DNA from: Patescibacteria group bacterium | GTDB taxonomy: Bacteria; Patescibacteriota; Minisyncoccia; Phycocordibacterales; CAIZLB01 | NCBI GenBank assembly: GCA_040384445.1 | Contig: JAZKJG010000004.1 | Coordinates: 1-55,107 of the forward strand | Reading direction: 5' to 3' | DNA: 55,107 bases | Shown: positions 1-55,107 of the stretch, piece after piece | How the letters are laid out: each line of letters opens with the position of its first letter | Position numbering within the stretch: the stretch's first letter is position 1 | Notes under the pieces: generated by a model | What the model saw: only the letters and a program-made list of their open reading frames with translations | Databases searched by the model: none | What the model was told of the DNA's origin: nothing | Position numbers and translations under genes: made by a program

Positions 1-64
1 GGTGACAGGGAGTAAGTCGTAACAAGGCACGGCTAGCGGAAGCTGGTCGTGGATTTATTCAAGT
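1..64 (+). rRNA. rrs: 16S rRNA, 3'-terminal fragment (gene runs off left edge; mature 3' end approximate)
   Basis: AAGTCGTAACAAGG (universal 1492 region) lies at 14-27. The helix-45 stem-loop ACGGCTAGC/GGAA/GCTGGTCGT lies at 29-50. It is followed by GGATTTATTC where GGATCACCTCCTT is expected. Confidence 0.85.
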
Positions 65-344
65 GAAAATTGTTTTGTGTCCTCTTTAGGGAGGGTACAA
101 AATTTATAGCGGTCGTTCGTATTATTTATTTAATACACAAGATGTTGTCTTGTCGCATACAACACGAAGAAGTTCGTAAAACTTTGACACCTGGCAAAGA
201 CCGGTCAAACAGAACAAAATAATAGATTCAATTCTATAATCTGTAACAAGCGTATATCTGATGTACATTAATTCAATAGATTATTATATATAGAAAAGTA
301 AAAATAATAATTTTATATTTTATATATAATAATGTAAGTTAAAT

Positions 345-387
345 AAAAACTATCACAAATTAATGTGATAGTTTTTATTTTTTTTAA
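345..387 (+). terminator. Rho-independent terminator downstream of 16S
   Basis: AAAAACTATCACA (345-357) pairs with TGTGATAGTTTTT (364-376) around a 6-nt loop, followed by a T-run. Confidence 0.6.
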
Positions 388-425
388 TTTCAAGAATAAT
401 AAAGTTATACACAAAATTTAAATAG

Positions 426-452
426 TTGAAAGTTAAAATATTATGATATACT
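426..452 (+). promoter_or_regulatory. Candidate promoter of the surface-protein operon
   Basis: TTGAAA lies at 426-431 and an extended -10 TGaTATACT at 444-452. The spacer is only 15 nt. This would give a ~55-nt leader to the ATG at 514. Confidence 0.3.
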
Positions 453-513
453 AATTAGTATAAATTAGTAATTTAATATATTAATAATTTTTTAAAATAA
501 CACTACATACATA

Positions 514-1212
514 ATGAAAAATATAAACAGTACTTTACTAAGAAAATTAAACATCGGCTTCGCTTCAATAATGACTTTCTCGATTGCAGCAGGTCTGGGT
601 ACAACACAGTATGCACTTGCGTCTGCAACATCTAACTTCACTCAGGTTATCAATGCAGGTACTCTTACTGCAGACATTGTGGATGGATCATATGTAACTG
701 TTGCAAGTCCATCTTTTGCACTAGGAGCTGCGACATTTAGTTTTGCATGTCAAACAACAACTGGAACTTTTGGTACTGCATCACAGCAGATATATGTTAA
801 GAACCCAGATGCTGCTGATAACGGATGGACACTCAGTATTGCTGCCTCTGCTCCAACTGATGTGTGGGATGGTGCCGCATCAGACTTTGATTTTAATGAC
901 CCAACAACAGCAGGATGTACTGATGGAGGTGATGCCGACATCCTAAAAGGACAAATGACAATTAACCCTGCTGTAGGAACGCTTGCAGGTGGTGCTAGTT
1001 CAGCATCAACTACAAACATCACTAAAGGTTCATCAGGGGCATTTAACCAAGGAACTCTCGATGCGATCACAATTCTAACTGGAGCTTCTGGATCAAGTGA
1101 TATTGGAGACTGGACACTACAAGGTGTATCTATCAGTCAAACTATCCCTGCAGAACAAGCGGCAGCTTCTGACTATGATATTAGTCTAGTGCTAACAGCA
1201 ACAGCAAGTTAA
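514..1212 (+). CDS. Small secreted WxL-like surface protein (232 aa)
   Basis: The N-terminus is hydrophobic and signal-like. The motifs AGTLTADIV, IYVKNPDAADNGWTLSI and IGDWTLQG follow the WxL-domain pattern (G.L..., V.V.D....GW.L.V). It is clearly paralogous to the C-terminal ~185 aa of the 2409..6725 protein. Confidence 0.8.
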   Translation: MKNINSTLLRKLNIGFASIMTFSIAAGLGTTQYALASATSNFTQVINAGTLTADIVDGSYVTVASPSFALGAATFSFACQTTTGTFGTASQQIYVKNPDAADNGWTLSIAASAPTDVWDGAASDFDFNDPTTAGCTDGGDADILKGQMTINPAVGTLAGGASSASTTNITKGSSGAFNQGTLDAITILTGASGSSDIGDWTLQGVSISQTIPAEQAAASDYDISLVLTATAS

Positions 1213-1234
1213 TCACTGTCTGCTGAGAAATAAT

Positions 1235-2383
1235 ATGAAAAAAATAAATGTCTGCAAAATTCCGGTGAAAATATTTTTTATCGCATTAACACTTGTCTAT
1301 ACCTCTGTACCCTATGCTTCTCAAGCTGTAGAGTATGGAGGTTTTGGTGGTAAACCTGCATATCCTCGGGAAGATAACTCTAGAACAGAATCAATTTTTA
1401 TTCACACACTAGCGCCTGGTGCTGTGCAGAAAGATGGAGTACTTGTTGTTAACAACAGTACAACTCCAAAAACAGTGATCATATATGGGGCCGACTCAAC
1501 ACCTTCAACTGGAGGTGCGTTTGCGTGTAAGCAGTTCAGTGAGGAAAAAAAAGATGTAGGTACATGGATACAGTTGGCGAAATCAGAAATAACATTACAA
1601 CCCGGTACAAATCAAATTGTTCCTTTTACAATCTCTGTGCCTGAAAACGTTGGAGTTGGTGAGCATAATGGTTGTATTCTGATTCAAGAAAAAAAAGCAA
1701 AGGTTGAAGGTCAGGCTGGAGCAAGTATATCAATTCGTACAGGATTGAGAGTTGCTATTAAGGTTCCTGGAGAAATTGTTAGAAAACTTGAAGTCGTAGG
1801 GTTTACAGTTGATTCTGATAAGGGAAATTTTTTACTTAAACCTGCTGTAAAAAATACTGGTAATGTGTCTATTGATGCAAATATAATTGTTGAAACAAAA
1901 AATATTTTTGGTTCTGTTATTTTCTCACATGATGGTCAGTACCCAATATTACGAGGTGAAACTTCAGACTGGAACTTTGAACTCAAGAAGCCTTTCTGGG
2001 GAGGTTTATACCACTCTTCATTTGTAGTTGAGTACGATGAAAGTGTTGAGGCTGATGTTGGAGTAAAGACAGATAAAACACTCGTTCGAGTTGAGGGTGA
2101 TCCTACATGGTTCTTCAGTTTTCCAACATTCTCAGCATTGGTGATTGAGATTCTTATCCTTCTTGCGCTTGTATCTGGAGTATTTTTCTTAAAGTTATCA
2201 AAGAAACGAAAAAAGTGGATTAAGAAAACTTGGGTTTGGTATGAAATTAGTGCTGGAGATGATATTCAGACACTATCTAAGCATTTTGATGTGTCTTGGA
2301 AACTATTGGCTAAGGTGAATAAATTACAACCCCCATATGCACTTAAACAAGGAAATAAAATCAAAGTACCGGCGGGTAAATAA
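1235..2383 (+). CDS. DUF916/DUF3324-like (WxL-interacting type) surface protein with C-terminal TM anchor and LysM tail
   Basis: It has a signal peptide. The ectodomain pattern LAPGAVQKDGVLVVNNS...ITLQPGTNQIVPFTISVPENVGVGEHNGCILIQ fits this family. A TM segment (FSALVIEILILLALVSGVFFL) is followed by KKRKKWIKK. A LysM motif (YEISAGDDIQTLSKHFDVSWKLLAKVNKL...GNKIKVP) forms the tail. Confidence 0.8.
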   Translation: MKKINVCKIPVKIFFIALTLVYTSVPYASQAVEYGGFGGKPAYPREDNSRTESIFIHTLAPGAVQKDGVLVVNNSTTPKTVIIYGADSTPSTGGAFACKQFSEEKKDVGTWIQLAKSEITLQPGTNQIVPFTISVPENVGVGEHNGCILIQEKKAKVEGQAGASISIRTGLRVAIKVPGEIVRKLEVVGFTVDSDKGNFLLKPAVKNTGNVSIDANIIVETKNIFGSVIFSHDGQYPILRGETSDWNFELKKPFWGGLYHSSFVVEYDESVEADVGVKTDKTLVRVEGDPTWFFSFPTFSALVIEILILLALVSGVFFLKLSKKRKKWIKKTWVWYEISAGDDIQTLSKHFDVSWKLLAKVNKLQPPYALKQGNKIKVPAGK

Positions 2384-2408
2384 TAAAAAATTACCGTCGA
2401 AACCATAC

Positions 2409-5400
2409 ATGTATATACAATTGTGTCAGAGTCTTTTTAAGAAGTCTTCTGCGCTGCTTGTTATTTTCATGTTGATTTTTAGTCCTTGGATAGAGGTGTT
2501 GGATAATCCATATTTTTCAACAGTTGTAAAAAAGGCACACGCAGATACGACAGGTGCAAAGTTTCCAACTTTAGGTGAATCTGTGTCTGAGACTCCGTGG
2601 TTATCTGATACATGGGTAACACCAACTAACATATACAGTGATAACGCTGCTACTGCAAACATTATTGCTGCATCTTTTGACTCACCAGATCAATCATATG
2701 TTTTAAAGGCTACCGGATTTGACTTTAGTGCTATCCCAGATGGTTCCACTATACAAGGTATAACTATTAGCACCAATGCCTTTTATAGAACAGGACAAGG
2801 ATCTGGATCTCTAAGTCTTTGTCAGCTACTAAACACTTCAAAAGCAAAAGTGGGAACAAACTTGTGTGCCACACCCACGGCTTTAACGACAACAAACACC
2901 ACTATTATCACGAAGGGAGGTGCTACAGAATTGTGGGGCAATGGACTTACTGCAGCATGGGTAAAAAGTGCTAACTTTGGAGTCGCGCTCGGAGTAACTG
3001 CAACTGCAGCAAACGCCGATGTTGATATTGACTACGTAACGGTTGAAGTCCACTATACTCCTCCTGCAAATGTAACCATTGCATCTTCTCAAGGACAGCC
3101 AGCATATGTAGTTGCTTCTTCAAACGATGTGATTCTGGGTGCATCTTCAATTGTTGGATCGTTGGGTGGAGGTCATAGTGTGACTGCTATAACTTTAAAA
3201 GAAAACTCAGGAACCATAGATGCAAGTTCAGAAATGTCTGATATTGAACTGTGGCTTTCAGATGATCAGACGTGGGATGTAGGTGATAATCAGTTGGGTA
3301 CAACTCAAAATTTTTCAGGAGTCGATGGAGAAATAACATTCACTGAAACTTTTAGTATTGCTACCACACCGAAGTATTTGATTGTACGAGGAGATATTAA
3401 TTCCTTTGCTGATATTGGTGATACTGCTGAAATACAGGTTAAAACTATTACAACAGGAGATGCTGTCTTTGGTGCACCGCTTGAAATATCTGGAACTACA
3501 GCAGTTTGGAATAAGAAAAAAGAATTAGTTTTTGATAACTCAGGTCAAGCAGAAAACCTGACAGATTTCCCTGTGCTTGTAAAATTGGATACGAGCAGAA
3601 TTACATATGGAGATGTTGGTAAAGTTGATGGTACTGATTTGCGATTTGTGGATTCAGACACTTTAGCAGAGTTGGATTATGAAATAGAAAAATGGGATTC
3701 AGCAGGAAATAGTTATATATGGGTTAAAGTTCCTCAGATAGATGCCTCATCTTCAGGAGATAGTATTTGGATGTTTTATGGAAATGCAGGGGCTTCTGAT
3801 GGGCAAGATGTGACTAACGTATGGTCAAATAACTACCAGGCGGTGTATCATTTTAATGAAACAACAGGGTCATACCTCGACTCTACTGCAAACAATCATG
3901 ACAGTGATGTTGTAAGTGTTACATCTCGAGCCGCATCTAAGTTCGGAAATGCGGTTCTGTTTGATGGGGTGGATGACTATATTACGATTCCTGACTCTAC
4001 AGGTTTTGATATTACCAACTGGACAATTACTTCATGGATAAATAAAAATGGAACAGGAATTGCTGCAAACACTGGATCTGGAGGAGACTTTTTTTACCCT
4101 CTTGTAACAAAAGGAATGGCAGAAGCTGAATCAGATGCTGCGGATATTACCTTCATGACAGGTATTGATAGTGATTATAATAAAATGGGTGTTGATTTTG
4201 AAAACAATACAGGAGGAGGTAACAACCCTCTTCCTGTAACTCCTGCCAGTCAAGGTACAACTGTTTCTAACGGTACCTGGTATCAATATGATGCACGAGT
4301 TGATACTACTGGAAATACGTTGAAAGTATACATGAATGGTGTCGAGGATTCTTCTAGAACAATTACGGATACTCCTAACCAGGCAAACTCAGTGAAGGTG
4401 GCTATTGGAGCAGGTTCTAAAACAACTGGAATTCCTGCTCTCCCGGCAGATAGAGGAGCATTCAATGGATATGTTGATGAGGTTATAATTTCAAGAGTAA
4501 CAAGATCTGCAGCTTGGATCAAAGCATCATATTTATCGATGAATGATACATTCATCACATGGCCAGGAGCACTTACGATGTCGAGTGCTGCAAATCAAAC
4601 ATTTACTGAAAATGACGCACCTACATCTATTTCTACTATAAGTATTACTGATGGAGCAACACCTTCAGTGACTGCGGCAAACAACATTAGAATACGAATT
4701 CCTTCAGGTTTTAACATGACATGGGATACGAGTGATACTACAGCAAATATAGGTGGTACAAACTGGAGTAAAACCGGAGCAGGTTCATCAGGTGCAACGG
4801 TGACTGTAACATATGAGGATAGTGGAAGAACTGTTGTTGTTCCTGTTACAAGTGATTTTACTGCAAGTAATGACATCACTGTGTATGGACTTTCTTTCTC
4901 AAACTTTACGGATGTATCATCGGCTGATAATTTGGAGCTTGTACTTTCGGGTGCAGGTGGTGGAGTGTCTGTATATGACACAAAAACAATAGAAGTTTTG
5001 TTTCAACCGTATCAGATACTCGTAGCTCTTGCGTCAAAAATAAATCAAGTATTTAACACAGGTGATGCAACGACACTTATTTCTCCATTGACAATGACTG
5101 CATCAACAACTAATCCTATTACGACAGGTGATGACATTCGTATAAAAATCCCTTCAGGTTTTAATATGACCTGGGATGATGCAGATACTGCAGCCACTGT
5201 TAAAGTTGCACCCACATTATCTGAGTACACAAGTGTGTATCTGACAAATGATTTGCCTACAATTACATTGGATAACTCAGGGGTAGCATACAATGCTTTA
5301 ACAGATACACTATTTTTTATCACCAATGGTACTCCAACCATATATGAATTTCAAAAAGATGGAACGTACCTAAGAACAATTACAATGTCAGGATTTATCG

Positions 5401-6725
5401 ATACTGAAGGTATTGAGTGGATGTATGGAACAACATATGCAGTGACAGAAGAAAGAAGTCCGTACGATATTATTACATTCACCATGAACGCATCAACTAC
5501 TTCAGTTACAAAAGCTGGAGGTACATCAGTTAATCCTGGTATATCTGTGGGTACAAACTTGGGTATGGAGGGAATTACGTATGACGCAGCAAACAACTGG
5601 TTTTATGTAGTGGTTGAAAAACAAGCAAATAGCTCAGACGGAGGACGTGTGTTTAAGGTGCTACTTGATGGAACAGCGACAGAATTAACTGCACTTGGAG
5701 CATCGTTATCAGCTATGGGTATTACTGATCTTGCAGACTTGTCTTATAGTGAGGTTTCAGGACATTTGTTTCTGCTGTCACAGGAAAATAGTGTGATTAT
5801 TGAAGCAAAGACAGATGGTACTATTATTAGAACAAGGGCAGTGGATACGGGGACGTTTGCACAGGTTGAAGGGTTGGATTTTTCACCGGATGGTAACTCA
5901 ATGTTTATTGCTGGTGAGGTGGATGACTATCAACATTTGACTAGACCTTCAAACAAGGTGTCTCAAACTGTGAGTTATGAAAACTCAAATAAAACGCTCG
6001 TTGTAAATGTAACAAACAACTTTACAGGTGAAGAGGTTGTTTCTATTGCAGATTTGTCATTTGAAAACTTTAGTGCAGGATCTGCTGCAGACAATCTAGA
6101 GTTGGTTCTTGCAGGAGTTGGTGGTGCAACTGTTGCATATGATAGTAAAACTATTGAAATTAATGGCCTTTTGGTTTCTGCTGATATTGTTGATGCGAGC
6201 TTCGTTTCAGTTTCAAATCCTGCTATTGCAATGAGTACAACAACGTTTGGTTTTTCGTGTCAAACAATTACAGGTACATTTGGTACACCTACGCAGCAAA
6301 TTTATGTAAACAATAATGACAGTGCGGATGCGGGATGGACACTAACATTAGCAGCACTTTCAAACACTGATGTGTGGGATAGTTCAGGGATAGATTATGA
6401 TTTTAACGACGCAACGGGTTCGGGATGTACTGATGGTGGTGATGCAGATACACTTGGTGGGCAGATGACTGTTAATCCTGTTGCGGGTACTTTGAGTGTA
6501 GGTGAATGTGTTGGATGTACAGCTAGTGAAATTACAAAAGGATCTTCTGCCGCATATAGTCAGGGTTCTGTAGACACTATCACTCTTTTGTCTGCAGCCG
6601 CAGCGTCAGATGATATAGGAGACTGGACTCTACAGGGTATAGCAATTTCACAAAAAATCCCTGCAAACCAACCAGCTGCAAGTGATTACAATGTAGATAT
6701 GGTTCTTACTGTAACTGCAAACTAA
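2409..6725 (+). CDS. Giant multidomain surface protein (1438 aa): DUF2341 + LamG + repeated module + SdiA-regulated/YjiK-like beta-propeller + C-terminal WxL-like domain
   Basis: The ORF is open from 2337. I prefer the ATG at 2409, just before the TM/signal segment ALLVIFMLIFSPW. The DUF2341 pattern is FPVLVKLD...DLRFVDSD...LDYEIEKWD...IWVKVPQI...IWMFYGN. The LamG pattern is LFDGVDDYITIP...GYVDEVIISRV. The C-terminal 185 aa are paralogous to 514..1212. Confidence 0.9.
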   Translation: MYIQLCQSLFKKSSALLVIFMLIFSPWIEVLDNPYFSTVVKKAHADTTGAKFPTLGESVSETPWLSDTWVTPTNIYSDNAATANIIAASFDSPDQSYVLKATGFDFSAIPDGSTIQGITISTNAFYRTGQGSGSLSLCQLLNTSKAKVGTNLCATPTALTTTNTTIITKGGATELWGNGLTAAWVKSANFGVALGVTATAANADVDIDYVTVEVHYTPPANVTIASSQGQPAYVVASSNDVILGASSIVGSLGGGHSVTAITLKENSGTIDASSEMSDIELWLSDDQTWDVGDNQLGTTQNFSGVDGEITFTETFSIATTPKYLIVRGDINSFADIGDTAEIQVKTITTGDAVFGAPLEISGTTAVWNKKKELVFDNSGQAENLTDFPVLVKLDTSRITYGDVGKVDGTDLRFVDSDTLAELDYEIEKWDSAGNSYIWVKVPQIDASSSGDSIWMFYGNAGASDGQDVTNVWSNNYQAVYHFNETTGSYLDSTANNHDSDVVSVTSRAASKFGNAVLFDGVDDYITIPDSTGFDITNWTITSWINKNGTGIAANTGSGGDFFYPLVTKGMAEAESDAADITFMTGIDSDYNKMGVDFENNTGGGNNPLPVTPASQGTTVSNGTWYQYDARVDTTGNTLKVYMNGVEDSSRTITDTPNQANSVKVAIGAGSKTTGIPALPADRGAFNGYVDEVIISRVTRSAAWIKASYLSMNDTFITWPGALTMSSAANQTFTENDAPTSISTISITDGATPSVTAANNIRIRIPSGFNMTWDTSDTTANIGGTNWSKTGAGSSGATVTVTYEDSGRTVVVPVTSDFTASNDITVYGLSFSNFTDVSSADNLELVLSGAGGGVSVYDTKTIEVLFQPYQILVALASKINQVFNTGDATTLISPLTMTASTTNPITTGDDIRIKIPSGFNMTWDDADTAATVKVAPTLSEYTSVYLTNDLPTITLDNSGVAYNALTDTLFFITNGTPTIYEFQKDGTYLRTITMSGFIDTEGIEWMYGTTYAVTEERSPYDIITFTMNASTTSVTKAGGTSVNPGISVGTNLGMEGITYDAANNWFYVVVEKQANSSDGGRVFKVLLDGTATELTALGASLSAMGITDLADLSYSEVSGHLFLLSQENSVIIEAKTDGTIIRTRAVDTGTFAQVEGLDFSPDGNSMFIAGEVDDYQHLTRPSNKVSQTVSYENSNKTLVVNVTNNFTGEEVVSIADLSFENFSAGSAADNLELVLAGVGGATVAYDSKTIEINGLLVSADIVDASFVSVSNPAIAMSTTTFGFSCQTITGTFGTPTQQIYVNNNDSADAGWTLTLAALSNTDVWDSSGIDYDFNDATGSGCTDGGDADTLGGQMTVNPVAGTLSVGECVGCTASEITKGSSAAYSQGSVDTITLLSAAAASDDIGDWTLQGIAISQKIPANQPAASDYNVDMVLTVTAN

Positions 6726-6735
6726 AATTATTGAC

Positions 6736-7782
6736 ATGAATGTATTTCAGTATTTTAAAAAAATAAACTACCGTCGAGGTATAATCGCATGCAGCCTTGC
6801 ATGCGTGCTTATTTTTGCTGAAAATATAACCGCTGCACAGGGTACAGCAAACCTAAGGATTCAAATTTTTCCGGTGCCTCAGTGTTCTGATCTTGGGGAT
6901 AATGATGCTGATGGAGATATTGATTTTCCAGATGATATGAATTGTTCTTCGCCTACAGACAATACTGAAAGTGATTATGTGGAGGTTCCTGGGACGACAA
7001 CCCTCGTCATGAGTGGTAGTAATTATACTGTAGGGTCGGCACCTTTGCCTGTAACCCTGGTTATATTTTCAGGAGTAGCCTACCCAAATAGTACAGTTAC
7101 ATTTCTTAAAGATGCTCAAGTGGTGGCGGTAACTACTGCGGCCGATGATGGAAGTTTTCAATTGAGCCTAACAGGGTTTTCTCATGGTAATTATAATTTT
7201 GGTACGTATTCGGTGGATGCTGATGGTAACAGATCGTCATTGTTTACGATTCCAGTTAGTGTAGTTTCTGGAGCTACAACAAATGTAAGTGATATCTTTA
7301 TAGCACCAACTCTTGTAATAGATAAAACCCAGTTAAAAAAAGGTGATTCACTCACTATTTCTGGTCAAAGTGCGCCTCTATCTAATATTTCAATTTCGAT
7401 AAAATCAGATAGTGAAATTATTCTCAACACAAAGTCTGATAGTCTCGGAATGTATAGCTATCAAATAAATACGTCATTATTAAGAGAGGGCTTATATTCT
7501 ATTACTACTAAAATAATTAGAGAAGATCAGTTGATGAGCTTGATATCTCGGCAAGTTGAATTTGCACTGGGTACAAAAAGTTCTTTATTGAATGCTGTAG
7601 ATAACAGTGAATGTCCATCAAGAATTGATAGGAATGGTGATTGTCGTGTAAACATTATTGATTTCTTTATTAAGTTGTACTGGTACCAGAAAGCTTCTCC
7701 TCCTAAAGCTGTAGATTTAAACAATGATGGAAAAGTTGATCTCACAGACTTTTCAATCATGGCTTTTTATTGGACTGGTTAA
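6736..7782 (+). CDS. Secreted protein with Ig-like repeats and a C-terminal type I dockerin
   Basis: It has a signal peptide. Two canonical Ca-binding dockerin segments are present: DRNGDCRVNIIDF and DLNNDGKVDLTDF (about 7624-7775). Confidence 0.85.
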   Translation: MNVFQYFKKINYRRGIIACSLACVLIFAENITAAQGTANLRIQIFPVPQCSDLGDNDADGDIDFPDDMNCSSPTDNTESDYVEVPGTTTLVMSGSNYTVGSAPLPVTLVIFSGVAYPNSTVTFLKDAQVVAVTTAADDGSFQLSLTGFSHGNYNFGTYSVDADGNRSSLFTIPVSVVSGATTNVSDIFIAPTLVIDKTQLKKGDSLTISGQSAPLSNISISIKSDSEIILNTKSDSLGMYSYQINTSLLREGLYSITTKIIREDQLMSLISRQVEFALGTKSSLLNAVDNSECPSRIDRNGDCRVNIIDFFIKLYWYQKASPPKAVDLNNDGKVDLTDFSIMAFYWTG

Positions 7783-7795
7783 TTTACAAAAAATC

Positions 7796-8668
7796 ATGAT
7801 AAAAAATATCAACATAAAATCCTTTTTAATAATATTATTTGCTTGTGCTGTAACATGTCCTAGTACTGTGTTTTCTGCACAGGTATTATTTGATATTAGA
7901 GATAAAGATGTTCATACCAACGAGTTGTTTGAAATGGGTATATTTTTAAATACAAAGCAGGCAGACTTGAATGCAATTGAAGCGGAGATTACTTTTCCGT
8001 CTGACTTGGTTGAAATTAAAAAAATCAATACAAGCAGTTCAATTGTTAATTTATGGATTGAACAACCAAAACACATAAATAATAAAATTACACTCTCTGG
8101 AATTATGCCGGGAGGATATAATGGTGAACAAGGATTAATCGGAACAGTAACATTCTTGGCTAAGAAGGATGGGATGGGAAGTGTGTTCTTTAATAAAATT
8201 AAAGTACTACAAAATGATGGAAAAGGTACAGCAGCAATCGTAACACCATCAAGTGTGAGCTTTAATGTAAAGAAATTAATCGGAACACCTGCACCTCTTG
8301 AGGTTATACAGGATCGTGAACCTCCAGAAGATTTCACTCCATATTTAGTGCAGGACCAAGATATTTTTGAAGGGAAGTGGTTTCTTGTTTTTACAACCCA
8401 GGATAAAAGTTCAGGCATAAAACACTATGAAGTTAAGGAGGGTAAAAACCCATTCGTTATTGCAACTAGTCCATATCTTTTAGAAAACCAAGACTTGCAT
8501 AAAAATATTACAATAAAGGCTGTGGATGAAAATGGAAACGAAAGGGTTGTAATAATTCCTGCAGAAGAATCTGTAAATATGCGTACCTTATCTATAATTG
8601 GTATCCTTACTGTAGTCTTTGTTCTGTACAGAATACTGTGGAAAAAATACAAAAAACCTATTATATAG
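7796..8668 (+). CDS. Cohesin-domain protein with C-terminal TM anchor (290 aa)
   Basis: The ATG at 7796 precedes a signal peptide (the ORF-track start at 7724 overlaps the upstream gene). The cohesin-like pattern is FEMGIFLNTKQADLNAIEAEITFPSDLVEI...IVNLWIEQP...ITLSGIMPGGYNGEQGLIGTVTFLAKKDG. The TM segment LSIIGILTVVFVLYRILW is followed by KKYKK. Confidence 0.8.
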   Translation: MIKNINIKSFLIILFACAVTCPSTVFSAQVLFDIRDKDVHTNELFEMGIFLNTKQADLNAIEAEITFPSDLVEIKKINTSSSIVNLWIEQPKHINNKITLSGIMPGGYNGEQGLIGTVTFLAKKDGMGSVFFNKIKVLQNDGKGTAAIVTPSSVSFNVKKLIGTPAPLEVIQDREPPEDFTPYLVQDQDIFEGKWFLVFTTQDKSSGIKHYEVKEGKNPFVIATSPYLLENQDLHKNITIKAVDENGNERVVIIPAEESVNMRTLSIIGILTVVFVLYRILWKKYKKPII

Positions 8669-8703
8669 CTATAAACTAAAGGGAGGTTGAACATGGGGAT
8701 TTA

Positions 8704-8731
8704 TTGCATATTTGACCTTTTTATGTATAAT
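8704..8731 (+). promoter_or_regulatory. Candidate promoter for tRNA-Ile
   Basis: TTGCAT lies at 8704-8709, then a 16-nt spacer, then TATAAT at 8726-8731. Confidence 0.4.
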
Positions 8732-8864
8732 GTACTTATTATTTTATAGATTTCTGTAATGTAATTTATCGATGTTTGGCATCGATGAGTTGGAAGCGGA
8801 CGCCCCCGCAGGAAATTTGTTTCTACAAATTTCCGAGGATAAAGTCCGGTGACAACGAAGAGAT

Positions 8865-8937
8865 GCGCGCGTAGCTCAGTTGGTAGAGCGCTCGACTGAT
8901 ACTCGAAAGGTCCCAAGTTCGAATCTTGGCGCGCGCA
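8865..8937 (+). tRNA. tRNA-Ile (anticodon GAT)
   Basis: A cloverleaf folds by hand: acceptor GCGCGCG/CGCGCGC, D arm GCTC-AGTTGGTA-GAGC, anticodon loop CTGATAC (GAT at 8898-8900), and T arm CCAAG-TTCGAAT-CTTGG. No CCA is encoded. Confidence 0.9.
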
Positions 8938-8947
8938 CAAAAAAATA

Positions 8948-8987
8948 AAAAATCTATACTAGTCTCAAACAGTATAGATTTTTTATT
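8948..8987 (+). terminator. Rho-independent terminator after tRNA-Ile
   Basis: AAAAATCTATACT pairs with AGTATAGATTTTT around a 10-nt loop, followed by a T-run. Confidence 0.65.
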
Positions 8988-9006
8988 TTCATGTATAATA
9001 ATTACA

Positions 9007-9990
9007 ATGAATAATTTATCTGATTTTTTAAATCCAAATATATTCGCCGACGACGTAGAACAAGTTCCAATTCGAAAAGGATTTGGTGAAGGTTTAGTTA
9101 TTGCAGGTGAAGCAGATTCAAACGTAGTCGGTCTTTGCGCTGATCTTACAGAGTCAACACAGATGCTCGCATTTAAAAACAAATTTCCAAAGAGATTTAT
9201 AGAAATTGGAGTAGCGGAACAAAACCTCGCATCAGTGGCCTCAGGTATGGCGGCAATGGGAAAGGTGCCTGTAATCACATCATACGCAATGTTTTCGCCT
9301 GGACGTAACTGGGAGCAGATTAGAACCACTATTTGTTACAACGACAGAAAGGTTATTATTGCAGGATCTCACGCTGGAGTATCTGTTGGACCTGATGGAG
9401 GAACTCACCAGGCTATCGAGGATATTGCACTCATGCGAGTGATTCCAAACATGATTGTAGTTGCACCGTGTGATGCTATAGAGGCAAAGAAAGCTACGAT
9501 TGCATTGCTTGCAACAGGTCAAAAAGTACCTGCATATATTAGACTTGCTCGAGAAAAAACTCCGATTATCACGACGGATGAAACTCCTTTTGATATCGGG
9601 AAAGCTATGGTTATGTATGGAGACGAAAAGGCTTCTGATGTTCTTATTTGCGCCACGGGAGCAATGACTTTCAATGCAATGGCAGCAGCAAAAATTTTAG
9701 AACAACATCATGGAAAAAAAGTTGTGGTGATTCATTTCCATACTATAAAACCACTTGATGCAGAAACGCTTGTAGAATATGCAGAACACACAGTAAAAGT
9801 AGTCACTGTTGAAGAGCATCAGATCGCAGCTGGATTTGGAAGTGCGGTGTGTGAAGTTCTCTCTGAAAAATGTCCTCGACAGGTAATTCGACTTGGGGTA
9901 CATGATGTATTTGGTCAATCGGGTACACCAAAAGAACTCATTGCACACTATGGTATGGACACTGAGTCTATTGTAAAAAATTCTCTATAA
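9007..9990 (+). CDS. Transketolase, C-terminal (pyrimidine-binding + C-terminal domain) subunit
   Basis: FGEGLVIAGEADSNVVGLCADLTEST...FIEIGVAEQNLASVASGMAAMGKVP is typical of split transketolase C-halves. The ATG at 9007 sits 7 nt after TATAAT (8994-8999). The ORF-track start at 8926 lies inside the tRNA. Confidence 0.85.
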   Translation: MNNLSDFLNPNIFADDVEQVPIRKGFGEGLVIAGEADSNVVGLCADLTESTQMLAFKNKFPKRFIEIGVAEQNLASVASGMAAMGKVPVITSYAMFSPGRNWEQIRTTICYNDRKVIIAGSHAGVSVGPDGGTHQAIEDIALMRVIPNMIVVAPCDAIEAKKATIALLATGQKVPAYIRLAREKTPIITTDETPFDIGKAMVMYGDEKASDVLICATGAMTFNAMAAAKILEQHHGKKVVVIHFHTIKPLDAETLVEYAEHTVKVVTVEEHQIAAGFGSAVCEVLSEKCPRQVIRLGVHDVFGQSGTPKELIAHYGMDTESIVKNSL

Positions 9991-9992
9991 GA

Positions 9993-11036
9993 TTAGACCG
10001 TTGTAACAACCCAAGAAGCTGGAGCTTTCTCAATCCACTCAGTCAACTTTTCTTCAGTCAAAAGTCCTCGTTGTGCTCCGATGTCCTGACACACTGACAT
10101 AGAGTTAATTGATCCCCATACGAGCGCTGTGCGAATATCTTTTCCATGCGCGATCGCTACAGTAAATGTAGATGCAAATGCATCACCAGCCCCTGTACGC
10201 TCAAGTGGTGGCATAGGGTCTGGATAAATTGGTAAATGAATCACTGCTGTGTTTTCATCTATAGAAAGATTGTTCATATCAACATCATATGTATACGCTC
10301 CATCTGGACCATCAGTAATCACTGGTAGAGTTGGTCCAAGTTTTCGAAGTTCTGCAAGAAGGTGTTTTATACTATGGTCTTGGTTTTTATCTAATCCAAG
10401 AATTCGAACTGCTTCTTCTTTATTGCAGAAAAAGATATATGTTCGAGCGTAAATATCTTTCAGTGCTTCAACCCCAAATTTTATTTGAAATGTACCAGGT
10501 TGGAAAATAAGTTTCGTATCAGGGTTTGTTGAAAGATACTGAGAAACTTCTCCGTGGAATGGAAGTGAGTTTTCTCCAAGCGAACTTAAATATATAAATT
10601 TTGGTGCATGCAAATCTTTCGGCATGTGGTACTCATACAGGGCATGATTAATCAAAATAGTTCGTTCATCCTGAAACCAAAGTACATAGTGGTAGTTTGT
10701 TTTTTTATCATCATTTTTGTAAATGTAATCCGTAATCACTTTATCGTGGGCAAGCGCATCGATACTTTTTTGTCCGTATATATCATTTCCAACATTTGTA
10801 AGTAGGGCAGATGTTAATCCAAGTCGAGATGCAGACACTGCGGCGTTTGCACTATTTCCAACCCCTACGAGTTCAACCGCTTCTGTAAAAGGAACCTTGT
10901 CTCCAAACGGCATGCAAATAAGTTTTTGTTCTGTTTCTTTATCTTGATGTACTTCAGCAATTTTTAATTTGATAAATACATCAACTACGGTGTCTCCGAT
11001 AGCTAGAATGTCTATGTTGTGTTGGTTTGAGTTCAT
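9993..11036 (-). CDS. pfkB-family carbohydrate kinase (ribokinase-like)
   Basis: It has the GVGNSANAAVSASRLGL motif and the C-terminal TGAGDAFASTF (DTxGAGD-type) motif. Confidence 0.8.
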   Translation of the reverse strand: MNSNQHNIDILAIGDTVVDVFIKLKIAEVHQDKETEQKLICMPFGDKVPFTEAVELVGVGNSANAAVSASRLGLTSALLTNVGNDIYGQKSIDALAHDKVITDYIYKNDDKKTNYHYVLWFQDERTILINHALYEYHMPKDLHAPKFIYLSSLGENSLPFHGEVSQYLSTNPDTKLIFQPGTFQIKFGVEALKDIYARTYIFFCNKEEAVRILGLDKNQDHSIKHLLAELRKLGPTLPVITDGPDGAYTYDVDMNNLSIDENTAVIHLPIYPDPMPPLERTGAGDAFASTFTVAIAHGKDIRTALVWGSINSMSVCQDIGAQRGLLTEEKLTEWIEKAPASWVVTTV

Positions 11037-11111
11037 GACTACTATTATTACCTATATAGTTCAGATATAAAAGTTGTCATAGTTAAAAAATAGGTGTAAA
11101 CTTAAACCATT

Positions 11112-11357
11112 ATGGCAAACATACAATTTGATGAATCGCAATTTAAGTTGCGATCACGACGGCTATTAGGGGAACCAGAGGTTCCTGCGATGATTAAGTT
11201 TCTTGTTACAAGAGGTATAGTGAGAAGCGAAAAACAAGCGATATCAGTGCTTCTGACCATTGTACTCGTGATCGTTATGATAAGTATTTTTATTATTAAA
11301 TCTAACGGAGTACAGCCTGCAGTGCTTGATGCCGAATATTTAACTCTTAATAAATAA
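11112..11357 (+). CDS. Small single-pass membrane protein (81 aa)
   Basis: It has a TM segment (ISVLLTIVLVIVMISIFII). A promoter TTGTCA (11074-11079), 17-nt spacer and TAAACT (11097-11102) lies 9 nt before the ATG. Confidence 0.55.
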   Translation: MANIQFDESQFKLRSRRLLGEPEVPAMIKFLVTRGIVRSEKQAISVLLTIVLVIVMISIFIIKSNGVQPAVLDAEYLTLNK

Positions 11358-11363
11358 TCAGCC

Positions 11364-12311
11364 ATGAAAAAAAACTTTTTAAAAAACACAAAAAGGGGAT
11401 TTACTCTTATTGAGTTATTGGTTGTTATTGCCATCATCGGACTCTTAAGTTCTGTGGTACTGTCTAGTCTTCAGGGTGCGCGATCAAAGGCACGAGATAC
11501 AAAACGTGTACAAGAAATTAAATCAATAGAAAAAGCTCTTGCGTTATATTCACTTGATAATAATGGTTTAATACCATACTCAACATTTAACTCATTTACC
11601 CAAGTTCCAAAGAATGCAAACGGTACTATAGACTGTACAACACAAACTACAGGATCAAACTGGAAAAATAACGATGATTTATTTACTATTTTGGTTGCAG
11701 GAAGATACCTTGCTAATAAACCAGCAGCAGATCCTCAGGCAGCTCTTGGATATTGTTATGTGTACATCACATCATCAACTCAGGTTGCTGGGGTAGAGTA
11801 TGATGCAAATGGAAATGCTGTATCTACCGGCTATATTGCTACTGTGCCTGGTTCTAAAACTAGAAATGCGGTATTCTTAGCACCATCAGAAAATGTAAAA
11901 ACACTAAATGGAAATAGTGCACTCATTGGAATTAGCGTTGGATCATTACCTCCAATTACCCTAAATGTAGACCTTACTACAGGAGTAAAGCACAATGAAT
12001 CATCATATGATGTGGCAGGATCTGGATCTGACAGTGGATCGGCAAGTGGAGGAGATTCTGGTTCTAGTGGTGGATCTCCAAGTGGCGGTGATTCAGGATC
12101 AGCAAGTGGAGGAGATTCGGGCTCTGCAAGTGGTGGTGATTCAGGATCTAGTGGTTCATATTTATACTGTCCCTCAAATGAATACGACGCAGGAGGATAT
12201 TGTGAATGTAATTCGGGTTATATTAGAGATGCTGGAGTGTGTATTCTCGACGGCGGCGGTTCAGGTTCAGGGTCTGGTAGTGATGGGGATTCAGGTTCAG
12301 GGTCTGACTAG
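11364..12311 (+). CDS. Type IV pilin/pseudopilin-like protein with Ser/Gly/Asp-rich repetitive tail
   Basis: It carries the prepilin N-methylation motif KRGFTLIELLVVIAIIGLLSSV. The C-terminus holds (GDSGSASGG)n repeats and a small Cys-rich module. Confidence 0.9.
   Translation: MKKNFLKNTKRGFTLIELLVVIAIIGLLSSVVLSSLQGARSKARDTKRVQEIKSIEKALALYSLDNNGLIPYSTFNSFTQVPKNANGTIDCTTQTTGSNWKNNDDLFTILVAGRYLANKPAADPQAALGYCYVYITSSTQVAGVEYDANGNAVSTGYIATVPGSKTRNAVFLAPSENVKTLNGNSALIGISVGSLPPITLNVDLTTGVKHNESSYDVAGSGSDSGSASGGDSGSSGGSPSGGDSGSASGGDSGSASGGDSGSSGSYLYCPSNEYDAGGYCECNSGYIRDAGVCILDGGGSGSGSGSDGDSGSGSD
12018..12158 (+). repeat. Imperfect 27-nt (9-aa GDSGS[AS]SGG) tandem repeats inside the pilin gene
   Basis: About five consecutive units are read directly from the sequence. 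A second GSGSGSD tract lies at about 12249-12308. Confidence 0.7.
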
Positions 12312-13003
12312 AATCTAGAAGAAACAATAGTTTTCAAAGCATAAAAACCATCTTGTATGGTTTTTATTTTTGATGTAGTAAATACTCGTAAATCTTTTCT
12401 AAGGGTAATAGGTGTTTGTATAATCGCAAGTTTATTCTTGAGAGCTTTGCATACCATTTCATTCGCAAATGAGAAATCATTTTGCTTTAACTGTAACGTA
12501 TCTAAAATCTTTTTATCAAATAATCGTAATCCACAATGAGAATCATATGATTCTGGTGCTCTATACAATGTATTGGTAATCCAATTGAGCATAGGAACTC
12601 CAAAAATTCTATGCAAAAATTTTATGTTTGTAATCTGACCATTCGAAAATCGATTACCCATATATATGTGGGCATTTGGATTATCTGTTCTTAAATCTAA
12701 AAGCCGTAGTATATCTCGTGGATTATAACTCCAATCACCATCGATCATGCATACGGTAGGGTGTGATGCTTTTTGTATTCCATGCATTATTGCTGCACCG
12801 TAACCTGGTGTAGCACAATCAACAATTCGAATATGAGATCCAATTTTCTCTGCTTCATGTTTTGTTGAGTCAGTAGAGTTGTTGTCTACGACTATAATTT
12901 CATGTGATATCTTTGCTTCGTCAAACACCAATTCAATCTCTCGAATAACAGGATAAATACTCTCTTCTTCATTTTTACAGGGAATAATTATAGAAATAGA
13001 CAT
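12308..13003 (-). CDS. GT2 glycosyltransferase, polyprenol/dolichol-phosphate sugar synthase (Dpm1)-like
   Basis: MSISIIIPCKNEEESI...IIVVDNNSTDST...MIDGDWSYNP fits this family. I prefer the internal ATG at 13003; the track start at 13063 is a TTG that overlaps the upstream gene. Confidence 0.8.
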   Translation of the reverse strand: MSISIIIPCKNEEESIYPVIREIELVFDEAKISHEIIVVDNNSTDSTKHEAEKIGSHIRIVDCATPGYGAAIMHGIQKASHPTVCMIDGDWSYNPRDILRLLDLRTDNPNAHIYMGNRFSNGQITNIKFLHRIFGVPMLNWITNTLYRAPESYDSHCGLRLFDKKILDTLQLKQNDFSFANEMVCKALKNKLAIIQTPITLRKDLRVFTTSKIKTIQDGFYALKTIVSSRF

Positions 13004-13029
13004 ACGATGTACTGTATTTATACACCACA

Positions 13030-14184
13030 TTACGATGTGAATCCAGCACCTGCTACCCACCAAAATATTGCAAATCCTTGTACGGTTGCAAATAGAATAT
13101 AAACCATATTTCGCACGTCTTCATTTTTAATACACACTGCAAGAGCAATAGGAATCACGAATAAACTCGCAATGTATCTACTTGATCCTTCAATTACACC
13201 GGTAAGTGGCGTGAACAATATATATGATAATCCAAAGAGAGTATATGTGATAGGTATTTTTCTAGATGCCAAGCCAAGTGTTGCGAGCCCAAAGACGATA
13301 AATGAAGATGTCCAAAGGGAATATGGGTTCATACTTATAATATTTTTGATAAGTACGGTAAATGGCTCTGCCCAAATGTGTCTAAAGTGAGTTTGCTGCA
13401 TATGGATATATGCGAGAGGATCACCTGACACACTGTACATATGCAAACAATATAGAATAGGTAGCGCAAAAAGAGTTCCTGTATACAACAAGAGTTTTGA
13501 AAGTGATACTCTATGTCTATGTTGAAACAGAAAAAAGATAATCGGGATACAAAGAAAGATTCCAAATGTTTTCGTCAGGCATGCGATTCCAAAAAACAAA
13601 CATGCTAAAAATATTTTTTCAATTCTAACACAGTAAAATACCAAGATGCTGAGTAGTAGAAATAAAGATTCAGGATAGATTGCGGAAAGATAATATGAAG
13701 TTGGAAATAGAAGAGTATAGAGTAATACTTCTTTTTCTTGAACACCATGTTTTAGTTTTGGTTCAGATCGTATGAGCTGTACTAGATAATATAACGCGAG
13801 AAGTAAGAATACATTCGATAAGAAAATTCCAGCTACATGTGTGTTTCCAGAAAAAATCGCATGTGAAAAGATATACATCAGAAGAGGGTACATAGGTAGA
13901 AAACCTTTATTATCTTCTTTTGCGTATGGATATGGTTGAGCAGAGTATCCGTCTTCAGCAATACTAATATATCGTTTCGTGTCCCAAACAGACCATATAC
14001 TCACTAAAGGATTATCAGGTTGAATATATGTATAGGTATGGTCACCTTGATAAAAGTGCCAAATCGGCCTATCTCCGTGTATGTTCTTGGTTTGTAAATG
14101 GGCCACTAAAACAGTTGAAAACAGTCCGAGAAGAAGAATGAGGAGTCTGTTGAGTATAAAGTAGGAAAACAAAGGGGTTTTCAT
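13030..14184 (-). CDS. Polytopic membrane glycosyltransferase, PIG-V/GT-C-like
   Basis: It has about 10 predicted TM segments. The first loop motif WSVWDTKRYISIAEDGYS...GFLPMYPLL resembles the WD..hY..IA..GY...AFFPLyP signature of PIG-V-type mannosyltransferases. Confidence 0.6.
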   Translation of the reverse strand: MKTPLFSYFILNRLLILLLGLFSTVLVAHLQTKNIHGDRPIWHFYQGDHTYTYIQPDNPLVSIWSVWDTKRYISIAEDGYSAQPYPYAKEDNKGFLPMYPLLMYIFSHAIFSGNTHVAGIFLSNVFLLLALYYLVQLIRSEPKLKHGVQEKEVLLYTLLFPTSYYLSAIYPESLFLLLSILVFYCVRIEKIFLACLFFGIACLTKTFGIFLCIPIIFFLFQHRHRVSLSKLLLYTGTLFALPILYCLHMYSVSGDPLAYIHMQQTHFRHIWAEPFTVLIKNIISMNPYSLWTSSFIVFGLATLGLASRKIPITYTLFGLSYILFTPLTGVIEGSSRYIASLFVIPIALAVCIKNEDVRNMVYILFATVQGFAIFWWVAGAGFTS

Positions 14185-14218
14185 GCATGTATTCTAACAT
14201 AAGCCAAGGAAGGGTGTA

Positions 14219-14246
14219 TTGATAAATTTCAAAAATAGTGTATACT
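14219..14246 (+). promoter_or_regulatory. Promoter of rplY (leaderless-type spacing)
   Basis: TTGATA, a 16-nt spacer and TATACT are followed by the ATG 8 nt after the -10 box. Confidence 0.55.
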
Positions 14247-14254
14247 CATAAACC

Positions 14255-14878
14255 ATGACACATACACTAAACGCACAAGTATTCAGTGAAGCTACAGATA
14301 TGACGGGTCGAATCAAGGCCGTTGTATATGGTCCAAAGTTTCCCTCAACATCTATCTCAGTTGATGTTAAAGAGTTCACTAAGCTCTTTAAGGATGCCGG
14401 AGAATCATCAGTTATTACACTTAAAGGTCTGGATGCAGATCTAGATGTTCTTATCCACGAGGTTCAGAAGCATGTAGTAAAAGGAATTATTGTTCATGCA
14501 GATCTACTTGCATTACAAAAAGGACAGAAGATTACAGTACACGTACCACTTGTTTTTGTTGGAGTTTCTGGAGCAGTAAAGACTCACGGGGCAAACCTTG
14601 TAAAAGTTCTTCATGAAGTTGAAGTAGAAGCAGACGCAAAACATCTTCCTCACGAGATTGAAGTTGATATCTCAGCCATTGCAGAACTTGATGATCATAT
14701 TCTTGTTTCTGACCTAAAAGTTGGAGCAGGAGTTAAGGTCCTAGCTAACGAGACAGATGTTGTTGCTACGGCATCAAAGCCTGTTGAAGAAGTGGAAGAA
14801 TCAACACCAATTGATATGTCTGCAATCGAAGTTTCAGATCAAAAAGGTAAGAAAGACGAAGAAGAAGCAGCAGAATAA
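14255..14878 (+). CDS. rplY: 50S ribosomal protein L25/Ctc
   Basis: It shows L25 N- and C-domain patterns (GRIKAVVYG, VLIHEVQKH...IVHADL, ITVHVPLVFVG, LPHEIEVDIS) and an acidic tail. Confidence 0.85.
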   Translation: MTHTLNAQVFSEATDMTGRIKAVVYGPKFPSTSISVDVKEFTKLFKDAGESSVITLKGLDADLDVLIHEVQKHVVKGIIVHADLLALQKGQKITVHVPLVFVGVSGAVKTHGANLVKVLHEVEVEADAKHLPHEIEVDISAIAELDDHILVSDLKVGAGVKVLANETDVVATASKPVEEVEESTPIDMSAIEVSDQKGKKDEEEAAE

Positions 14879-14886
14879 GGATGTGG

Positions 14887-14917
14887 AAAAAACTGGCACG
14901 CACGCCAGTTTTTTTAT
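14887..14917 (+). terminator. Rho-independent terminator after rplY
   Basis: AAAAAACTGGC pairs with GCCAGTTTTTTT around the loop ACGCAC. Confidence 0.65.
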
Positions 14918-14925
14918 TATCACTA

Positions 14926-14934
14926 TGGTACAAT
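14926..14934 (+). promoter_or_regulatory. Extended -10 (TGgTACAAT) 7 nt upstream of ATG 14942
   Basis: Read directly from the sequence. Confidence 0.5.
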
Positions 14935-14941
14935 AGAAGCT

Positions 14942-16282
14942 ATGAAATATGTTTTAGTTTTATGTTTTAGTATTGCCAGTTTTTTGACTATATATACATC
15001 TCTTGATGCGCAGGTGTTAGACTGTGTCAATCCAGAAAACAGAACTAGATGTTTGGCAGAGCTTGAGAAAGCAGAAAAAGAGATTGCGGAGCTTAATGTA
15101 CAACTTAAAAGTAAACGAAATGAAGCTGTGTCTATCGCACGAGATAAAGCATTGTTAGAGCTTCAGACAAAGCAGGCACAGCTTAAAATCAAGGCCCATG
15201 AGTATTCCATTGCAAAGCTTGGTAAGGATATTGTAACAAAAGAGGGAAATATTAAGACTCTAAATGGTCGTATTGATAAGAGTAAACAAGGGCTCTCAGA
15301 AATGCTTGTTCGAAGTCATGAACTAGACGATTTCTCTATGGTAGAGGTTTTGCTTGCACAAGAAAATTTATCAGGATTTTTTCAAGATATAGATGCATAT
15401 GGATCAATCCAATCTCGAATTAAGGACGAAATTTCATATATTAATAAAGATAAAACAGCAACTGAAAAAGAGAAAAAAGCTTTGGCTGTAGAGCGAGATA
15501 AAGAATACGATTCAAAATACGAAATCGAAGCTCAGAAAAAAGTAATCGAAAAAGCAGAAGCAGAGAAGCTTCGATTACTTAATTTAAATAAAAAAGAACA
15601 AGTAGCATATCAAGGTACACTTGCTCAGAAAAATGCAGAAGCAAACAGAATTCGAAATGCACTCTTTGCCCTTCGAGATACGGGATCAATTAAATTCGAA
15701 GATGCTGTGGCATATGCAAAAGCAGCAGGGCGAGCTGCTGGAGTACGACCTGCATTTATCCTTGCGATCTTGCAACAAGAAAGTAATCTAGGTTCAAACG
15801 TGGGTTCATGTTATTTATCAAATGCAGAAACTGGAGCTGGAGTAAAAGTAAGTTCAGGGGCGGCAGTTGCAAATGTAATGAAGGCGTCACGAGACATTCA
15901 ACCGTTCTTGAGAATTACAAAAGCACTCGGAAAAGATCCATTCAAGACTCGTGTATCATGTCCGCTTAGTATTGGATATGGAGGAGCTATGGGACCAGCT
16001 CAGTTTATTCCATCAACATGGCAGATCTTTGAATCGCGTATTGCTAAGGCAAACGGAGGAGGGACCGCTAACCCTTGGAATGCTAAAGATGCCTTTACTG
16101 CCTCAGCCTTATACCTAGGAGACCTAGGAGCAACGGCTCAGACTGCTGCTTCAGAGCGAAATGCAGCTTGTAAATACTACTCAGGAGCATCATGTGGAAG
16201 TCGGGGAAATACAAGTTACGGTGATCAGGTTATGGCCCGAGCCCTCAAACTTCAAGCAGATATTGATTTAATTCAGGATTAA
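14942..16282 (+). CDS. Secreted coiled-coil protein with C-terminal lytic transglycosylase (MltB/SLT-like) domain
   Basis: It has a signal peptide and a long Lys/Glu coiled coil. The motifs AILQQESNLGSNVGSC and GAMGPAQFIPSTW indicate the transglycosylase domain. Confidence 0.75.
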   Translation: MKYVLVLCFSIASFLTIYTSLDAQVLDCVNPENRTRCLAELEKAEKEIAELNVQLKSKRNEAVSIARDKALLELQTKQAQLKIKAHEYSIAKLGKDIVTKEGNIKTLNGRIDKSKQGLSEMLVRSHELDDFSMVEVLLAQENLSGFFQDIDAYGSIQSRIKDEISYINKDKTATEKEKKALAVERDKEYDSKYEIEAQKKVIEKAEAEKLRLLNLNKKEQVAYQGTLAQKNAEANRIRNALFALRDTGSIKFEDAVAYAKAAGRAAGVRPAFILAILQQESNLGSNVGSCYLSNAETGAGVKVSSGAAVANVMKASRDIQPFLRITKALGKDPFKTRVSCPLSIGYGGAMGPAQFIPSTWQIFESRIAKANGGGTANPWNAKDAFTASALYLGDLGATAQTAASERNAACKYYSGASCGSRGNTSYGDQVMARALKLQADIDLIQD

Positions 16283-16290
16283 TGTATAAT
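16263..16290 (+). promoter_or_regulatory. Promoter of rpmE inside the 3' end of the upstream gene
   Basis: TTGATT, a 16-nt spacer and TATAAT are followed by the ATG 8 nt downstream. Confidence 0.55.
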
Positions 16291-16298
16291 GGGGTTCT

Positions 16299-16544
16299 AT
16301 GAAAAAAGCTATACATCCAACATACTTCACTGACGCAGTTTTCACATGCGCATGTGGAGCTAAGTACACTATGGGTTCTACAAAAGAGAAACATGCTGTT
16401 GAAATCTGCGCAGCGTGCCATCCTTTTTATACTGGAAATGAAAAAATTGTAGACACTGCAGGACGAGTTGAGAAATTCAAGGCTCGACAGACAGCTGCTG
16501 GAAAAGCACCTGCAAAGAAGACTACAAAAAAAGCAGCTAAATAA
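16299..16544 (+). CDS. rpmE: 50S ribosomal protein L31
   Basis: MKKAIHPTY...CACGAKY...[10 protein letters not shown] shows the Zn-ribbon type CxxC pairs. Confidence 0.9.
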
Positions 16545-16557
16545 CTTTTAGCCTGTA

Positions 16558-16589
16558 CAGAAAAGAGCTCATACCAGAGCTCTTTTCTG
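16558..16589 (+). terminator. Hairpin terminator after rpmE
   Basis: A perfect 13-bp stem CAGAAAAGAGCTC/GAGCTCTTTTCTG encloses the loop ATACCA. Confidence 0.6.
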
Positions 16590-16628
16590 CTATACTACCG
16601 TTATGGAAGTACAAGATAATAAAAACCC

Positions 16629-17621
16629 ATGGAAGACCTAAACCTCGACGAATTAAAAAAAGATTTTAAAACAAGCTTTTTCGCGCTGGAAATAGAACGA
16701 CTTCTGAAAGAAAAAGATGAACTGGTTCAGATGGCGCAAGACCCGGACATGAAAGAGATGGCAGAAATGGATATGGTGAACATTCAAGATCAGATTGATG
16801 GAAATGTTTCTAAACTCCAAGATATCATGAAGGAAGAAGAAGTGGCTGATCAATATCCAAATGAAATTGTTCTGGAAATTCGTGCAGGAGTAGGGGGAGA
16901 CGAGGCTGCCCTTTTTGCTGCAGATCTTTCTGAAATGTATAAGATTTTTGCTACTGAGAGAGGGTGGAGTTTTTCTACAGTTGATATTTCAGAAAACGGA
17001 ATCGGAGGATATAAGGAGGCAACATATGAAGTGCGAGGTTTTGAAGTATATAGATATTTTAAATATGAAATTGGAGTGCATAGAATTCAGCGAATTCCTT
17101 CTACTGAAAAGTCTGGTAGAATTCACACATCAACCGCAGTAGTAGCAGTACTTCCTATTCGAAAGAAAGTGAAGTTTGAAATTAATCCAGCGGACCTCGA
17201 AATGGAATTTTCAAGATCAGGGGGAGCTGGGGGACAAAACGTAAACAAAGTAGAAACGGCTGTGCGACTTATTCACAAGCCAACAGGTATTGATGTTCGA
17301 TGTACATCAGAGCGGAGTCAGTTGAAGAACCGAGAAAAAGCTTTTTCAATTCTTCAGGCAAAACTGGCACTAAAGAAAGAGGAAGAGGATGCTGCGAAGT
17401 TTTCAGGACTTAAAAAATCACAGCTCGGAACTGGAGATCGATCTGAGAAGATTCGAACATACAACGTGTTGCAGGATCGAATTACAGATCACCGGTTGAA
17501 ACAGTCATGGCACGGTATTCAAAATATGTTCCAAGGTCAGATTGAGAAGATGATTACGACGGTTGTTGAGTTTTTTGAAAATGGTGGAGAGGTTGCGGAA
17601 GGTGATGATTCTGATGAGTAA
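16629..17621 (+). CDS. prfA: Peptide chain release factor 1
   Basis: It has the GGQ motif ([16 protein letters not shown]) and the RF1-type P-x-T tripeptide ([14 protein letters not shown]), not the SPF of RF2. Confidence 0.9.
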
Positions 17622-17684
17622 AACCGTATCGATTTTCCTTGTATAATGATCTATATACTTATATAATATAAGCATATAGTATAT

Positions 17685-20600
17685 ATGTGCAGAACTTTCC
17701 ATTTACAAAAAGTAATTCAAAGCATATTCCTTATCTTAGGGATATTTTTTGTTACGCAAGGGAGTATTCAGGCGGCGCTTCCTTCACAAGCTTTTCGGTT
17801 TCAAGGTCAACTGTACTCTAGTGGTACACCTGTGGACGGTGCGGTCTCGGCAACATTCACTTTTTATGATTCTGAATCCGGAGGATCTCAAACTGGTTCA
17901 ATCATCTCAAAAACTATTCAGGTAAGTAACGGATATTTTGGCGCCGTATTTGACGATGTTGACACTTCTGGTGTTGATTTTAATCAAGCGCTGTACATTG
18001 AAATAAGTATCAATGGAACAACCTTGTCTCCACGCTCAGCTGTCTCATCTTCACTCATATCAAATAATACATTTGGTGTGTTTACGTATACAAGCACTCC
18101 GGCAGTTGGAAAAAAAGGATCGCTCTATTACAACTCAACTCTTGATGAACTCTTTGTCTCAAAAGGTACGAGTTGGGTTAATGCAGGAACATCTTCTTCT
18201 ACAGCACAATGGTTTAATAACGGAAGTGATTTGTACTTCACAACTGGAAATGTAGGAATCGGAACATCAACACCTGCTGACAAACTTTCTGTAGTTGGAA
18301 CTGTTCGAGCGACATCATTTGTTGGAGACGGATCACAGTTGACTGGAATTCCTGTACTTTCAACATCAAGTGTTCGAAGTATGTTTTCATCAACTGCAAC
18401 GGGGTTAACATACACAGCTGGAACTGGAGTATTCTCACTTGCTGCAGGTTATGTAATTCCACTCACTGCCTCAACAACTGAGTGGGCAACATTTTTCAAT
18501 ACACCATCATCTCAAATCATCGCAGGAACAAATCTTGCATGGAGTGGTAACACTATAAATTTTAATGGAATACTGCCAATCGCAAATGGTGGAACAGGTA
18601 CAACGACCACCCCAACAATTGGAAAACTTTTGCTAGGTAATGCTTCAGGTGGGTATGATCTGGTGGCAACATCTTCACTCGGAATATCTGGCGGTAGTGG
18701 ATCTCTCTCTGGTGGAACTAATGGATATCTTGCACGGTGGATAGGCACTTCGACATTGAGTAGTGGTTTATTTATGGACAATGGAACTGTTGCTGGAATT
18801 AATGCAACTTCTTCAAGTTACACGTTTAATATAAGGGGTACAGCTGGATTATTGCCTTTCAATGTTGCCTCATCTACAGGAACTTCACTTTTCAGCATTG
18901 CACAAAATGGAAATGTTAGAATTGATTCTGCAGATACTTTATATAAATTAAATGTTGGAGGAAATGCAGTGTTTGGAGCATCAAGTAAATTTGTGGTTGC
19001 AACTGATTATGCTGGTTTAGGGGATTTGCCTGCAGGATCATTTCTTGGTGGGGCAGGAGCTGCTAGCGGAAGTTTAGCTTTCGCACCATCTTCAGATGTT
19101 GGTGCAGTTGGTGCGAAAATGGTGCTTGCGTACTATAATGGTGCGTGGAAATCTGCATTAGAGTATGCCAACACATCAGGGGGATATACTACGCTTGCAC
19201 TACAAAAAGGAGGTGGAAATGTTGCAATTAACACAACAACAGCAAACCATCCACTTGATGTAAATGGAATTATCAATAGTCAGACAGGTAGTATCTATCT
19301 ACGAAGAAATTTAACAAACGATGCAAATAGAAGAAACTGGGGATTTCAAACTGAAGTATCTAACATTGGAGATTTCCAATTGCAAGTTTCAACTACAAAT
19401 ATTGGCGCCCCTACAACTGCAGTTCTCACTGCTCTCTTAAGTGGAAACGTTGGAATTGGAGTTGCAACACCACTTGCAAAATTGGCAGTCATTGGAACAG
19501 GTTCGAATGATATACTCAGTGTTTTGACGTCAGGAGGAACGAGTGCATTTGTAGTGAAGAGTACTGGATCTGTTGGTATAGGTATAGCATCGCCAGGGCA
19601 CACACTAGATTTAGGGGCTGTAAGTCCAACTCTAAACGTTGGGCTATATGGAGGTGGAGGTGCTGCAACTATTCGTATGTTAGGGGAAGCATTATTTTAT
19701 TTCTCTGGTGGATCAGTCGGATCAGCTATTGGAATAGGATCAGCTGACACTACAGCTGATTTCGACCTCGCATTCCATGCTGGAGGTTCGAACAGAATGT
19801 TTGTCGATGGGGCGACTGGCTACGTCGGAATTGGAACTTCAAACCCAGTTGCAAAATTACAAATTGGTACAGCTGGAAGTGTGTTGAGTAACCCTAACGG
19901 TATCTCAATTGTTGGTGGTGATTTGAATCTCGACAACGGGAGTGGTTCAACTGATAACTCTATTTACTTCCGATATCAAAACACTTTCTCAACTATTAAA
20001 TCTGATGCGGGTCTTACATTTCAAACAGGTGCCTCTCCCACAAACAGACTCTCAATAACTGCATTAGGTAATATAGGAATCGGAACAACAACACCTTCTG
20101 CATCACTCACTGCTTCAGGGACAATTAGATTTACAAGCTTAGGTTCTGGAGGCGCAAACCTTATTACTGACTCGCTTGGAAACGTAACCGTATCATCGGA
20201 CGAGCAACTCAAAGATATTCAAGGAGAGTTTAAGAGCGGCTTAGAAAAGATTTTAGGAATTAATCCTATATTATATAAATGGAAAGATACAACAGGATAC
20301 GATACTACAAATATATATGCCGGATTTTCAGCGCAAAATGTTAAATTAATGATTCCAGAAGCGGTTACAACTGATGCACGAGGTTTTCTTACTCTTGCAG
20401 ATCGTCCTATTCTTGCAACACTTATAAATGCAATAAAGGAGCTTGCGTTAAAGTTTGAAAATTTTGGAAAACAAGTTGAAACAGAAGAATTGTGTATTAA
20501 AAAGAAAGATGGAACAAAAGTATGTCTTACAGCGGAGCAACTAGAAACTGTTCTTGCGGGTGAGGGAATTCAGAATACTGTCGTGTCTACTCCTGCTCCT

Positions 20601-20789
20601 GATCCTGTGCCAACTCCAGATCCTGTTTTGGATCCTGAACCAGAAGAGGCTCCGGCCACATCTTCAGAGCCTGAAGTTGAAGAAACAGAAGTGCCTCCTC
20701 CTGCTCCTGTAGAAGAAATTGCTCCTGCACCAGCAGTAGAACCTGTACCTGTAGTAGTTGAAGAACCTGTGCCTGAACCTACGCTGTAG
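17685..20789 (+). CDS. Large secreted tail-fibre-like protein with C-terminal peptidase S74 (intramolecular chaperone) domain and Pro-rich tail
   Basis: It has a signal peptide. Five G-x-[VI]-GIG-T/V-x-x-P-x-x-[KS]L motifs start at about 18246, 19444, 19567, 19819 and 20068. The S74 pattern is SSDEQLKDI...INPILYKWK...YAGFSAQNVKLMIPEAV...LINAIKEL (about 20196-20470). A PxPxP tail spans 20586-20786. Confidence 0.85.
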   Translation: MCRTFHLQKVIQSIFLILGIFFVTQGSIQAALPSQAFRFQGQLYSSGTPVDGAVSATFTFYDSESGGSQTGSIISKTIQVSNGYFGAVFDDVDTSGVDFNQALYIEISINGTTLSPRSAVSSSLISNNTFGVFTYTSTPAVGKKGSLYYNSTLDELFVSKGTSWVNAGTSSSTAQWFNNGSDLYFTTGNVGIGTSTPADKLSVVGTVRATSFVGDGSQLTGIPVLSTSSVRSMFSSTATGLTYTAGTGVFSLAAGYVIPLTASTTEWATFFNTPSSQIIAGTNLAWSGNTINFNGILPIANGGTGTTTTPTIGKLLLGNASGGYDLVATSSLGISGGSGSLSGGTNGYLARWIGTSTLSSGLFMDNGTVAGINATSSSYTFNIRGTAGLLPFNVASSTGTSLFSIAQNGNVRIDSADTLYKLNVGGNAVFGASSKFVVATDYAGLGDLPAGSFLGGAGAASGSLAFAPSSDVGAVGAKMVLAYYNGAWKSALEYANTSGGYTTLALQKGGGNVAINTTTANHPLDVNGIINSQTGSIYLRRNLTNDANRRNWGFQTEVSNIGDFQLQVSTTNIGAPTTAVLTALLSGNVGIGVATPLAKLAVIGTGSNDILSVLTSGGTSAFVVKSTGSVGIGIASPGHTLDLGAVSPTLNVGLYGGGGAATIRMLGEALFYFSGGSVGSAIGIGSADTTADFDLAFHAGGSNRMFVDGATGYVGIGTSNPVAKLQIGTAGSVLSNPNGISIVGGDLNLDNGSGSTDNSIYFRYQNTFSTIKSDAGLTFQTGASPTNRLSITALGNIGIGTTTPSASLTASGTIRFTSLGSGGANLITDSLGNVTVSSDEQLKDIQGEFKSGLEKILGINPILYKWKDTTGYDTTNIYAGFSAQNVKLMIPEAVTTDARGFLTLADRPILATLINAIKELALKFENFGKQVETEELCIKKKDGTKVCLTAEQLETVLAGEGIQNTVVSTPAPDPVPTPDPVLDPEPEEAPATSSEPEVEETEVPPPAPVEEIAPAPAVEPVPVVVEEPVPEPTL

Positions 20790-20802
20790 ATCAAAAAAAA
20801 AG

Positions 20803-20838
20803 AAACCACCTCACTCATCCGGAGATGAGGGGTGGTTT
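20803..20838. terminator. GC-rich bidirectional hairpin terminator
   Basis: AAACCACCTCACTCATC-CGGA-GATGAGGGGTGGTTT is flanked by an A-run (20793-20802). Confidence 0.6.
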
Positions 20839-20843
20839 AGCTC

Positions 20844-20975
20844 CTACCGAGGTAAGAGCGGGAATGGTGCCGTTGAAGGCGGGGTAGAGTAAGTCGGATT
20901 TCCTCTTGGCAGTTTGTTGATTGCCAGGAGGATAATAATCAGAATCACTAGTCCTGCGATTTGTTGGCCGGTCAT
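20844..20975 (-). CDS. Candidate 43-aa membrane mini-protein (MTGQQIAGLVILIIILLAINKLPRGNPTYSTPPSTAPFPLLPR)
   Basis: I translated it by hand. It has a hydrophobic core, lies within a GC-richer islet, and ends in TAG. It is not in the ORF track (under 60 aa). Confidence 0.3.
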   Translation of the reverse strand: MTGQQIAGLVILIIILLAINKLPRGNPTYSTPPSTAPFPLLPR

Positions 20976-20977
20976 GT

Positions 20978-21046
20978 TCAGAATCCTCCATAGTAAAGGG
21001 CTGCAATCATGGCGGTAACAGAGGCGACAAAATAAACTTTGTTCAT
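20978..21046 (-). CDS. Candidate 22-aa hydrophobic mini-protein (MNKVYFVASVTAMIAALYYGGF)
   Basis: I translated it by hand. It is the first ATG downstream of promoter 21129-21158. Its TGA stop lies 2 nt before the next ATG. Confidence 0.3.
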   Translation of the reverse strand: MNKVYFVASVTAMIAALYYGGF

Positions 21047-21128
21047 GGGAATAGTTGGTATTTGAAGGTTGTATGGGCTACGTAGCTCATAATCCATTGG
21101 TTCCTAATAGGTCCCTTTGAATGTGTAT

Positions 21129-21158
21129 ATTATACCACATATAGGTTGTAAAAGTCAA
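21129..21158 (-). promoter_or_regulatory. Near-consensus promoter (islet promoter P1)
   Basis: On the minus strand, ACTTGACTTT is followed by 18 nt and TGGTATAATATACACA. The -10 lies at 21129-21134 and the -35 at 21153-21158. Confidence 0.6.
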
Positions 21159-21205
21159 GTATTGGCCCTGTATCTAGATATAAGCCCAAAACCCCTAAAA
21201 AACGC

Positions 21206-21234
21206 TTGATTTATCTTATAAAATTTGATATACA
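21206..21234 (+). promoter_or_regulatory. Candidate rpsB promoter
   Basis: TTGATT (21206-21211), a 17-nt spacer and TGaTATACA (21226-21234) are followed by the ATG 10 nt downstream. Confidence 0.45.
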
Positions 21235-21244
21235 TATACCTTAT

Positions 21245-21913
21245 ATGACACAACAAAAAACAGTAGACGCACAGGGTATGTTTGAGGCAGGAGTTCACTA
21301 TGGAACACTTCGATCTTCACGAAATCCTTCAGTAAAAAAGCATATTTACGGTACAAAAGCGAACGTAGATATTATTGATATTCAAGTTACTTCAGCTCAG
21401 ATCGACAAAGCTCGAGAGTTCCTACAGGATCTAATTGCAAACAACAAAACAATTCTTTTTGCTGCAAGTAAGAACGAGATCATGGATCTTTCAAAAACAT
21501 ATGCTGAAAGACTTGGAAAAATGTATATTTCAGGACGATGGGTTGGAGGACTTCTTACAAACTTTGAAATCATCCGAAAGCGAATCAATAGAATGATTGA
21601 GCTTACAGATATGAAAGCAAAAGGAGAACTTAAAAAATATACAAAGAAGGAACAATCTCTTATGGATAAAGAAGTTGCTCGACTTGAAAAACTATTCCTA
21701 GGAGTTAAAGATTTACAAAGTATGCCTGCTGCCCTTGTTGTGTTAGATCCTAAGAAAGAATTTATTGCAGTTGACGAAGCTATCGCTATGGGGATTCCAG
21801 TTGTTGCTATTGCAAACACAGATTGCAAAATTTCAAATATCACATATCCTATTCTTGCAAACGATTCATCACGATCTTCAGTTGAATACATTCTACATAA
21901 ACTATTTGCATAG
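21245..21913 (+). CDS. rpsB: 30S ribosomal protein S2
   Basis: MFEAGVHYG...VDIIDI...ILFAASK...WVGGLLTN...PAALVVLDPKKE..AV.EA..MGIPVVAIANTD matches S2. The track start at 21206 is a TTG upstream. Confidence 0.9.
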   Translation: MTQQKTVDAQGMFEAGVHYGTLRSSRNPSVKKHIYGTKANVDIIDIQVTSAQIDKAREFLQDLIANNKTILFAASKNEIMDLSKTYAERLGKMYISGRWVGGLLTNFEIIRKRINRMIELTDMKAKGELKKYTKKEQSLMDKEVARLEKLFLGVKDLQSMPAALVVLDPKKEFIAVDEAIAMGIPVVAIANTDCKISNITYPILANDSSRSSVEYILHKLFA

Positions 21914-21950
21914 TTTACATTTACAAAGATAACGTATAAAATTGCACCAT

Positions 21951-22484
21951 ATGATAACATCAGAACAAATTAAAGCACTTCGAGACAAAACAGGAATTTC
22001 TGTTATGGCTTGCAAGAAAGCTCTTGAAGAAGCAAACGGAGACGAAGAAAAAGCTCTTGAGGTTCTAAAAGAAAAAAGTGCAGAACAAGCAGCTAAGAAA
22101 GGAGATAGAGAGTTTGGTGCAGGGATCATCGAAGCATACGTTCACTCAAACGGTCTAACTGGATCAATGATTGAATTAGCATGTGAGACAGATTTCGTAT
22201 CAAACAACGCAGAGTTCCGATCAATGGCTAAAGATATTGCAATGCAAGTTGTAGCATTTTCACCAGCAGTTTTGAAGGAATCTGATGTTACAGATGAGAT
22301 TAAAGCTAAGGCTAAAGAAGACAATGGAGGAGAAGATGCAGATGTAGCCATGCTTTCACTTTTGACTCAGCCATTTATCAAAAATGGTGACTTAACAATC
22401 CAAGGAGTGCTCGACGCTGCTATGCAGAAGTTCGGAGAACGAATTGAGGTGCTTAAGTTTTCACGATTTGAAATCGGGAAGTAG
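21951..22484 (+). CDS. tsf: Elongation factor Ts (short form, 177 aa)
   Basis: It has the N-terminal UBA-like IKALRDKTGISVMACKKALEEANGDEEKALEVLKEK and the core IEAYVHSNG...MIELACETDFVSNN. Confidence 0.9.
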   Translation: MITSEQIKALRDKTGISVMACKKALEEANGDEEKALEVLKEKSAEQAAKKGDREFGAGIIEAYVHSNGLTGSMIELACETDFVSNNAEFRSMAKDIAMQVVAFSPAVLKESDVTDEIKAKAKEDNGGEDADVAMLSLLTQPFIKNGDLTIQGVLDAAMQKFGERIEVLKFSRFEIGK

Positions 22485-22531
22485 ATAGTGTATACTGTGG
22501 AAATGATTCACCAGGATCATATCCATTCGAT

Positions 22532-22607
22532 GCCGTTTTAGCTCAGCTGGTAGAGCAACTGTTTTGTAAACAGTAGGTCCCCAGTTCGAATCTGGGAAGC
22601 GGCTCCA
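22532..22607 (+). tRNA. tRNA-Thr (anticodon TGT), CCA encoded
   Basis: Acceptor GCCGTTT/AAGCGGC, anticodon stem ACTGT/ACAGT with loop TTTGTAA, and T arm CCCAG-TTCGAAT-CTGGG, ending in TCCA. Confidence 0.9.
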
Positions 22608-22671
22608 AAAGAAAAAACTCATGTACAGAAATGTACGTGAGTTTTTTTCATGCATAGTATATACTAGTTCT

Positions 22672-23265
22672 ATGTTTGGTATTACTCCACAACCTACTCG
22701 AAATACTCAAAACCCAAAAGAAGAAATCCGTCGTGGAATTAACTCAACAACATATGATAGTGCAGCAGCGGAGCGGATGAAGATGGATCATTTAAAAAAA
22801 GAAAGAGAGCGAAGAGAAAAAGAAAGAAACAGATTAACCTACGATAGTAAGAAAAGAGAATACGAGAGACTGGTGCAAGATGAAGAGCGAATGAAAACTG
22901 AGAGCAGAAGACTTGAGATGGAGCTTTCAAAATATTCACATGAAGTAGAAGGAGTTAAGTTGCAGGAAAAAAGAGAAACATCAGGAATACCTGCGCTTAA
23001 AAAAGAGGAGCTCGAGTTGGTGCAGAAGATACAAAAAACTGAAAGTGAATTACAGATGTTTAAGAATCGACATCAACGAGTTGTGCAAGAACTTACGCGA
23101 ATGAATCTTAATGATAGGAATTTTGCAGCTGATGTTCACAAGCGAGAAGCGTATAGTATTGGTATTAAATCAAAATATGACATGTTGAAGCAAAAACATG
23201 AAGATGCCATTAAGCAAATAGAAAAATTAAAAGTAGAAGTAGATCAACTTAAAAAAATTATATAG
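22672..23265 (+). CDS. Lys/Glu/Arg-rich coiled-coil protein, unknown function
   Basis: It is a long charged heptad-like sequence. I prefer the ATG at 22672, 8 nt after TATATA (22658-22663). The track start at 22621 abuts the tRNA. Confidence 0.6.
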   Translation: MFGITPQPTRNTQNPKEEIRRGINSTTYDSAAAERMKMDHLKKERERREKERNRLTYDSKKREYERLVQDEERMKTESRRLEMELSKYSHEVEGVKLQEKRETSGIPALKKEELELVQKIQKTESELQMFKNRHQRVVQELTRMNLNDRNFAADVHKREAYSIGIKSKYDMLKQKHEDAIKQIEKLKVEVDQLKKII

Positions 23266-23270
23266 AACAT

Positions 23271-24827
23271 ATGGCTAGAAGAAAAAAAGTGGCACTCATC
23301 ATTATGGATGGGTGGGGATATACAAATGATACAGAACATAACGGGATACATCAGGCTCATACACCGTTTTTTGATCATGCATGGAATACATACCCTCACA
23401 CACTCCTTGAGGCCAGTGGGTTAGCTGTGGGGCTGCCTGCAGGGCAAATGGGTAATAGTGAAATCGGTCACACTACAATAGGTGCTGGTGCGGCAATTGA
23501 TACTGATTTGGTAACTATTGAGAAGGCGATTATGGATGGAACTTTTTTTGATAATGGTGCTTTTTTGCAATTGATTGATCATGCGATAAAACATAAGAGT
23601 AAGATTCATTTAATTGGATTATTGAGTGATGGTGGTGTTCATAGTCACAATACACATGTGTATGCATTTCTAAAACTTGCAGCACAAAAAGGATTGGAAA
23701 AAGAACAGGTGGTGTTACATCTTTTTACTGATGGACGAGATTGTGCACCTAGAACCGCATCAAAATATTTACGAGAACTTATTTCGGAAATGGAATCTCA
23801 CAACATGGGAGTAATTGGAAGTTTTGGTGGAAGATATTTTGGAATGGACAGAGCCGGAAATCATGAGCGAGTGGAGATGGTGACTGATATTTTATTTAAA
23901 GGAAAAGGTAAGTCGGTAAATTTACATGAAATGAGTTTGCCTGATTTCATGGATGCACAATATAAAGATGTGGATCCAACAGGAAAAATTGATGAGTACT
24001 TGGAGCATTATTTGTATACACACCACAATGGTAAAGTTGGTGAGAAAGAGATTAAACACTATATTATATCTAAACACGATGGAGTATTTTTCTTTAACTT
24101 TAGAGCAGATCGGGCACGTCAACTTACTGTAAAGATTCTTGAGAAAAAAGAAGAGTTAGATTTATGTTTTGTGAGTATGACACAGTACGGAGATGAGATT
24201 GATACGGTTGTTGCATTTCCGCCTGCATATATTGAAACAAGTTTGAGTAAAGAACTTTCAGCAGTAGGAATTTCTCATGCTCATATTTCTGAGTCTGAAA
24301 AATTTCCTCACGTTACTTTTTTTATGAATGGACAAAGGGACGGTGTCGAGGTTGGTGAGATTCATATAAAGGTTGATAGTCGAAGTGACATTGCAACACA
24401 CGATCAGGCCCCTGAAATGAAAGCGAAAGAAATCGTTGATGCTTGTTTAGAGGTGCTTAAAACTCATGATTTTCTAGTTGTGAATTTTCCAAACGCAGAT
24501 GTTGTGGGACACACAGGAAATATAGATGCAATTATTAAAGCTATTGAGACGGTTGATGAACAATGTAAGAGATTGGTAGAAGGGATTATAGAGATGGATG
24601 GTGTTGCAATTATAACTGCAGATCACGGAAATGCAGAGGTTATGATTGATAAGGTGACTGGAGATAAGCATACGGCTCATACGATTAATCCTGTGCCGTG
24701 TATTGTTACTGAGAAAGGGTTGAATTTGAGAGATGGTGGAACGCTCGCTGATTTGGCTCCTACTATTTTACAGTTGTTTGATATTCCGGAGACTTCAAGA
24801 ATGAAAGGGAAAGGGTTGATGGTGTAA
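23271..24827 (+). CDS. gpmI: 2,3-bisphosphoglycerate-independent phosphoglycerate mutase
   Basis: LIIMDGWG...GNSEIGHTTIGAG...GLLSDGGVHSH...TADHGNAE are iPGM hallmarks. Confidence 0.92.
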   Translation: MARRKKVALIIMDGWGYTNDTEHNGIHQAHTPFFDHAWNTYPHTLLEASGLAVGLPAGQMGNSEIGHTTIGAGAAIDTDLVTIEKAIMDGTFFDNGAFLQLIDHAIKHKSKIHLIGLLSDGGVHSHNTHVYAFLKLAAQKGLEKEQVVLHLFTDGRDCAPRTASKYLRELISEMESHNMGVIGSFGGRYFGMDRAGNHERVEMVTDILFKGKGKSVNLHEMSLPDFMDAQYKDVDPTGKIDEYLEHYLYTHHNGKVGEKEIKHYIISKHDGVFFFNFRADRARQLTVKILEKKEELDLCFVSMTQYGDEIDTVVAFPPAYIETSLSKELSAVGISHAHISESEKFPHVTFFMNGQRDGVEVGEIHIKVDSRSDIATHDQAPEMKAKEIVDACLEVLKTHDFLVVNFPNADVVGHTGNIDAIIKAIETVDEQCKRLVEGIIEMDGVAIITADHGNAEVMIDKVTGDKHTAHTINPVPCIVTEKGLNLRDGGTLADLAPTILQLFDIPETSRMKGKGLMV

Positions 24828-24842
24828 AAATATACATAGAAA

Positions 24843-24868
24843 AGCCGGACCCTTTGAGAGGTCCGGCT
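24843..24868. terminator. Bidirectional hairpin terminator (gpmI / islet B)
   Basis: AGCCGGACC-CTTTGAGA-GGTCCGGCT. Confidence 0.6.
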
Positions 24869-24886
24869 GAAGTGATGAGGTTGCGA

Positions 24887-25192
24887 TCATTTCCTGCCTT
24901 TGAACGCTCCGAAGAGGTTCATTAACAAGAAGACAATAAAGACGATGGCGGGCATAAATCCTGCCAACATAAACATTGTAATAACAGTAGGGTCGGTGAC
25001 CGGGGAGTGGTCCACATACCGGGCAATCCAACCACCCCATAAAAGTGAGAGGATGAGGCCTGTCAGGAACATCATATGGAGTGGAATGCTGACTTTTTTG
25101 AGAGGCATCACCACTTTTTTGATGGGCACAAACCCGTGAGGCACAGTAGGAGGTTTACGATAAATCGGTGATTCAGGAAGGGATTCTTTCAT
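24887..25192 (-). CDS. Small 2-TM membrane protein (101 aa), unknown function, GC-richer islet B
   Basis: This track ORF has two hydrophobic segments (MMFLTGLILSLLWGGWI and ITMFMLAGFMPAIVFIVFLLMNLF) and a TGA stop. My hand count gives 47% G+C over 300 nt. Confidence 0.55.
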   Translation of the reverse strand: MKESLPESPIYRKPPTVPHGFVPIKKVVMPLKKVSIPLHMMFLTGLILSLLWGGWIARYVDHSPVTDPTVITMFMLAGFMPAIVFIVFLLMNLFGAFKGRK

Positions 25193-25229
25193 AGTTTTTA
25201 AGGTACCGAGTACGTTTTCGGATATGTGT

Positions 25230-25258
25230 ATTATACACTATTTTACCACTAAAGTCAA
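25230..25258 (-). promoter_or_regulatory. Near-consensus promoter (islet promoter P2)
   Basis: On the minus strand, TTGACTTT is followed by 17 nt and TATAATACACA. The ATG at 25192 lies about 37 nt downstream. Confidence 0.6.
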
Positions 25259-25291
25259 TGTATGGTTCAATTTTAAAAATTATAAATAAAC

Positions 25292-25325
25292 ACCCCTCAT
25301 CAGACCTTGTAGATCTGAGAGGGGT
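25292..25325 (-). terminator. Hairpin terminator after islet C ORF
   Basis: ACCCCTC(A)TCAGA pairs with TCTGAGAGGGGT, with one bulge and a 9-nt loop. Confidence 0.45.
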
Positions 25326-25353
25326 AGTGTGTTATGTGCTGGAGTAGGCAGTT

Positions 25354-25569
25354 TCATTTTCCTTTTTGCTTGCGGAAGCAATGAACTACGAATCCAAGAG
25401 TGGACAAACCGAGGATGGTGATCAGGGCGCCAGTAGTACCATACAGGAAACTGTTGTTTCCAAGCAGTGCTTGGTAGAGATAATGCAGGCCAACCACAGT
25501 AGTGGACAAGGCGGTAATGGTAATCGTAATGGCAGAGCGAGAAAAGAAGGAGACAATCTTTGTTTTCAT
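25354..25569 (-). CDS. Small 2-TM membrane protein (71 aa from the internal ATG), islet C
   Basis: The protein is MKTKIVSFFSRSAITITITALSTTVVGL...GALITILGLSTLGFVVHCF and ends in TGA. A promoter-like TTTTCA, 17-nt spacer and TGaTATTGT lie at 25605-25633 on the minus strand. Confidence 0.45.
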   Translation of the reverse strand: MKTKIVSFFSRSAITITITALSTTVVGLHYLYQALLGNNSFLYGTTGALITILGLSTLGFVVHCFRKQKGK

Positions 25570-25639
25570 GTTGCATGAGTGGGTTGAATTTTTGTTCCTC
25601 ACATACAATATCACATAAAATACAAAATGAAAACCCCTG

Positions 25640-25701
25640 AAACTACATATTAAAAAACCCATACTAGTCTCCGCGAGTATGGGTTTTTTAATATGTAGTT
25701 T
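25640..25701. terminator. Very long perfect inverted repeat / bidirectional terminator downstream of eno
   Basis: AACTACATATTAAAAAACCCATAC (25641-25664) is the exact reverse complement of GTATGGGTTTTTTAATATGTAGTT (25677-25700). The loop is 12 nt. Confidence 0.6.
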
Positions 25702-25708
25702 TTAGACT

Positions 25709-27991
<2,283 letters not shown>

Positions 27992-27994
27992 GTT

Positions 27995-28999
27995 ATGTCT
28001 ATTTTTCACACCCTCAAAATCCAACACCCTGATAGACCACTTTTTGTGTTAGCTCCCATGGCGGATGTAACTGATGTTGCATTTCGAACAGTGATTCAAG
28101 AAGCTGGTGCACCAGATGTATTTTGGACTGAATTCGTATCTGCTGATGGACTAGTACGAGCAACTGAAGTTGGAAAGTATAAACTAAAGAAGGATTTATT
28201 ATTTAATGAAAAACAACATCCAATAGTTGCACAACTTTTTTCATCCACTGCAGATCATATGTTTCAAGCAACAAAGTTGTGTTTGGAAATGGGATTTGAT
28301 GGAGTTGATATTAATATGGGTTGTCCAGATCAAAGTATTGAAAAGCAAAAATGTGGAGCAGCCATGATGAAGCATCACGATCTTGCTCGAGAAGTAATTG
28401 AAGCCGCTAAAAAAGCAGCCGATGGGAAAATGGCTATCTCAGTAAAAACTCGTGTTGGATATAATGCCGTAGAGCTTGATACGTGGATTCCGGTTTTGTT
28501 GGATGCGGAAATAGATTTGATTACAATCCATGCACGTACTCGAAAAGAAATGTCGAAAGTTCCTGCTAACTGGGATTATGTAAAACAAGTTGTAGCTATG
28601 CGAGATGAATGGCAGAAAAATAACCCAACAAAAAAAGCACCACTTATATTTGGAAATGGTGATGTAGAAACTGTTGCAGATGGACTAGACAAAGTGGCTC
28701 AAAGCAATGCTGATGGAGTAATGGTTGGACGAGCTATGTTTGGTAATCCTTGGTTTTTTAGAGATTTGGAAAATGGTCCAAAGGCGAGTGAGGTGACTCG
28801 GACTGAGCGAATTGAGGCCCTTGCACGGCAGACTGAAATTTTTGCTAAAGAGCTTGGAGATGTGAAATCATTTGCACTGATGAAGAAATTTTTCAAAACA
28901 TATATGACAGGATTTGAAGATGCAGTAGAGATCCGAGGGAAGATTATGGACATGGAGACGGCGGACGAAGTAGTGTTGTATCTCAAGGGTAAAATATAA
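27995..28999 (+). CDS. tRNA-dihydrouridine synthase
   Basis: LAPMADVTDVAFR...GFDGVDINMGCP...KCGAAMM...ITIHARTR is the Dus family pattern. Confidence 0.85.
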   Translation: MSIFHTLKIQHPDRPLFVLAPMADVTDVAFRTVIQEAGAPDVFWTEFVSADGLVRATEVGKYKLKKDLLFNEKQHPIVAQLFSSTADHMFQATKLCLEMGFDGVDINMGCPDQSIEKQKCGAAMMKHHDLAREVIEAAKKAADGKMAISVKTRVGYNAVELDTWIPVLLDAEIDLITIHARTRKEMSKVPANWDYVKQVVAMRDEWQKNNPTKKAPLIFGNGDVETVADGLDKVAQSNADGVMVGRAMFGNPWFFRDLENGPKASEVTRTERIEALARQTEIFAKELGDVKSFALMKKFFKTYMTGFEDAVEIRGKIMDMETADEVVLYLKGKI

Positions 29000-29045
29000 G
29001 GTATACTATATAAAGTTTATCTTTATTAATATTTAATTTTTATAT

Positions 29046-30086
29046 ATGAAAAATTTTACCTTTTTACTTGTGTTGGTTTTAGCTGTTTTCGTTTCGCAAA
29101 ATACGCATGCTGGATATAATTCTCGATCGACTGCAGATATACAAAAGTTTTTTAACGTTACTGTACCTACAAGTTCTCAGAATGTTGCCTATGATAGATT
29201 GAAGGAAACACATACTGCACTTACAAATCACGCTACACAAGTTCTGAATCAGATGAATGCAATGACAAGTTTATCGACTGAGCCAAAAGTTGTTCTTGCT
29301 CAAGCCCCTTCGCTTGTCACTGTAACTAATAATGGTGTCTCAACGGCATTAATGGCATCATTTAGACTTTCAATCACAGGTGGGAAGGGAGATACTTATA
29401 TTTATCTTGCAAATGGTACTCTAAAAAGTCAGCAATTTTCAACGACAACGAGCGTTTCTCTAATTGCTACTGACTCTAATTTACAGGTTGCAATACAGCA
29501 TCCAACATATGGCTTTATTACCGTATATCGTATTCCAGAAGGGGCTGTGAAAATGTTTGATGCAACGTATGTTTTCAAGGCTTCAAGTTTGCCAGCAGGA
29601 GCATTTGTGTATACTGCAGATTTAAACACTATACGTTATTTTGCAGGAACTCCAACAGGTGCAATAAAGACAATTTCACTTCCTTTAATACAAACACCTC
29701 CGACTACGTTTAGTAACGACAGTCCAGTCGATACTCTCCCTCCTGTGATTACGTATGTAAGTAGTGTTGCATCATCAGGGGTTATGTATATTAGTTGGAA
29801 AACTGATGAGGTATCTTCTTCAAAAGTATATTATGGTACAACTACAGGTTCATATTTTGCTACGCAAACTGGTCCAAGTGGAACATCTCATTATGCGTAT
29901 CTAAGCGCAGGGGTTTATCCTGATGCAACATACTATTATACAGTTGAATCTGTAGATGCAGCAGGTAATAAATCTCGATCAAAAGAATACACATTCGTAC
30001 TCAAGCGCCCTGTTGGTATCGGTTCCTTCTTCAAAAACTATATCAACAATGTTAAAGCACAAGTTGTATACATGTTTGGAAAATAA
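29046..30086 (+). CDS. Secreted protein with C-terminal fibronectin type III-like domain
   Basis: It has a signal peptide. PPVITYVSS...MYISWKTDEVSSSKVYYGTTTGSY...TSHYAYL...PDATYYYTVESVDAAGN matches the FN3 repeats of the 50916 ORF. Confidence 0.7.
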   Translation: MKNFTFLLVLVLAVFVSQNTHAGYNSRSTADIQKFFNVTVPTSSQNVAYDRLKETHTALTNHATQVLNQMNAMTSLSTEPKVVLAQAPSLVTVTNNGVSTALMASFRLSITGGKGDTYIYLANGTLKSQQFSTTTSVSLIATDSNLQVAIQHPTYGFITVYRIPEGAVKMFDATYVFKASSLPAGAFVYTADLNTIRYFAGTPTGAIKTISLPLIQTPPTTFSNDSPVDTLPPVITYVSSVASSGVMYISWKTDEVSSSKVYYGTTTGSYFATQTGPSGTSHYAYLSAGVYPDATYYYTVESVDAAGNKSRSKEYTFVLKRPVGIGSFFKNYINNVKAQVVYMFGK

Positions 30087-30105
30087 AAAGTGCTATACTA
30101 GAGCT

Positions 30106-30693
30106 ATGAATCAACGAGGATTTATAGCGCACTTCATGATGGCAATTATTGTTGCTGCAACTCTAGGTATTGGTATTTATTGGTATGACGCAAACAGAAA
30201 ATCTCCAGATGGAAAACCTGTTTCTTTTTCGGAATTGATGGGGCCAATATGGAACACTTCACTCAAGTATAAAAATCCTGATGTGGCATTTCAGACTCTA
30301 TTACTGAAAGGCCTAAAACCAACTGCTGTACAATCTACTATTGATGGACAAAGTTTACTGACATTTACGTATGCACCTGTAAATAATTTCACTATTACTC
30401 GAGCGGAAATTAAAGTATTAAAAAATCACAGCGAAGTTTGTATTGATAATCCAAAGGAAACGAAAGTAAATAGAAATGGAATAATGGTTGATTATACAGA
30501 ATATTCGTACGAAGATGAACATTCAGCTGGGAATGTATACACACGCTCATTGCAAAACGACAGAGATAAGTTCTGTATTCAAGCAGTGCTGCAAAGGAAG
30601 GTAAATGACCCACTTGAAGACGAGATTACACGGGTAGAGTTTGAAAGAACACTTGATACGTTCGTGCATGAGTTTAAGGTGATTTTATATTAG
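30106..30693 (+). CDS. N-terminally anchored hypothetical protein (195 aa)
   Basis: The internal ATG at 30106 precedes the TM segment FMMAIIVAATLGIGIYW. The track start at 29956 overlaps the upstream gene. Confidence 0.5.
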   Translation: MNQRGFIAHFMMAIIVAATLGIGIYWYDANRKSPDGKPVSFSELMGPIWNTSLKYKNPDVAFQTLLLKGLKPTAVQSTIDGQSLLTFTYAPVNNFTITRAEIKVLKNHSEVCIDNPKETKVNRNGIMVDYTEYSYEDEHSAGNVYTRSLQNDRDKFCIQAVLQRKVNDPLEDEITRVEFERTLDTFVHEFKVILY

Positions 30694-30713
30694 GGGTATG
30701 ATAGTATGATTTC

Positions 30714-31520
30714 ATGAACAAATTCCTCAGCATTGTGTCGTTTGCTTGGCAACGTGCTTTGACGTTTCGATTTACTATCTTTATGTATAGATTTGGTGAA
30801 ATAGCTGAGTCTGTTGTTTTGTGTATTATGTGGATTGCGATTTATGCAGGAAGTGGAGACGGTGTGTCTTTGATCAAGGGTTTTACAGTTCAAGAAATGG
30901 TGACATATATTTTCATAGGAAATATTCTTACTGCATTTACGAGAAGTTATTCCACCGCAACGATTGCAAGAGATATTTTTGATGGAACCCTTTCAATGTC
31001 TCTGGTAAAACCTATTTCGTACATACGATATGTTTTCTATGATAGATTTGGTGCAACACTACTCGTATTACTAACTGCAATAGTTGGACAATTAATTGCT
31101 TCGGTTTTTTTCTTAGATTACATAATTTTTAATCCAGATCTTATGTATCTGCTTGTAATTGTTGCAATGCTCTTCCTTGCGTATTTAACAGAATTTTTAT
31201 TGAATACCATTATTGGAACAGTTGCATTCTGGGTAGATGATGTAGACGGACTGTTTTCAATGACAGATCGAGTTCGAAGATTTTTTGCAGGAGGATATTT
31301 CCCTCTAAGCATTCTTCCTACTGGGCTCGCATTTGTAGCAACTTTGCTTCCGTTTGCGTATACATTCTATGTTCCTGCACAACTATACCTGCAAAAGATC
31401 TCCATTAAAGAAGGAATTATTGGGCTTGGAATACAAATAGTTTGGATAGCTTTGTTGTATATGCTACTAAAGTTTATTTGGAACCGCGGAATTAGAAAAT
31501 ATGAAGGAGTAGGACTATAA
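30714..31520 (+). CDS. ABC-2-type transporter permease (DUF990-like)
   Basis: It has six hydrophobic segments and an N-terminal pattern (FLSIVSFAWQRALTFRFTIFMYRF) typical of this permease family. It is adjacent to the ATPase gene. Confidence 0.7.
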   Translation: MNKFLSIVSFAWQRALTFRFTIFMYRFGEIAESVVLCIMWIAIYAGSGDGVSLIKGFTVQEMVTYIFIGNILTAFTRSYSTATIARDIFDGTLSMSLVKPISYIRYVFYDRFGATLLVLLTAIVGQLIASVFFLDYIIFNPDLMYLLVIVAMLFLAYLTEFLLNTIIGTVAFWVDDVDGLFSMTDRVRRFFAGGYFPLSILPTGLAFVATLLPFAYTFYVPAQLYLQKISIKEGIIGLGIQIVWIALLYMLLKFIWNRGIRKYEGVGL

Positions 31521-31525
31521 CATCT

Positions 31526-32521
31526 ATGCAAACAATTATACACATAAAAAATCTGGTAAAAGAATTCGAAGTTGTAAAAAAGCAAAAAGGACTTGCGGCT
31601 AGTTTTCTGTCGTTGTTTAAAAGAGAAAAGATATTTGTTAAGGCTATTAAAGATATTTCTTTTGATATTAAGGAAGGTGAGTTGGTGGGATTTCTTGGTC
31701 CAAATGGTGCAGGGAAAACAACAACACTCAAAATACTTTCAGGGATTGTGTATCCAACTTCTGGGGAAGTTACAACTCTCGGATATATTCCATCAGAAAG
31801 AAAGGAAAAGTTTCAAAAACAATTTGCTCTTGTAATGGGACAGAAGAACCAGCTTCCAAGAGCCATGCCTGCTATGGACGGATTTTTACTTATTAAAGCA
31901 ATTTATGAAATTCCTGATGCTGAGTTTAATGCAACTCTGGAAGAGTTAACTGAACTTTTAGATATTACATCATTTCTAGATATTCCTGTACGAAAATTAT
32001 CACTTGGTCAAAGAATGAAATGTGAACTCGTTGCAGCACTTTTGCACGGTCCAAAGGTTTTACTCCTAGACGAACCAACAATCGGATTAGATGTAACTGC
32101 GCAGAAAAATATTCGAGAGTTTATCAAAAAATATAACAGAGAAAAGAAAACAACTATTATTCTTACATCTCATTATATGGATGATATTAAAGAATTATGT
32201 GAACGTGTGATTATTATCAATCACGGTGAGGTTGTGTACGATGGAAAGCTTGCACTGCTTATGGAAAAGTATGCTCCGCATAAAACAATTTCCATAACTA
32301 CTTCTATTTCTTTACATATAGAAAAATTAAAAAGTTATGGAGAGTTAATACAAAATGAAGAGTTCGCTGCGGTATTTAAGGTTGCACGAGCTGATGCAAA
32401 ACATTTGGCTGCACGACTTATTGAATCTGATCTCGGGGTAGAAGATATCCTTATTCATGAAGCTTCAATTGACGATGTTGTGAGGCATATCTTTAGTCAA
32501 AAATCTGAGGCTAAAATATAA
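31526..32521 (+). CDS. ABC transporter ATP-binding protein
   Basis: Walker A is GPNGAGKTT, the signature is LSLGQRMK and Walker B is LLLDEPTIGLD. Confidence 0.9.
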   Translation: MQTIIHIKNLVKEFEVVKKQKGLAASFLSLFKREKIFVKAIKDISFDIKEGELVGFLGPNGAGKTTTLKILSGIVYPTSGEVTTLGYIPSERKEKFQKQFALVMGQKNQLPRAMPAMDGFLLIKAIYEIPDAEFNATLEELTELLDITSFLDIPVRKLSLGQRMKCELVAALLHGPKVLLLDEPTIGLDVTAQKNIREFIKKYNREKKTTIILTSHYMDDIKELCERVIIINHGEVVYDGKLALLMEKYAPHKTISITTSISLHIEKLKSYGELIQNEEFAAVFKVARADAKHLAARLIESDLGVEDILIHEASIDDVVRHIFSQKSEAKI

Positions 32522-32531
32522 GTTTAAAATC

Positions 32532-32540
32532 TGATACAAT
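32532..32540 (+). promoter_or_regulatory. Extended -10 (TGaTACAAT) 7 nt upstream of dnaX ATG
   Basis: Read directly from the sequence. Confidence 0.5.
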
Positions 32541-32547
32541 ACACATC

Positions 32548-33498
32548 ATGACTCAAAACACCCATACATCCCTCTACCGAAAATACCGACCGGCTTCATT
32601 TGCAGATATATCAGGGCAGGATCATATTGTACGAGTGCTTCAGTCTGCTATTGAGAAAAAGACTCCGCACCATGCCTATCTATTTACTGGAACTCGAGGA
32701 GTAGGAAAGACAAGTATTGCCCGAATCTTCGCAAAAGAACTCGGAGTTGAACCAGAGGATATTACTGAGATTGATGCAGCATCATACACTGGGGTGGATA
32801 ATGTTCGTGAGCTTACAGAAAGTGCGATGACACTCCCGTTTCTTTCTCCGTACAAAGTATACATATTAGATGAGGTTCACATGCTTTCAAAGGCAGCCTT
32901 CAATGCATTCCTTAAGGGCCTAGAAGAGCCACCAAGACATGTTATATATATACTTGCTACAACTGAGTTATCTAAACTTCCAGATACAATTATTTCACGA
33001 TGTGAGGTTCATACATTCCAAACTCCATCTCTTCATACTCTTGGTACGGTGGTTAACGATGTGTGTAAAAAAGAAGGATACAGTATTGATACAGACTCAG
33101 TAATACTCATTGCAATGACAGGGGACGGGTCGTTCCGAGATACGCTTGGAGTATTACAAAAAGTAATGAGTTCAATTGAAGGTAAGAAAATTAGTTTAGA
33201 TAAAGTTGAATATATAATTGGAACTCCAAAAGTAACATCTATTGACACGCTTGTTGACATGGCGATTTCTAAGGATGAAAAGGTAAGTGATGTGCTTGAT
33301 GAAATTCGAGGAACAAATACAGATGGAAAACTTATGTACGATATGTATGTTGAAAAGTTACGGGAGAAGTTACGAAGTAAAGAGACTTCGACAGAAGAAA
33401 AGGTAAGAGTTTTAGAATTGCTTTCTCGAGCCTTGAGTGAATATCGACATCTACGGTTTGTGGATCCTATGGCTATGTTGGAGGTGGTTGTACGGTAA
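32548..33498 (+). CDS. dnaX: DNA polymerase III gamma/tau-type clamp-loader subunit (short, 316 aa)
   Basis: YRKYRP.SF.D..GQ...V..L..AI......HAYLFTGTRGVGKTS.ARIFAKEL...ILDEVHMLS is the DnaX pattern. A holB-type assignment cannot be fully excluded. Confidence 0.75.
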   Translation: MTQNTHTSLYRKYRPASFADISGQDHIVRVLQSAIEKKTPHHAYLFTGTRGVGKTSIARIFAKELGVEPEDITEIDAASYTGVDNVRELTESAMTLPFLSPYKVYILDEVHMLSKAAFNAFLKGLEEPPRHVIYILATTELSKLPDTIISRCEVHTFQTPSLHTLGTVVNDVCKKEGYSIDTDSVILIAMTGDGSFRDTLGVLQKVMSSIEGKKISLDKVEYIIGTPKVTSIDTLVDMAISKDEKVSDVLDEIRGTNTDGKLMYDMYVEKLREKLRSKETSTEEKVRVLELLSRALSEYRHLRFVDPMAMLEVVVR

Positions 33499-33503
33499 TA
33501 TGT

Positions 33504-33532
33504 TTGACATTTAACCCTAAATAAGGTATAAT
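33504..33532 (+). promoter_or_regulatory. Perfect consensus promoter TTGACA-17-TATAAT (islet D)
   Basis: TTGACA lies at 33504-33509 and TATAAT at 33527-33532. The leader to the ATG at 33579 is about 40 nt. Confidence 0.65.
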
Positions 33533-33578
33533 TTATGGTGTAGCTAAGTAGCTCATTCAACCCAATCTTGCTCTATAT

Positions 33579-34085
33579 ATGAAATACAAAATCGGTCAAA
33601 TAATCTGTCTCTGGGAACTCGTTCCACCTTACGGTAATCCAATCATTGTGGTCAGGGAGATCTTGGTCACAATAACCAACATCCACGAAAATGTTCTAGG
33701 AAAAGAATCAAAGTGTCCTGCTGGGATAGGTCTTAAAGGGATCGGTAATGACGGCAAAGTGTATGAAAAACATTGGGATACATGGCCAGACGATCAGATG
33801 CAACCCGACATTTTCTGGACGTGGCGTGAAGATGGGACAATGCTTCCACAACCTTCACTGTGGTTGCCCTTTGAGGCGGTGCTTTATTATTCTTGGGTTT
33901 TCCGCCGCAACAGCGGGAATATAAAAATCGTCGACAAAGATAGTAATCCAATTGAACCCAAAGGGGATTTGGAAAAGTGCTCCACTCACGGGACATTCTA
34001 CTATCCCGGCGCCGAATGCATCAGCTGCAAATCTGCAAAGATGTTCAGTAAGCTGCCGCGACGAAAAGAAACCGTCCGGATCTGA
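33579..34085 (+). CDS. Trp/Cys-containing hypothetical protein (168 aa), GC-richer islet D
   Basis: This track ORF ends in TGA. My hand count gives 49% G+C over 33781-34080. I recognise no family. Confidence 0.5.
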   Translation: MKYKIGQIICLWELVPPYGNPIIVVREILVTITNIHENVLGKESKCPAGIGLKGIGNDGKVYEKHWDTWPDDQMQPDIFWTWREDGTMLPQPSLWLPFEAVLYYSWVFRRNSGNIKIVDKDSNPIEPKGDLEKCSTHGTFYYPGAECISCKSAKMFSKLPRRKETVRI

Positions 34086-34105
34086 TACAGATCTCCCACA
34101 ACACA

Positions 34106-34140
34106 AAACCCCCAACGTCTCACGACGTCGGGGGTTTCAT
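34106..34140. terminator. Bidirectional GC-rich hairpin terminator (islet D / rnj)
   Basis: AAAACCCCCAACGTC-TCAC-GACGTCGGGGGTTT, then a T-run. Confidence 0.65.
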
Positions 34141-34149
34141 TTTTAAACT

Positions 34150-36222
34150 TTATACAAGTAGCACAACTGGAATAATAATCGGTCTCTTTGCAGTCTCTTG
34201 GAAAATAAATTTACCAAGCGTATCTGCTGTAAGATCTTTTATGTAATCAATATTTGGTGGTCGCATCTGATACGCAGCTCTCTCGATTGTTGTTCGAACA
34301 AGTGTTCGGATCTCTCGAAGAAGCTCTTGAGATTCTCGTAGATATACTGAACCTCGAGAAATAATGTCAGGGGATTTAATAAGTCGTCCTGTCATTGGAT
34401 TCATCATTGCAACAACAACGAAGATTCCGTCTTCTGCAAGAATCTGTCGATCTCGTAGTACAACGTCTTGAATATCTCCAACAGTAAATCCATCCACCAT
34501 CACTACATTGTCAGGAGCTTTAACTGGAAGTTTTACAAACTTTGTACCTCCTTCTTGAATTTCAAGAATGTTACAGTCGTCAGGAACAATAATGTTTTCT
34601 TTTGGAATACCAAGATTGTTTGCGAGCTCAGCATGGAGCTTCAAGTGGTAGTGGTTACCATGCATTGGCATGAAGAACTTTGGTCGAAGCTTTCTGTGTA
34701 GCCATTCGATCTCTCCTCGGTTTGCATGTCCTGTTGCGTGAATATAAACATCAGATGTTCGGTAGTGAATAATTCTAGCTCCTGAACGAGCAATGTTATC
34801 TTTCATTTTCTGAACAACTTTTTCATTTCCAGGAATAATAGAAGAAGAGAGTAGGATAGTGTCTTTCTCTGTGAGGATTACATACTTATGCTGTTTATTA
34901 GACATTCGCATAAGAGCTCCAAATTCATCTCCCTGAGCCCCTGTTGCAAGGACAACAATTTTGTCTGCTGCATGATGACTCATTTCTTGTGCTGATATAA
35001 AAGTACCTTTAGATACTTTAAGAAGTCCAGCTTGGATTAAAATCTCAACGTTGTTTTTCATACTTCGTCCTTCGATCACCAGTTTCTTTCCATATTTTTC
35101 ACAAGCCTCAACAACTTTTGCAATACGAAATGCGTGTGATGCAAACATACCCATAATCATTCGGCCTGACATGTTTTTTACAATCTCTGCAAGGTTTTCA
35201 TGTACAACACTTTCAGGTGTAGAAAATCCCGGGTTTTCAATGTTTGTAGATTCTCCTAAAAGTAGAAGAACATTTTTTCCATCGAACAATTTATAGTTAT
35301 CATCTTCCTCAGCGGTTGGAGTTCCATCTACGTGATCAAGTTTAAAGTCTCCAGGAGTTGTAATCCATCCGTGAGGTGTATCGATAATAATACCGAGTGA
35401 ATCGGGAATAGAGTGAGTAACTCCATAAAATTTTATAGAAGTATTTCCAATCTTAATTGATTCATTTCCTTCAACAATTTTAAAATCAAGCGCAGGAATA
35501 TGTGGGAATTCAGCTTGTCGCTTTTTAAGCATCAAGGCAGTTAGGTTTCGAGTATACACAGGTGGCATACCGATCTTCTCAATAACGTATGGAAGTGCGC
35601 CGATATGGTCCAAGTGTCCGTGTGTAATAATAATAGCTCGAACTTTATGTTTTCGTTCTTCGAGATATTTTGTGTTTGGTAAAATGTAATCAATACCTGG
35701 AGTTCCAGCTTCTTTAAACTTAAATCCGGCATCAATAACAATAATGTCATCTTTGTTTTCGATAACAGTCATGTTCATACCAATTTCTTCCACTCCTCCA
35801 AGAGGAATGATTCGATAGTTGTCTCCGAGTACTTCAGGAATTTCTTTCTGAGTTCCAGGCTTAGTTGCTGATGCAGAACCAATACTTGGTCGTGATCGAG
35901 GCATACTGTATCGTTTATTTGGTTTTCTATTTTTAGGTGTTGCTTGTTCTGTATGAATGGTGTCATTCATTTCAATTGCATCCTCATCAATCTCATCTCC
36001 AGTACCAAGAGGTCTTTTTACTGATTGTTGATTGTAAGGAGTGTGCGAGGCAGGTGCATGTGCACGAGCTGACGCGACTGGCTTTTTATGTCCAGTAAGT
36101 GGTCCGTTTGGACGCATTGGATCTGGAAGTTTAACCTTAGGGGCAGGAGAAGAAGCAGGTGCTTGATCTCCATGATATACCCGGAGAGGTTTCTTAGATC
36201 CGTTATCAAATTCTTTATTCAT
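34150..36222 (-). CDS. rnj: Ribonuclease J with ~130-aa basic Pro/Lys-rich N-terminal extension
   Basis: It has the metallo-beta-lactamase/beta-CASP pattern IIPLGGVEEIGMNMTVIE...VIDAGFKF...GIDYILPN...IIITHGHLDHIGALPY. Confidence 0.9.
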   Translation of the reverse strand: MNKEFDNGSKKPLRVYHGDQAPASSPAPKVKLPDPMRPNGPLTGHKKPVASARAHAPASHTPYNQQSVKRPLGTGDEIDEDAIEMNDTIHTEQATPKNRKPNKRYSMPRSRPSIGSASATKPGTQKEIPEVLGDNYRIIPLGGVEEIGMNMTVIENKDDIIVIDAGFKFKEAGTPGIDYILPNTKYLEERKHKVRAIIITHGHLDHIGALPYVIEKIGMPPVYTRNLTALMLKKRQAEFPHIPALDFKIVEGNESIKIGNTSIKFYGVTHSIPDSLGIIIDTPHGWITTPGDFKLDHVDGTPTAEEDDNYKLFDGKNVLLLLGESTNIENPGFSTPESVVHENLAEIVKNMSGRMIMGMFASHAFRIAKVVEACEKYGKKLVIEGRSMKNNVEILIQAGLLKVSKGTFISAQEMSHHAADKIVVLATGAQGDEFGALMRMSNKQHKYVILTEKDTILLSSSIIPGNEKVVQKMKDNIARSGARIIHYRTSDVYIHATGHANRGEIEWLHRKLRPKFFMPMHGNHYHLKLHAELANNLGIPKENIIVPDDCNILEIQEGGTKFVKLPVKAPDNVVMVDGFTVGDIQDVVLRDRQILAEDGIFVVVAMMNPMTGRLIKSPDIISRGSVYLRESQELLREIRTLVRTTIERAAYQMRPPNIDYIKDLTADTLGKFIFQETAKRPIIIPVVLLV

Positions 36223-36395
36223 ATATGTATGACCTATGAGGTCAGGGTTAATTTTTTAATCTTGTAAGTTCGACGCATAGGTGCGGTGATATATTGTCAA
36301 TCAAAGATGCAAAGAGTCACATCTGTCCGTCTAGCGAGAAATTAATACTCATAGTATAGCAGACTATAAATACACATGCAATACCTATGTATTTA

Positions 36396-36404
36396 TGCTA
36401 GAAT
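36396..36404 (+). promoter_or_regulatory. Extended -10 (TGcTAGAAT) 7 nt upstream of ATG 36412
   Basis: Read directly from the sequence. Confidence 0.5.
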
Positions 36405-36411
36405 GGGCAAC

Positions 36412-38055
36412 ATGAAAGCAAAAATTCAAAATGCATTTACTCAATTGTGGGCAAGAAAGAAAGAAAAGAAAGTTTGGATACCAGCCACAATTATCGGGCT
36501 GTTTTTGCTTGGTCAAGTGTTCGGTGGGGGTACAAGTGCGGATGTAATGACATATACTGTGGTACCAAGAGAATTTGTGCAGAAGGTTTCTCTTACAGGA
36601 AAGGTTATTGCGGCTAAAAACGTTGATATGGGGTTTGAGGTTGCTGGTAGAGTAAACAAGGTAAATGTTAAAGTTGGAGATTTTGTTAAACAAGGTACAG
36701 TCCTTGCTTCTCTTTCAAACGGTGATTATTCTTCAGCTGTTCAAAAAAATGCTGCTATTCGAGCTTCTGAGCAAGCAAAGCTAAACGACATTTTAAATGG
36801 AACAAAAAAAGAAGATGTGAAAGCAGCGCAAGATAGAGTGACGGGAGCAGAGGCTGATTTACGAGTTGCGGAGCAAACACTTCTAGATCAAATCCGAGAG
36901 ACATTTTCAAAAGCAGATGAGGCAGTACGATTCAATATTGATTCAACATTTAACGATCCAAGAAGTTTGAATCCTGTATTTAAATATTTAATTGATCAAA
37001 ACCCAGGCCTCCGAGAATCATTAACTGCACAACGAGTTCGAGTAGGAGATATTTTAAAAGGTTTAAATAATATCACTTCAATCAGTCAGCTTTCATCAGC
37101 ACGATCACAATTGCTTGAGGTACAAAAATTTATCAACGATGTAAACTTAGCGATTGCTATTGTTGCAGAAAAATCACTTGGAAGTGAATCAACAGTTGTT
37201 GCGTCACAAAAGGCTGAGATTGCACTCGCACGAAGTTCTTTCTCTGGAGCTATCGGAGCATTAAACCAAGCAGAAGCTGGATACAAAAATAACACAAGTG
37301 CACTTACATCGGCACAGAATGCTCTTGCACTCGCAGTTTCAAGTGCCACACCTGAGCAAATTGCAATCTACAAAGCAAATGTAGATAGTGCACAAGCAGG
37401 AGTGGGAAGTGCACAAGCACAACTTTCACGAACAATTATTCGTGCACCATTTGACGGTGTGATTACAAAAGTTGATATTAAAGAAGGGGAAATTTCTTCT
37501 CCAAACACTCCAATTATTAGCATGTTAAATGACGGTGAATATCAAATTGAAACTTTTGTATCAGAAAACGATATTGCAAAACTACAAATTAATCAGCCTG
37601 CAAAAATTTCACTTGATGCATACGGAAGAGAGACGCTATTTAATGCGATCGTGATTTCAGTTGATCCTGCGGAAACCGTAAAAGATGGTGTGTCTACATA
37701 CAGAACAAAAATCCAGTTCGCAGAAAAAGATGAGAGAGTAAAATCAGGTATGACTGCAAACATTGAAATCGAAACAGACAGACGAGAGGGAATTTTACAG
37801 ATTCCTCAAGTGGCAATGATTCTAGAAAAAGGAATTAAAAATGCTCAAGTACTCGTCGATCCATCATGTGCAGCACAAGCAACATCTTCAGCGGTTTCTG
37901 TATTATCTCCAGATTGTGCAGGTGCTCTTGAAAATGAAGGAGCAGTCACTTTGGTCCCATTACAAACAGGAGAGATTAGTAGTACAGGTGACATTGAGAT
38001 CTTGTCAGGACTATCACAAGGTCAGACAATCATTTACACAGTAAAAGCAAAATAA
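36412..38055 (+). CDS. HlyD/MacA-type periplasmic adaptor (membrane fusion) protein
   Basis: It has an N-terminal TM segment, lipoyl-like halves (VAGRVNKVNVKVGDFVKQGTVLASL and IIRAPFDGVITKVDIKEGE) and a long coiled-coil hairpin between them. Confidence 0.8.
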   Translation: MKAKIQNAFTQLWARKKEKKVWIPATIIGLFLLGQVFGGGTSADVMTYTVVPREFVQKVSLTGKVIAAKNVDMGFEVAGRVNKVNVKVGDFVKQGTVLASLSNGDYSSAVQKNAAIRASEQAKLNDILNGTKKEDVKAAQDRVTGAEADLRVAEQTLLDQIRETFSKADEAVRFNIDSTFNDPRSLNPVFKYLIDQNPGLRESLTAQRVRVGDILKGLNNITSISQLSSARSQLLEVQKFINDVNLAIAIVAEKSLGSESTVVASQKAEIALARSSFSGAIGALNQAEAGYKNNTSALTSAQNALALAVSSATPEQIAIYKANVDSAQAGVGSAQAQLSRTIIRAPFDGVITKVDIKEGEISSPNTPIISMLNDGEYQIETFVSENDIAKLQINQPAKISLDAYGRETLFNAIVISVDPAETVKDGVSTYRTKIQFAEKDERVKSGMTANIEIETDRREGILQIPQVAMILEKGIKNAQVLVDPSCAAQATSSAVSVLSPDCAGALENEGAVTLVPLQTGEISSTGDIEILSGLSQGQTIIYTVKAK

Positions 38056-38062
38056 CATATTC

Positions 38063-39337
38063 ATGGCACATAAAAGTAAAAAAGCAGGTGACTGGAATAT
38101 TGCACTCTATCTTGCTGTTCGACAATTGAAGCATGCAAGTTTGTGGACTACATCATTGATTGTTGCGGTGATGATGCTTACATTTCTAAACCTTGTAGTG
38201 GTAAATGGTATTCTAGTAGGATTGATTGAAAGTTCTATTCAAGGAAGTAAAGATAAATATTCTGGAGATGTTATCATTTCTACGCTTCGACAAAAAGCAA
38301 TTATTGAAAATAGTGCAGAGATTCAGCAAATTCTTACAAGTCTTCCGAACGTAACTGATGTAATTCCCCGAGTTCTTGCAGGTGGAAAAGTACAAGCAGA
38401 ATACAGAAAGTTATTGCGACAAGAGGAAACTCCAAACGAAGCACAGGTAACTGTAGCAGGTATTGATCCGAGTCTCGAAGATAAAGCAACAAATCTTTCT
38501 AAGTTTGTGATTGATGGAACATATCTCGATGAGGCAGATCGTGACGGTATTTTGATTGGTGCTTTTTTGATAAATGAATTGACTCCGATTGATAACGCAG
38601 GATTTCCACAGCTTCGTGGTGTAAAAATTGGTGACAGAGTAAAACTGACAGTTGATAAAAATAGTAAAGAAGTATTTATTCGAGGAATTTTAAAATCTAA
38701 GATTGATCAGATTGATGCCCGTGTATTTATCGTGCAGCCTGAACTTCGAAAATTAATTGGTCGAAGTGATGTGAACGTAAGTGAGATTGCGGTGAAGTTG
38801 ACACCAGGAAGCACAGAGGAAGATGCGGTACGTGTGAAAACAATTCTTGAAGCAAACGGATATGAGTATGATGCAAAAATTCAAACAGCAACAGAAGCTC
38901 AGCCAAAGTTCTTGAAAGATATGAAAGATATTTTTGGACTTCTTGGAACACTCATGGGAAGTATTGGTTTGGTTGTGGCTTCTATTACTGTATTCATTGT
39001 GATTTTCGTAAACACATTAACACGAAGAAAATTTATTGGAATTCTAAAGGGAATTGGAATCTCTTCAAAATCAATTGAGTACTCGTATATTATTCAATCT
39101 GCTTTTTATGCGCTTCTCGGAGCAGGGTTGGGTACTTTAATCCTGTATGGATTCTTGGTGCCATTTATTGATGCACACCCAATTCCATTTCCATTTAGTG
39201 ATGGTATCTTATATGCACCGCTTCTCGGAACATTCTGGAGAGCGTTTGCCTTATTTGTGGTAACAGTTGTTGCTGGATATATTCCTGCTCGTATGATCGT
39301 GGGGAAAAATACACTCGACTCTATTTTAGGTAGATAG
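38063..39337 (+). CDS. FtsX/MacB-type ABC transporter permease
   Basis: It has an N-terminal TM segment, a large extracytoplasmic domain and a C-terminal FtsX-like 3-TM bundle (FGLLGTLMGSIGLVVASITVFIV...RKFIGILKGIG). Confidence 0.8.
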   Translation: MAHKSKKAGDWNIALYLAVRQLKHASLWTTSLIVAVMMLTFLNLVVVNGILVGLIESSIQGSKDKYSGDVIISTLRQKAIIENSAEIQQILTSLPNVTDVIPRVLAGGKVQAEYRKLLRQEETPNEAQVTVAGIDPSLEDKATNLSKFVIDGTYLDEADRDGILIGAFLINELTPIDNAGFPQLRGVKIGDRVKLTVDKNSKEVFIRGILKSKIDQIDARVFIVQPELRKLIGRSDVNVSEIAVKLTPGSTEEDAVRVKTILEANGYEYDAKIQTATEAQPKFLKDMKDIFGLLGTLMGSIGLVVASITVFIVIFVNTLTRRKFIGILKGIGISSKSIEYSYIIQSAFYALLGAGLGTLILYGFLVPFIDAHPIPFPFSDGILYAPLLGTFWRAFALFVVTVVAGYIPARMIVGKNTLDSILGR

Positions 39338-40472
39338 CTTTCGTTTTCTCAACCATTGTTTCTATGGTAAATAAATCTTTTGTTTTTGCATTGAGTGCTG
39401 CTGCTTGTTTTTTTGCTGCATCCTGATTGTCTATATATGTATATATTGCATCCACGAGCGGTTGCACTTTTCCTGGTTCAACTAATCTTCCATCTACATT
39501 ATGTTCAACCACCTCTGAAATACCACCAACGTCAGATGCGATCACAGGTAATTCTGCAAATCCTGCTTCAACAATCGCGTATGGTAAACCTTCAGATAAT
39601 GAAGGGAACAGGTAATAATCAAATCCTTTTAAATAATTTGCTGCATCTTTTATGTATCCAAGTAAGAATACTCTATCAAGAATATTTCTGTAAATAATCT
39701 CCTTTTTTAGCTCATTTTCAATTTCACCTGCTCCAATAATCGCATATCTAATCTGGAGAGTTGGTCTTTCTTTTAAAATCTGATCGATAGCTTTTATTGC
39801 ATGCATGTGTCCTTTGATTGGGTGAAGTTCACCAACACTTCCAAATACTATTACGTTATCTGAAAACGTATGATCTGAAATTTTACTGAACTCTGCTCGA
39901 GCCTCTGTTTTAGAAAGAAAGTGAGGAGTAAGAATCCCGTTATGGATAACAGTTAATTTCTTTTTACTCACTGGCCATCTTTTAATATCTTTTACGATTT
40001 TATGTGAGACTGCAATTACGTTGTGTGAGAGTAATAGCATAATCATATACAGACCTTTGATAATCAGTTTAGAGAAACTAGATCTATCTTCATTGAATGC
40101 CCATCCGTGCACTGTAAAAATAATATTTTTTACACCCAACAATCTTCCTGCAACTGCTCCGAGCCCGCTTATCTTAGTGCTATTTACATGAATAATATCT
40201 GGTCGCTCCTTTCTAATAATTTTTATAATATTCACAAATGAAAAGATGTCTTTAGTTAGACTAATGTCTCGTTGCATAGTTTCAAGCTCGATAACATTAA
40301 TTTTTGCCTCAACCAGCTTTGTATACAGTAAATCTTTTCCTCCAAGCGCCACAGTGATATCAAAATGTTCCTGAGAAAGATTTGTAGCGATATCGAACAC
40401 ATACTTTTGAGCACCGCCCCAGTTTGATTTCGTGATGAAGATGATGACTTTTTTTCGTGTGTGGTTTGTCAT
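39321..40472 (-). CDS. GT4-family glycosyltransferase
   Basis: It has the C-terminal FPSLSEGLPYAIVEAGFAELPVIASDVGGISEVV (E-x7-E type) motif. Its 3' end overlaps the convergent 38063..39337 gene by 17 nt. Confidence 0.85.
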   Translation of the reverse strand: MTNHTRKKVIIFITKSNWGGAQKYVFDIATNLSQEHFDITVALGGKDLLYTKLVEAKINVIELETMQRDISLTKDIFSFVNIIKIIRKERPDIIHVNSTKISGLGAVAGRLLGVKNIIFTVHGWAFNEDRSSFSKLIIKGLYMIMLLLSHNVIAVSHKIVKDIKRWPVSKKKLTVIHNGILTPHFLSKTEARAEFSKISDHTFSDNVIVFGSVGELHPIKGHMHAIKAIDQILKERPTLQIRYAIIGAGEIENELKKEIIYRNILDRVFLLGYIKDAANYLKGFDYYLFPSLSEGLPYAIVEAGFAELPVIASDVGGISEVVEHNVDGRLVEPGKVQPLVDAIYTYIDNQDAAKKQAAALNAKTKDLFTIETMVEKTKAIYLK

Positions 40473-40537
40473 ATATAGTTAATGTTTACATAGATAAAGG
40501 GTGTTGTAAATGGAGCATTCATGCTACAATCCCACAC

Positions 40538-41887
40538 ATGGACATCGCAACACGCGTTCAATACAGAGAAAAAATCGGCCTATTTTTAGGGGACGTGTTT
40601 GTAGTCACTTTGTCTCTCTGGTTAAGTAGTATTATACGAAATACCTCTTTTCCATCAGGTGTTGAGTTTTTAAATTTTATTGCCCCATTTTTATATGTGG
40701 CTCCGGTTTGGTTTCTACTGTTCGTTATTGGTGGATTGTATGAGGGTCAGACGTTGGTTACGAAAAGAAAGATGCCAAAAGCAATTGCAGTTGTGCAATC
40801 TATAAATATTATTATTACGATTGTATATTTTTATCTTTTCTCTTCATATAATTTGGCGCAAGCAACCCCTAAAACTATTCTTGTACTGTATGCCGCGATT
40901 TCAATCAGTCTTTTGTTTGTGTGGAGATTGTATGTGTTTCGGTTTTTGTCAGAGGGAAGAAGAATAAAAGCATTGCTTATTGCATCTGGCCACGAACTCA
41001 TAGAATTAAAAGATGAGATTAACAACAATCCTCGATACCCATTTATTTTTGAAAAAACAATAGATCTTGATATGGTAGATTTTATTGATAAATCTGATAT
41101 TGGTGAATACGATGTCGTTGTTGTTGAAAGTCAGCATGCAAAAGCTCGGAAACTTTTGTCTTCTGTGTATCATGAATTATTTTTAAATAAAGGAAAAAAC
41201 TATTTAGATTTTGTGGATCTGTATGAAGAAGTATTTAAAAGAATTCCATTATCCTCGCTTAGTTATCAATGGTTTCTTGGAAATATTTCTGTAGTAGAGA
41301 AGAAAGTATACGACAGTATTAAAAGAATTATGGATATTGTACTTTCACTTATTTTGGCAATTCCACTTATTCTACTCTATCCGTTTGTCGCACTCGCAAT
41401 TAAACTGGAAGATAAAGGTGAAGTTTTTATTACTCAAACTCGCTTAGGTGAAAGGGGTGAGATTATTGATATAAAAAAGTTTAGATCAATGACTGGAAAT
41501 AAAGATGGTGTATGGATTGGGGAAGAAGGATCACTCAAGGTTACGAAAGTAGGTTCATTTTTAAGAAAAAGTAGAATTGATGAATTACCACAAATTATTT
41601 CAATTCTGAAAGGTGATTCTTCTCTTGTTGGACCGCGTGCTGATTTGAAAGGTTTAAGTGAGAGATTGATGCTTGAGATTCCATACTATGAAGCTCGGTA
41701 TATTGTAAAACCAGGTTTGTCAGGATGGGCCCAGGTAACACAAGAAGGACTTCCTCCGCAAAGTGTAGATGAGACAAAATTAAGATTGTCATACGATCTG
41801 TATTACATAAAACATAGATCTATTTTGCTTGATTTGATCATTGCGCTCAAGACGATAAAGACTCTTTCTATGAGAGTTGGAGTGTAG
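40538..41887 (+). CDS. Polyprenyl-phosphate sugar phosphotransferase (WbaP/bacterial sugar transferase family)
   Basis: KRIMDIVLSLILAIPL...KFRSM...RIDELPQIISILKGDSSLVGPRA matches the family. I prefer the ATG at 40538 over the track start at 40457. Confidence 0.85.
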   Translation: MDIATRVQYREKIGLFLGDVFVVTLSLWLSSIIRNTSFPSGVEFLNFIAPFLYVAPVWFLLFVIGGLYEGQTLVTKRKMPKAIAVVQSINIIITIVYFYLFSSYNLAQATPKTILVLYAAISISLLFVWRLYVFRFLSEGRRIKALLIASGHELIELKDEINNNPRYPFIFEKTIDLDMVDFIDKSDIGEYDVVVVESQHAKARKLLSSVYHELFLNKGKNYLDFVDLYEEVFKRIPLSSLSYQWFLGNISVVEKKVYDSIKRIMDIVLSLILAIPLILLYPFVALAIKLEDKGEVFITQTRLGERGEIIDIKKFRSMTGNKDGVWIGEEGSLKVTKVGSFLRKSRIDELPQIISILKGDSSLVGPRADLKGLSERLMLEIPYYEARYIVKPGLSGWAQVTQEGLPPQSVDETKLRLSYDLYYIKHRSILLDLIIALKTIKTLSMRVGV

Positions 41888-41899
41888 TATACTCAGCTC

Positions 41900-42955
41900 A
41901 TGAATCACACTGTTTTTATTACTGGAGCGGCTGGATATATAGGAGCAATGCTTGCGCATCAATTTGCTGGTCGGGATGATGTACGACAGATTGTTTGTCT
42001 AGATAGAGCTGCGCGACCGCAACTTCTTGAGGGTGTGTCAAAAATTATTTGGATTCAAGCATTTACAAATGACTCAACGTGGCAAAAGAGTGTTGCCGAG
42101 TACAATCCAGATATTGTTATTCATACAGCGTGGCAGATTAGAGAATTTTATGGAAAAGGAAAAGAACAGTGGCAACTTAATGTGGTTGGATCAGATCATG
42201 TATTTGAATTTGCGTTTTCAACACCATCAGTAAAAAGACTGGTTCACTATTCGACAGTCGCATCATATTCTGCACTTCCTGAAAATACGTATGAACATGT
42301 GTTTACTGAAGATGTGCCATTTCGAGATAGTGAATACTTGTATGCGCAGGAAAAGAAAGTAACGGAAGAACATCTGAAGGCTCTCTATGAAAAGGCAAAA
42401 AAAGAAAGAGCTCCGTATCCTCAAATTTCAATTATCCGTCCTGCATCTATCACTGGACCAAAAGGAAGATATTCTCGGAAAAATTTTGGATTGCAATCTG
42501 CATTGTCAGGTCAATTGAAAGAAACATTTGCCCAACGACTTGTAACAAGATTGCTTGCGTGGATGCCAATAACTCCACTATGGTGTCGACAGTTTGTGCA
42601 TGAAGATGATATTGCAGATATTACTGCACTCTTGGCATTTGGTCCAACAAATCACGAATACGAAGCATTTAACGCATGTCCACTAGGTTCAATTGTAACT
42701 GGAAAAGATATGGCCCGGGCAGTAGGAAAAAATACCATTACACTTCATCCACAAATTATTCGAGCAGTATTTTTTGTTGCGTGGCATCTCTCACGTGGAG
42801 GTATCCCGACATCACCTGGGGGATGGAAAACATATTCATACCCAATTGTTGTGGATGGAACTAAGATTTCTAAAAAATATGGATATACATACAAAATGAG
42901 TCCCAAAGATGCATTTACAAAAAAAGAAGGACGATACATGCAATACGTAAAATAA
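41900..42955 (+). CDS. NAD-dependent epimerase/dehydratase (SDR family)
   Basis: It has the Rossmann motif VFITGAAGYIGAML and a YxxxK context (YAQEKK). Confidence 0.8.
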   Translation: MNHTVFITGAAGYIGAMLAHQFAGRDDVRQIVCLDRAARPQLLEGVSKIIWIQAFTNDSTWQKSVAEYNPDIVIHTAWQIREFYGKGKEQWQLNVVGSDHVFEFAFSTPSVKRLVHYSTVASYSALPENTYEHVFTEDVPFRDSEYLYAQEKKVTEEHLKALYEKAKKERAPYPQISIIRPASITGPKGRYSRKNFGLQSALSGQLKETFAQRLVTRLLAWMPITPLWCRQFVHEDDIADITALLAFGPTNHEYEAFNACPLGSIVTGKDMARAVGKNTITLHPQIIRAVFFVAWHLSRGGIPTSPGGWKTYSYPIVVDGTKISKKYGYTYKMSPKDAFTKKEGRYMQYVK

Positions 42956-42958
42956 AAC

Positions 42959-43630
42959 ATGACTACAGATATAATCACAACAAAAAATTTAACGAAAACG
43001 TTTACAGATGGCGATAGAGAAACAAAGGTGTTGAAAGGTGTTGCTGTGTCAGTAAAAAGGGGGGAGTTTGTTGCAATCATGGGACGGTCTGGAGCAGGTA
43101 AAAGTACACTTCTGTATCAACTAGGCCTTCTTGATGTTCCAACCGATGGAGAGATTATTATTGATGGAGTAGATGTTCATTTGCTCACTGAAGAACAACG
43201 TATAGATTTTCGTTTAAATAAACTCGGATATGTGTTTCAGGATTATGCTTTATTGCCTGATCTTACTGCACGAGAAAATGTTGCACTACCACTTTTGATG
43301 CAAGGAATTAGTACGGTTGACGCATATAAAAAAGCAGATGAAGTTTTGGATATGGTGGGTCTTGCTGGAAAGTATGGAAATGTTCCAGCCAAACTTTCAG
43401 GAGGACAGCAGCAACGTGTAAGTATTGCACGAGCGCTTGCACATGATCCTGCAATTTTATTTGCCGATGAACCAACTGCGAACTTGGATATTGAATCATC
43501 AATGCGAGTATTGCAAATTTTTCAAGATATTCACGCGAAAGGACAGACGATTGTGATGGTGACGCACGAAGCAGAGTATGCAAAAGTTGCGGATAGAATT
43601 ATTGAGATGAAAGATGGGATGGTTGGGTAG
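42959..43630 (+). CDS. MacB/LolD-type ABC transporter ATP-binding protein
   Basis: GRSGAGKSTLL, LSGGQQQRVSIARAL and ILFADEPTANLD are the ABC motifs. Confidence 0.9.
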   Translation: MTTDIITTKNLTKTFTDGDRETKVLKGVAVSVKRGEFVAIMGRSGAGKSTLLYQLGLLDVPTDGEIIIDGVDVHLLTEEQRIDFRLNKLGYVFQDYALLPDLTARENVALPLLMQGISTVDAYKKADEVLDMVGLAGKYGNVPAKLSGGQQQRVSIARALAHDPAILFADEPTANLDIESSMRVLQIFQDIHAKGQTIVMVTHEAEYAKVADRIIEMKDGMVG

Positions 43631-43646
43631 AGATATAAAAGAAAAA

Positions 43647-43679
43647 CGCACACTGTTGGGGCAGTGTGCGGATTTTTTT
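43647..43679. terminator. Hairpin terminator
   Basis: CGCACACTG-TTGGGG-CAGTGTGCG, followed by GATTTTTTT. Confidence 0.6.
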
Positions 43680-43698
43680 GATGGAGATGTTTGGGTAG

Positions 43699-44061
43699 TT
43701 AAGCGGCTTTAGCTTTTGTTGAAATGGAGATTGACTGTTGCTCCAGTTCTTCGCGATGTTGCTGTTGATCAACGAGCCTCATGATGAGTGTTCCGTACAC
43801 ATCAGTGGGAAGTTGTGATTGAAGTGATTTAAGTGAGAATTCTTCTCCTTTCGGAAAATCTGAATTGGGTACAAACTTCAATTTGTGTTCCCCTCCATCT
43901 ATTGGAGTCACTTCGAGATGGAAGAGATGGGTTGGCTTGGTAACGTCCCCACTTCCTCCTGAATCTGTAACGGTGTACTTATTTGCAACCCTTTTTACTT
44001 TCGGGCCGAATATAAACTCCAGTAGACTTTTCCAGTTCCTGAACTCTAGAGTAGGATTCAT
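43699..44061 (-). CDS. Hypothetical soluble protein (120 aa from ATG 44061), GC-richer islet E
   Basis: The track ORF (43699..44106) starts at a TTG. The first ATG gives MNPTLEFRNW.... I recognise no family. Confidence 0.4.
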   Translation of the reverse strand: MNPTLEFRNWKSLLEFIFGPKVKRVANKYTVTDSGGSGDVTKPTHLFHLEVTPIDGGEHKLKFVPNSDFPKGEEFSLKSLQSQLPTDVYGTLIMRLVDQQQHREELEQQSISISTKAKAA

Positions 44062-44178
44062 ATATGTAAATAAAGAAACATGATGGTTTTTTCCCCGGAT
44101 GGCCAAGCGAATACGAGTCCGCAGGGTCAGTTGGTAATACTATCATAACTATCTAAAATATTGTATAGTGATATCCAC

Positions 44179-45960
44179 ATGCAGATTAGAAACTTCAGTA
44201 TCATAGCCCACATTGACCATGGTAAGTCGACCTTAGCTGACCGAATGCTCGAACTCACACAGACCGTTGAGAAGCGAAAAATGACAGCCCAAGTCCTAGA
44301 TGACATGGAACTTGAGAAGGAAAAAGGTATCACCATTAAGATGCGTCCTGTTCGAATGGAATATAAAGGATACGTATTAAACCTGATCGACACTCCAGGA
44401 CACATCGACTTTTCATATGAGGTATCACGAGCCCTTCGAGCAGTAGAAGGGTGTATTTTGCTTGTAGATGCAACTCAAGGAGTACAAGCACAAACACTCA
44501 CAACACTCAGAGCCGCGCAAGAAGTTGGTCTTACAATTATTCCGGTACTTTCAAAAGTTGATTCACCAATCGCTCGAATTGATGATATTAAAAAAGAGGT
44601 ATGTACACTACTTTCATGTTCTCCAGAAGATGTGCTTTTAACATCTGGAAAAACTGGAGAAGGCGTTGATATTCTTTTAGAAAAAATTATTAATACAATT
44701 CCTGCACCAACATACGAGTACGAAGGGAGAGATGAATTTAGAGCACTCGTGTTTGATTTTCAATATTCAAACCACCGAGGGGTTATTGTATATATCCGAG
44801 TGACAGATGGGTCTGTAAAAAAAGGAGATGAGTTGTTGTTTAAAATTGCAGGACAGAAATTTTTCGCCCTTGAGGTCGGTGTATTTACTCCACAAGAAAA
44901 ACCAGTTGATGTACTTGAGAAAGGGGCGATTGGATATATTGTAACTGGTATTAAACAATCTGGAGTTGCAACAGTTGGAGATACGATCACTCTATTTAAA
45001 AAACAGTTACCAGAACTTGATGGATATATGAAGCCTGCACCAGTTGTATGGGCAAGTATTTTTCCAGAAGATGCAGATGATTTTGAATTGTTAAAGCAGT
45101 CACTTGGAAAATTGTCTTTGTCTGACTCCGCATTTTCATATGAAGAAGAAAGTTCAGGAAGTATGGGACGAGGATTTCGATCAGGATTTCTTGGGCTACT
45201 TCACCTGGAAATTATTACAGAACGGTTGAAACGAGAGTATAATCTTTCGCTTGTGATTGCGACGCCGAGTATTACATATGAAGTAACCTTGAAAGATGGA
45301 AAAACGAAAACTGTATATTCACCGTCTCTTTTCCCGGAACATGGGCAGGTTGTAAAAGTTCGAGAGCCATGGATAAAAATGCAAATAATCACCCCAGAAG
45401 TCTATGCTGGTGCAATTTATCAATTGCTCTATGATCATGAAGGGGATTTGATTGAGACAGAAAACTTTGGAGACGGGAGATTGACGCTGACTATTTTAAT
45501 GCCGCTTCGAGAGTTGATGCGAAACTTTTTTGATGAACTGAAAAGTGTTTCTTCAGGATATGGATCTTTATCGTATGAATTTTTTGAAATGCAAGACGCA
45601 GATGTGACTCGAATGGATATTTTAGTTGCCGATGAACCAGTCGAAGCATTTACACGAGTGATCGCATCAAGACGTGCAGATGATGAGGCAAACAAAGCTG
45701 TAGATAAACTTGAAAAACATTTACCACGACAAATGTTTAATACAAAAATTCAAGCTAAAGTTGATGGACGAATTATTGCATCCCGAACACTTTCTGCAAT
45801 GCGAAAAGATGTAACAGGACACTTGTATGGAGGAGATGTGAGTCGAAAAAATAAACTTCTTGATAAGCAGAAGAAAGGAAAGAAAAAAATGGAAGAAAGA
45901 GGAAAGGGCAAGGTAACGATCTCACACGAGGTGTTTTTGAAGATGATGAAGAATGGGTAG
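44179..45960 (+). CDS. lepA: Elongation factor 4 (LepA)
   Basis: IRNFSIIAHIDHGKSTLADR...LIDTPGH.DF...NK.D matches LepA, including the LepA-specific C-terminal domain. The ATG lies 9 nt after TATAGT (44164-44169). Confidence 0.95.
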   Translation: MQIRNFSIIAHIDHGKSTLADRMLELTQTVEKRKMTAQVLDDMELEKEKGITIKMRPVRMEYKGYVLNLIDTPGHIDFSYEVSRALRAVEGCILLVDATQGVQAQTLTTLRAAQEVGLTIIPVLSKVDSPIARIDDIKKEVCTLLSCSPEDVLLTSGKTGEGVDILLEKIINTIPAPTYEYEGRDEFRALVFDFQYSNHRGVIVYIRVTDGSVKKGDELLFKIAGQKFFALEVGVFTPQEKPVDVLEKGAIGYIVTGIKQSGVATVGDTITLFKKQLPELDGYMKPAPVVWASIFPEDADDFELLKQSLGKLSLSDSAFSYEEESSGSMGRGFRSGFLGLLHLEIITERLKREYNLSLVIATPSITYEVTLKDGKTKTVYSPSLFPEHGQVVKVREPWIKMQIITPEVYAGAIYQLLYDHEGDLIETENFGDGRLTLTILMPLRELMRNFFDELKSVSSGYGSLSYEFFEMQDADVTRMDILVADEPVEAFTRVIASRRADDEANKAVDKLEKHLPRQMFNTKIQAKVDGRIIASRTLSAMRKDVTGHLYGGDVSRKNKLLDKQKKGKKKMEERGKGKVTISHEVFLKMMKNG

Positions 45961-45972
45961 GTTGAAAATAAG

Positions 45973-46001
45973 TTGACGTACAGTCTTAGGTATGGTTAAA
46001 T
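45973..46001 (+). promoter_or_regulatory. Promoter of islet F ORF
   Basis: TTGACG, a 17-nt spacer and TGgTTAAAT. Confidence 0.5.
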
Positions 46002-46031
46002 ATAAATGATTCTTTAACCCATGAACCTTTT

Positions 46032-46424
46032 ATGAATTTTCACCAAGTTTGTCAGATAATAGGTGTTCCTCTTTACATGTTTCTGGACAACAAGGGACTT
46101 GAACATTTTGGAGGTTTTTTTAATATGCCGAAGAGGTACGATGCGTCCGATGCTGCTCTGTTCATCAGTGGATTGGTGGCATGTGTTCCGATTCCAATTA
46201 CCCTTGGAACACATGCTCTTGCACGTAGTTTTGTTGCAACAAGTCTCCCTCGACCACCACGATGGTGTGTGCCCGCATCTGAGGATGGTGCGGTGATGTA
46301 TTACCAACACGGTTGTTTGCACACGGTGATAATCGCAGATCCTGGTCCTGTGTGGGAAATAAGGGATTTATGCTTTATCTGCATTCCAGTCGGTCAAACG
46401 CTCGACCAAACACTCGTCATGTAA
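46032..46424 (+). CDS. Cys-rich hypothetical protein (130 aa), GC-richer islet F
   Basis: This is a track ORF. I chose the strand from the upstream promoter and the downstream terminator, because other frames and strands are also open here. Confidence 0.4.
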   Translation: MNFHQVCQIIGVPLYMFLDNKGLEHFGGFFNMPKRYDASDAALFISGLVACVPIPITLGTHALARSFVATSLPRPPRWCVPASEDGAVMYYQHGCLHTVIIADPGPVWEIRDLCFICIPVGQTLDQTLVM

Positions 46425-46437
46425 TCCTCTCAACAAC

Positions 46438-46470
46438 AAAAACCGCCCCTCTCACGAGGTGCGGTTTTCT
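46438..46470 (+). terminator. Hairpin terminator after islet F
   Basis: AAACCGC...GCGGTTT with a 14-nt loop, then TTTTCTTT. Confidence 0.45.
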
Positions 46471-46480
46471 TTATAAAAAA

Positions 46481-46591
46481 TTATGTAAATAATATAGGCA
46501 AGTATGCAGCAACCATTCCAATAATCATAAGAAGTGCAATAATAGCCCATATAATCTGAACTTTTTGTCGGTGCTTTGGGTTAAGAAACAT
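46481..46591 (-). CDS. 36-aa single-TM mini-protein (MFLNPKHRQKVQIIWAIIALLMIIGMVAAYLPILFT)
   Basis: I translated it by hand (under 60 aa, so absent from the track). An extended -10 TGcTACTAT (46599-46607, minus strand) lies exactly 7 nt upstream of its ATG, the same architecture as the core genes. Confidence 0.5.
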   Translation of the reverse strand: MFLNPKHRQKVQIIWAIIALLMIIGMVAAYLPILFT

Positions 46592-46608
46592 GGTATACAT
46601 AGTAGCAG

Positions 46609-46929
46609 ATGAGAGAATTTCAGGCAAGAAAAAAACAATACGCTAATTGGCAAAAAATTATTCATTCAAAATGGTTTTTGATAGTTCTTTGTGTGTTGGT
46701 ATTCTTTCTTTCACGAGGTTTACTGCGGATGTACGGGAAGTACCGTGAAGTGAGGCATAATTTTGATACACTACATGCTGATATGGATCATTTGCAGAAT
46801 AGAGAGAAAGAGCTGAACAGAAACATCCGACGGATTAATGGGGTAGAGGGAAGGGACTATGAAATTCGGAAAAAACTTGATGTAGTAAAGCCTGGTGAGA
46901 AGGTGTTGTACATCATGGATACACCATGA
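46609..46929 (+). CDS. Septum formation initiator (FtsB/DivIC-like)
   Basis: It has an N-terminal TM segment, a coiled coil and the motif EIRKKLDVVKPGEKVLYI. It is the only core CDS ending in TGA. Confidence 0.7.
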   Translation: MREFQARKKQYANWQKIIHSKWFLIVLCVLVFFLSRGLLRMYGKYREVRHNFDTLHADMDHLQNREKELNRNIRRINGVEGRDYEIRKKLDVVKPGEKVLYIMDTP

Positions 46930-46941
46930 TATAAATAGCCC

Positions 46942-47202
46942 ATGGATACACCAACAACAAATCAAAAACACATCATGATTTACAGTACGCCAACATGTAC
47001 TCATTGTCATCACCTGAAAGACTATTTAACTGATAAAGGTTTTACATATGAAGATATCGATGTATCAAAAGATTTTGCTGCACTTCAGGCTTCTGTTGAA
47101 AAAAGTGGACAGAAGGGTGTGCCAGTAATAGATATTGAAGGAAAGATTATTGTTGGATTTGATCAAGAAGAGGTAGATGAAGCACTTGGAATTACAAAAT
47201 AA
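46942..47202 (+). CDS. Glutaredoxin-like protein (NrdH/YruB type)
   Basis: IMIYSTPTCTHCHHLKDYL...GVPVIDIEGKIIVGFD shows a CxxC thioredoxin fold. Confidence 0.8.
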   Translation: MDTPTTNQKHIMIYSTPTCTHCHHLKDYLTDKGFTYEDIDVSKDFAALQASVEKSGQKGVPVIDIEGKIIVGFDQEEVDEALGITK

Positions 47203-47219
47203 AAAACTAATATATATTT

Positions 47220-47747
47220 ATGGAGAAAAAAAACGTACTATTATACATCGCAATTCCTGTCGCAATTATTTTAATAGTTGCTGCAATTACAGTTATTAAC
47301 AAAAGAACAAATACAACTATGGGTGCCCCAATCTCATCATCAACAACTACAGAGCAAAATCTAGAACCGATTAAGGAAGCGGAAGCAGGGGATTTAGTGG
47401 TTGTACATTATACTGGAACTCTTGAAAACGGAACTAAGTTTGATAGTTCATATGACAGAGGACAACCTTTCGGATTTTTACTTGGACAAGGGATGGTTAT
47501 CACAGGATGGGATGAAGGACTTGTTGGGGTAAAGAGAGGGGATAAAAAGCAGCTTGTAGTACCTGGAGAAAAAGCATACGGAAATCAGGATATTCCTGGA
47601 CCAGATGGAAAGGTTTTGATTCCAAAAAATTCTACTCTTATCTTTGAGATTGAGGTTGTAGAAGTTATGGCAAAATCAAAAGTAGATCAGCTTATTAAAG
47701 AGCAGCAAGCAATGCAAGCTGCAGCGTCTACAAGTGAGCAGCAATAA
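47220..47747 (+). CDS. Membrane-anchored FKBP-type peptidyl-prolyl isomerase
   Basis: It has an N-terminal TM segment, then VVVHYTGTLENGTKFDSSYDRGQPFGFLLGQGMVITGWDEGLVGVKRGD. Confidence 0.9.
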   Translation: MEKKNVLLYIAIPVAIILIVAAITVINKRTNTTMGAPISSSTTTEQNLEPIKEAEAGDLVVVHYTGTLENGTKFDSSYDRGQPFGFLLGQGMVITGWDEGLVGVKRGDKKQLVVPGEKAYGNQDIPGPDGKVLIPKNSTLIFEIEVVEVMAKSKVDQLIKEQQAMQAAASTSEQQ

Positions 47748-47758
47748 TTTTTGCTCAC

Positions 47759-47830
47759 GCCATAATAGTTCAATGGATAGAACAGTCCCGTCCTAAGGGG
47801 TAGATGTAGGTTCGATTCCTACTTGTGGCA
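47759..47830 (+). tRNA. tRNA-Arg (anticodon CCT)
   Basis: Acceptor GCCATAA/TTGTGGC, anticodon stem GTCCC/GGGGT with loop GTCCTAA, and T arm GTAGG-TTCGATT-CCTAC. Position 32 is G, which is unusual. No CCA is encoded. Confidence 0.8.
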
Positions 47831-47844
47831 CAAAATAAAAGCAT

Positions 47845-48567
47845 ATGACAACTCAACTAAATACTGTTAAAAAATCGAATATAAGTAAAATAATTTTCTT
47901 AACATTCATAACTTTACTAACAGTTTTCCTTTCATATTTTGCATACACTCAAACGAGTGTGCAGATGCGGTTTATAAAGAACAGTACTCAATCATCGGGA
48001 AAAGTAGTTTCTTTGAGTGAAAGTAAAAACAGTGACAATCGTATTATGTATTCTCCTGTTGTAGAGTATACAAATAGAGATGGAGAAATCCAAACATTTA
48101 CTTCTGCATTGTCAAGTAATCCTCCCGGATATGAAATAGGGGATCCAATAGAAATTTTAATACCAAATGATAACAGTATTCCACAAGTAAATTCTTTTAT
48201 GAGTTTATGGATGGCATCAATTATCTTAAGTATTTTTACTCTAGTTTGTCTATGTGTACTTACGTTGTCAATATATTCATCAATTTATAATTCGCGAACT
48301 CATAAGCAACTTATGAAAGAAGGAATAAAGATTCAAGCAAAGGTTATGTCTGTAGCTGAAAGTACATACTCTAAAGAATCAACATTGAGTTGGGCAATTT
48401 ATGCACAGTGGTTAAATCCTCAAGACAATCTGGTTTACAACTTTGATAGTGCAGATATTTATTATAATCCAAAAGAATTTGTTGGAGACACAATTGATGT
48501 ATTGATTCTTCCTCAGAATCCAAAAGTATATGAAATGGATATTTCAAAATTACCTGCCTCAGCATAA
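47845..48567 (+). CDS. Membrane protein with two DUF3592-like domains
   Basis: TM segments flank the pattern GKVVSL...YSPVVEYTNRDGEIQTF.S...SNPPGYEIGDPIEILIP, and a second copy follows. Confidence 0.6.
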   Translation: MTTQLNTVKKSNISKIIFLTFITLLTVFLSYFAYTQTSVQMRFIKNSTQSSGKVVSLSESKNSDNRIMYSPVVEYTNRDGEIQTFTSALSSNPPGYEIGDPIEILIPNDNSIPQVNSFMSLWMASIILSIFTLVCLCVLTLSIYSSIYNSRTHKQLMKEGIKIQAKVMSVAESTYSKESTLSWAIYAQWLNPQDNLVYNFDSADIYYNPKEFVGDTIDVLILPQNPKVYEMDISKLPASA

Positions 48568-48571
48568 ATAA

Positions 48572-48608
48572 AAACACCGCCGGACCAAATGAGGTCCAGC
48601 GGTTTTTT
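48572..48608. terminator. Bidirectional hairpin terminator
   Basis: CACCGCCGGACC-AAATGA-GGTCCAGCGGT is flanked by A- and T-runs. Confidence 0.6.
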
Positions 48609-48648
48609 GCATCACCTATACGGATGATGCGAGCTTCTGTGATGAAAA

Positions 48649-49851
48649 TCAGAGAAGTGTCAGAGGAGAAGGGAAATCTTCAGTATCCAAAAGATTCTTT
48701 TCCCACCCGCGTCGAATTTTCAAACCTTTGTAGGGTGTTACGATTCTCTTCCCGTTTTTGTAAGTGATCACATTGCAGTATTTAACCAGGTTCTTCTTTG
48801 TCTCTTCCATGTTGCCATCGTTGAGACGACCAGGAGAAGCGATGAGAGATTTCAGATTACTTTTGCCAAGATTATGGCAGAAGGAATAAAGTCCAAGGAT
48901 TTGATATCCATTGAGTTTTACGTTAGGATTCACAACTTCCTTAACTTGCGCTAGGTATGTTGGAATCGTAACGTCCTGAAACCATGCATCAGCCTCATTT
49001 TTTGTGAGGCGTTCGGGAAGGGCTGATCCTTTCGGAAGAAACCCATACATAATAGCTTCACTGATCTCGGCGTTGGTGATTCCGTATCCTACCTGATTCA
49101 CACCAGGTTTGAGTGGATCAACCGCTTGGATGCTAACTTTTGTTTTTCCTTCTGCCAAAGGACGATTCTCAAAGAGTTTGATTTCGTTGATTTTATCCTG
49201 AGGCAGTGAAGAGAAATTCCAGTTGGTTCCTTTTGGAGTAGTGTTGACACTGGCAGCGAATGTGAGTAAGGCATCAACTTTTTTAGATTCGGTTTTGTTT
49301 TGGACAGTACCAGAAATAAAAAGGATGACTGTAATGATTACAGGTCCAACAACTTTCGTAGTGACATCAACTACTTTTTTGAAAAAGCTAACGTCACCAA
49401 GAATTGTCTTGTTGATGGAGTCACACATCATATTCATGAGGTGCACCCCGATCCATACTCCGAGAAGGAGAATTAATTTGGTCGTGAGACCTGGAGCAAT
49501 CGCAGGGAAGCGTTCGCAGATAAAAGTATCGAATGGGGTAAGGTAGCCTACTCTAAACGAAAAACTGATACCTGCAACAACCGCCAAAAGAAGTGCTTCC
49601 ATGCAGAATGAAAGGAAAAACTTCCTGTTCATTCTGCAAAAATAATTTCCCATACCCCACACGCTTACACTTAGGAAAGTGAGGATAGTTGACGTAGCGT
49701 CTTTCTGCATCATCAGCAGCAATTTACCGAAGATGATGAATGTAAGGGCGTAGATGATCCCCTGAACATAAATTCCAGGCCGAACCTGATTCACTTTTTG
49801 ATTTTTCATAAGCGTCAATGTACATTTCCACCAAAATAACCACATGGTCAT
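48649..49851 (-). CDS. Polytopic (about 5 TM) membrane protein fused to a C-terminal GH24 phage-lysozyme-like domain, GC-richer islet G
   Basis: The C-terminus reads FENRP...AVDPLKPGVNQVGYGIT...LTKNEADAWFQDV...LNGYQILGLYSFCHNLG...RLNDG...KGLKIRRGWEKNLL, which follows the FE..(x)D....G...GYG.T / L...Q..AL.SF.FN.G / GL..RR..E pattern. It ends in TGA. I prefer the ATG at 49851 over the track TTG at 49869. Confidence 0.7.
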   Translation of the reverse strand: MTMWLFWWKCTLTLMKNQKVNQVRPGIYVQGIIYALTFIIFGKLLLMMQKDATSTILTFLSVSVWGMGNYFCRMNRKFFLSFCMEALLLAVVAGISFSFRVGYLTPFDTFICERFPAIAPGLTTKLILLLGVWIGVHLMNMMCDSINKTILGDVSFFKKVVDVTTKVVGPVIITVILFISGTVQNKTESKKVDALLTFAASVNTTPKGTNWNFSSLPQDKINEIKLFENRPLAEGKTKVSIQAVDPLKPGVNQVGYGITNAEISEAIMYGFLPKGSALPERLTKNEADAWFQDVTIPTYLAQVKEVVNPNVKLNGYQILGLYSFCHNLGKSNLKSLIASPGRLNDGNMEETKKNLVKYCNVITYKNGKRIVTPYKGLKIRRGWEKNLLDTEDFPSPLTLL

Positions 49852-49916
49852 TTTCCTCGTACCGCACAAATATGGCGGATTTTGTTGAAGGTAACAGTTG
49901 CCTGTTAGGTGTGTAT

Positions 49917-49945
49917 ATTATACCATTTATAAGTAGTAAAGTCAA
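49917..49945 (-). promoter_or_regulatory. Near-consensus promoter (islet promoter P3)
   Basis: On the minus strand, ACTTGACTTT is followed by 17 nt and TGGTATAATATACACA. The 16 nt at the -10 are identical to P1 at 21129. Confidence 0.6.
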
Positions 49946-50015
49946 GTTATGAAAACGGGGAAATATTCATACACCACAAGCCTAATCTGTGCTATTATCA
50001 GAGCAACTCAAACCT

Positions 50016-50897
50016 ATGTCTCTCATCATTGATACAAATAAAACTAAAGATCTTGAATATGTTCTTTTGGATTCTGGCAACGGACGAAAACTTGAATCAT
50101 ACAACGGATACATTATGGATCGTCCAGATCCTCAGGCTTTGTGGCCTAAAAAACTAGAATCAAAAGATTGGGAAAAAGCAGACGCAGTCTTTATGGAGAA
50201 AGCTACAGGCAAACGAGAAGAACGCGGTGAATGGAAAGTATATAAAGACTTACCAGAACATTTTCATATTAATTTTTTTGATACTCTAAAAGCACAGGTA
50301 AAATTATCTCCATTTAAACACACAGGAATTTTTCCTGAACAATATGCAAACTGGAAATTTATTGATGAGAAAATAAAATCAGCAAACCGAAAAATAAAAG
50401 TTCTAAACCTTTTTGGATATACAGGATGTGCAACACTTGTTGCAGCACATGCAGGTGCTGAAGTTGTTCATGTGGATGCATCAAAACAGTCGATTAGCAC
50501 AGGAGTTGCGAATGCAAAAATGTCAGGTCTCGAGGATGCGCCAATTCGTTGGATCCTTGACGATGCATTTGCATTTGTAAAAAGAGAAATCAGAAGAGGA
50601 AATACATACGACGGAATCATTATGGACCCACCATCATTCGGGCGTGGTGCAAAAGGTGAAGTCTGGAAACTTGAAGATAGTTTTGTAGAATTTGTTGCAG
50701 AGTGTACGAAGCTTCTATCTACACAACCTTTATTTTTTATTGTAAATGGGTATGCTGCCGGGTACTCACATATTGCGTATAAGCAAAATATAGATATGTA
50801 TTTGGGGAATATACAAGAAACTGAGAGTGGTGAATTGCTTATAAAAGATACTGTAGGTAGATTTTTACCTGGTGGAATTGTGGCGAGATGGGGTTAG
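50016..50897 (+). CDS. Class I SAM-dependent methyltransferase (RlmI/PF10672-like)
   Basis: VLNLFGYTGCATLVAAHAGAEVVHVDAS...IIMDPPSFGRG matches the family. I prefer the ATG at 50016. Confidence 0.75.
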   Translation: MSLIIDTNKTKDLEYVLLDSGNGRKLESYNGYIMDRPDPQALWPKKLESKDWEKADAVFMEKATGKREERGEWKVYKDLPEHFHINFFDTLKAQVKLSPFKHTGIFPEQYANWKFIDEKIKSANRKIKVLNLFGYTGCATLVAAHAGAEVVHVDASKQSISTGVANAKMSGLEDAPIRWILDDAFAFVKREIRRGNTYDGIIMDPPSFGRGAKGEVWKLEDSFVEFVAECTKLLSTQPLFFIVNGYAAGYSHIAYKQNIDMYLGNIQETESGELLIKDTVGRFLPGGIVARWG

Positions 50898-50915
50898 GTA
50901 CGTGATATACTTTTA

Positions 50916-53900
50916 TGTATTATGAACATGAAAAGTATGGCAAGATTTTTTTTACTCACAATCATTTTTTTTATTGCATCAACTGCGAGCGCTGATATTA
51001 CTACAGGACTCGTATCGCGTTTCTCTTTTGAGGAAGTGTCAGGAACTTCAGTTGCAGATACAAGTGGAAATTATAGAACTGGTATTATTACTGGCGGAGC
51101 ATCAAGAACTGCATCAACACCCACGTCACTCACTGCATCAACGCAATCAATTGTGCTTGATGGTGTAGATGATGAAGTTAAAACAGTAAATACCGTTTCA
51201 ATGTCTACTCTGTTTTCTGCAGGAGCGTGGGTGTACAGAACTTCAGGTGGAGGAGGTGTCGTAAGAACACAATACAACGATTCATTTGCGTTGTATTTAA
51301 ATGCAGGAGGACTTGTGGTTTGGCAAATTGACGGTAATCCTTATTTTTCTACTGGCGTAGTTCCGTTGAATACATGGACACATGTCTTCGGAACATGGGA
51401 CGGAACTAATGCAAAAATATATATCAATGGCGCGTTAGATGTGAACAGTGGAGATGTATCAGGTGTGATGACTTTGTCTTCAACAAATTATCCAATAACT
51501 GTTGGTTCTGTTTTTGACGGACCTGTAACATTGTTCACGGGAAGGATCGATGAAGTTCGAGTATATTCAAGAGGTCTCTCAGGATCTGATGTGACAGAAT
51601 TATATAATGACACTGGTGTTATTCCACCTGATTCTATTCCTCCTGTCATAAGTGCTGTCGCATCATCAACATCAATCAGTTCTGCGACAGTTACATGGAC
51701 AACAAACGAAGGTGCTACGAGTACTGTAAATTACGGACTTACTACTGGATATGGAAGTGCTTCAACATCAGCAACACTCGCAACCTCACATTCAATTGTG
51801 TTATCAGGTTTGACTTCAAGTACCTTGTATCATTTTCAAGTTTCTTCTACAGATGCAAATGGTAACAGGTCAACCTCGACAGATTATACATTTACAACCG
51901 CAACTCCTGATCTGACTGCGCCTGTTATTTCATCAATTGCAAGTACTACTGCAACTACAACTGCTACCATCACATGGACAACGGATGATTTGTCAGACAC
52001 TCAAGTTGAATACGGCGCAACAGCATCTTATGGAAATACAACAACATTAGACAGTACTGCAACTACGAGCCATAGGGTTGTTATAACTGGACTTACTTCT
52101 GGAGCTACGTACCATTATCGTGTGCTATCACGAAATGGTACAGCAGTTCTTGCATCTTCAACTGATAAGACGTTTGTGGTTGCGACTCCCGGGCCAACAG
52201 CTCCAACATATGTGGGTGCAAAAGGTGTTGCATCAGATCAAATCAACCTTGTTTGGCACAGGTCTATTGATTTAGATGGTACGATTACATCGTATAAAGT
52301 ATATAGAAATGGTGTATTGATTGCGACATTGAATCCGGTGACATATATCGCACCATATGAAGATACAAGTGTGAACTATTATCAAGATCGAGATGTGGGC
52401 CCTAACACCGCATATAATTACTATATTGTAGCAAGAGATTCGTTGGGGCTTGATTCTCCTATTTCAGCTACTGTCACAGGAACCACAACATCAGGAAGCC
52501 AAGAACTCATTCCTACAATTCGACGTACTGATTGGGAACCTGGAGTGACAGTTGGAGTTACTGGTGGTATTGATCAATATATAAGTGGAAGAACAAATTT
52601 AATTGATGTAACACAATCTCCCTACAATGCTGATGATACTGGAGCAACTGACGCATCTGCTGCAATTCAAGCTGCGATAAATGCTGCAGGTAACGGTGAT
52701 GTTGTGTATATGCCAGCAGGAACATATAGACTTGAAAATAGTTTGTATGCTCAAAATAAAAGTAATTTTACATTACGAGGAGCAGGTAGAGATCAAACTT
52801 TTATTGACGCTATATCTGGCTCTATTAGTTTAAGAGGAACAGGTGTAGAGATTTTGTACCCAATTGCTCCGGTGCTTTCAGGTGCATATAAAGGTAGTAC
52901 TGAGTTTACTGTTGCCGATGTATCTTCATACAATGTTGGTGATATGGTTTTTATAAATACACTTAACGATTTTGATCTGCCTGTAATTGCTCCAAATGGT
53001 GGTTCAAGACTCAGAACTCAAATGTCACGAATCACTGCTGTCTCAAGTGGAAGTAATACGATTTCAATTTTTCCAGCAGTGATCCAAGATGTGCATCCAA
53101 CAGAAACTACTGTCATGGCTATTCCGAGTGTTCAAATGGTTTCAAATGTGGGACTTGAAGATTTTTCTTTTGATGCATCTAATGGTGCTGTACAGGTGGG
53201 AATTACACTTGATGGTATATACAACAGTTGGGTAAAAGGAGTAAAGGTTTCTGGGGTTTCAAATTATGGAATTAGAGTGGCGAGTTCATTGAAGTGTGAG
53301 ATTAGATACAGTGAAGTAGAATTTGCATCTGTTGGTAGTAATAAGGCAGGATTGCTTTCTGGAAATATGAACAGCTGTCTCATTGAAGACAACGCGTTCA
53401 TTGATGCTTTCCCTGTAATTGAAATTAATGGATCGGTGGGAAATGTTATTTCATATAACTATATGATTGGAAGTAGTAATACGAATCATGGTCCATACAG
53501 TGACTACAACTTGTATGAAGGTAACTACGCACAAGAATTTAAATCAGATGGATATTATGGAGGAGAAGGGAATGCAACATATTTTAGAAATTATGTGAGT
53601 GGATTTTTTGTAGGAAAAAGATTTTCTCGAAATTTTAATTACATTGGTAATATTGCTACTAACTATAGTTTTGGTCAGCCAAACATTGGAAATGGATCTA
53701 GTGATGGATTTGCGTTACAAAGTCAGGGTCAGTATTGGAAAGATTGGAATCCAACAGATGGTCCAACGATTGCTGGAACTTTTACGAAAGCTTCAAGTAC
53801 TGCTGGGTCGATCAATATTGATTCTCATGAAAATGCAGTACGAATGTTTGAGTATATGCAGGATCTTGGCTGTACAGGGACCGCAACTGTTATGGTTGGA

Positions 53901-55107
53901 TGTTATCACCCTGCGAGTTTAGACTGGGGGTATGGTAGAGATGATGATCAGTTTAGGTGGACTATTGCTACAGCTATTGATCTTACAACTGACACCATTC
54001 AACTATCTGTTCTGTATCCATCTGGTGTTGCGTTACCTAACAGTGGAACGTATGCAGGTCTATGGCCACGTTCAGAAGGTTTGCAGGAATTAGATATGGA
54101 AGTTAACCTAACTTCAATTAGAAAAAATAACTATATTGTTGATGGTATTCCAGCCATGGAAGCTCTTTCAAATGGGGAAACTGTGCCTGACAGTTTGTAT
54201 TACGATAGTAAACCAGGTTGGTTCTATAATCTTAACTGGCCAGCCTTTGATCCTTCTCAACCGACTCCTACTGCTGCAAGTATTCCTGCCGGATATAGAT
54301 ATTTAAATAACGGTCTTGATCCTGGAGGAGTGGATTCAACACCTCCATCAATTTCATCAATCGCATCCTCGACATCAGTAACTAATGCGACTGTGACATG
54401 GACAACGAATGAATCTTCAAACTCACGCGTTGCATATGGAACAGTTTCTGGAACATACTCAACAACTGCAGTTTCTGGAACAATGACGACTTCTCATACA
54501 ACAAACTTAACTGGTCTAACTGCAAATACCGTGTATTACTTTGTTGTTTCGTCTACCGATTCATCTGGAAATGCGGCAACATCATCTGAACGAACTTTTC
54601 GTACAACCACTACAGACACCACCTCCCCAACCATTTCCTCAATTGCCTCATCAACCACAAACACAACAGCCACCATCACCTGGACCACAAACGAAACAGC
54701 CTCATCTTCTCTTGCATACGGAGTAACAACTGCATACGGTGCCACCTCATCATCTGGATCTTTCGTCACCTCTCACTCTGTATCACTTACTAGTTTGTCA
54801 CCATCTACCACCTACAACTATCGTATTCATGTATATGACTCATCAGGGAACCTGACGAGTTCATCAAACCTAACCTTCACCACAACATCAGGTGTAGACA
54901 CCACCGCCCCCCTCATCACCAACATCGCAACCTCCTCAACCGACACCACCTCAACCATCACCTGGACCTCAAACGAAAGTGCCTCATCATCACTCCTCTA
55001 CGGAACAACAACTAGTTACGGTGCCACCTCATCATCTGCAACACTCACAACCTCACACTCAGTTACACTCACATCACTCACTCCATCTACCACCTACAAC
55101 TACAAGA
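50916..55107 (+). CDS. Giant secreted protein, 5' partial (over 1397 aa, runs off the right edge): LamG + 3 FN3 + pectate-lyase-fold beta-helix + at least 3 FN3
   Basis: It is not in the ORF track. I translated every codon from the ATG at 50916 to 55106 by hand and found no stop. It has a signal peptide (KIFLLTIIFFIASTASA) and a LamG domain (FTGRIDEVRVYSRGLSGSDVTELY). The beta-helix N-cap is NADDTGATDASAAIQAAINAAGNGDVVYMPAGTYRL. The FN3 repeats carry WTTNE...Y..V.S.D..GN motifs. Confidence 0.9.

Follow-up and report, generated by a model that had tools for sequence, protein, structure and literature searches.

The stretch of DNA analysed here, 55,107 nucleotides long and hereafter called the window, has a G+C content of 38% and uses the standard genetic code. 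It opens with the last 54 nucleotides of a 16S rRNA gene, which are followed by a trailer and an intrinsic terminator. The window encodes surface proteins (WxL-interacting and LysM), a pilin, an EF-Ts of 180 aa and an RF1 of 330 aa, a CPR-like set of genes that, together with the helix-45 signature of the 16S rRNA, places the source organism in the Patescibacteria (CPR), as a member of the Parcubacteria/Paceibacteria type. RF1 (16629–17621) matches prfA models from about position 49 on and is thus N-terminally shortened; the short RF1 and the short EF-Ts (21942–22484) agree with the reduced protein sizes that have been described in CPR. The features of the 16S 3′ end and its trailer are as follows.

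1–54 (+), 3′ end of the 16S rRNA gene (Rfam SSU_rRNA_bacteria, model positions 1470–1523)
up to 27 (+), 3′ strand of h44 and the AAGTCGTAACAAGG (1492–1505) region
28–51 (+), helix 45, with a 10-bp stem and a 4-nt GGAA loop at 38–41; GGAT at 51–54
55–69 (+), replacement tail TTATTCAAGTGAAAA in the place of CACCUCCUUA, holding a mini-hairpin at 58–67
72–103 (+), pre-rRNA trailer hairpin predicted by folding, 12–14 bp with loop TTAG, including the sole nearby CCTC (81–84)
104–117 (+), trailer box ATTTATAGCGGTCGTT of the GTCGAT type, with GGTCGTT at 111–117, conserved in alignments A1 and A2
205–222 (+), TCAAACAGAACAAAATAA, predicted trailer strand of a leader/trailer (RNase III-type) processing stem
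341–388 (+), intrinsic terminator with a 17-pair stem and a T-run, closing the 16S transcription unit

Between the trailer and terminator and a tRNA-Ile(GAT) gene (8865–8938) lies a five-gene cluster for secreted or surface proteins (514–8668), whose members include a WxLIP_PGBD+LysM protein, a 1462-aa DUF2341/LamG/SdiA-regulated protein and a Big_6+dockerin protein. The next gene downstream of the 16S gene (514–1212) and the C-terminal region of the 1462-aa protein are paralogous, and positions 665–1166 and 6175–6679 share 66% DNA identity. In a related genome (L008, 4534–7630) the 16S gene, a tRNA gene homologous to the tRNA-Ile gene of the window and a transketolase gene are adjacent, so the cluster in the window looks like an 8.3-kb insertion in the rRNA–tRNA spacer. 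At the far end of the window, an ORF (50898–55106) whose N terminus resembles a signal peptide extends for 1403 aa or more and runs past the window end.

The 16S rRNA gene ends without an anti-Shine–Dalgarno sequence

In the textbook account, bacteria select start sites by pairing between the Shine–Dalgarno (SD) motif and the anti-SD, which ranks among the most conserved rRNA segments. In a covariance-model alignment, positions 1–64 of the window corresponded to positions 1470–1533 of the Rfam bacterial SSU model (38.6 bits, E = 9.4e-10), a score that falls under the gathering threshold only on account of the short length of 64 nt. Both helix 45 and the 1492 region agreed with the model and are intact, as the initial annotation had stated; its 9-bp stem at 29–50 with a GGAA loop was also recovered, but the closing C28–G51 pair had been left out, and the helix has 10 pairs (6 G-C and 2 G-U). 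Two canonical features of the 3′ minor domain, the GGAA-looped helix 45 and the AAGUCGUAACAAGG decoding-region strand, are thus present. In canonical bacterial 16S rRNA, two adjacent A residues of this loop are the dimethylation sites.

After GGAT the sequence reads TTATTCAAGTG, where CACCTCCTT is expected, and the final ten positions of the SSU model (cACCUCCUUu) align opposite UUAUUCAAGU. GAU is all that is left in the window of the GAUCACCUCC tail, to which Era and the SD motif bind in canonical 16S rRNA, and the CCUCC that is retained in a sequestered anti-SD of the Bacteroidota type was not found in the 54 nt of 16S rRNA that the window holds. CCTCC and CTCC are absent from positions 1–600, where the sole CCTC lies at 81. 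Scanning of the whole 55-kb window for GATCACCTCCTT, with up to 2 mismatches, gave one match (923–934, minus strand, within a coding region), whereas 3.9 were expected by chance; this lone, chance-level match shows that no displaced or separately encoded anti-SD is present in the window. The SSU alignment and the motif scans together bear out the earlier claim that the anti-SD is gone after GGAT and confirm that the 16S gene in the window lacks an anti-SD.

The same tail is found in independently assembled genomes

As the window holds just 54 nt of the gene, and rRNA genes are common contig break points, the tail might be the product of a chimeric assembly or belong to a pseudogene, with an intact anti-SD-bearing 16S gene (CACCUCCUU) elsewhere in the genome. 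The window and an independent Logan assembly (run SRR26324625) have the same sequence over positions 26–8937 (8.9 kb); that the Logan contig begins at window position 26 would also agree with a break in the gene. However, eleven relatives, each assembled separately, have the identical TTATTCARGTGAAA tail at the same junction, and a metagenome scan with CGTGGATTTATTCARGTGAAA recovered nine genuine 16S ends bearing this tail besides that of the window, from separate assemblies. The window-type tail is also carried by full-length 16S genes in L008 (1369 bits, model positions 1–1533) and L064, and anti-SD-less tails occur in two records labelled complete, OZ246399.1 (L018, 'chromosome: 1') and Minisyncoccus archaeiphilus (L036, 'complete genome'). 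Moreover, the conserved trailer and processing stem described below favour an expressed gene, and a published survey is concordant with a real loss (Tsurumaki et al., 2022). An artefact or a non-functional copy is, in our judgement, highly improbable.

Loss of the anti-SD is a trait of the lineage

The 16S 3′ ends of other genomes were collected with the pattern AAGTCGTAACAAGGCACGG-N5-GGAA-N6-CGTGGAT, in which the tail was left unconstrained; with one genome per GTDB species, at least 120 loci were found. Nearly all of the matches listed are labelled Patescibacteria, Paceibacterota or Parcubacteria, and they include Nomura-, Kaiser-, Yonath-, Taylor-, Lloyd- and Staskawiczbacteria as well as the cultured Minisyncoccus archaeiphilus PMX.108. 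Among the matches listed, CACCTCC was missing in 117 of the 120 species having this helix-45 form, a proportion that is not a phylum-wide frequency because the search pattern preselects the helix-45 form and hence the clade; the anti-SD was kept in three of the listed loci, one of which is L026. Three MAG records (L008, L042 and L072) are labelled Spiroplasmataceae, Gastranaerophilales and Gammaproteobacteria, respectively, yet have a Patescibacteria-type helix 45 on their 16S, which points to bin contamination or mislabelling.

The anti-SD-less tails are of two types. Type-A tails open with T (TAATTC, TAACTC, TTATTC, TATTTC or TCATTC), and the variants UAAUUC, UUAUUC, UCAUUC and UAUUUC share one upstream sequence (about 115 loci, 74 distinct combinations). 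Type-B tails keep GAUCA, followed by U/A-rich sequence (CATTTATTT, CAATTA); the tail of M. archaeiphilus is of this type and thus differs from that of the window. In the L084 tail (CACCACATTTT; CACCACATTTTATTTTTT) CACC is kept and UCC is lost, which makes it a possible intermediate linking the canonical tail to the type-B tails. By ungapped 16S 3′-end identity, a measure too crude for phylogeny, L026, L120 and L084 cluster together.

Absence of the anti-SD motif has been reported for a subgroup of Parcubacteria that overlaps the group lacking uL1 and in which SD helices are probably not formed, the motif detection rate in Parcubacteria being 48% (Tsurumaki et al., 2022, RNA 28:1041; PMC9297842). 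The L11/L1 gene cluster does not lie in the 55-kb window. In a wider survey, 128 of 20,648 taxids had no CCUCCU, and these were concentrated in some Bacteroidetes, Mycoplasma and Carsonella (Amin, 2018; PMC6107228). The initial annotation had called such a loss uncommon, which is true of bacteria overall but fails in this Patescibacteria lineage because the loss is its normal state, as published by Tsurumaki et al. (2022). A literature search combining anti-Shine–Dalgarno and Patescibacteria found nothing beyond that study. Loss of the anti-SD is thus a documented, lineage-wide trait, of which the window is a further example.

A mini-hairpin follows shortly after helix 45

The replacement tail contains a mini-hairpin at 58–67 (TTC-AAGT-GAA, general form N-T-C-N / N′-G-A-N′), which lies 2 nt past GGAT; in type-A tails in general, and in most Parcubacteria without an anti-SD, its four-position stem begins 2–3 nt past GGAT. 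In a set of 33 distinct tails of type A, 18 have A:T and 11 have C:G as the inner pair, while the outer pair takes one of the four Watson–Crick forms (T:A, C:G, G:C or A:T) in 26 and is T:G in two. A generic stem-length test of the mini-hairpin against shuffled sequences was not significant, and the element was accepted solely on this register-specific covariation. A different pairing proposed by RNAalifold, between tail positions 52–60 and the decoding-region strand GAGUAAGUC (10–18), showed no covariation across about 115 loci and was rejected.

The tail of L026, in which the anti-SD is kept, reads GGAT-CACCTCCTTTCT-ATTCAATTGAA, and in full GGAT-CACCTCCTTTCT-ATTCAATTGAAAT. Here the mini-hairpin stands directly after CCUCCUUUCU, 3′ of the canonical 16S end point. 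From this one anti-SD-retaining sequence and the homology of the two tails, we infer a precise deletion, in which 12 nt relative to L026 were replaced by 2 nt (about 10 nt net), as the simplest reading; it would have moved a conserved, covarying mini-hairpin of the trailer up against GGAU. Such a deletion predicts that the mature 3′ end lies within a few nucleotides of GGAU, although a longer mature tail that includes the mini-hairpin is conceivable. That the mini-hairpin is more than a spacer, serving either as a determinant of the 16S 3′ end or as a retained terminal helix in place of the anti-SD, is a tentative idea that we consider unlikely on balance.

The trailer carries the marks of precursor RNA

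Folding of a 63-nt segment (−14.4 kcal/mol) gave as its chief element a hairpin with 12 pairs at 73–84/91–102, or 14 when terminal G-U pairs are counted (72–85/90–103). The CCTC at 81–84 is buried in this hairpin, just as had been noted before. If mature 16S rRNA ran past position 84, this CCUC might act as a cryptic anti-SD, and the motif is common to the close relatives L061, L127 and L132. However, other relatives with the same tail have CACCTGA (L008, L064 and L125), CTATCTA (L126) or CCTATTT (L129) at this position, and GGCGCTT was found as well. Seven same-tail relatives fold a hairpin at the position of window 72–103 from different sequences, with compensatory changes (RNAalifold), implying that the pairing is kept while the motif varies. 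CCTCC occurred in only five of 121 trailers of 100 nt, three of which belong to canonical tails, against 3.1 expected from shuffles. A free CCUC downstream of the tail, the finding that would have overturned the initial annotation, is therefore not seen in the sequence. SD motifs are not enriched at gene starts (see below), and the whole region is enclosed by a leader/trailer processing stem; we give a cryptic anti-SD at 81–84 next to no credence.

The evidence for the processing stem comes from relatives, as the 16S leader belonging to the window lies outside it. The strand TCAAACAGAACAAAATAA (205–222) is conserved in five of five relatives in alignment A1 and is the reverse complement of a leader box in L064, TTCTTTTGTTCTGTTTGA, located 20–40 nt ahead of the 5′ end of the 16S gene; leader/trailer duplexes of 20–30 bp were found in about 30 loci. 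Because the trailer strand pairs with the leader, the CCTC would lie in spacer RNA within the processing stem. A second conserved element is the GTCGAT-type box: GTCG occurs in 100 of 121 trailers (L002–L121 and the window), whereas shuffles gave 30 on average and 44 at most, and the box is also present in all three loci that keep the anti-SD. A pairing partner of the box was looked for and not found, and positions 55–520 matched no known Rfam family at a permissive threshold. Taken together, the hairpin, the GTCGAT-type box, strand 205–222 and the terminator are probably precursor sequence that is processed away, which would make the CCTC at 81–84 incidental. A gene for RNase J, with beta-CASP and C-terminal domains (34150–36222, minus strand), encodes a candidate rRNA-processing nuclease of the lineage.

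A terminator scan returned two sites, against 0.1 expected. One is the strong terminator at 341–388; no 23S, 5S or other rRNA was found downstream of the 16S gene in the 55-kb window, and the gene is an unlinked, stand-alone transcription unit. The other site consists of 28–51 plus GATTTATTCA, which raises the possibility that helix 45 and the U-rich tail form an intrinsic terminator and that the 16S 3′ end is set by termination instead of processing. Some type-B tails agree with this idea in having long U-runs right behind GGAUCA, for example CATTTATTTTTTT and CATTTTTTTT; a terminator-like U-run a few nucleotides past the GC-rich helix 45 was seen in L018, L029, L082, L036 (Minisyncoccus) and others. 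However, conserved perfect leader/trailer stems lie 90–170 nt downstream in the same loci, which implies read-through transcripts. In the window, moreover, the U-run is broken and starts 3 nt past the stem, and the terminator at 341–388 is separate. An end defined by termination thus seems very improbable, and we retain the reading in which the 3′ end is made by processing.

Gene starts show no sign of SD usage

Start codons were taken from a naive longest-ORF caller; with the same caller, SD usage was still detected in 50 kb of E. coli K-12, where an SD core (GGAG, GAGG or AGGA) preceded 48% of starts, against 9% in the control. In the window, an SD core was found at −20 to −3 in three of 47 genes (6.4%), compared with 10.6% and 8.5% in two control regions and 11.4% in random 18-nt windows. 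The initial annotation had reported no SD motif at some 40 starts; this is essentially right, the one exception at −5 to −12 being the start at 25662 (minus strand), with GGAG at −10 to −7. The mean duplex energy with ACCUCCUUA was −0.9 kcal/mol upstream of window starts and −1.6 to −1.8 kcal/mol in controls, whereas in E. coli it was −4.9 kcal/mol against about −2.0 to −2.3 in controls.

The result was the same in related genomes. When 547 genes located beside anti-SD-less 16S genes of the 117 related species listed were pooled, the SD core was present upstream of 12.4% of starts, against 9.5% and 12.2% in controls, so that SD enrichment, which would have spoken against the initial annotation, was seen neither in the 47 genes of the window nor in these. 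The genes adjoining the three anti-SD-bearing loci number only 11, too few for an adequate control within the phylum, and E. coli served as the positive control. The window encodes RF1 and not RF2, and the programmed frameshift of RF2 is thus unusable as a test of anti-SD use. These data support the view that initiation in this organism probably does not proceed by SD:anti-SD pairing. It has been found previously that organisms without CCUCCU are generally without SD motifs (Amin, 2018; PMC6107228). Most CPR are reported to lack Era, the protein that binds GAUCACCUCC (PMC10582724, PMC12641178), and such a loss would fit the missing tail.

The start context is A-rich and does not match the new tail

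An alternative to outright loss is that the SD has been re-coded, the replacement tail (GGAUUUAUUC) acting as a new AU-rich anti-SD that pairs with AAUAAA-like mRNA leaders. The top enriched k-mers at −20 to −1 were AATAA, AAATAA and AATAAA, which are complementary to UUUAUU and peak at −12 to −6, and a 5-mer complementary to the tail was found at −20 to −1 in 49% of genes, compared with 32–37% in controls. However, the k-mers were equally enriched in lineages with UAAUUC, UAACUC or UCAUUC tails, and a matrix of tail type against complementary 6-mer had no diagonal. The duplex energy with the organism's own tail was −2.95 kcal/mol at starts, weaker than the −3.9 in controls. In addition, the k-mers overlap −10 boxes as well as the TAA stops of preceding genes, pairing through A-U pairs alone is weak, and no variant SD/anti-SD pair was found among 128 organisms of this kind (Amin, 2018; PMC6107228). 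With neither tail-type-specific enrichment nor an energy signal, an alternative SD matching the tail was rejected, and a re-coded SD appears very improbable.

What the starts do share is a sequence context and, in part, a promoter position. Positions −11 to −2 are A-rich and G-poor, AAAA peaks at −6, and −1 is usually a pyrimidine; this context would mark the starts in place of SD pairing. The hexamer TANNNT stood at exactly −12 to −7 in 49 of 374 pooled ATG genes (background 11.4 per position, z 9.9), and in six of 37 genes of the window (background 1.5, Poisson p 0.004). The TG of an extended −10 element accompanied it in 23 of these 49 genes but in only 22 of the 325 others, a 7-fold enrichment, and the −10 signature was present in 14–19% of genes with an upstream gap. 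A hexamer at −12 to −7 has the geometry for transcription from the A of the ATG, so the mRNAs concerned would be leaderless. The position of the promoter therefore suggests that about 15% of genes are leaderless. Examples in the window are as follows.

30699–30716 (+), predicted leaderless start TGaTAGTAT, an extended −10 with hexamer 30702–30707, 6 nt, then ATG at 30714
14182–14199 (−), predicted leaderless start TGtTAGAAT, with hexamer 14196–14191, 6 nt, then ATG at 14184
41888–41902 (+), −10-like TATACT at −12 to −7 of the ATG at 41900, directly 3′ of the stop codon of the upstream gene

No description of leaderless mRNAs in CPR was found in the literature consulted.

Discussion

The observations are best brought together by a functional 16S rRNA whose anti-SD was deleted at the level of the lineage, with SD-independent starts and a trailer that is processed away. 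Judged on the sequence comparisons as a whole, we consider this explanation highly probable. Because the loss itself is already published, the window adds just an example and anatomical detail; the additions are modest and consist of the trailer anatomy, the deletion scenario, the lack of a re-coded SD and the leaderless promoter signature.

Deletion of the anti-SD across a very large environmental radiation would mean that bacteria can live wholly on SD-independent initiation. There are also practical consequences, as gene callers that score ribosome-binding sites will misplace starts in these genomes and tools that annotate 16S 3′ ends will mis-trim such genes. Should the mini-hairpin indeed define the 3′ end or take the place of the anti-SD, then its combination with leaderless mRNAs and Era loss would give these environmental bacteria of free-living size a mitochondria-like initiation apparatus. 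The cultured M. archaeiphilus makes both the mature 3′ end and start-codon finding by the 30S subunit approachable by experiment.

Among known systems, Bacteroidota reportedly retain an anti-SD that is sequestered and use an A-rich, Kozak-like start context. They resemble the window in SD-independent initiation and in an A-rich, G-poor stretch just upstream of the start, but mostly keep CCUCC in their rRNA, whereas the lineage of the window has lost the sequence itself. Mycobacterium, Streptomyces and Deinococcus are rich in leaderless mRNAs, with a −10 box about 7 nt upstream of the ATG start. Unlike the lineage of the window, these bacteria keep a canonical anti-SD and use the SD for leadered genes.

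The small-subunit rRNA of mammalian mitochondria has no anti-SD after h45 (PMC10582724). Animal mitochondrial 12S rRNA, together with leaderless mRNAs, likewise works without the GAUCACCUCC contact, although the likeness is one of analogy only: mitochondria keep the Era homologue ERAL1 whereas most CPR are without Era, and the leaderless signature found here covers about 15% of genes. Anti-SD-less 16S rRNA is also known from Chryseobacterium, Elizabethkingia, Riemerella, Blattabacterium, some Mycoplasma and Candidatus Carsonella, in which SD motifs are absent too (PMC6107228; Lim et al., 2012). Those are independent losses in other phyla, affecting a few genera or endosymbionts, in contrast to the very large environmental radiation considered here. 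The closest parallel is the Parcubacteria subgroup of Tsurumaki et al. (2022), which like the window belongs to the CPR/Patescibacteria and has lost CCUCCU from the 16S 3′ end after helix 45; that survey gave the detection rate and the overlap with uL1 loss only, to which the present analysis adds the tails, the mini-hairpin, the SD statistics and the leaderless signatures.

Follow-up and report, generated by a model that had tools for sequence, protein, structure and literature searches.

Extended −10 promoter boxes at ATG start codons suggest leaderless mRNAs in a Parcubacteria lineage without an anti-Shine-Dalgarno sequence

How does a bacterium select its translation starts when its 16S rRNA lacks an anti-Shine-Dalgarno (anti-SD) sequence? 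The question is raised by a genome of the Paceibacteria/Parcubacteria (CPR, Patescibacteria), whose LepA relatives are Paceibacteria/Parcubacteria MAGs. It comes from a bacterium of the ultra-small (Parcubacteria/CPR) kind and has 38% GC; the window is the whole stretch of 55,107 nucleotides analysed here. The 3' end of the 16S rRNA occupies positions 1-64 (+ strand), which Infernal matches to positions 1470-1533 of the SSU_rRNA_bacteria model (E = 9.4e-10), and in this tail, both as read and as aligned by Infernal, CCUCC(U) is absent. Positions 51-64 are GGAUUUAUUCAAGU, aligned opposite the bacterial model consensus GGAUcACCUCCUUu, as expected from the preliminary description of this DNA, which held the anti-SD to be missing.

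Our results favor an answer in which, for a large share of genes, the promoter takes over this role. We put at roughly 80% the probability that in this lineage without an anti-SD the sigma-70 −10 box found at the ATG of about 40% of genes gives rise to leaderless mRNAs. The preliminary description had listed twelve −10 boxes 7-10 nt upstream of start codons, and all 12 box/ATG pairs are present in the sequence with the coordinates and spacers it gave. TANNNT starting at −12 to −16 (a spacer of 6-10 nt) precedes 19 of 46 first-ATG gene starts in the window; among all remaining ATGs of the two strands the count is 201 of 2103, or 9.6% (binomial p = 1.4e-8). The positional enrichment that the description had proposed to look for is thus found in the window, and also in 80 related loci. 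The boxes do lie close to the ATG, but the range of 7-10 nt was slightly long, since the mode is 6 nt, followed by 7-9. Likewise, most of the listed hexamers fit, but TATACA at 21229-21234 and 46594-46599 is weak and lacks the conserved final T. About seven further sites had been missed: 14184(−), 30714, 40538, 41900, 47220, 21951 and 6736.

At 9007, 22672 and 16603 the boxes adjoin terminators, with hairpins that end 0-10 nt before the box. The hairpin after tRNA-Ile (8942-8989, +; fold −18.4 kcal/mol, z = −10.2) ends 4 nt before TATAAT, which is followed after 7 nt by ATG 9007 of a transketolase C-terminal-half gene (8994-9009, +). The earlier choice of this start is upheld by the tRNA and terminator upstream and by an orthologue (L006) whose alignment begins at that Met; a longer ORF would overlap tRNA-Ile. 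The terminator after tRNA-Thr is followed by TATACT (22660-22665), 6 nt and ATG 22672 (22611-22674, +). A box had been correctly placed there, but this reading is better than TATATA with 8 nt, and ATG 22621 falls inside the terminator hairpin. The terminator after rpmE runs into TGcTATACT, 6 nt and ATG 16603 of a 12-codon mini-ORF (16554-16605, +).

Hexamers further upstream accompany some boxes. TTGTCA, 17 nt, TAAACT and 9 nt lead to ATG 11112 of a putative 81-aa ORF without a family match (11074-11114, +). For ribosomal protein bL25 the arrangement is TTGATA, 16 nt, TATACT, 8 nt, ATG 14255 (14219-14257, +), and for bL31, whose Pfam match begins at residue 1, it is TTGATT, 16 nt, TATAAT, 8 nt, ATG 16299 (16263-16301, +). 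The tsf gene has TAAAAT, 8 nt, ATG 21951 (21937-21953, +), with TTTACA 17 nt upstream of the box. Boxes preceded by TGn stand 7 nt before ATG 14942 of an SLT-domain protein (TGgTACAAT, 14926-14944, +), ATG 32548 of a clamp-loader/DNA Pol III delta'-like gene (TGaTACAAT, 32532-32550, +), ATG 36412 of an HlyD-type fusion protein (TGcTAGAAT, 36396-36414, +) and ATG 40538 of a sugar-transferase gene (TGcTACAAT, 40522-40540, +). For the last of these we propose that ATG 40538, rather than GTG 40457 of the ORF list, is the probable true start. A spacer of 6 nt is found at ATG 14184 of a PMT_2-like glycosyltransferase (TGtTAGAAT, 14182-14199, −; PWM 11.4 bits), at ATG 30714 of an ABC-2 permease (TGaTAGTAT, 30699-30716, +), at ATG 41900 of an epimerase, where TATACT directly follows the upstream stop codon (41888-41902, +), and at ATG 47220 of an FKBP-type isomerase (TAATAT, 47208-47222, +). 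TAAAAT lies 7 nt before ATG 6736, and TATAGT 9 nt before ATG 44179 of lepA (44164-44181, +). The rpsB box is weak (TGaTATACA, 10 nt, ATG 21245; 21226-21247, +), with a hexamer ending in A and a long spacer; with the S2 Pfam domain beginning at residue 12, start 21245 is favored over TTG 21206. Two sites remain: TGcTACTAT (46607-46599), 7 nt, ATG 46591 of a 36-aa membrane ORF (46591-46481; feature 46481-46607, −), and the weak TGgTATACA, 9 nt, ATG 46609 of ftsB/DivIC (46591-46611, +), with CATAGT and 5 nt as an alternative. Spacers of 9-10 nt, as at lepA, ftsB, rpsB and 11112, imply leaders of 1-4 nt, not zero.

The comparison set comprised 1001 genes from 80 related loci/genomes, with gene starts taken by a simple rule, not by a trained gene finder, as the first in-frame ATG. 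TANNNT at −12, i.e. with a 6-nt spacer, precedes 18.6% of these ATGs, compared with 2.2-3.1% of out-of-frame, later in-frame and upstream ATGs in the same neighbourhoods; at −12 to −15 the figures are 38.5% and about 10%. The spacer mode is 6 nt, 7 is next, there are shoulders at 7-9, and spacers of 8-12 nt are enriched as well. A stop-codon artefact was ruled out as the cause of the −12 peak by the excess of TA[TC]NNT (8.8% against about 2%) and of TGnTA[TC]NNT (5.0% against ≤0.3%). When the identical pipeline was applied to the SD-using Staphylococcus phage K (31% GC), 1% of starts had a box and 65% an SD. A box precedes 20% of ATG starts but only 4.5-5.9% of GTG/TTG candidates. SD-like 4-mers are depleted among the 1001 genes (3.9%, as opposed to 6.3% in a control window) and occur at 2 of 46 starts in the window; no SD signal appeared in any gene class tested, leadered and internal genes included.

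Several observations mark the motif as a sigma-70 promoter element, often an extended −10, and not as a signal in the mRNA. In an unbiased count the commonest hexamers at −12 to −7 were TATAAT (30, with 1.6 expected), TAAAAT (29), TAATAT, TAGAAT and TATACT. The class with a box at −12 has T at −15 in 66%, G at −14 in 60% and T at −17 in 65%, and TGn precedes 41% of boxes compared with 9% elsewhere. This is the sigma-70 extended −10 arrangement, with TG one base upstream of TAnnnT and a dispensable −35. A −35-like hexamer lies 16-18 bp from about 10-12% of boxes, against 5% at control spacings. Support for a −35 is nevertheless weak, since a generic −35/−10 scan showed no enrichment over shuffles (32 against 39.7). 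Transcription usually starts at the seventh base after a −10 box, and with the hexamer peak at −12 to −7 the usual start point would therefore be the A of the ATG.

Moreover, box-to-ATG spacing is kept among orthologues while the surrounding sequence drifts, as seen for HlyD, the pfkB-family kinase gene at 11036(−), lepA, the 36-aa ORF and glutaredoxin. The HlyD orthologues carry TGcTATACT with 6 nt (L001) and TGcTATAAT with 9 nt (L002) where the sequence upstream is not conserved; their boxes adjoin the same Met, in agreement with the start 36412 chosen earlier. TANNNT at a spacer of 5-10 nt was found in 43 of 77 lepA orthologues, 24 of them with TGn. The 36-aa ORF from 46591(−) is kept in most relatives, with a box in 36 of 43 orthologues (TGnTANNNT at a spacer of 5-10 nt in 27), and 27 of 50 glutaredoxin orthologues have a box. 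Spacers among ftsB orthologues range between 5 and 13 nt.

Leaderless mRNAs had been described as pervasive. The term would apply to the box-bearing share, which amounts to about 40% of all genes, or about half if only genes that do not abut an upstream gene are counted; the others are leadered or closely coupled to the gene before them. Box-less genes cluster at stop-to-ATG gaps of −4 to +5, while at gaps of 6 nt or more 40-59% of genes have a box. At gaps of ≤20 nt the motif is found before 12.6% of genes, 2-3 times less often than at larger gaps (17-31%), and at gaps of ≤5 nt it is near chance level. A-rich, G-poor linkers before the start occur only in the box-less class. On sequence grounds prfA is leadered and is a counter-example to the leaderless reading: its ATG 16629 lies 26 nt downstream of the mini-ORF ATG 16603. 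In relatives the terminator and TGtTATACT are kept, there is no mini-ORF, and box-to-ATG spacers of 12-29 nt imply leaders of about 5-22 nt. The small-ORF unit 20800-21158(−) is a strong leadered unit. Leaders of about 25-45 nt are predicted for a minority, namely prfA and this unit, with the 25192(−) ORF and 33579 as candidates. Because prfA and the 20800-21158(−) unit are leadered, SD-less initiation on leadered mRNAs must also work here.

Could the boxes be fortuitous? AT-rich intergenic DNA in a 38% GC genome would give TANNNT near many ATGs, from which fitting cases could have been picked. Single TANNNT matches are indeed common (2-4% per position), the generic scan does not exceed shuffles, and some listed hexamers are weak. 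However, the −12 peak is 6- to 8-fold higher than at control ATGs matched within these intergenic regions, the excess extends to TGnTA[TC]NNT and to the window's p value, the AT-richer control genome yields only 1%, and the box is conserved among orthologues. The positional and frame controls already refute chance, to which we assign a negligible probability. It is very unlikely, too, that the motif acts in the mRNA, as a non-SD ribosome-recognition element or A/U-rich enhancer some 6-12 nt before the AUG of leadered transcripts that start further upstream, in the manner of GeneMarkS-2 ‘group B’. The organism does need SD-independent initiation for leadered mRNAs such as prfA and for internal genes, and the motif retains a presence before genes with gaps of ≤20 nt. 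Against this, it has the sigma-70 extended −10 consensus with TG at −15/−14, T at −17 and −35-like hexamers at 16-18 bp; its consensus forms show no potential to pair with this 16S tail (−0.9 kcal/mol or weaker, compared with −12.2 kcal/mol for SD:anti-SD pairing); box-less internal genes carry a different, A-rich signature; the signal is absent before GTG/TTG candidates; and the three terminator hairpins leave no room for another promoter.

An explanation that accepts the promoters is that initiation is scattered, most mRNAs having leaders of 3-12 nt, and that 30S subunits bind these short unstructured leaders instead of 70S ribosomes loading on leaderless ends. The enrichment of spacers of 8-12 nt, the variation of 5-13 nt in spacing among ftsB and lepA orthologues, and the 5-22 nt leaders of prfA relatives from the same promoter all speak for it. 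We nevertheless regard it as unlikely, because the sharpest mode is the 6-nt spacer, with 7 next, which places the canonical start on the A of the ATG, and because the strict preference for ATG is consistent with recognition of an AUG at the 5' end. The leaderless reading is well supported by the sequence: each of its predictions that could be tested at that level came out positive.

Loss of the anti-SD in Parcubacteria has been reported before. Tsurumaki et al. (2022, RNA 28:1041, PMC9297842) detected CCUCCU in only 48% of Parcubacteria, stated that SD helices are probably not formed, and linked the loss to that of uL1, whose gene rplA lies outside the present window; how translation is initiated is left unexplained there, and promoters and leaderless mRNAs are unmentioned. 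Our genome resembles their anti-SD-lacking Parcubacteria in lineage and in its 16S tail without CCUCC(U). A link to leaderless mRNAs was not made in the literature searched, and the search returned no TSS or RNA data for the organism or its relatives. The GeneMarkS-2 paper, which mentions no CPR genome, defines a ‘group C’ (Actinobacteria such as Mycobacterium tuberculosis, and Deinococcus-Thermus) with a Pribnow box placed 6-8 nt ahead of the start codon in first operon genes and 25-50% of transcripts predicted to be leaderless, with the start codon at the 5' end (PMC6028130). The present case shares the sharp preference for a −10 box about 6-8 nt before the start (peak spacer 6), the lack of an SD between box and start, and AUG as start codon. 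However, group C keeps the anti-SD and uses SDs for leadered and internal genes, whereas here the anti-SD is absent and SDs are depleted everywhere; the genomes of the present clade are also low in GC, with promoters that are for the most part extended −10 elements. We class the present case as a variant of group C and not as an ordinary member, because the remaining genes show no SD use.

With group B (Bacteroidetes) the genome has in common little or no SD use and the A-rich, G-poor sequence before the starts of box-less genes. In group B one motif stands before first and internal genes alike and so cannot be a promoter (PMC6028130). The motif found here, in contrast, is a sigma-70 extended −10 box and is rarer before close-gap genes. 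Bacteroidetes mRNAs are leadered, and their promoter consensus differs (−7 TAnnTTTG). Translation from an AUG at or near the 5' end, with no SD pairing, is also a feature of archaeal ‘group D’, with its TATA box at about −26 (PMC6028130), and of mammalian mitochondrial mRNAs. The promoter type and transcription machinery are different in both, and these likenesses are analogies only. The mitochondrial small-subunit rRNA also has no anti-SD.

The mechanism we propose starts from a promoter often of the form T-n-TG-n-TAnAAT, with little or no −35, whose last base precedes the ATG by 6 nt (range 5-9). RNA polymerase would initiate on the A of the ATG or within 1-3 nt of it, and the mRNA would therefore begin with AUG. 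By analogy with known leaderless systems, a ribosome with bound initiator tRNA would recruit such an mRNA directly, and no SD:anti-SD pairing would be involved. Leaderless translation is established in Actinobacteria, Deinococcus, archaea and for the E. coli cI mRNA. Most box-less genes would rely on termination-reinitiation coupling or on SD-independent initiation on unstructured RNA.

In conclusion, a wider proposition, to which we give even odds, is that an entire branch within the Parcubacteria dropped SD:anti-SD initiation. Translation starts would then be set by transcription starts, most transcription units being short, often single-gene leaderless mRNAs with extended −10 promoters packed against a terminator or stop, and nearly all other genes would be reinitiated ≤5 nt from the upstream stop. 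If true, this would be a bacterial lineage whose main start-site selector is the promoter and not an mRNA-rRNA contact, and it would supply the mechanism that the paper on anti-SD loss in this group lacks.

All twelve pairs of -10 box and ATG listed in the preliminary description, which had read them as a sign of pervasive leaderless mRNAs, occur in the sequence exactly as given. Their individual spacers also read as stated, but the general range of 7-10 nt has to be shifted, as the mode is 6-7 nt. With ORFs called mechanically and the first in-frame ATG taken as the start, the hexamer TANNNT began at -12 to -16 in 19 of 46 window genes, compared with 9.6% of 2103 other ATGs (binomial p = 1.4e-8). 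The same pipeline was applied to 80 related loci (1.28 Mb, 1001 usable genes), namely the 80 closest LepA loci on GTDB contigs with one genome per species, all of which are Patescibacteria/CPR MAGs of the Paceibacteria/Parcubacteria type with amino-acid identities of at most 84%. The positional enrichment proposed as a check was found in this clade as a single sharp peak of TANNNT start positions at -12 (0.19 versus a background of 0.027), with shoulders at -13 to -17. Among first in-frame ATGs in the 1001 genes, 18.6% had TANNNT at -12 and 38.5% at -12 to -15, against 2.2-3.1% and ~10%, respectively, for matched control ATGs from the same neighbourhoods (out-of-frame, later in-frame, or in-frame beyond the upstream stop). 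An unbiased count of hexamers at -12 to -7 returned TATAAT 30 times (expected 1.6), TAAAAT 29, TAATAT 12, TAGAAT 11 and TATACT 10 times. Measured in the other direction, with each strong box of the loci taken as the origin, an ATG lay 6 nt downstream in 5.4% of cases versus ~1.5%, with weaker over-representation at 7-9 nt.

The absence of an anti-Shine-Dalgarno (anti-SD) sequence, also claimed in the preliminary description, was borne out. Infernal identified window positions 1-64 as the 3' terminus of a 16S rRNA, matching the bacterial SSU model at 1470-1533 (E = 9.4e-10), and after the conserved GGAU the tail reads UUAUUCAAG in place of the consensus CACCUCCUU; the anti-SD is therefore absent. 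SD-like 4-mers precede only 2 of 46 window starts, and the frequency of GGAG/GAGG/AGGA upstream of starts is flat at background in the 80 related loci (1001 genes). Across loci, SD use and box frequency show a weak trend (r = -0.30), weak because almost all sampled relatives are without SD. Downstream of the 16S 3' end (window 1-513) there is a hairpin at ~78-95 (CCUCUUUAGGGAGG), then 450 nt of very AT-rich spacer before the protein genes begin; since neither 23S nor tRNA follows, the rRNA genes appear to be unlinked.

Several other explanations of the peak were considered. The first-ATG rule could place an in-frame TAA or TAG at -12 and thereby mimic a box, but such an artefact is ruled out by positions -9, -15 and -18, which are not raised. 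Stop-free variants still peak at -12 (TA[TC]NNT 8.8% versus ~2%; TGnTA[TC]NNT 5.0% versus at most 0.3%). AT-richness alone is excluded by the ATG controls from the same neighbourhoods and by Staphylococcus phage K (100 kb, 31% GC), an AT-richer, SD-using control in which TANNNT stood at -12 in 1% and SD-like motifs were found in 65%. Finally, the box could act in the mRNA as a substitute "SD" that base-pairs with the changed end of the 16S rRNA. This was ruled out by the duplex energies, which for the consensus forms lie between ~0 and -0.9 kcal/mol, compared with -12.2 kcal/mol for the E. coli SD:anti-SD duplex.

The properties of the boxes point to a promoter element. Among genes with the hexamer at -12, 66% carry T at -15, 60% G at -14 and 65% T at -17; the consensus of this class is an extended -10, TnTGnTAnAAT. 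TGn precedes 41% of hexamers at start-proximal distance versus 9% of those at -70 to -30, and a -35-like hexamer at 16-18 bp is found in 12% versus 5% at control spacings. A generic -35/-10 scan gave no excess (32 matches versus 39.7 in shuffles), and PWM matches 13-150 nt upstream of starts are about as frequent as chance would give in AT-rich spacers. The enrichment is ATG-specific, with 20% before ATG versus 4.5-5.9% before GTG or TTG first candidates. In three window cases, after tRNA-Ile, tRNA-Thr and rpmE, strong hairpin terminators (z = -5.6 to -10.2) end 0-10 nt before the box and thus leave no space for another promoter. When the hexamer occupies -12 to -7, the seventh base after it is the A of the ATG; in E. 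coli-type promoters this base is the usual transcription start point. On these grounds we consider it probable (roughly 0.8) that most sites with a 6-8 nt spacer would give mRNAs with leaders of 0-3 nt. At the level of sequence analysis, the leaderless interpretation is supported by box position, the extended -10 consensus, the non-pairing 16S tail and conservation.

The box arrangement is kept in orthologues while the flanking sequence drifts. The HlyD gene has TGcTAGAAT with a 7-nt spacer in the window, TGcTATACT with 6 nt in the related locus L001 and TGcTATAAT with 9 nt in L002, and the pfkB-family kinase gene at 11036 (minus strand), whose own box is degenerate, has TGcTACAAT and TGtTAGAAT, both with 6 nt, in two relatives. 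TANNNT at spacer 5-10 precedes 43 of 77 lepA orthologues (TGn in 24 of those 43) and 27 of 50 glutaredoxin orthologues. In two relatives the transketolase C-half gene lies inside an operon and has no box; in the window, where it follows a tRNA and a terminator, it has one. Transketolase is split, and the gene at 9007-9990 covers just its pyrimidine-binding and C-terminal domains; in the related loci L033 and L014 another gene, presumably the N-terminal half, lies directly 5', whereas the window copy is separated and follows tRNA-Ile. In L001, the closest relative, the ftsB orthologue (~11969) has GTG instead of ATG at the aligned start with TATAGT 5 nt upstream, and may depart, with a non-AUG start, from the ATG-specific pattern seen otherwise.

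Of the start codons chosen earlier with the help of the boxes, 9007, 22672, 36412 and 44179 are backed independently, whereas the backing for 21245 comes solely from the position of the S2 domain. The site at 22672 is better read as TATACT with a 6-nt spacer. Two boxes are weak, those of rpsB and ftsB, which read TATACA and stand 9-10 nt before the ATG. Besides the twelve listed pairs, at least seven comparable sites were found, and one of them suggests a new start at 40538. The minus-strand site at 46591 starts a conserved and previously unlisted 36-aa single-helix membrane ORF (46481-46591; MFLNPKHRQK..., MFLNPKHRQKVQIIWAIIALLMIIGMVAAYLPILFT) that adjoins lepA in most of the 80 relatives. 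Its orthologues have a box at spacer 5-10 in 36 of 43 cases and the full TGnTANNNT in 27 of 43, mostly at 6-7 nt. In the window, this ORF and ftsB diverge head-to-head from ATGs 17 bp apart, and the intervening gap contains both -10 boxes. The adjacent ~520 nt (45961-46480) have no confident gene and hold a 130-aa plus-strand and a 102-aa minus-strand ORF, neither with homologues in the related loci; an Rfam search of the gene-poor 45900-46650 returned nothing credible. This stretch looks like an insertion, because the distance from lepA to the 36-aa ORF downstream of it is within ~15-200 nt in many relatives.

In genes that lack a nearby box, the distance from the upstream stop to the ATG clusters at -4 to +5 nt; among genes with at least 6 nt in between, 40-59% are boxed. 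The linkers of box-less internal genes are A-rich (~0.5), G-poor and devoid of SD, and boxed genes show no such A-richness in the 6 nt preceding the ATG. In the window prfA is leadered, with a terminator and a TG(c/t)TATACT promoter (both conserved) and a 26-nt leader, and in close relatives box-to-ATG spacers of 12-29 nt imply leaders of ~5-22 nt. An unannotated minus-strand transcription unit (20800-21158), located in the 455-nt "gap" before rpsB, has a near-consensus promoter (TTGACT-18-TGgTATAAT), a leader of ~25 nt, two small membrane ORFs (21097-20978, 39 aa; 20975-20844, 43 aa) with a 2-nt gap between them, and a strong terminator at 20800-20845; an Rfam search of 20700-21300 gave nothing credible. 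Given these predicted leaders, SD-less initiation on leadered mRNAs must also exist in the organism.

Near the prfA start (16629), TGcTATACT lies 6 nt before ATG 16603, which opens a 12-codon mini-ORF overlapping that start in another frame (16588-16641). A conserved regulatory uORF is ruled out, the mini-ORF being missing in the related loci L084-L086; it is probably incidental, since close relatives retain the promoter and not the mini-ORF. An RF2-type programmed frameshift is likewise ruled out, as the gene encodes RF1 and the mini-ORF frame is unsuitable. In many more distant, higher-GC relatives (loci L096, L103-L105, L108, L110, L120, L141, L143 and L145) the rpmE stop abuts or overlaps the prfA ATG (TAGATG, TAAATG, TAATG), as examples of the tight stop-start coupling seen in box-less genes.

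The window itself (55.1 kb, GC ~38%) is densely coding, with the plus strand predominating and three tRNA genes. Pfam and NCBIfam matches identify housekeeping genes (bL25, bL31, RF1, uS2, EF-Ts, iPGM, enolase, Dus, a clamp-loader subunit, RNase J, LepA, FtsB/DivIC, glutaredoxin and an FKBP isomerase) together with glycosyltransferases and very large surface proteins. Three predicted surface proteins, at 2337-6725 (1462 aa), 17685-20789 (1034 aa) and 50898-55107 (>1403 aa, running off the window end), have among them Laminin_G_3, DUF2341, SdiA-regulated, Peptidase_S74, fn3 and purple-acid-phosphatase-N domains; large surface proteins with such domains are typical of the CPR episymbiont surface repertoire. 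A glycosyltransferase/sugar-transferase/epimerase cluster (39321-42955) lies between genes for an FtsX-like permease (38063) and an ABC ATPase (42959). It is likely an insertion of cell-surface glycan genes, because the two flanking genes adjoin each other in the syntenic relatives L001-L003.

In the "group C" genomes of GeneMarkS-2, mainly Actinobacteria and Deinococcus-Thermus, a Pribnow box stands 6-8 nt before leaderless first genes and the other genes use SD (PMC6028130). The promoter-proximal genes of the window lineage resemble this group, but its remaining genes do not use SD. In the survey of Tsurumaki et al. 2022, roughly half of the Parcubacteria had no anti-SD motif; the authors considered SD helix formation improbable and proposed no initiation mechanism (PMC9297842). 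Full-text literature searches for "leaderless" with CPR, Patescibacteria, Parcubacteria or Saccharibacteria returned nothing relevant. Our case is best described as a variant, in which a lineage devoid of any SD system combines leaderless initiation with tight coupling, rather than as plain group C, because its remaining genes do not use SD as those of group C do.

A large part of bacterial diversity belongs to the CPR/Patescibacteria, nearly all of which are known from sequence only. The pattern corrects gene starts (e.g. 9007, 22672, 36412 and 40538), uncovers small genes such as the conserved 36-aa membrane ORF, and is relevant to gene finders run on such genomes, which assume an RBS model. 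In conclusion, promoter-defined leaderless starts together with tight stop-start coupling offer a concrete and testable answer to how start codons are found without an anti-SD, and the lineage provides a natural setting in which to study how ribosomes operate with no SD helix.

Follow-up and report, generated by a model that had tools for sequence, protein, structure and literature searches.

The closest described counterparts of the gene units considered here are the morons of phages, which are defined as single coding regions with their own promoter and terminator, flanked by genes that are direct neighbours in relatives, and deviating from them in composition (PMC4378225). Among bacterial chromosomes, those of streamlined free-living bacteria such as SAR11 and Prochlorococcus, with their genomic islets, flexible genomic islands and hypervariable regions, give a second point of reference. 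As for the products, type I toxins and class II holins are small hydrophobic proteins with charged tails (basic in the holins), whose genes have strong promoters and long leaders.

The window analysed in this work comprises 55,107 nucleotides of a Patescibacteria (Paceibacteria-type) chromosome, and seven short segments within it, the islets A to G, all sit between conserved housekeeping genes, as a first-pass annotation had noticed. The reading proposed here, held tentatively and with slightly less than even confidence, is that they are moron-like autonomous accessory cassettes whose source would be a pool of higher GC in the same phylum and which evolve fast at hotspots between operons.

Anatomy and products of the islets

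Every islet forms a self-contained transcription unit at the junction of conserved housekeeping operons, with a layout that runs from a near-consensus sigma-70 promoter (4/7) through a short or medium leader and one small ORF (two in A) to a GC-rich intrinsic terminator (Table 1). A scan of both strands of the 55 kb gives only four sigma-70 matches of at least 11/12, and they lie at A, B, D and G, each correctly oriented and upstream of its own islet ORF; the earlier statement that most islets have near-consensus promoters thus holds for these four, the perfect match upstream of D included, and fails for C, E and F, at which none was found. The tally itself is at chance level (3.0±1.9 in shuffled sequence), and the significance of the promoters comes solely from where they are placed and from their being conserved in siblings. 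All are of one shared local type, and those of A and G have the exact 15-mer TGGTATAATATACAC in common. The leaders, with lengths inferred from the -10 hexamers, measure about 25–100 nt, in rough agreement with the 35–70 nt first given, and the best terminator hairpins of the window are those of B, E and G.

Table 1. Features of islets A to G, with positions in the window
Feature	Coordinates	Strand	GC3s	Stop	Neighbours	Description
Islet A terminator	20803..20838	.				GC-rich bidirectional hairpin, common to surface-protein gene and islet A; direct sequence reading
Islet A2	20844..20975	-	0.476	TAG	surface-protein gene / rpsB	43-aa single-pass membrane peptide
Islet A first small ORF, putative	20978..21097	-		TGA	surface-protein gene / rpsB	39 aa, or 22 aa from MNKV start
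Islet A promoter	21129..21158	-				TTGACT-18-TATAAT, TG extension; conserved in sibling locus L166
Islet B terminator	24843..24868	-				10-bp stem, 7 G-C pairs
Islet B	24887..25192	-	0.495	TGA	gpmI / eno	101-aa protein, 2 TM segments, basic C-terminal tail
Islet B promoter	25230..25258	-				TTGACT-17-TATAAT, 11/12
Islet C terminator-like hairpin	25291..25327	-				Direct sequence reading
Islet C	25354..25569	-	0.51 (0.47-0.51)	TGA	gpmI / eno	71-aa hydrophobic protein, basic tail; frame open to 25662
Islet D promoter	33504..33532	+				TTGACA-17-TATAAT, 12/12
Islet D	33579..34085	+	0.465	TGA	dnaX / RNase J	168-aa soluble protein, C-terminal C..H...C..C motif
Islet D / RNase J terminator	34106..34137	.				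Bidirectional, GC-rich; repeat I2; stem conserved in L001
ABC ATPase gene / islet E terminator	43647..43670	.				Bidirectional
Islet E, putative	43699..44061	-	0.37	TAA	ABC ATPase gene / lepA	120-aa soluble ORF, frame open to 44106
Islet F promoter-like site	45973..46001	+				TTGACG-17-TTAAAT, 9/12; -35 TTGACG conserved in L162
Islet F	46032..46424	+	0.36	TAA	lepA / DivIC gene	130-aa Cys-rich protein
Islet F terminator	46439..46468	+				Repeat I1
Islet G terminator	48576..48603	-				11-bp stem, 8 G-C pairs
Islet G	48649..49851	-	0.41	TGA	tRNA-Arg + DUF3592 gene / rRNA methyltransferase gene	About 386-400 aa; 4 predicted N-terminal TM segments, C-terminal GH24 / Phage_lysozyme
Islet G promoter	49917..49945	-				TTGACT-17-TATAAT, TG extension; about 40 nt of core promoter identical in L162

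The idea that the islets do not code for proteins, and are structured RNA genes or chance ORFs in GC-richer spacer, is scarcely credible. It would accommodate the lack of homologues of C, E and the first small ORF of A (the latter not conserved in L166), the fact that chance ORFs are longer in GC-richer DNA, and the folding of the A, B, C and E transcripts, which is somewhat better than that of shuffles (z = -2.4 to -3.0). However, the terminator hairpins account for these scores and, terminators aside, islet transcripts are not unusually structured (z +0.6 to -3.0 against shuffles), while an Rfam search of the window returned three tRNAs and no other RNA gene. Furthermore, the frame of D is preserved across four in-frame indels relative to its homologue, G bears a Pfam domain, A2 keeps its length and TM segment in its L166 counterpart, and the codon-position composition of the islets is gene-like, with a G-rich first and a T-rich second position.

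The products are probably lineage-specific accessory proteins, mostly predicted to be envelope-bound: the A2 peptide, the small hydrophobic B and C with their basic tails, and G as a predicted membrane-anchored GH24 muramidase, to which the three unrecognisable proteins of D, E and F would be added. A simple hydropathy scan gives one segment in A2, two in B and one in C (two by eye). The C-terminal 150–180 residues of G match PF00959 above the gathering score (E = 7e-9) as well as phrog_7, an endolysin family in PHROG (E = 2e-10); together with the four predicted TM segments, this bears out the lysozyme fusion described earlier. A gene for a protein with an S74 tail-spike chaperone domain adjoins islet A.

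Could the islets be domesticated remnants of lysis or moron genes of Patescibacterial phages, with B and C as holin-like 2-TM proteins and G as a membrane-tethered endolysin? The matches of G, the resemblance of B and C to class II holins, the S74-domain neighbour and an anatomy that fits the moron definition (PMC4378225) are all consistent with this proposal. It is nevertheless improbable, as the genes are scattered over 29 kb among housekeeping genes with no lysis-cassette or prophage arrangement, integrase and phage structural genes are absent from the window, A to F have no PHROG matches, and scanning IMG/VR turned up nothing closely related to G or D.

Codon usage and the wider gene class

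Over 41 core ORFs, synonymous GC3 averages 0.230±0.034 (range 0.167–0.350), and the islets deviate from these by z = 3.7–8.3. The earlier description of the islets as compositionally distinct is right for synonymous GC3. Total G+C is a weak marker, with nine further top-5% G+C windows falling within core genes, even though the earlier hand counts were exact (0.470 at 24887-25186 and 0.493 at 33781-34080, against 0.390 for rplY at 14255-14554). The real discriminator is third-position C, which amounts to 0.27 in the islets and 0.11 in the core, while G3 hardly moves and the choice among Lys, Glu and Gln codons is the same as in the core, that is, A-ending. The biggest relative rises are seen in 4-fold NNC codons, of which GGC, CCC, TCC and CGC reach only 0.02–0.03 in the core (C at 4-fold sites is 0.00–0.03 in RNase J, FKBP and glutaredoxin). 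The shift follows the coding strand and does not depend on the replication strand: D and F are encoded on the plus strand, the other islets on the minus. Since core membrane proteins do not have it, it is not an amino-acid effect, and the deviation claimed at first is real; and since intergenic DNA in the window has 33% GC, the islets are away from neutral equilibrium and do not reflect neutral drift. With regard to stop codons, TGA ends 5/8 islet ORFs, as first counted, and the core genes, recounted, end in 26 TAA, 13 TAG and 1 TGA instead of 27, 14 and 1 (Fisher p = 1.8e-4). The window also contains AT-rich accessory genes, those of a 1034-aa S74-domain protein and a DUF3592 protein, and the composition of the islets is thus not common to all accessory genes.

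The preference for C over T in NNY codons is the near-universal direction of translational selection, and its value in 2-fold codons (0.36–0.75 in the islets versus ~0.30 in the core) is what would be expected if the islets were the top-expressed genes using optimal C-ending codons. Yet the ribosomal-protein and EF-Ts genes rpsB, rplY and tsf show little or no C3 shift, which makes classical translational selection unlikely; the largest relative rises concern 4-fold codons that the core almost never uses, and the TGA enrichment would be left unexplained. The probability of this explanation is accordingly very low.

The compositionally distinct class proposed at the outset is supported and extends to 670 ORFs of related Paceibacteria loci, among which 70 GC3-high ORFs, small (mean 146 aa) and rich in third-position C, were compared with the 600 others. 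A promoter of at least 11/12 precedes 12/70 of the former and 7/600 of the latter (p = 2e-8), and a TGA stop ends 21/70 and 34/600, respectively (p = 8e-9), so that the linkage between high GC3, consensus promoter and TGA holds over about 45 related loci. The best fit to the codon usage of the pooled islets comes from the core genes of GC-richer Patescibacteria (L041, GC 0.46, r = 0.87), and the window's own core fits the islets worse than uniform usage does. The TGA share of GC3-high ORFs (23–27%) likewise matches the 21% that ordinary genes show in Patescibacteria of GC3 0.4–0.5, versus 2–8% in low-GC genomes; islet codon and stop usage agrees with that of ordinary genes in ~45%-GC Patescibacteria. 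Small outlier ORFs regress to GC3 ~0.45 in low-GC genomes (81 high, 6 low) and high-GC genomes (5 high, 43 low) alike, although in the latter spurious ORFs or ordinary AT-rich transfers could partly explain the pattern.

Islets in sibling genomes and their origin

Positional counterparts in sibling genomes exist for five of the seven islets, namely A2, B, D, F and G; they are 31–48% identical where measured, versus 74–99% for the flanking proteins, and promoters or untranslated regions are conserved where compared (A, D, G). The A2 counterpart in L166 has 43 aa and lies upstream of rpsB (alignment z = 8.7), B is weakly similar to an eno-adjoining ORF of L165 (z = 5.6), and F is 31% identical in L162. 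A search of 5.8 billion proteins gave D a single homologue, 47% identical and situated in a sibling genome at the same junction, and the D promoter and its ~40-nt leader are conserved in L001. Apart from the weak similarity of B, no homologues of B, C or E were found in 80 related loci. Presence is patchy: D, F and G are missing from a second sibling. Locus L161 lacks G, F and the DUF3592 gene, and in locus L002 a gap of 66 nt separates dnaX from RNase J, the empty site carrying an unrelated AT-rich hairpin. The gene content of the gpmI-eno and dnaX-RNase J junctions differs in almost every relative. A recent private insertion into this genome is contradicted by the diverged same-junction counterparts.

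Relatives of G number only 87 among 1.84 billion representatives, and its N-terminal domain (~200 residues, 4 TM) recurs in only 3–4 other proteins. One homologue, 40% identical, occupies a different locus of another low-GC genome, where its GC3 is 0.46, versus 0.18–0.28 in most neighbours, and where it has a 12/12 promoter, a ~210-nt leader and a strong terminator; the cassette features here travel along with the gene. In a 47%-GC genome, G-domain relatives have a GC3 of 0.58–0.61, near that of their surroundings.

These observations give horizontal acquisition indirect support and make it plausible, in particular the patchy presence, the G homologue elsewhere, the match to ~45%-GC usage and the regression to ~0.45; the vertical-looking inheritance of 5/7 islets and the lack of a donor for D (5.8 billion proteins), G (1.84 billion representatives) and B, C and E (80 loci) weigh on the other side. 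Counting against the favoured reading are also the results on mobility machinery, as no integrase or transposase was found in the window and flanking repeats at the islets are not significant. Between the window and its first sibling, synonymous sites are near saturation even in core genes, yet GC3 remains at about 0.45–0.50 in either copy of D and of G; in the G pair, 4-fold-site identity is 0.22 versus 0.26 expected under independence, while the share of C at 2-fold Y sites reaches 0.50/0.69, compared with 0.21–0.28 in several flanking core genes. Composition kept past saturation implies that a single old transfer needs a donor GC3 of ~0.6–0.8, or else repeated allelic replacement.

The same data count in favour of a rival that is unlikely but carries more weight than any other, in which the islets would be hyper-evolving resident genes, passed on vertically, with a C-rich synonymous composition maintained in place, either by mRNA-level selection (stability; avoidance of A/U-rich cleavage sites or R-loops) or by transcription-coupled repair or mutation asymmetry in the units with the strongest transcription. 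The conserved promoters, leaders and terminators of same-junction counterparts agree with it, as do the link of the shift to the coding strand, the high GC3 of ORFs with a promoter of at least 11/12 (12/19, versus a base rate of ~10%) and the AT-rich accessory neighbours, which indicate that accessory status is not sufficient. Nonetheless, it does not account for the TGA excess or for the GC-poorer outliers in high-GC genomes; C, E and F are shifted although they lack strong promoters, no shift is seen in rpsB, rplY and tsf, which are presumably transcribed well, and, terminators aside, the transcripts lack unusual structure. Moreover, deamination of the non-template strand, the known bias associated with transcription, makes coding-strand C rarer and would not raise it.

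Capture from a higher-GC host of the presumed episymbiont, as once suggested, has in its favour only the higher GC of the islets relative to the genome. The claim found no support: no homologue outside the lineage turned up, the one relative of D among 5.8 billion proteins being in a sibling genome, the G relatives with inspected genomic context are all on Patescibacteria-like contigs (the others carry no taxonomy), the promoters are of the local type, and C3>G3 with A-ending Lys, Glu and Gln codons is the pattern of GC-richer Patescibacteria, which leaves this origin highly improbable.

According to the moron-like reading, lateral transfer would have brought the cassettes into the low-GC lineage from a source pool with the composition of ~42–47%-GC Patescibacteria, or from their mobile elements. 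Such a source would produce C-rich third positions, unchanged A-ending Lys, Glu and Gln codons and ~25% or more TGA stops. The junctions may act as hotspots of gene turnover, at which resident cassettes would diverge very fast, or distant alleles would replace them, with promoters, leaders and terminators remaining conserved; for the products, we infer an envelope, host-interaction or phage-related function.

Comparison with known systems

A2, B and C (43–101 aa) resemble class II holins and type I toxins in their one or two hydrophobic segments, their basic or proline-rich tails and, for A and B, their strong promoters, but no antisense RNA, adjoining endolysin or family match was found for them, and the likeness is only architectural. 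By its domain matches, G would be related to GH24 phage-type lysozymes and endolysins (PF00959), which include membrane-tethered forms, and differs from them in its N-terminal domain and in lying neither beside a holin nor in a prophage.

With the islands of the SAR11 and Prochlorococcus type, the islets share conserved junctions, variable lineage-specific envelope-related genes, atypical composition and patchiness among close relatives. They differ in being single-gene units of 0.3–1.3 kb, described with a consensus promoter each (near-consensus in 4/7), in lacking integrases and tRNA-linked att sites, although G adjoins tRNA-Arg, and in deviating upwards in composition, whereas laterally acquired DNA is usually AT-richer.

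Phage morons (Hendrix/Juhala; PMC4378225) are likewise single ORFs with their own promoter and factor-independent terminator, set between genes which lie side by side in related genomes, and different from their neighbours in composition. The islets, unlike them, are found between the housekeeping operons of a bacterial chromosome instead of in a phage or prophage, exceed their surroundings in GC and, in several cases, stay at the same site in siblings yet diverge to 31–48% identity.

Codon composition of the islet genes

The window, with 38.4% G+C, comes from the chromosome of an uncultured Patescibacterium (Paceibacteria/Parcubacteria type) and carries rplY, rpmE, prfA (RF1), rpsB, tsf, gpmI, eno, dusB, dnaX and RNase J, together with an FtsX/ABC pair, glycosyltransferases, lepA, and DivIC, glutaredoxin, FKBP and rRNA methyltransferase genes. 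In GTDB, its nearest relatives are MAGs that bear the labels Patescibacteria, Parcubacteria or Paceibacteria; a scan of JGI metagenomes with LepA returned relatives at ≤75% identity only, too far for synteny.

Greedy ORF calling yields two populations, the core ORFs (n=41) and the ORFs of islets A–G, the short segments between housekeeping genes. Synonymous third-position G+C (GC3s) is 0.230±0.034 in the core (maximum 0.35) and reaches 0.476 in A2, 0.495 in B, 0.47–0.51 in C, 0.465 in D, 0.37 in E, 0.36 in F and 0.41 in G, with z-scores of 3.7–8.3; the fit of the islets to core codon usage gives log-likelihood z values of -4 to -9. The first-pass annotation had described the islets as GC-richer, and its three hand counts of G+C were exact on recount. 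The description holds for the third position, but total G+C is a poor marker: nine of the thirteen 400-nt segments in the top 5% of G+C lie inside ordinary genes. The excess of TGA stops that it reported was also recovered, in 5/8 islet ORFs against a core of 26 TAA, 13 TAG and 1 TGA (p = 1.8e-4).

The islet shift is almost entirely an increase in third-position C (C3): third-position A, C, G and T stand at 0.37, 0.11, 0.12 and 0.40 in the core, and at 0.26, 0.27, 0.15 and 0.32 in the islets. It replaces T by C in 2-fold NNY codons and A by C in 4-fold boxes, leaves Lys, Glu and Gln codons unchanged, and is seen for genes on both DNA strands; first and second codon positions resemble ordinary coding sequence, and intergenic DNA in the window has 33% G+C. 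Amino-acid composition or membrane character was rejected as the cause, given that core membrane proteins lack the shift (C3 0.06–0.11). Translational selection is one of the less likely explanations, and the shift is absent from rpsB, rplY and tsf. Other accessory genes adjoining the islets, encoding an S74-domain surface protein and a DUF3592 protein, are AT-rich with ordinary composition, so that the deviant composition requires more than accessory status; since the S74 protein is missing from the corresponding L166 junction yet has core-like GC3, this genome holds two compositional kinds of accessory gene.

The only core gene with a TGA stop encodes a DivIC/FtsB-type protein and has the highest core GC3s (0.35). 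The related loci L161, L162 and L163 have the same TGA, in every case in frame with the glutaredoxin ATG and 12 nt ahead of it; read-through is unlikely because the window and L162 have another in-frame stop within the next 1–3 codons. TGA recoding was rejected more generally, as the L001 copy of D ends at nearly the same place with TAA and more in-frame stops lie beyond the DivIC TGA.

Promoters, terminators and products

A scan of both strands of the whole window for sigma-70 promoters found four matches of at least 11/12; they precede the islet ORFs of A, B, D and G in the right orientation. Shuffled sequences give 3.0±1.9 such matches, so four is about the chance number, and the evidence for promoters lies therefore in their placement and their conservation in the siblings. 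The near-consensus promoters claimed earlier for most islets stand for A, B, D and G, the perfect one at D among them (12/12), but not for C, E and F, where only weak matches occur. The best terminator hairpins in the window are those of B, E and G, and GC-rich hairpins also end A, C, D and F. The A and G promoters share the exact 15-mer TGGTATAATATACAC, and around the -10/start region the promoter of B, that of the gene occupying the B/C site in L002 and that of G in L162 are nearly identical; these likenesses suggest a common strong promoter type behind all of them. Flanking direct repeats (13 nt) do not exceed chance, and the two-copy repeats at E (GATGGTTGGGTAG) and F (CTC[A/T]CACGAGGTG) were set aside as no more than chance (~0.2 expected per region).

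With regard to the products, a search of 5.8 billion proteins gave a single homologue of D (47% identity), on a Logan contig with the same dnaX-RNase J junction as the window and in-frame indels only; AlphaFold2 on this two-sequence alignment was unusable (pLDDT 34). The lysozyme fusion proposed for G is borne out by four predicted N-terminal TM segments and a PF00959 (Phage_lysozyme/GH24) match over residues 256–390 (36.4 bits, cutoff 22.3, E = 7.4e-9), and G also matches the endolysin family phrog_7 (E = 1.8e-10). Its putative catalytic stretch, read by eye, would be E...D...GxxQxGYG, with Gln where Thr is usual; no relative was found in the PDB by sequence. A2, a single-pass peptide of 43 aa, has a counterpart of equal length in L166 (z = 8.7), hydropathy gives B two hydrophobic segments and C one or two, and A1, C and E are candidate ORFs only. 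Searches of Pfam, PHROG, PADLOC and PDB with A–F gave no significant matches. Judged by architecture, the products would be membrane peptides and a membrane-anchored muramidase.

A non-coding nature of the islets is less likely. Structured RNA genes were rejected: Rfam at gathering thresholds finds only three tRNAs in the window, and the fold z-scores of the islet transcripts, terminators included (+0.6 to -3.0), are unremarkable apart from the terminators. The likeness of islet C3 to complemented core G1 raised the idea that the true genes lie antisense to the islet ORFs; it was rejected because the frames of D and G are validated and first and second codon positions are gene-like.

Coordinates of features in the window and in related loci
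Feature	Locus	Position	Remarks
AT-rich stretch	window	301–600	18% G+C; 17-bp AT hairpin at 341–380
1034-aa surface protein	window	17685–20789 (+)	between prfA and islet A; Peptidase_S74 (tail-spike chaperone) domain, Pro/Glu/Val-rich tail; GC3 0.22; not at the corresponding junction in L166
Shared promoter 15-mer	window	21123–21137; 49911–49925 (-)	A; G
Perfect 26-nt inverted repeat	window	25640–25701	just 3' of eno, probably its terminator; bounds the region able to hold the islet C promoter
Overlapping ORF pair	window	29046–30086 (+); 29956–30693 (+)	130-nt overlap, different frames; may be a frameshift or split gene; weakly similar to one 651-aa ORF in L002
48-aa membrane peptide gene	window	46481–46627 (-)	overlaps DivIC gene start; 65–84% identity in L161, L162, L163 and L008, 49% in L010; core-like composition; easily overlooked in annotation
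DivIC/FtsB-type gene	window	46609–46929 (+)	TGA stop
Variable junction 3' of tRNA-Arg(CCT)	window	47759–48567	DUF3592 protein (GC3 0.17–0.21) and G
Same junction	L161	9723–9795	tRNA alone
Same junction	L162	1933–2017	G present; no tRNA-Arg detected
Same junction	L163		tRNA and another ORF
ABC-lepA junction (islet E site)	L161	5266–6270	low-GC PemK/MazF-type toxin gene; unrelated GC-rich 136-aa ORF on the opposite strand
VPEP + TM + RRR ORF	L004	7102–7683	
VPEP + TM + RRR ORF	L006	8915–9484	
VPEP + TM + RRR ORF	L043	4752–6009	
VPEP + TM + RRR ORF	L032	576–1142	
VPEP + TM + RRR ORF	L034	4144–5764	

Junction turnover and occurrence in related genomes

Two siblings were compared with the window, sibling 1 (SRR13312974; L001, L162, L165) and sibling 2 (L002/L161), which is about as distant by its methyltransferase. 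Sibling 1 keeps counterparts at the same junctions of D (47% identity, GC3 0.49), F (31%) and G (44%, GC3 0.45, TGA stop, identical core promoter), and one of weak similarity to B (z = 5.6), on contigs whose flanking proteins are 74–99% identical; in L166, A2 and its promoter adjoin rpsB. Presence at sibling junctions, the check proposed in the first-pass annotation, is patchy, since D, F and G are missing from sibling 2: in L002 just 66 nt separate dnaX from RNase J, and the empty D site has a different, AT-rich terminator; in L161 the interval from the FKBP gene to the methyltransferase gene contains nothing but a tRNA-Arg gene and non-coding DNA. The gpmI-eno junction of sibling 2 holds an unrelated GC-rich membrane protein gene with a TTGACT-17-TATAAT promoter, and at the B/C and E junctions relatives carry other genes instead of the islets. 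The two comparisons thus identify the junctions as turnover hotspots with extremely divergent resident cassettes.

The compositionally distinct gene class proposed earlier is real and extends across the lineage. In a set of 670 ORFs (~45 related loci of low GC), 70 are GC3-high; compared with the others they are shorter (mean 146 vs 307 aa), richer in C3 (mean 0.29 vs 0.13), more often preceded by a promoter of at least 11/12 (12/70 vs 7/600, p = 2e-8) and more often ended by TGA (21/70 vs 34/600, p = 8e-9). Several of them in relatives end in VPEP + TM + RRR, a PEP-CTERM-like arrangement, and this sorting signal is unexpected in Patescibacteria. Literature searches found no description of the pattern in CPR genomes.

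Patescibacteria (CPR) have tiny genomes in which most lineage-specific genes lack a known function. High third-position C, a TGA stop, a near-consensus TTGACT-17-TATAAT promoter, a GC-rich terminator and an inter-operon position form a signature that selects a coherent subset of these genes across many genomes. The proteins selected are fast-evolving and mostly membrane-associated, and would be the first to consider for roles in attaching to hosts, attacking cell walls or interacting with phages in these episymbionts. The signature is unusual in direction, since laterally acquired DNA is normally AT-richer than the host genome.

Origin of the islets and likeness to known systems

Pooled islet codon usage is best fitted by core genes of GC-richer Patescibacteria (L041, GC 0.46, C3 0.28, G3 0.19, r = 0.87), and the window's own core fits it worse than uniform usage does. 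TGA ends 23–27% of GC3-high ORFs, on a par with ordinary genes in Patescibacteria of GC3 0.4–0.5 (21%) and against 2–8% in low-GC genomes. Small outlier ORFs converge on GC3 ~0.45, being 81 high/6 low in low-GC genomes and 5 high/43 low in high-GC genomes. A 40%-identical homologue of G occupies a different locus in another low-GC genome, with GC3 0.46 among neighbours mostly at 0.18–0.28; it starts from a 12/12 promoter, has ~210 nt of leader and ends in a strong terminator. Domain relatives in a 47%-GC genome have GC3 ~0.6, near their surroundings. Taken together, codon fit, TGA use, convergence and the context of the G homologue speak for import, the source being a GC-richer pool inside the phylum. 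The horizontally acquired cassettes envisaged earlier have atypical composition and patchy presence on their side, but neither mobility genes nor donor homologues of the islets were found; origin from a host organism is among the less likely readings.

The best-supported reading, held tentatively and at a little under even chances, is that the islets would be moron-like autonomous accessory cassettes of lateral within-phylum origin that evolve fast at inter-operon hotspots. Even in core genes, synonymous divergence of the window from sibling 1 is close to saturated (residual signal 0.14–0.35), and residual synonymous identity is nil for G; both copies of D and of G nevertheless keep the deviant composition. 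Because it persists past near-saturation, a single ancestral transfer needs a donor GC3 of roughly 0.6–0.8, the alternatives being allele replacement or composition maintained in place. The last is the main rival, in which strongly transcribed, fast-evolving resident genes hold a C-rich composition in situ; we consider it unlikely. If it applies, these organisms would have a gene-specific mutational or selective regime not described for them. A broader version, more doubtful again, posits a phylum-wide class in low-GC Patescibacteria of autonomous, very strongly transcribed, hyper-evolving small envelope-protein genes, whose C-rich synonymous composition and TGA stops would be maintained inside each genome, and not derived from donors, by transcription-linked repair or mutation asymmetry or by mRNA-level selection. 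In that case, the base composition of single genes would reveal a distinct regime of expression or evolution in minimal cells.

Among known systems, genomic islands and islets share with A–G an atypical composition and a patchy distribution among close relatives; of their mobility signatures, no integrase or transposase was found in the window, flanking repeats are at chance, and only G lies near a tRNA gene (tRNA-Arg). An integron cassette is a promoterless ORF followed by attC, lying in an array beside intI, unlike the islets, which carry their own promoters, are dispersed and have no shared 3' recombination site. Remnants of phage lysis modules are a less likely source: G passes the curated threshold for the GH24 lysozyme domain, and A2, B and C share with holins and type I toxins a small size, 1–3 TM segments and a charged C-terminus, but they match no family HMM of either kind and have no adjacent endolysin, G being 23 kb from B and C. 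IMG/VR scans found no relatives of G or D.

The phage moron is defined as one coding region with its own promoter and terminator, of deviant composition, lying between genes that are adjacent in relatives (PMC4378225). Morons reside in phages or prophages; the islets are flanked by rpsB, tsf, gpmI, eno, dnaX, RNase J and lepA, and no phage structural or integration genes surround them in the window. The remaining features are shared: A, B, D and G have their own promoter and terminator (C, E and F have terminators and weak promoters), D and G are inserted between genes that are adjacent in L002 and L161, respectively, and the composition of the islets is unlike that of their neighbours.
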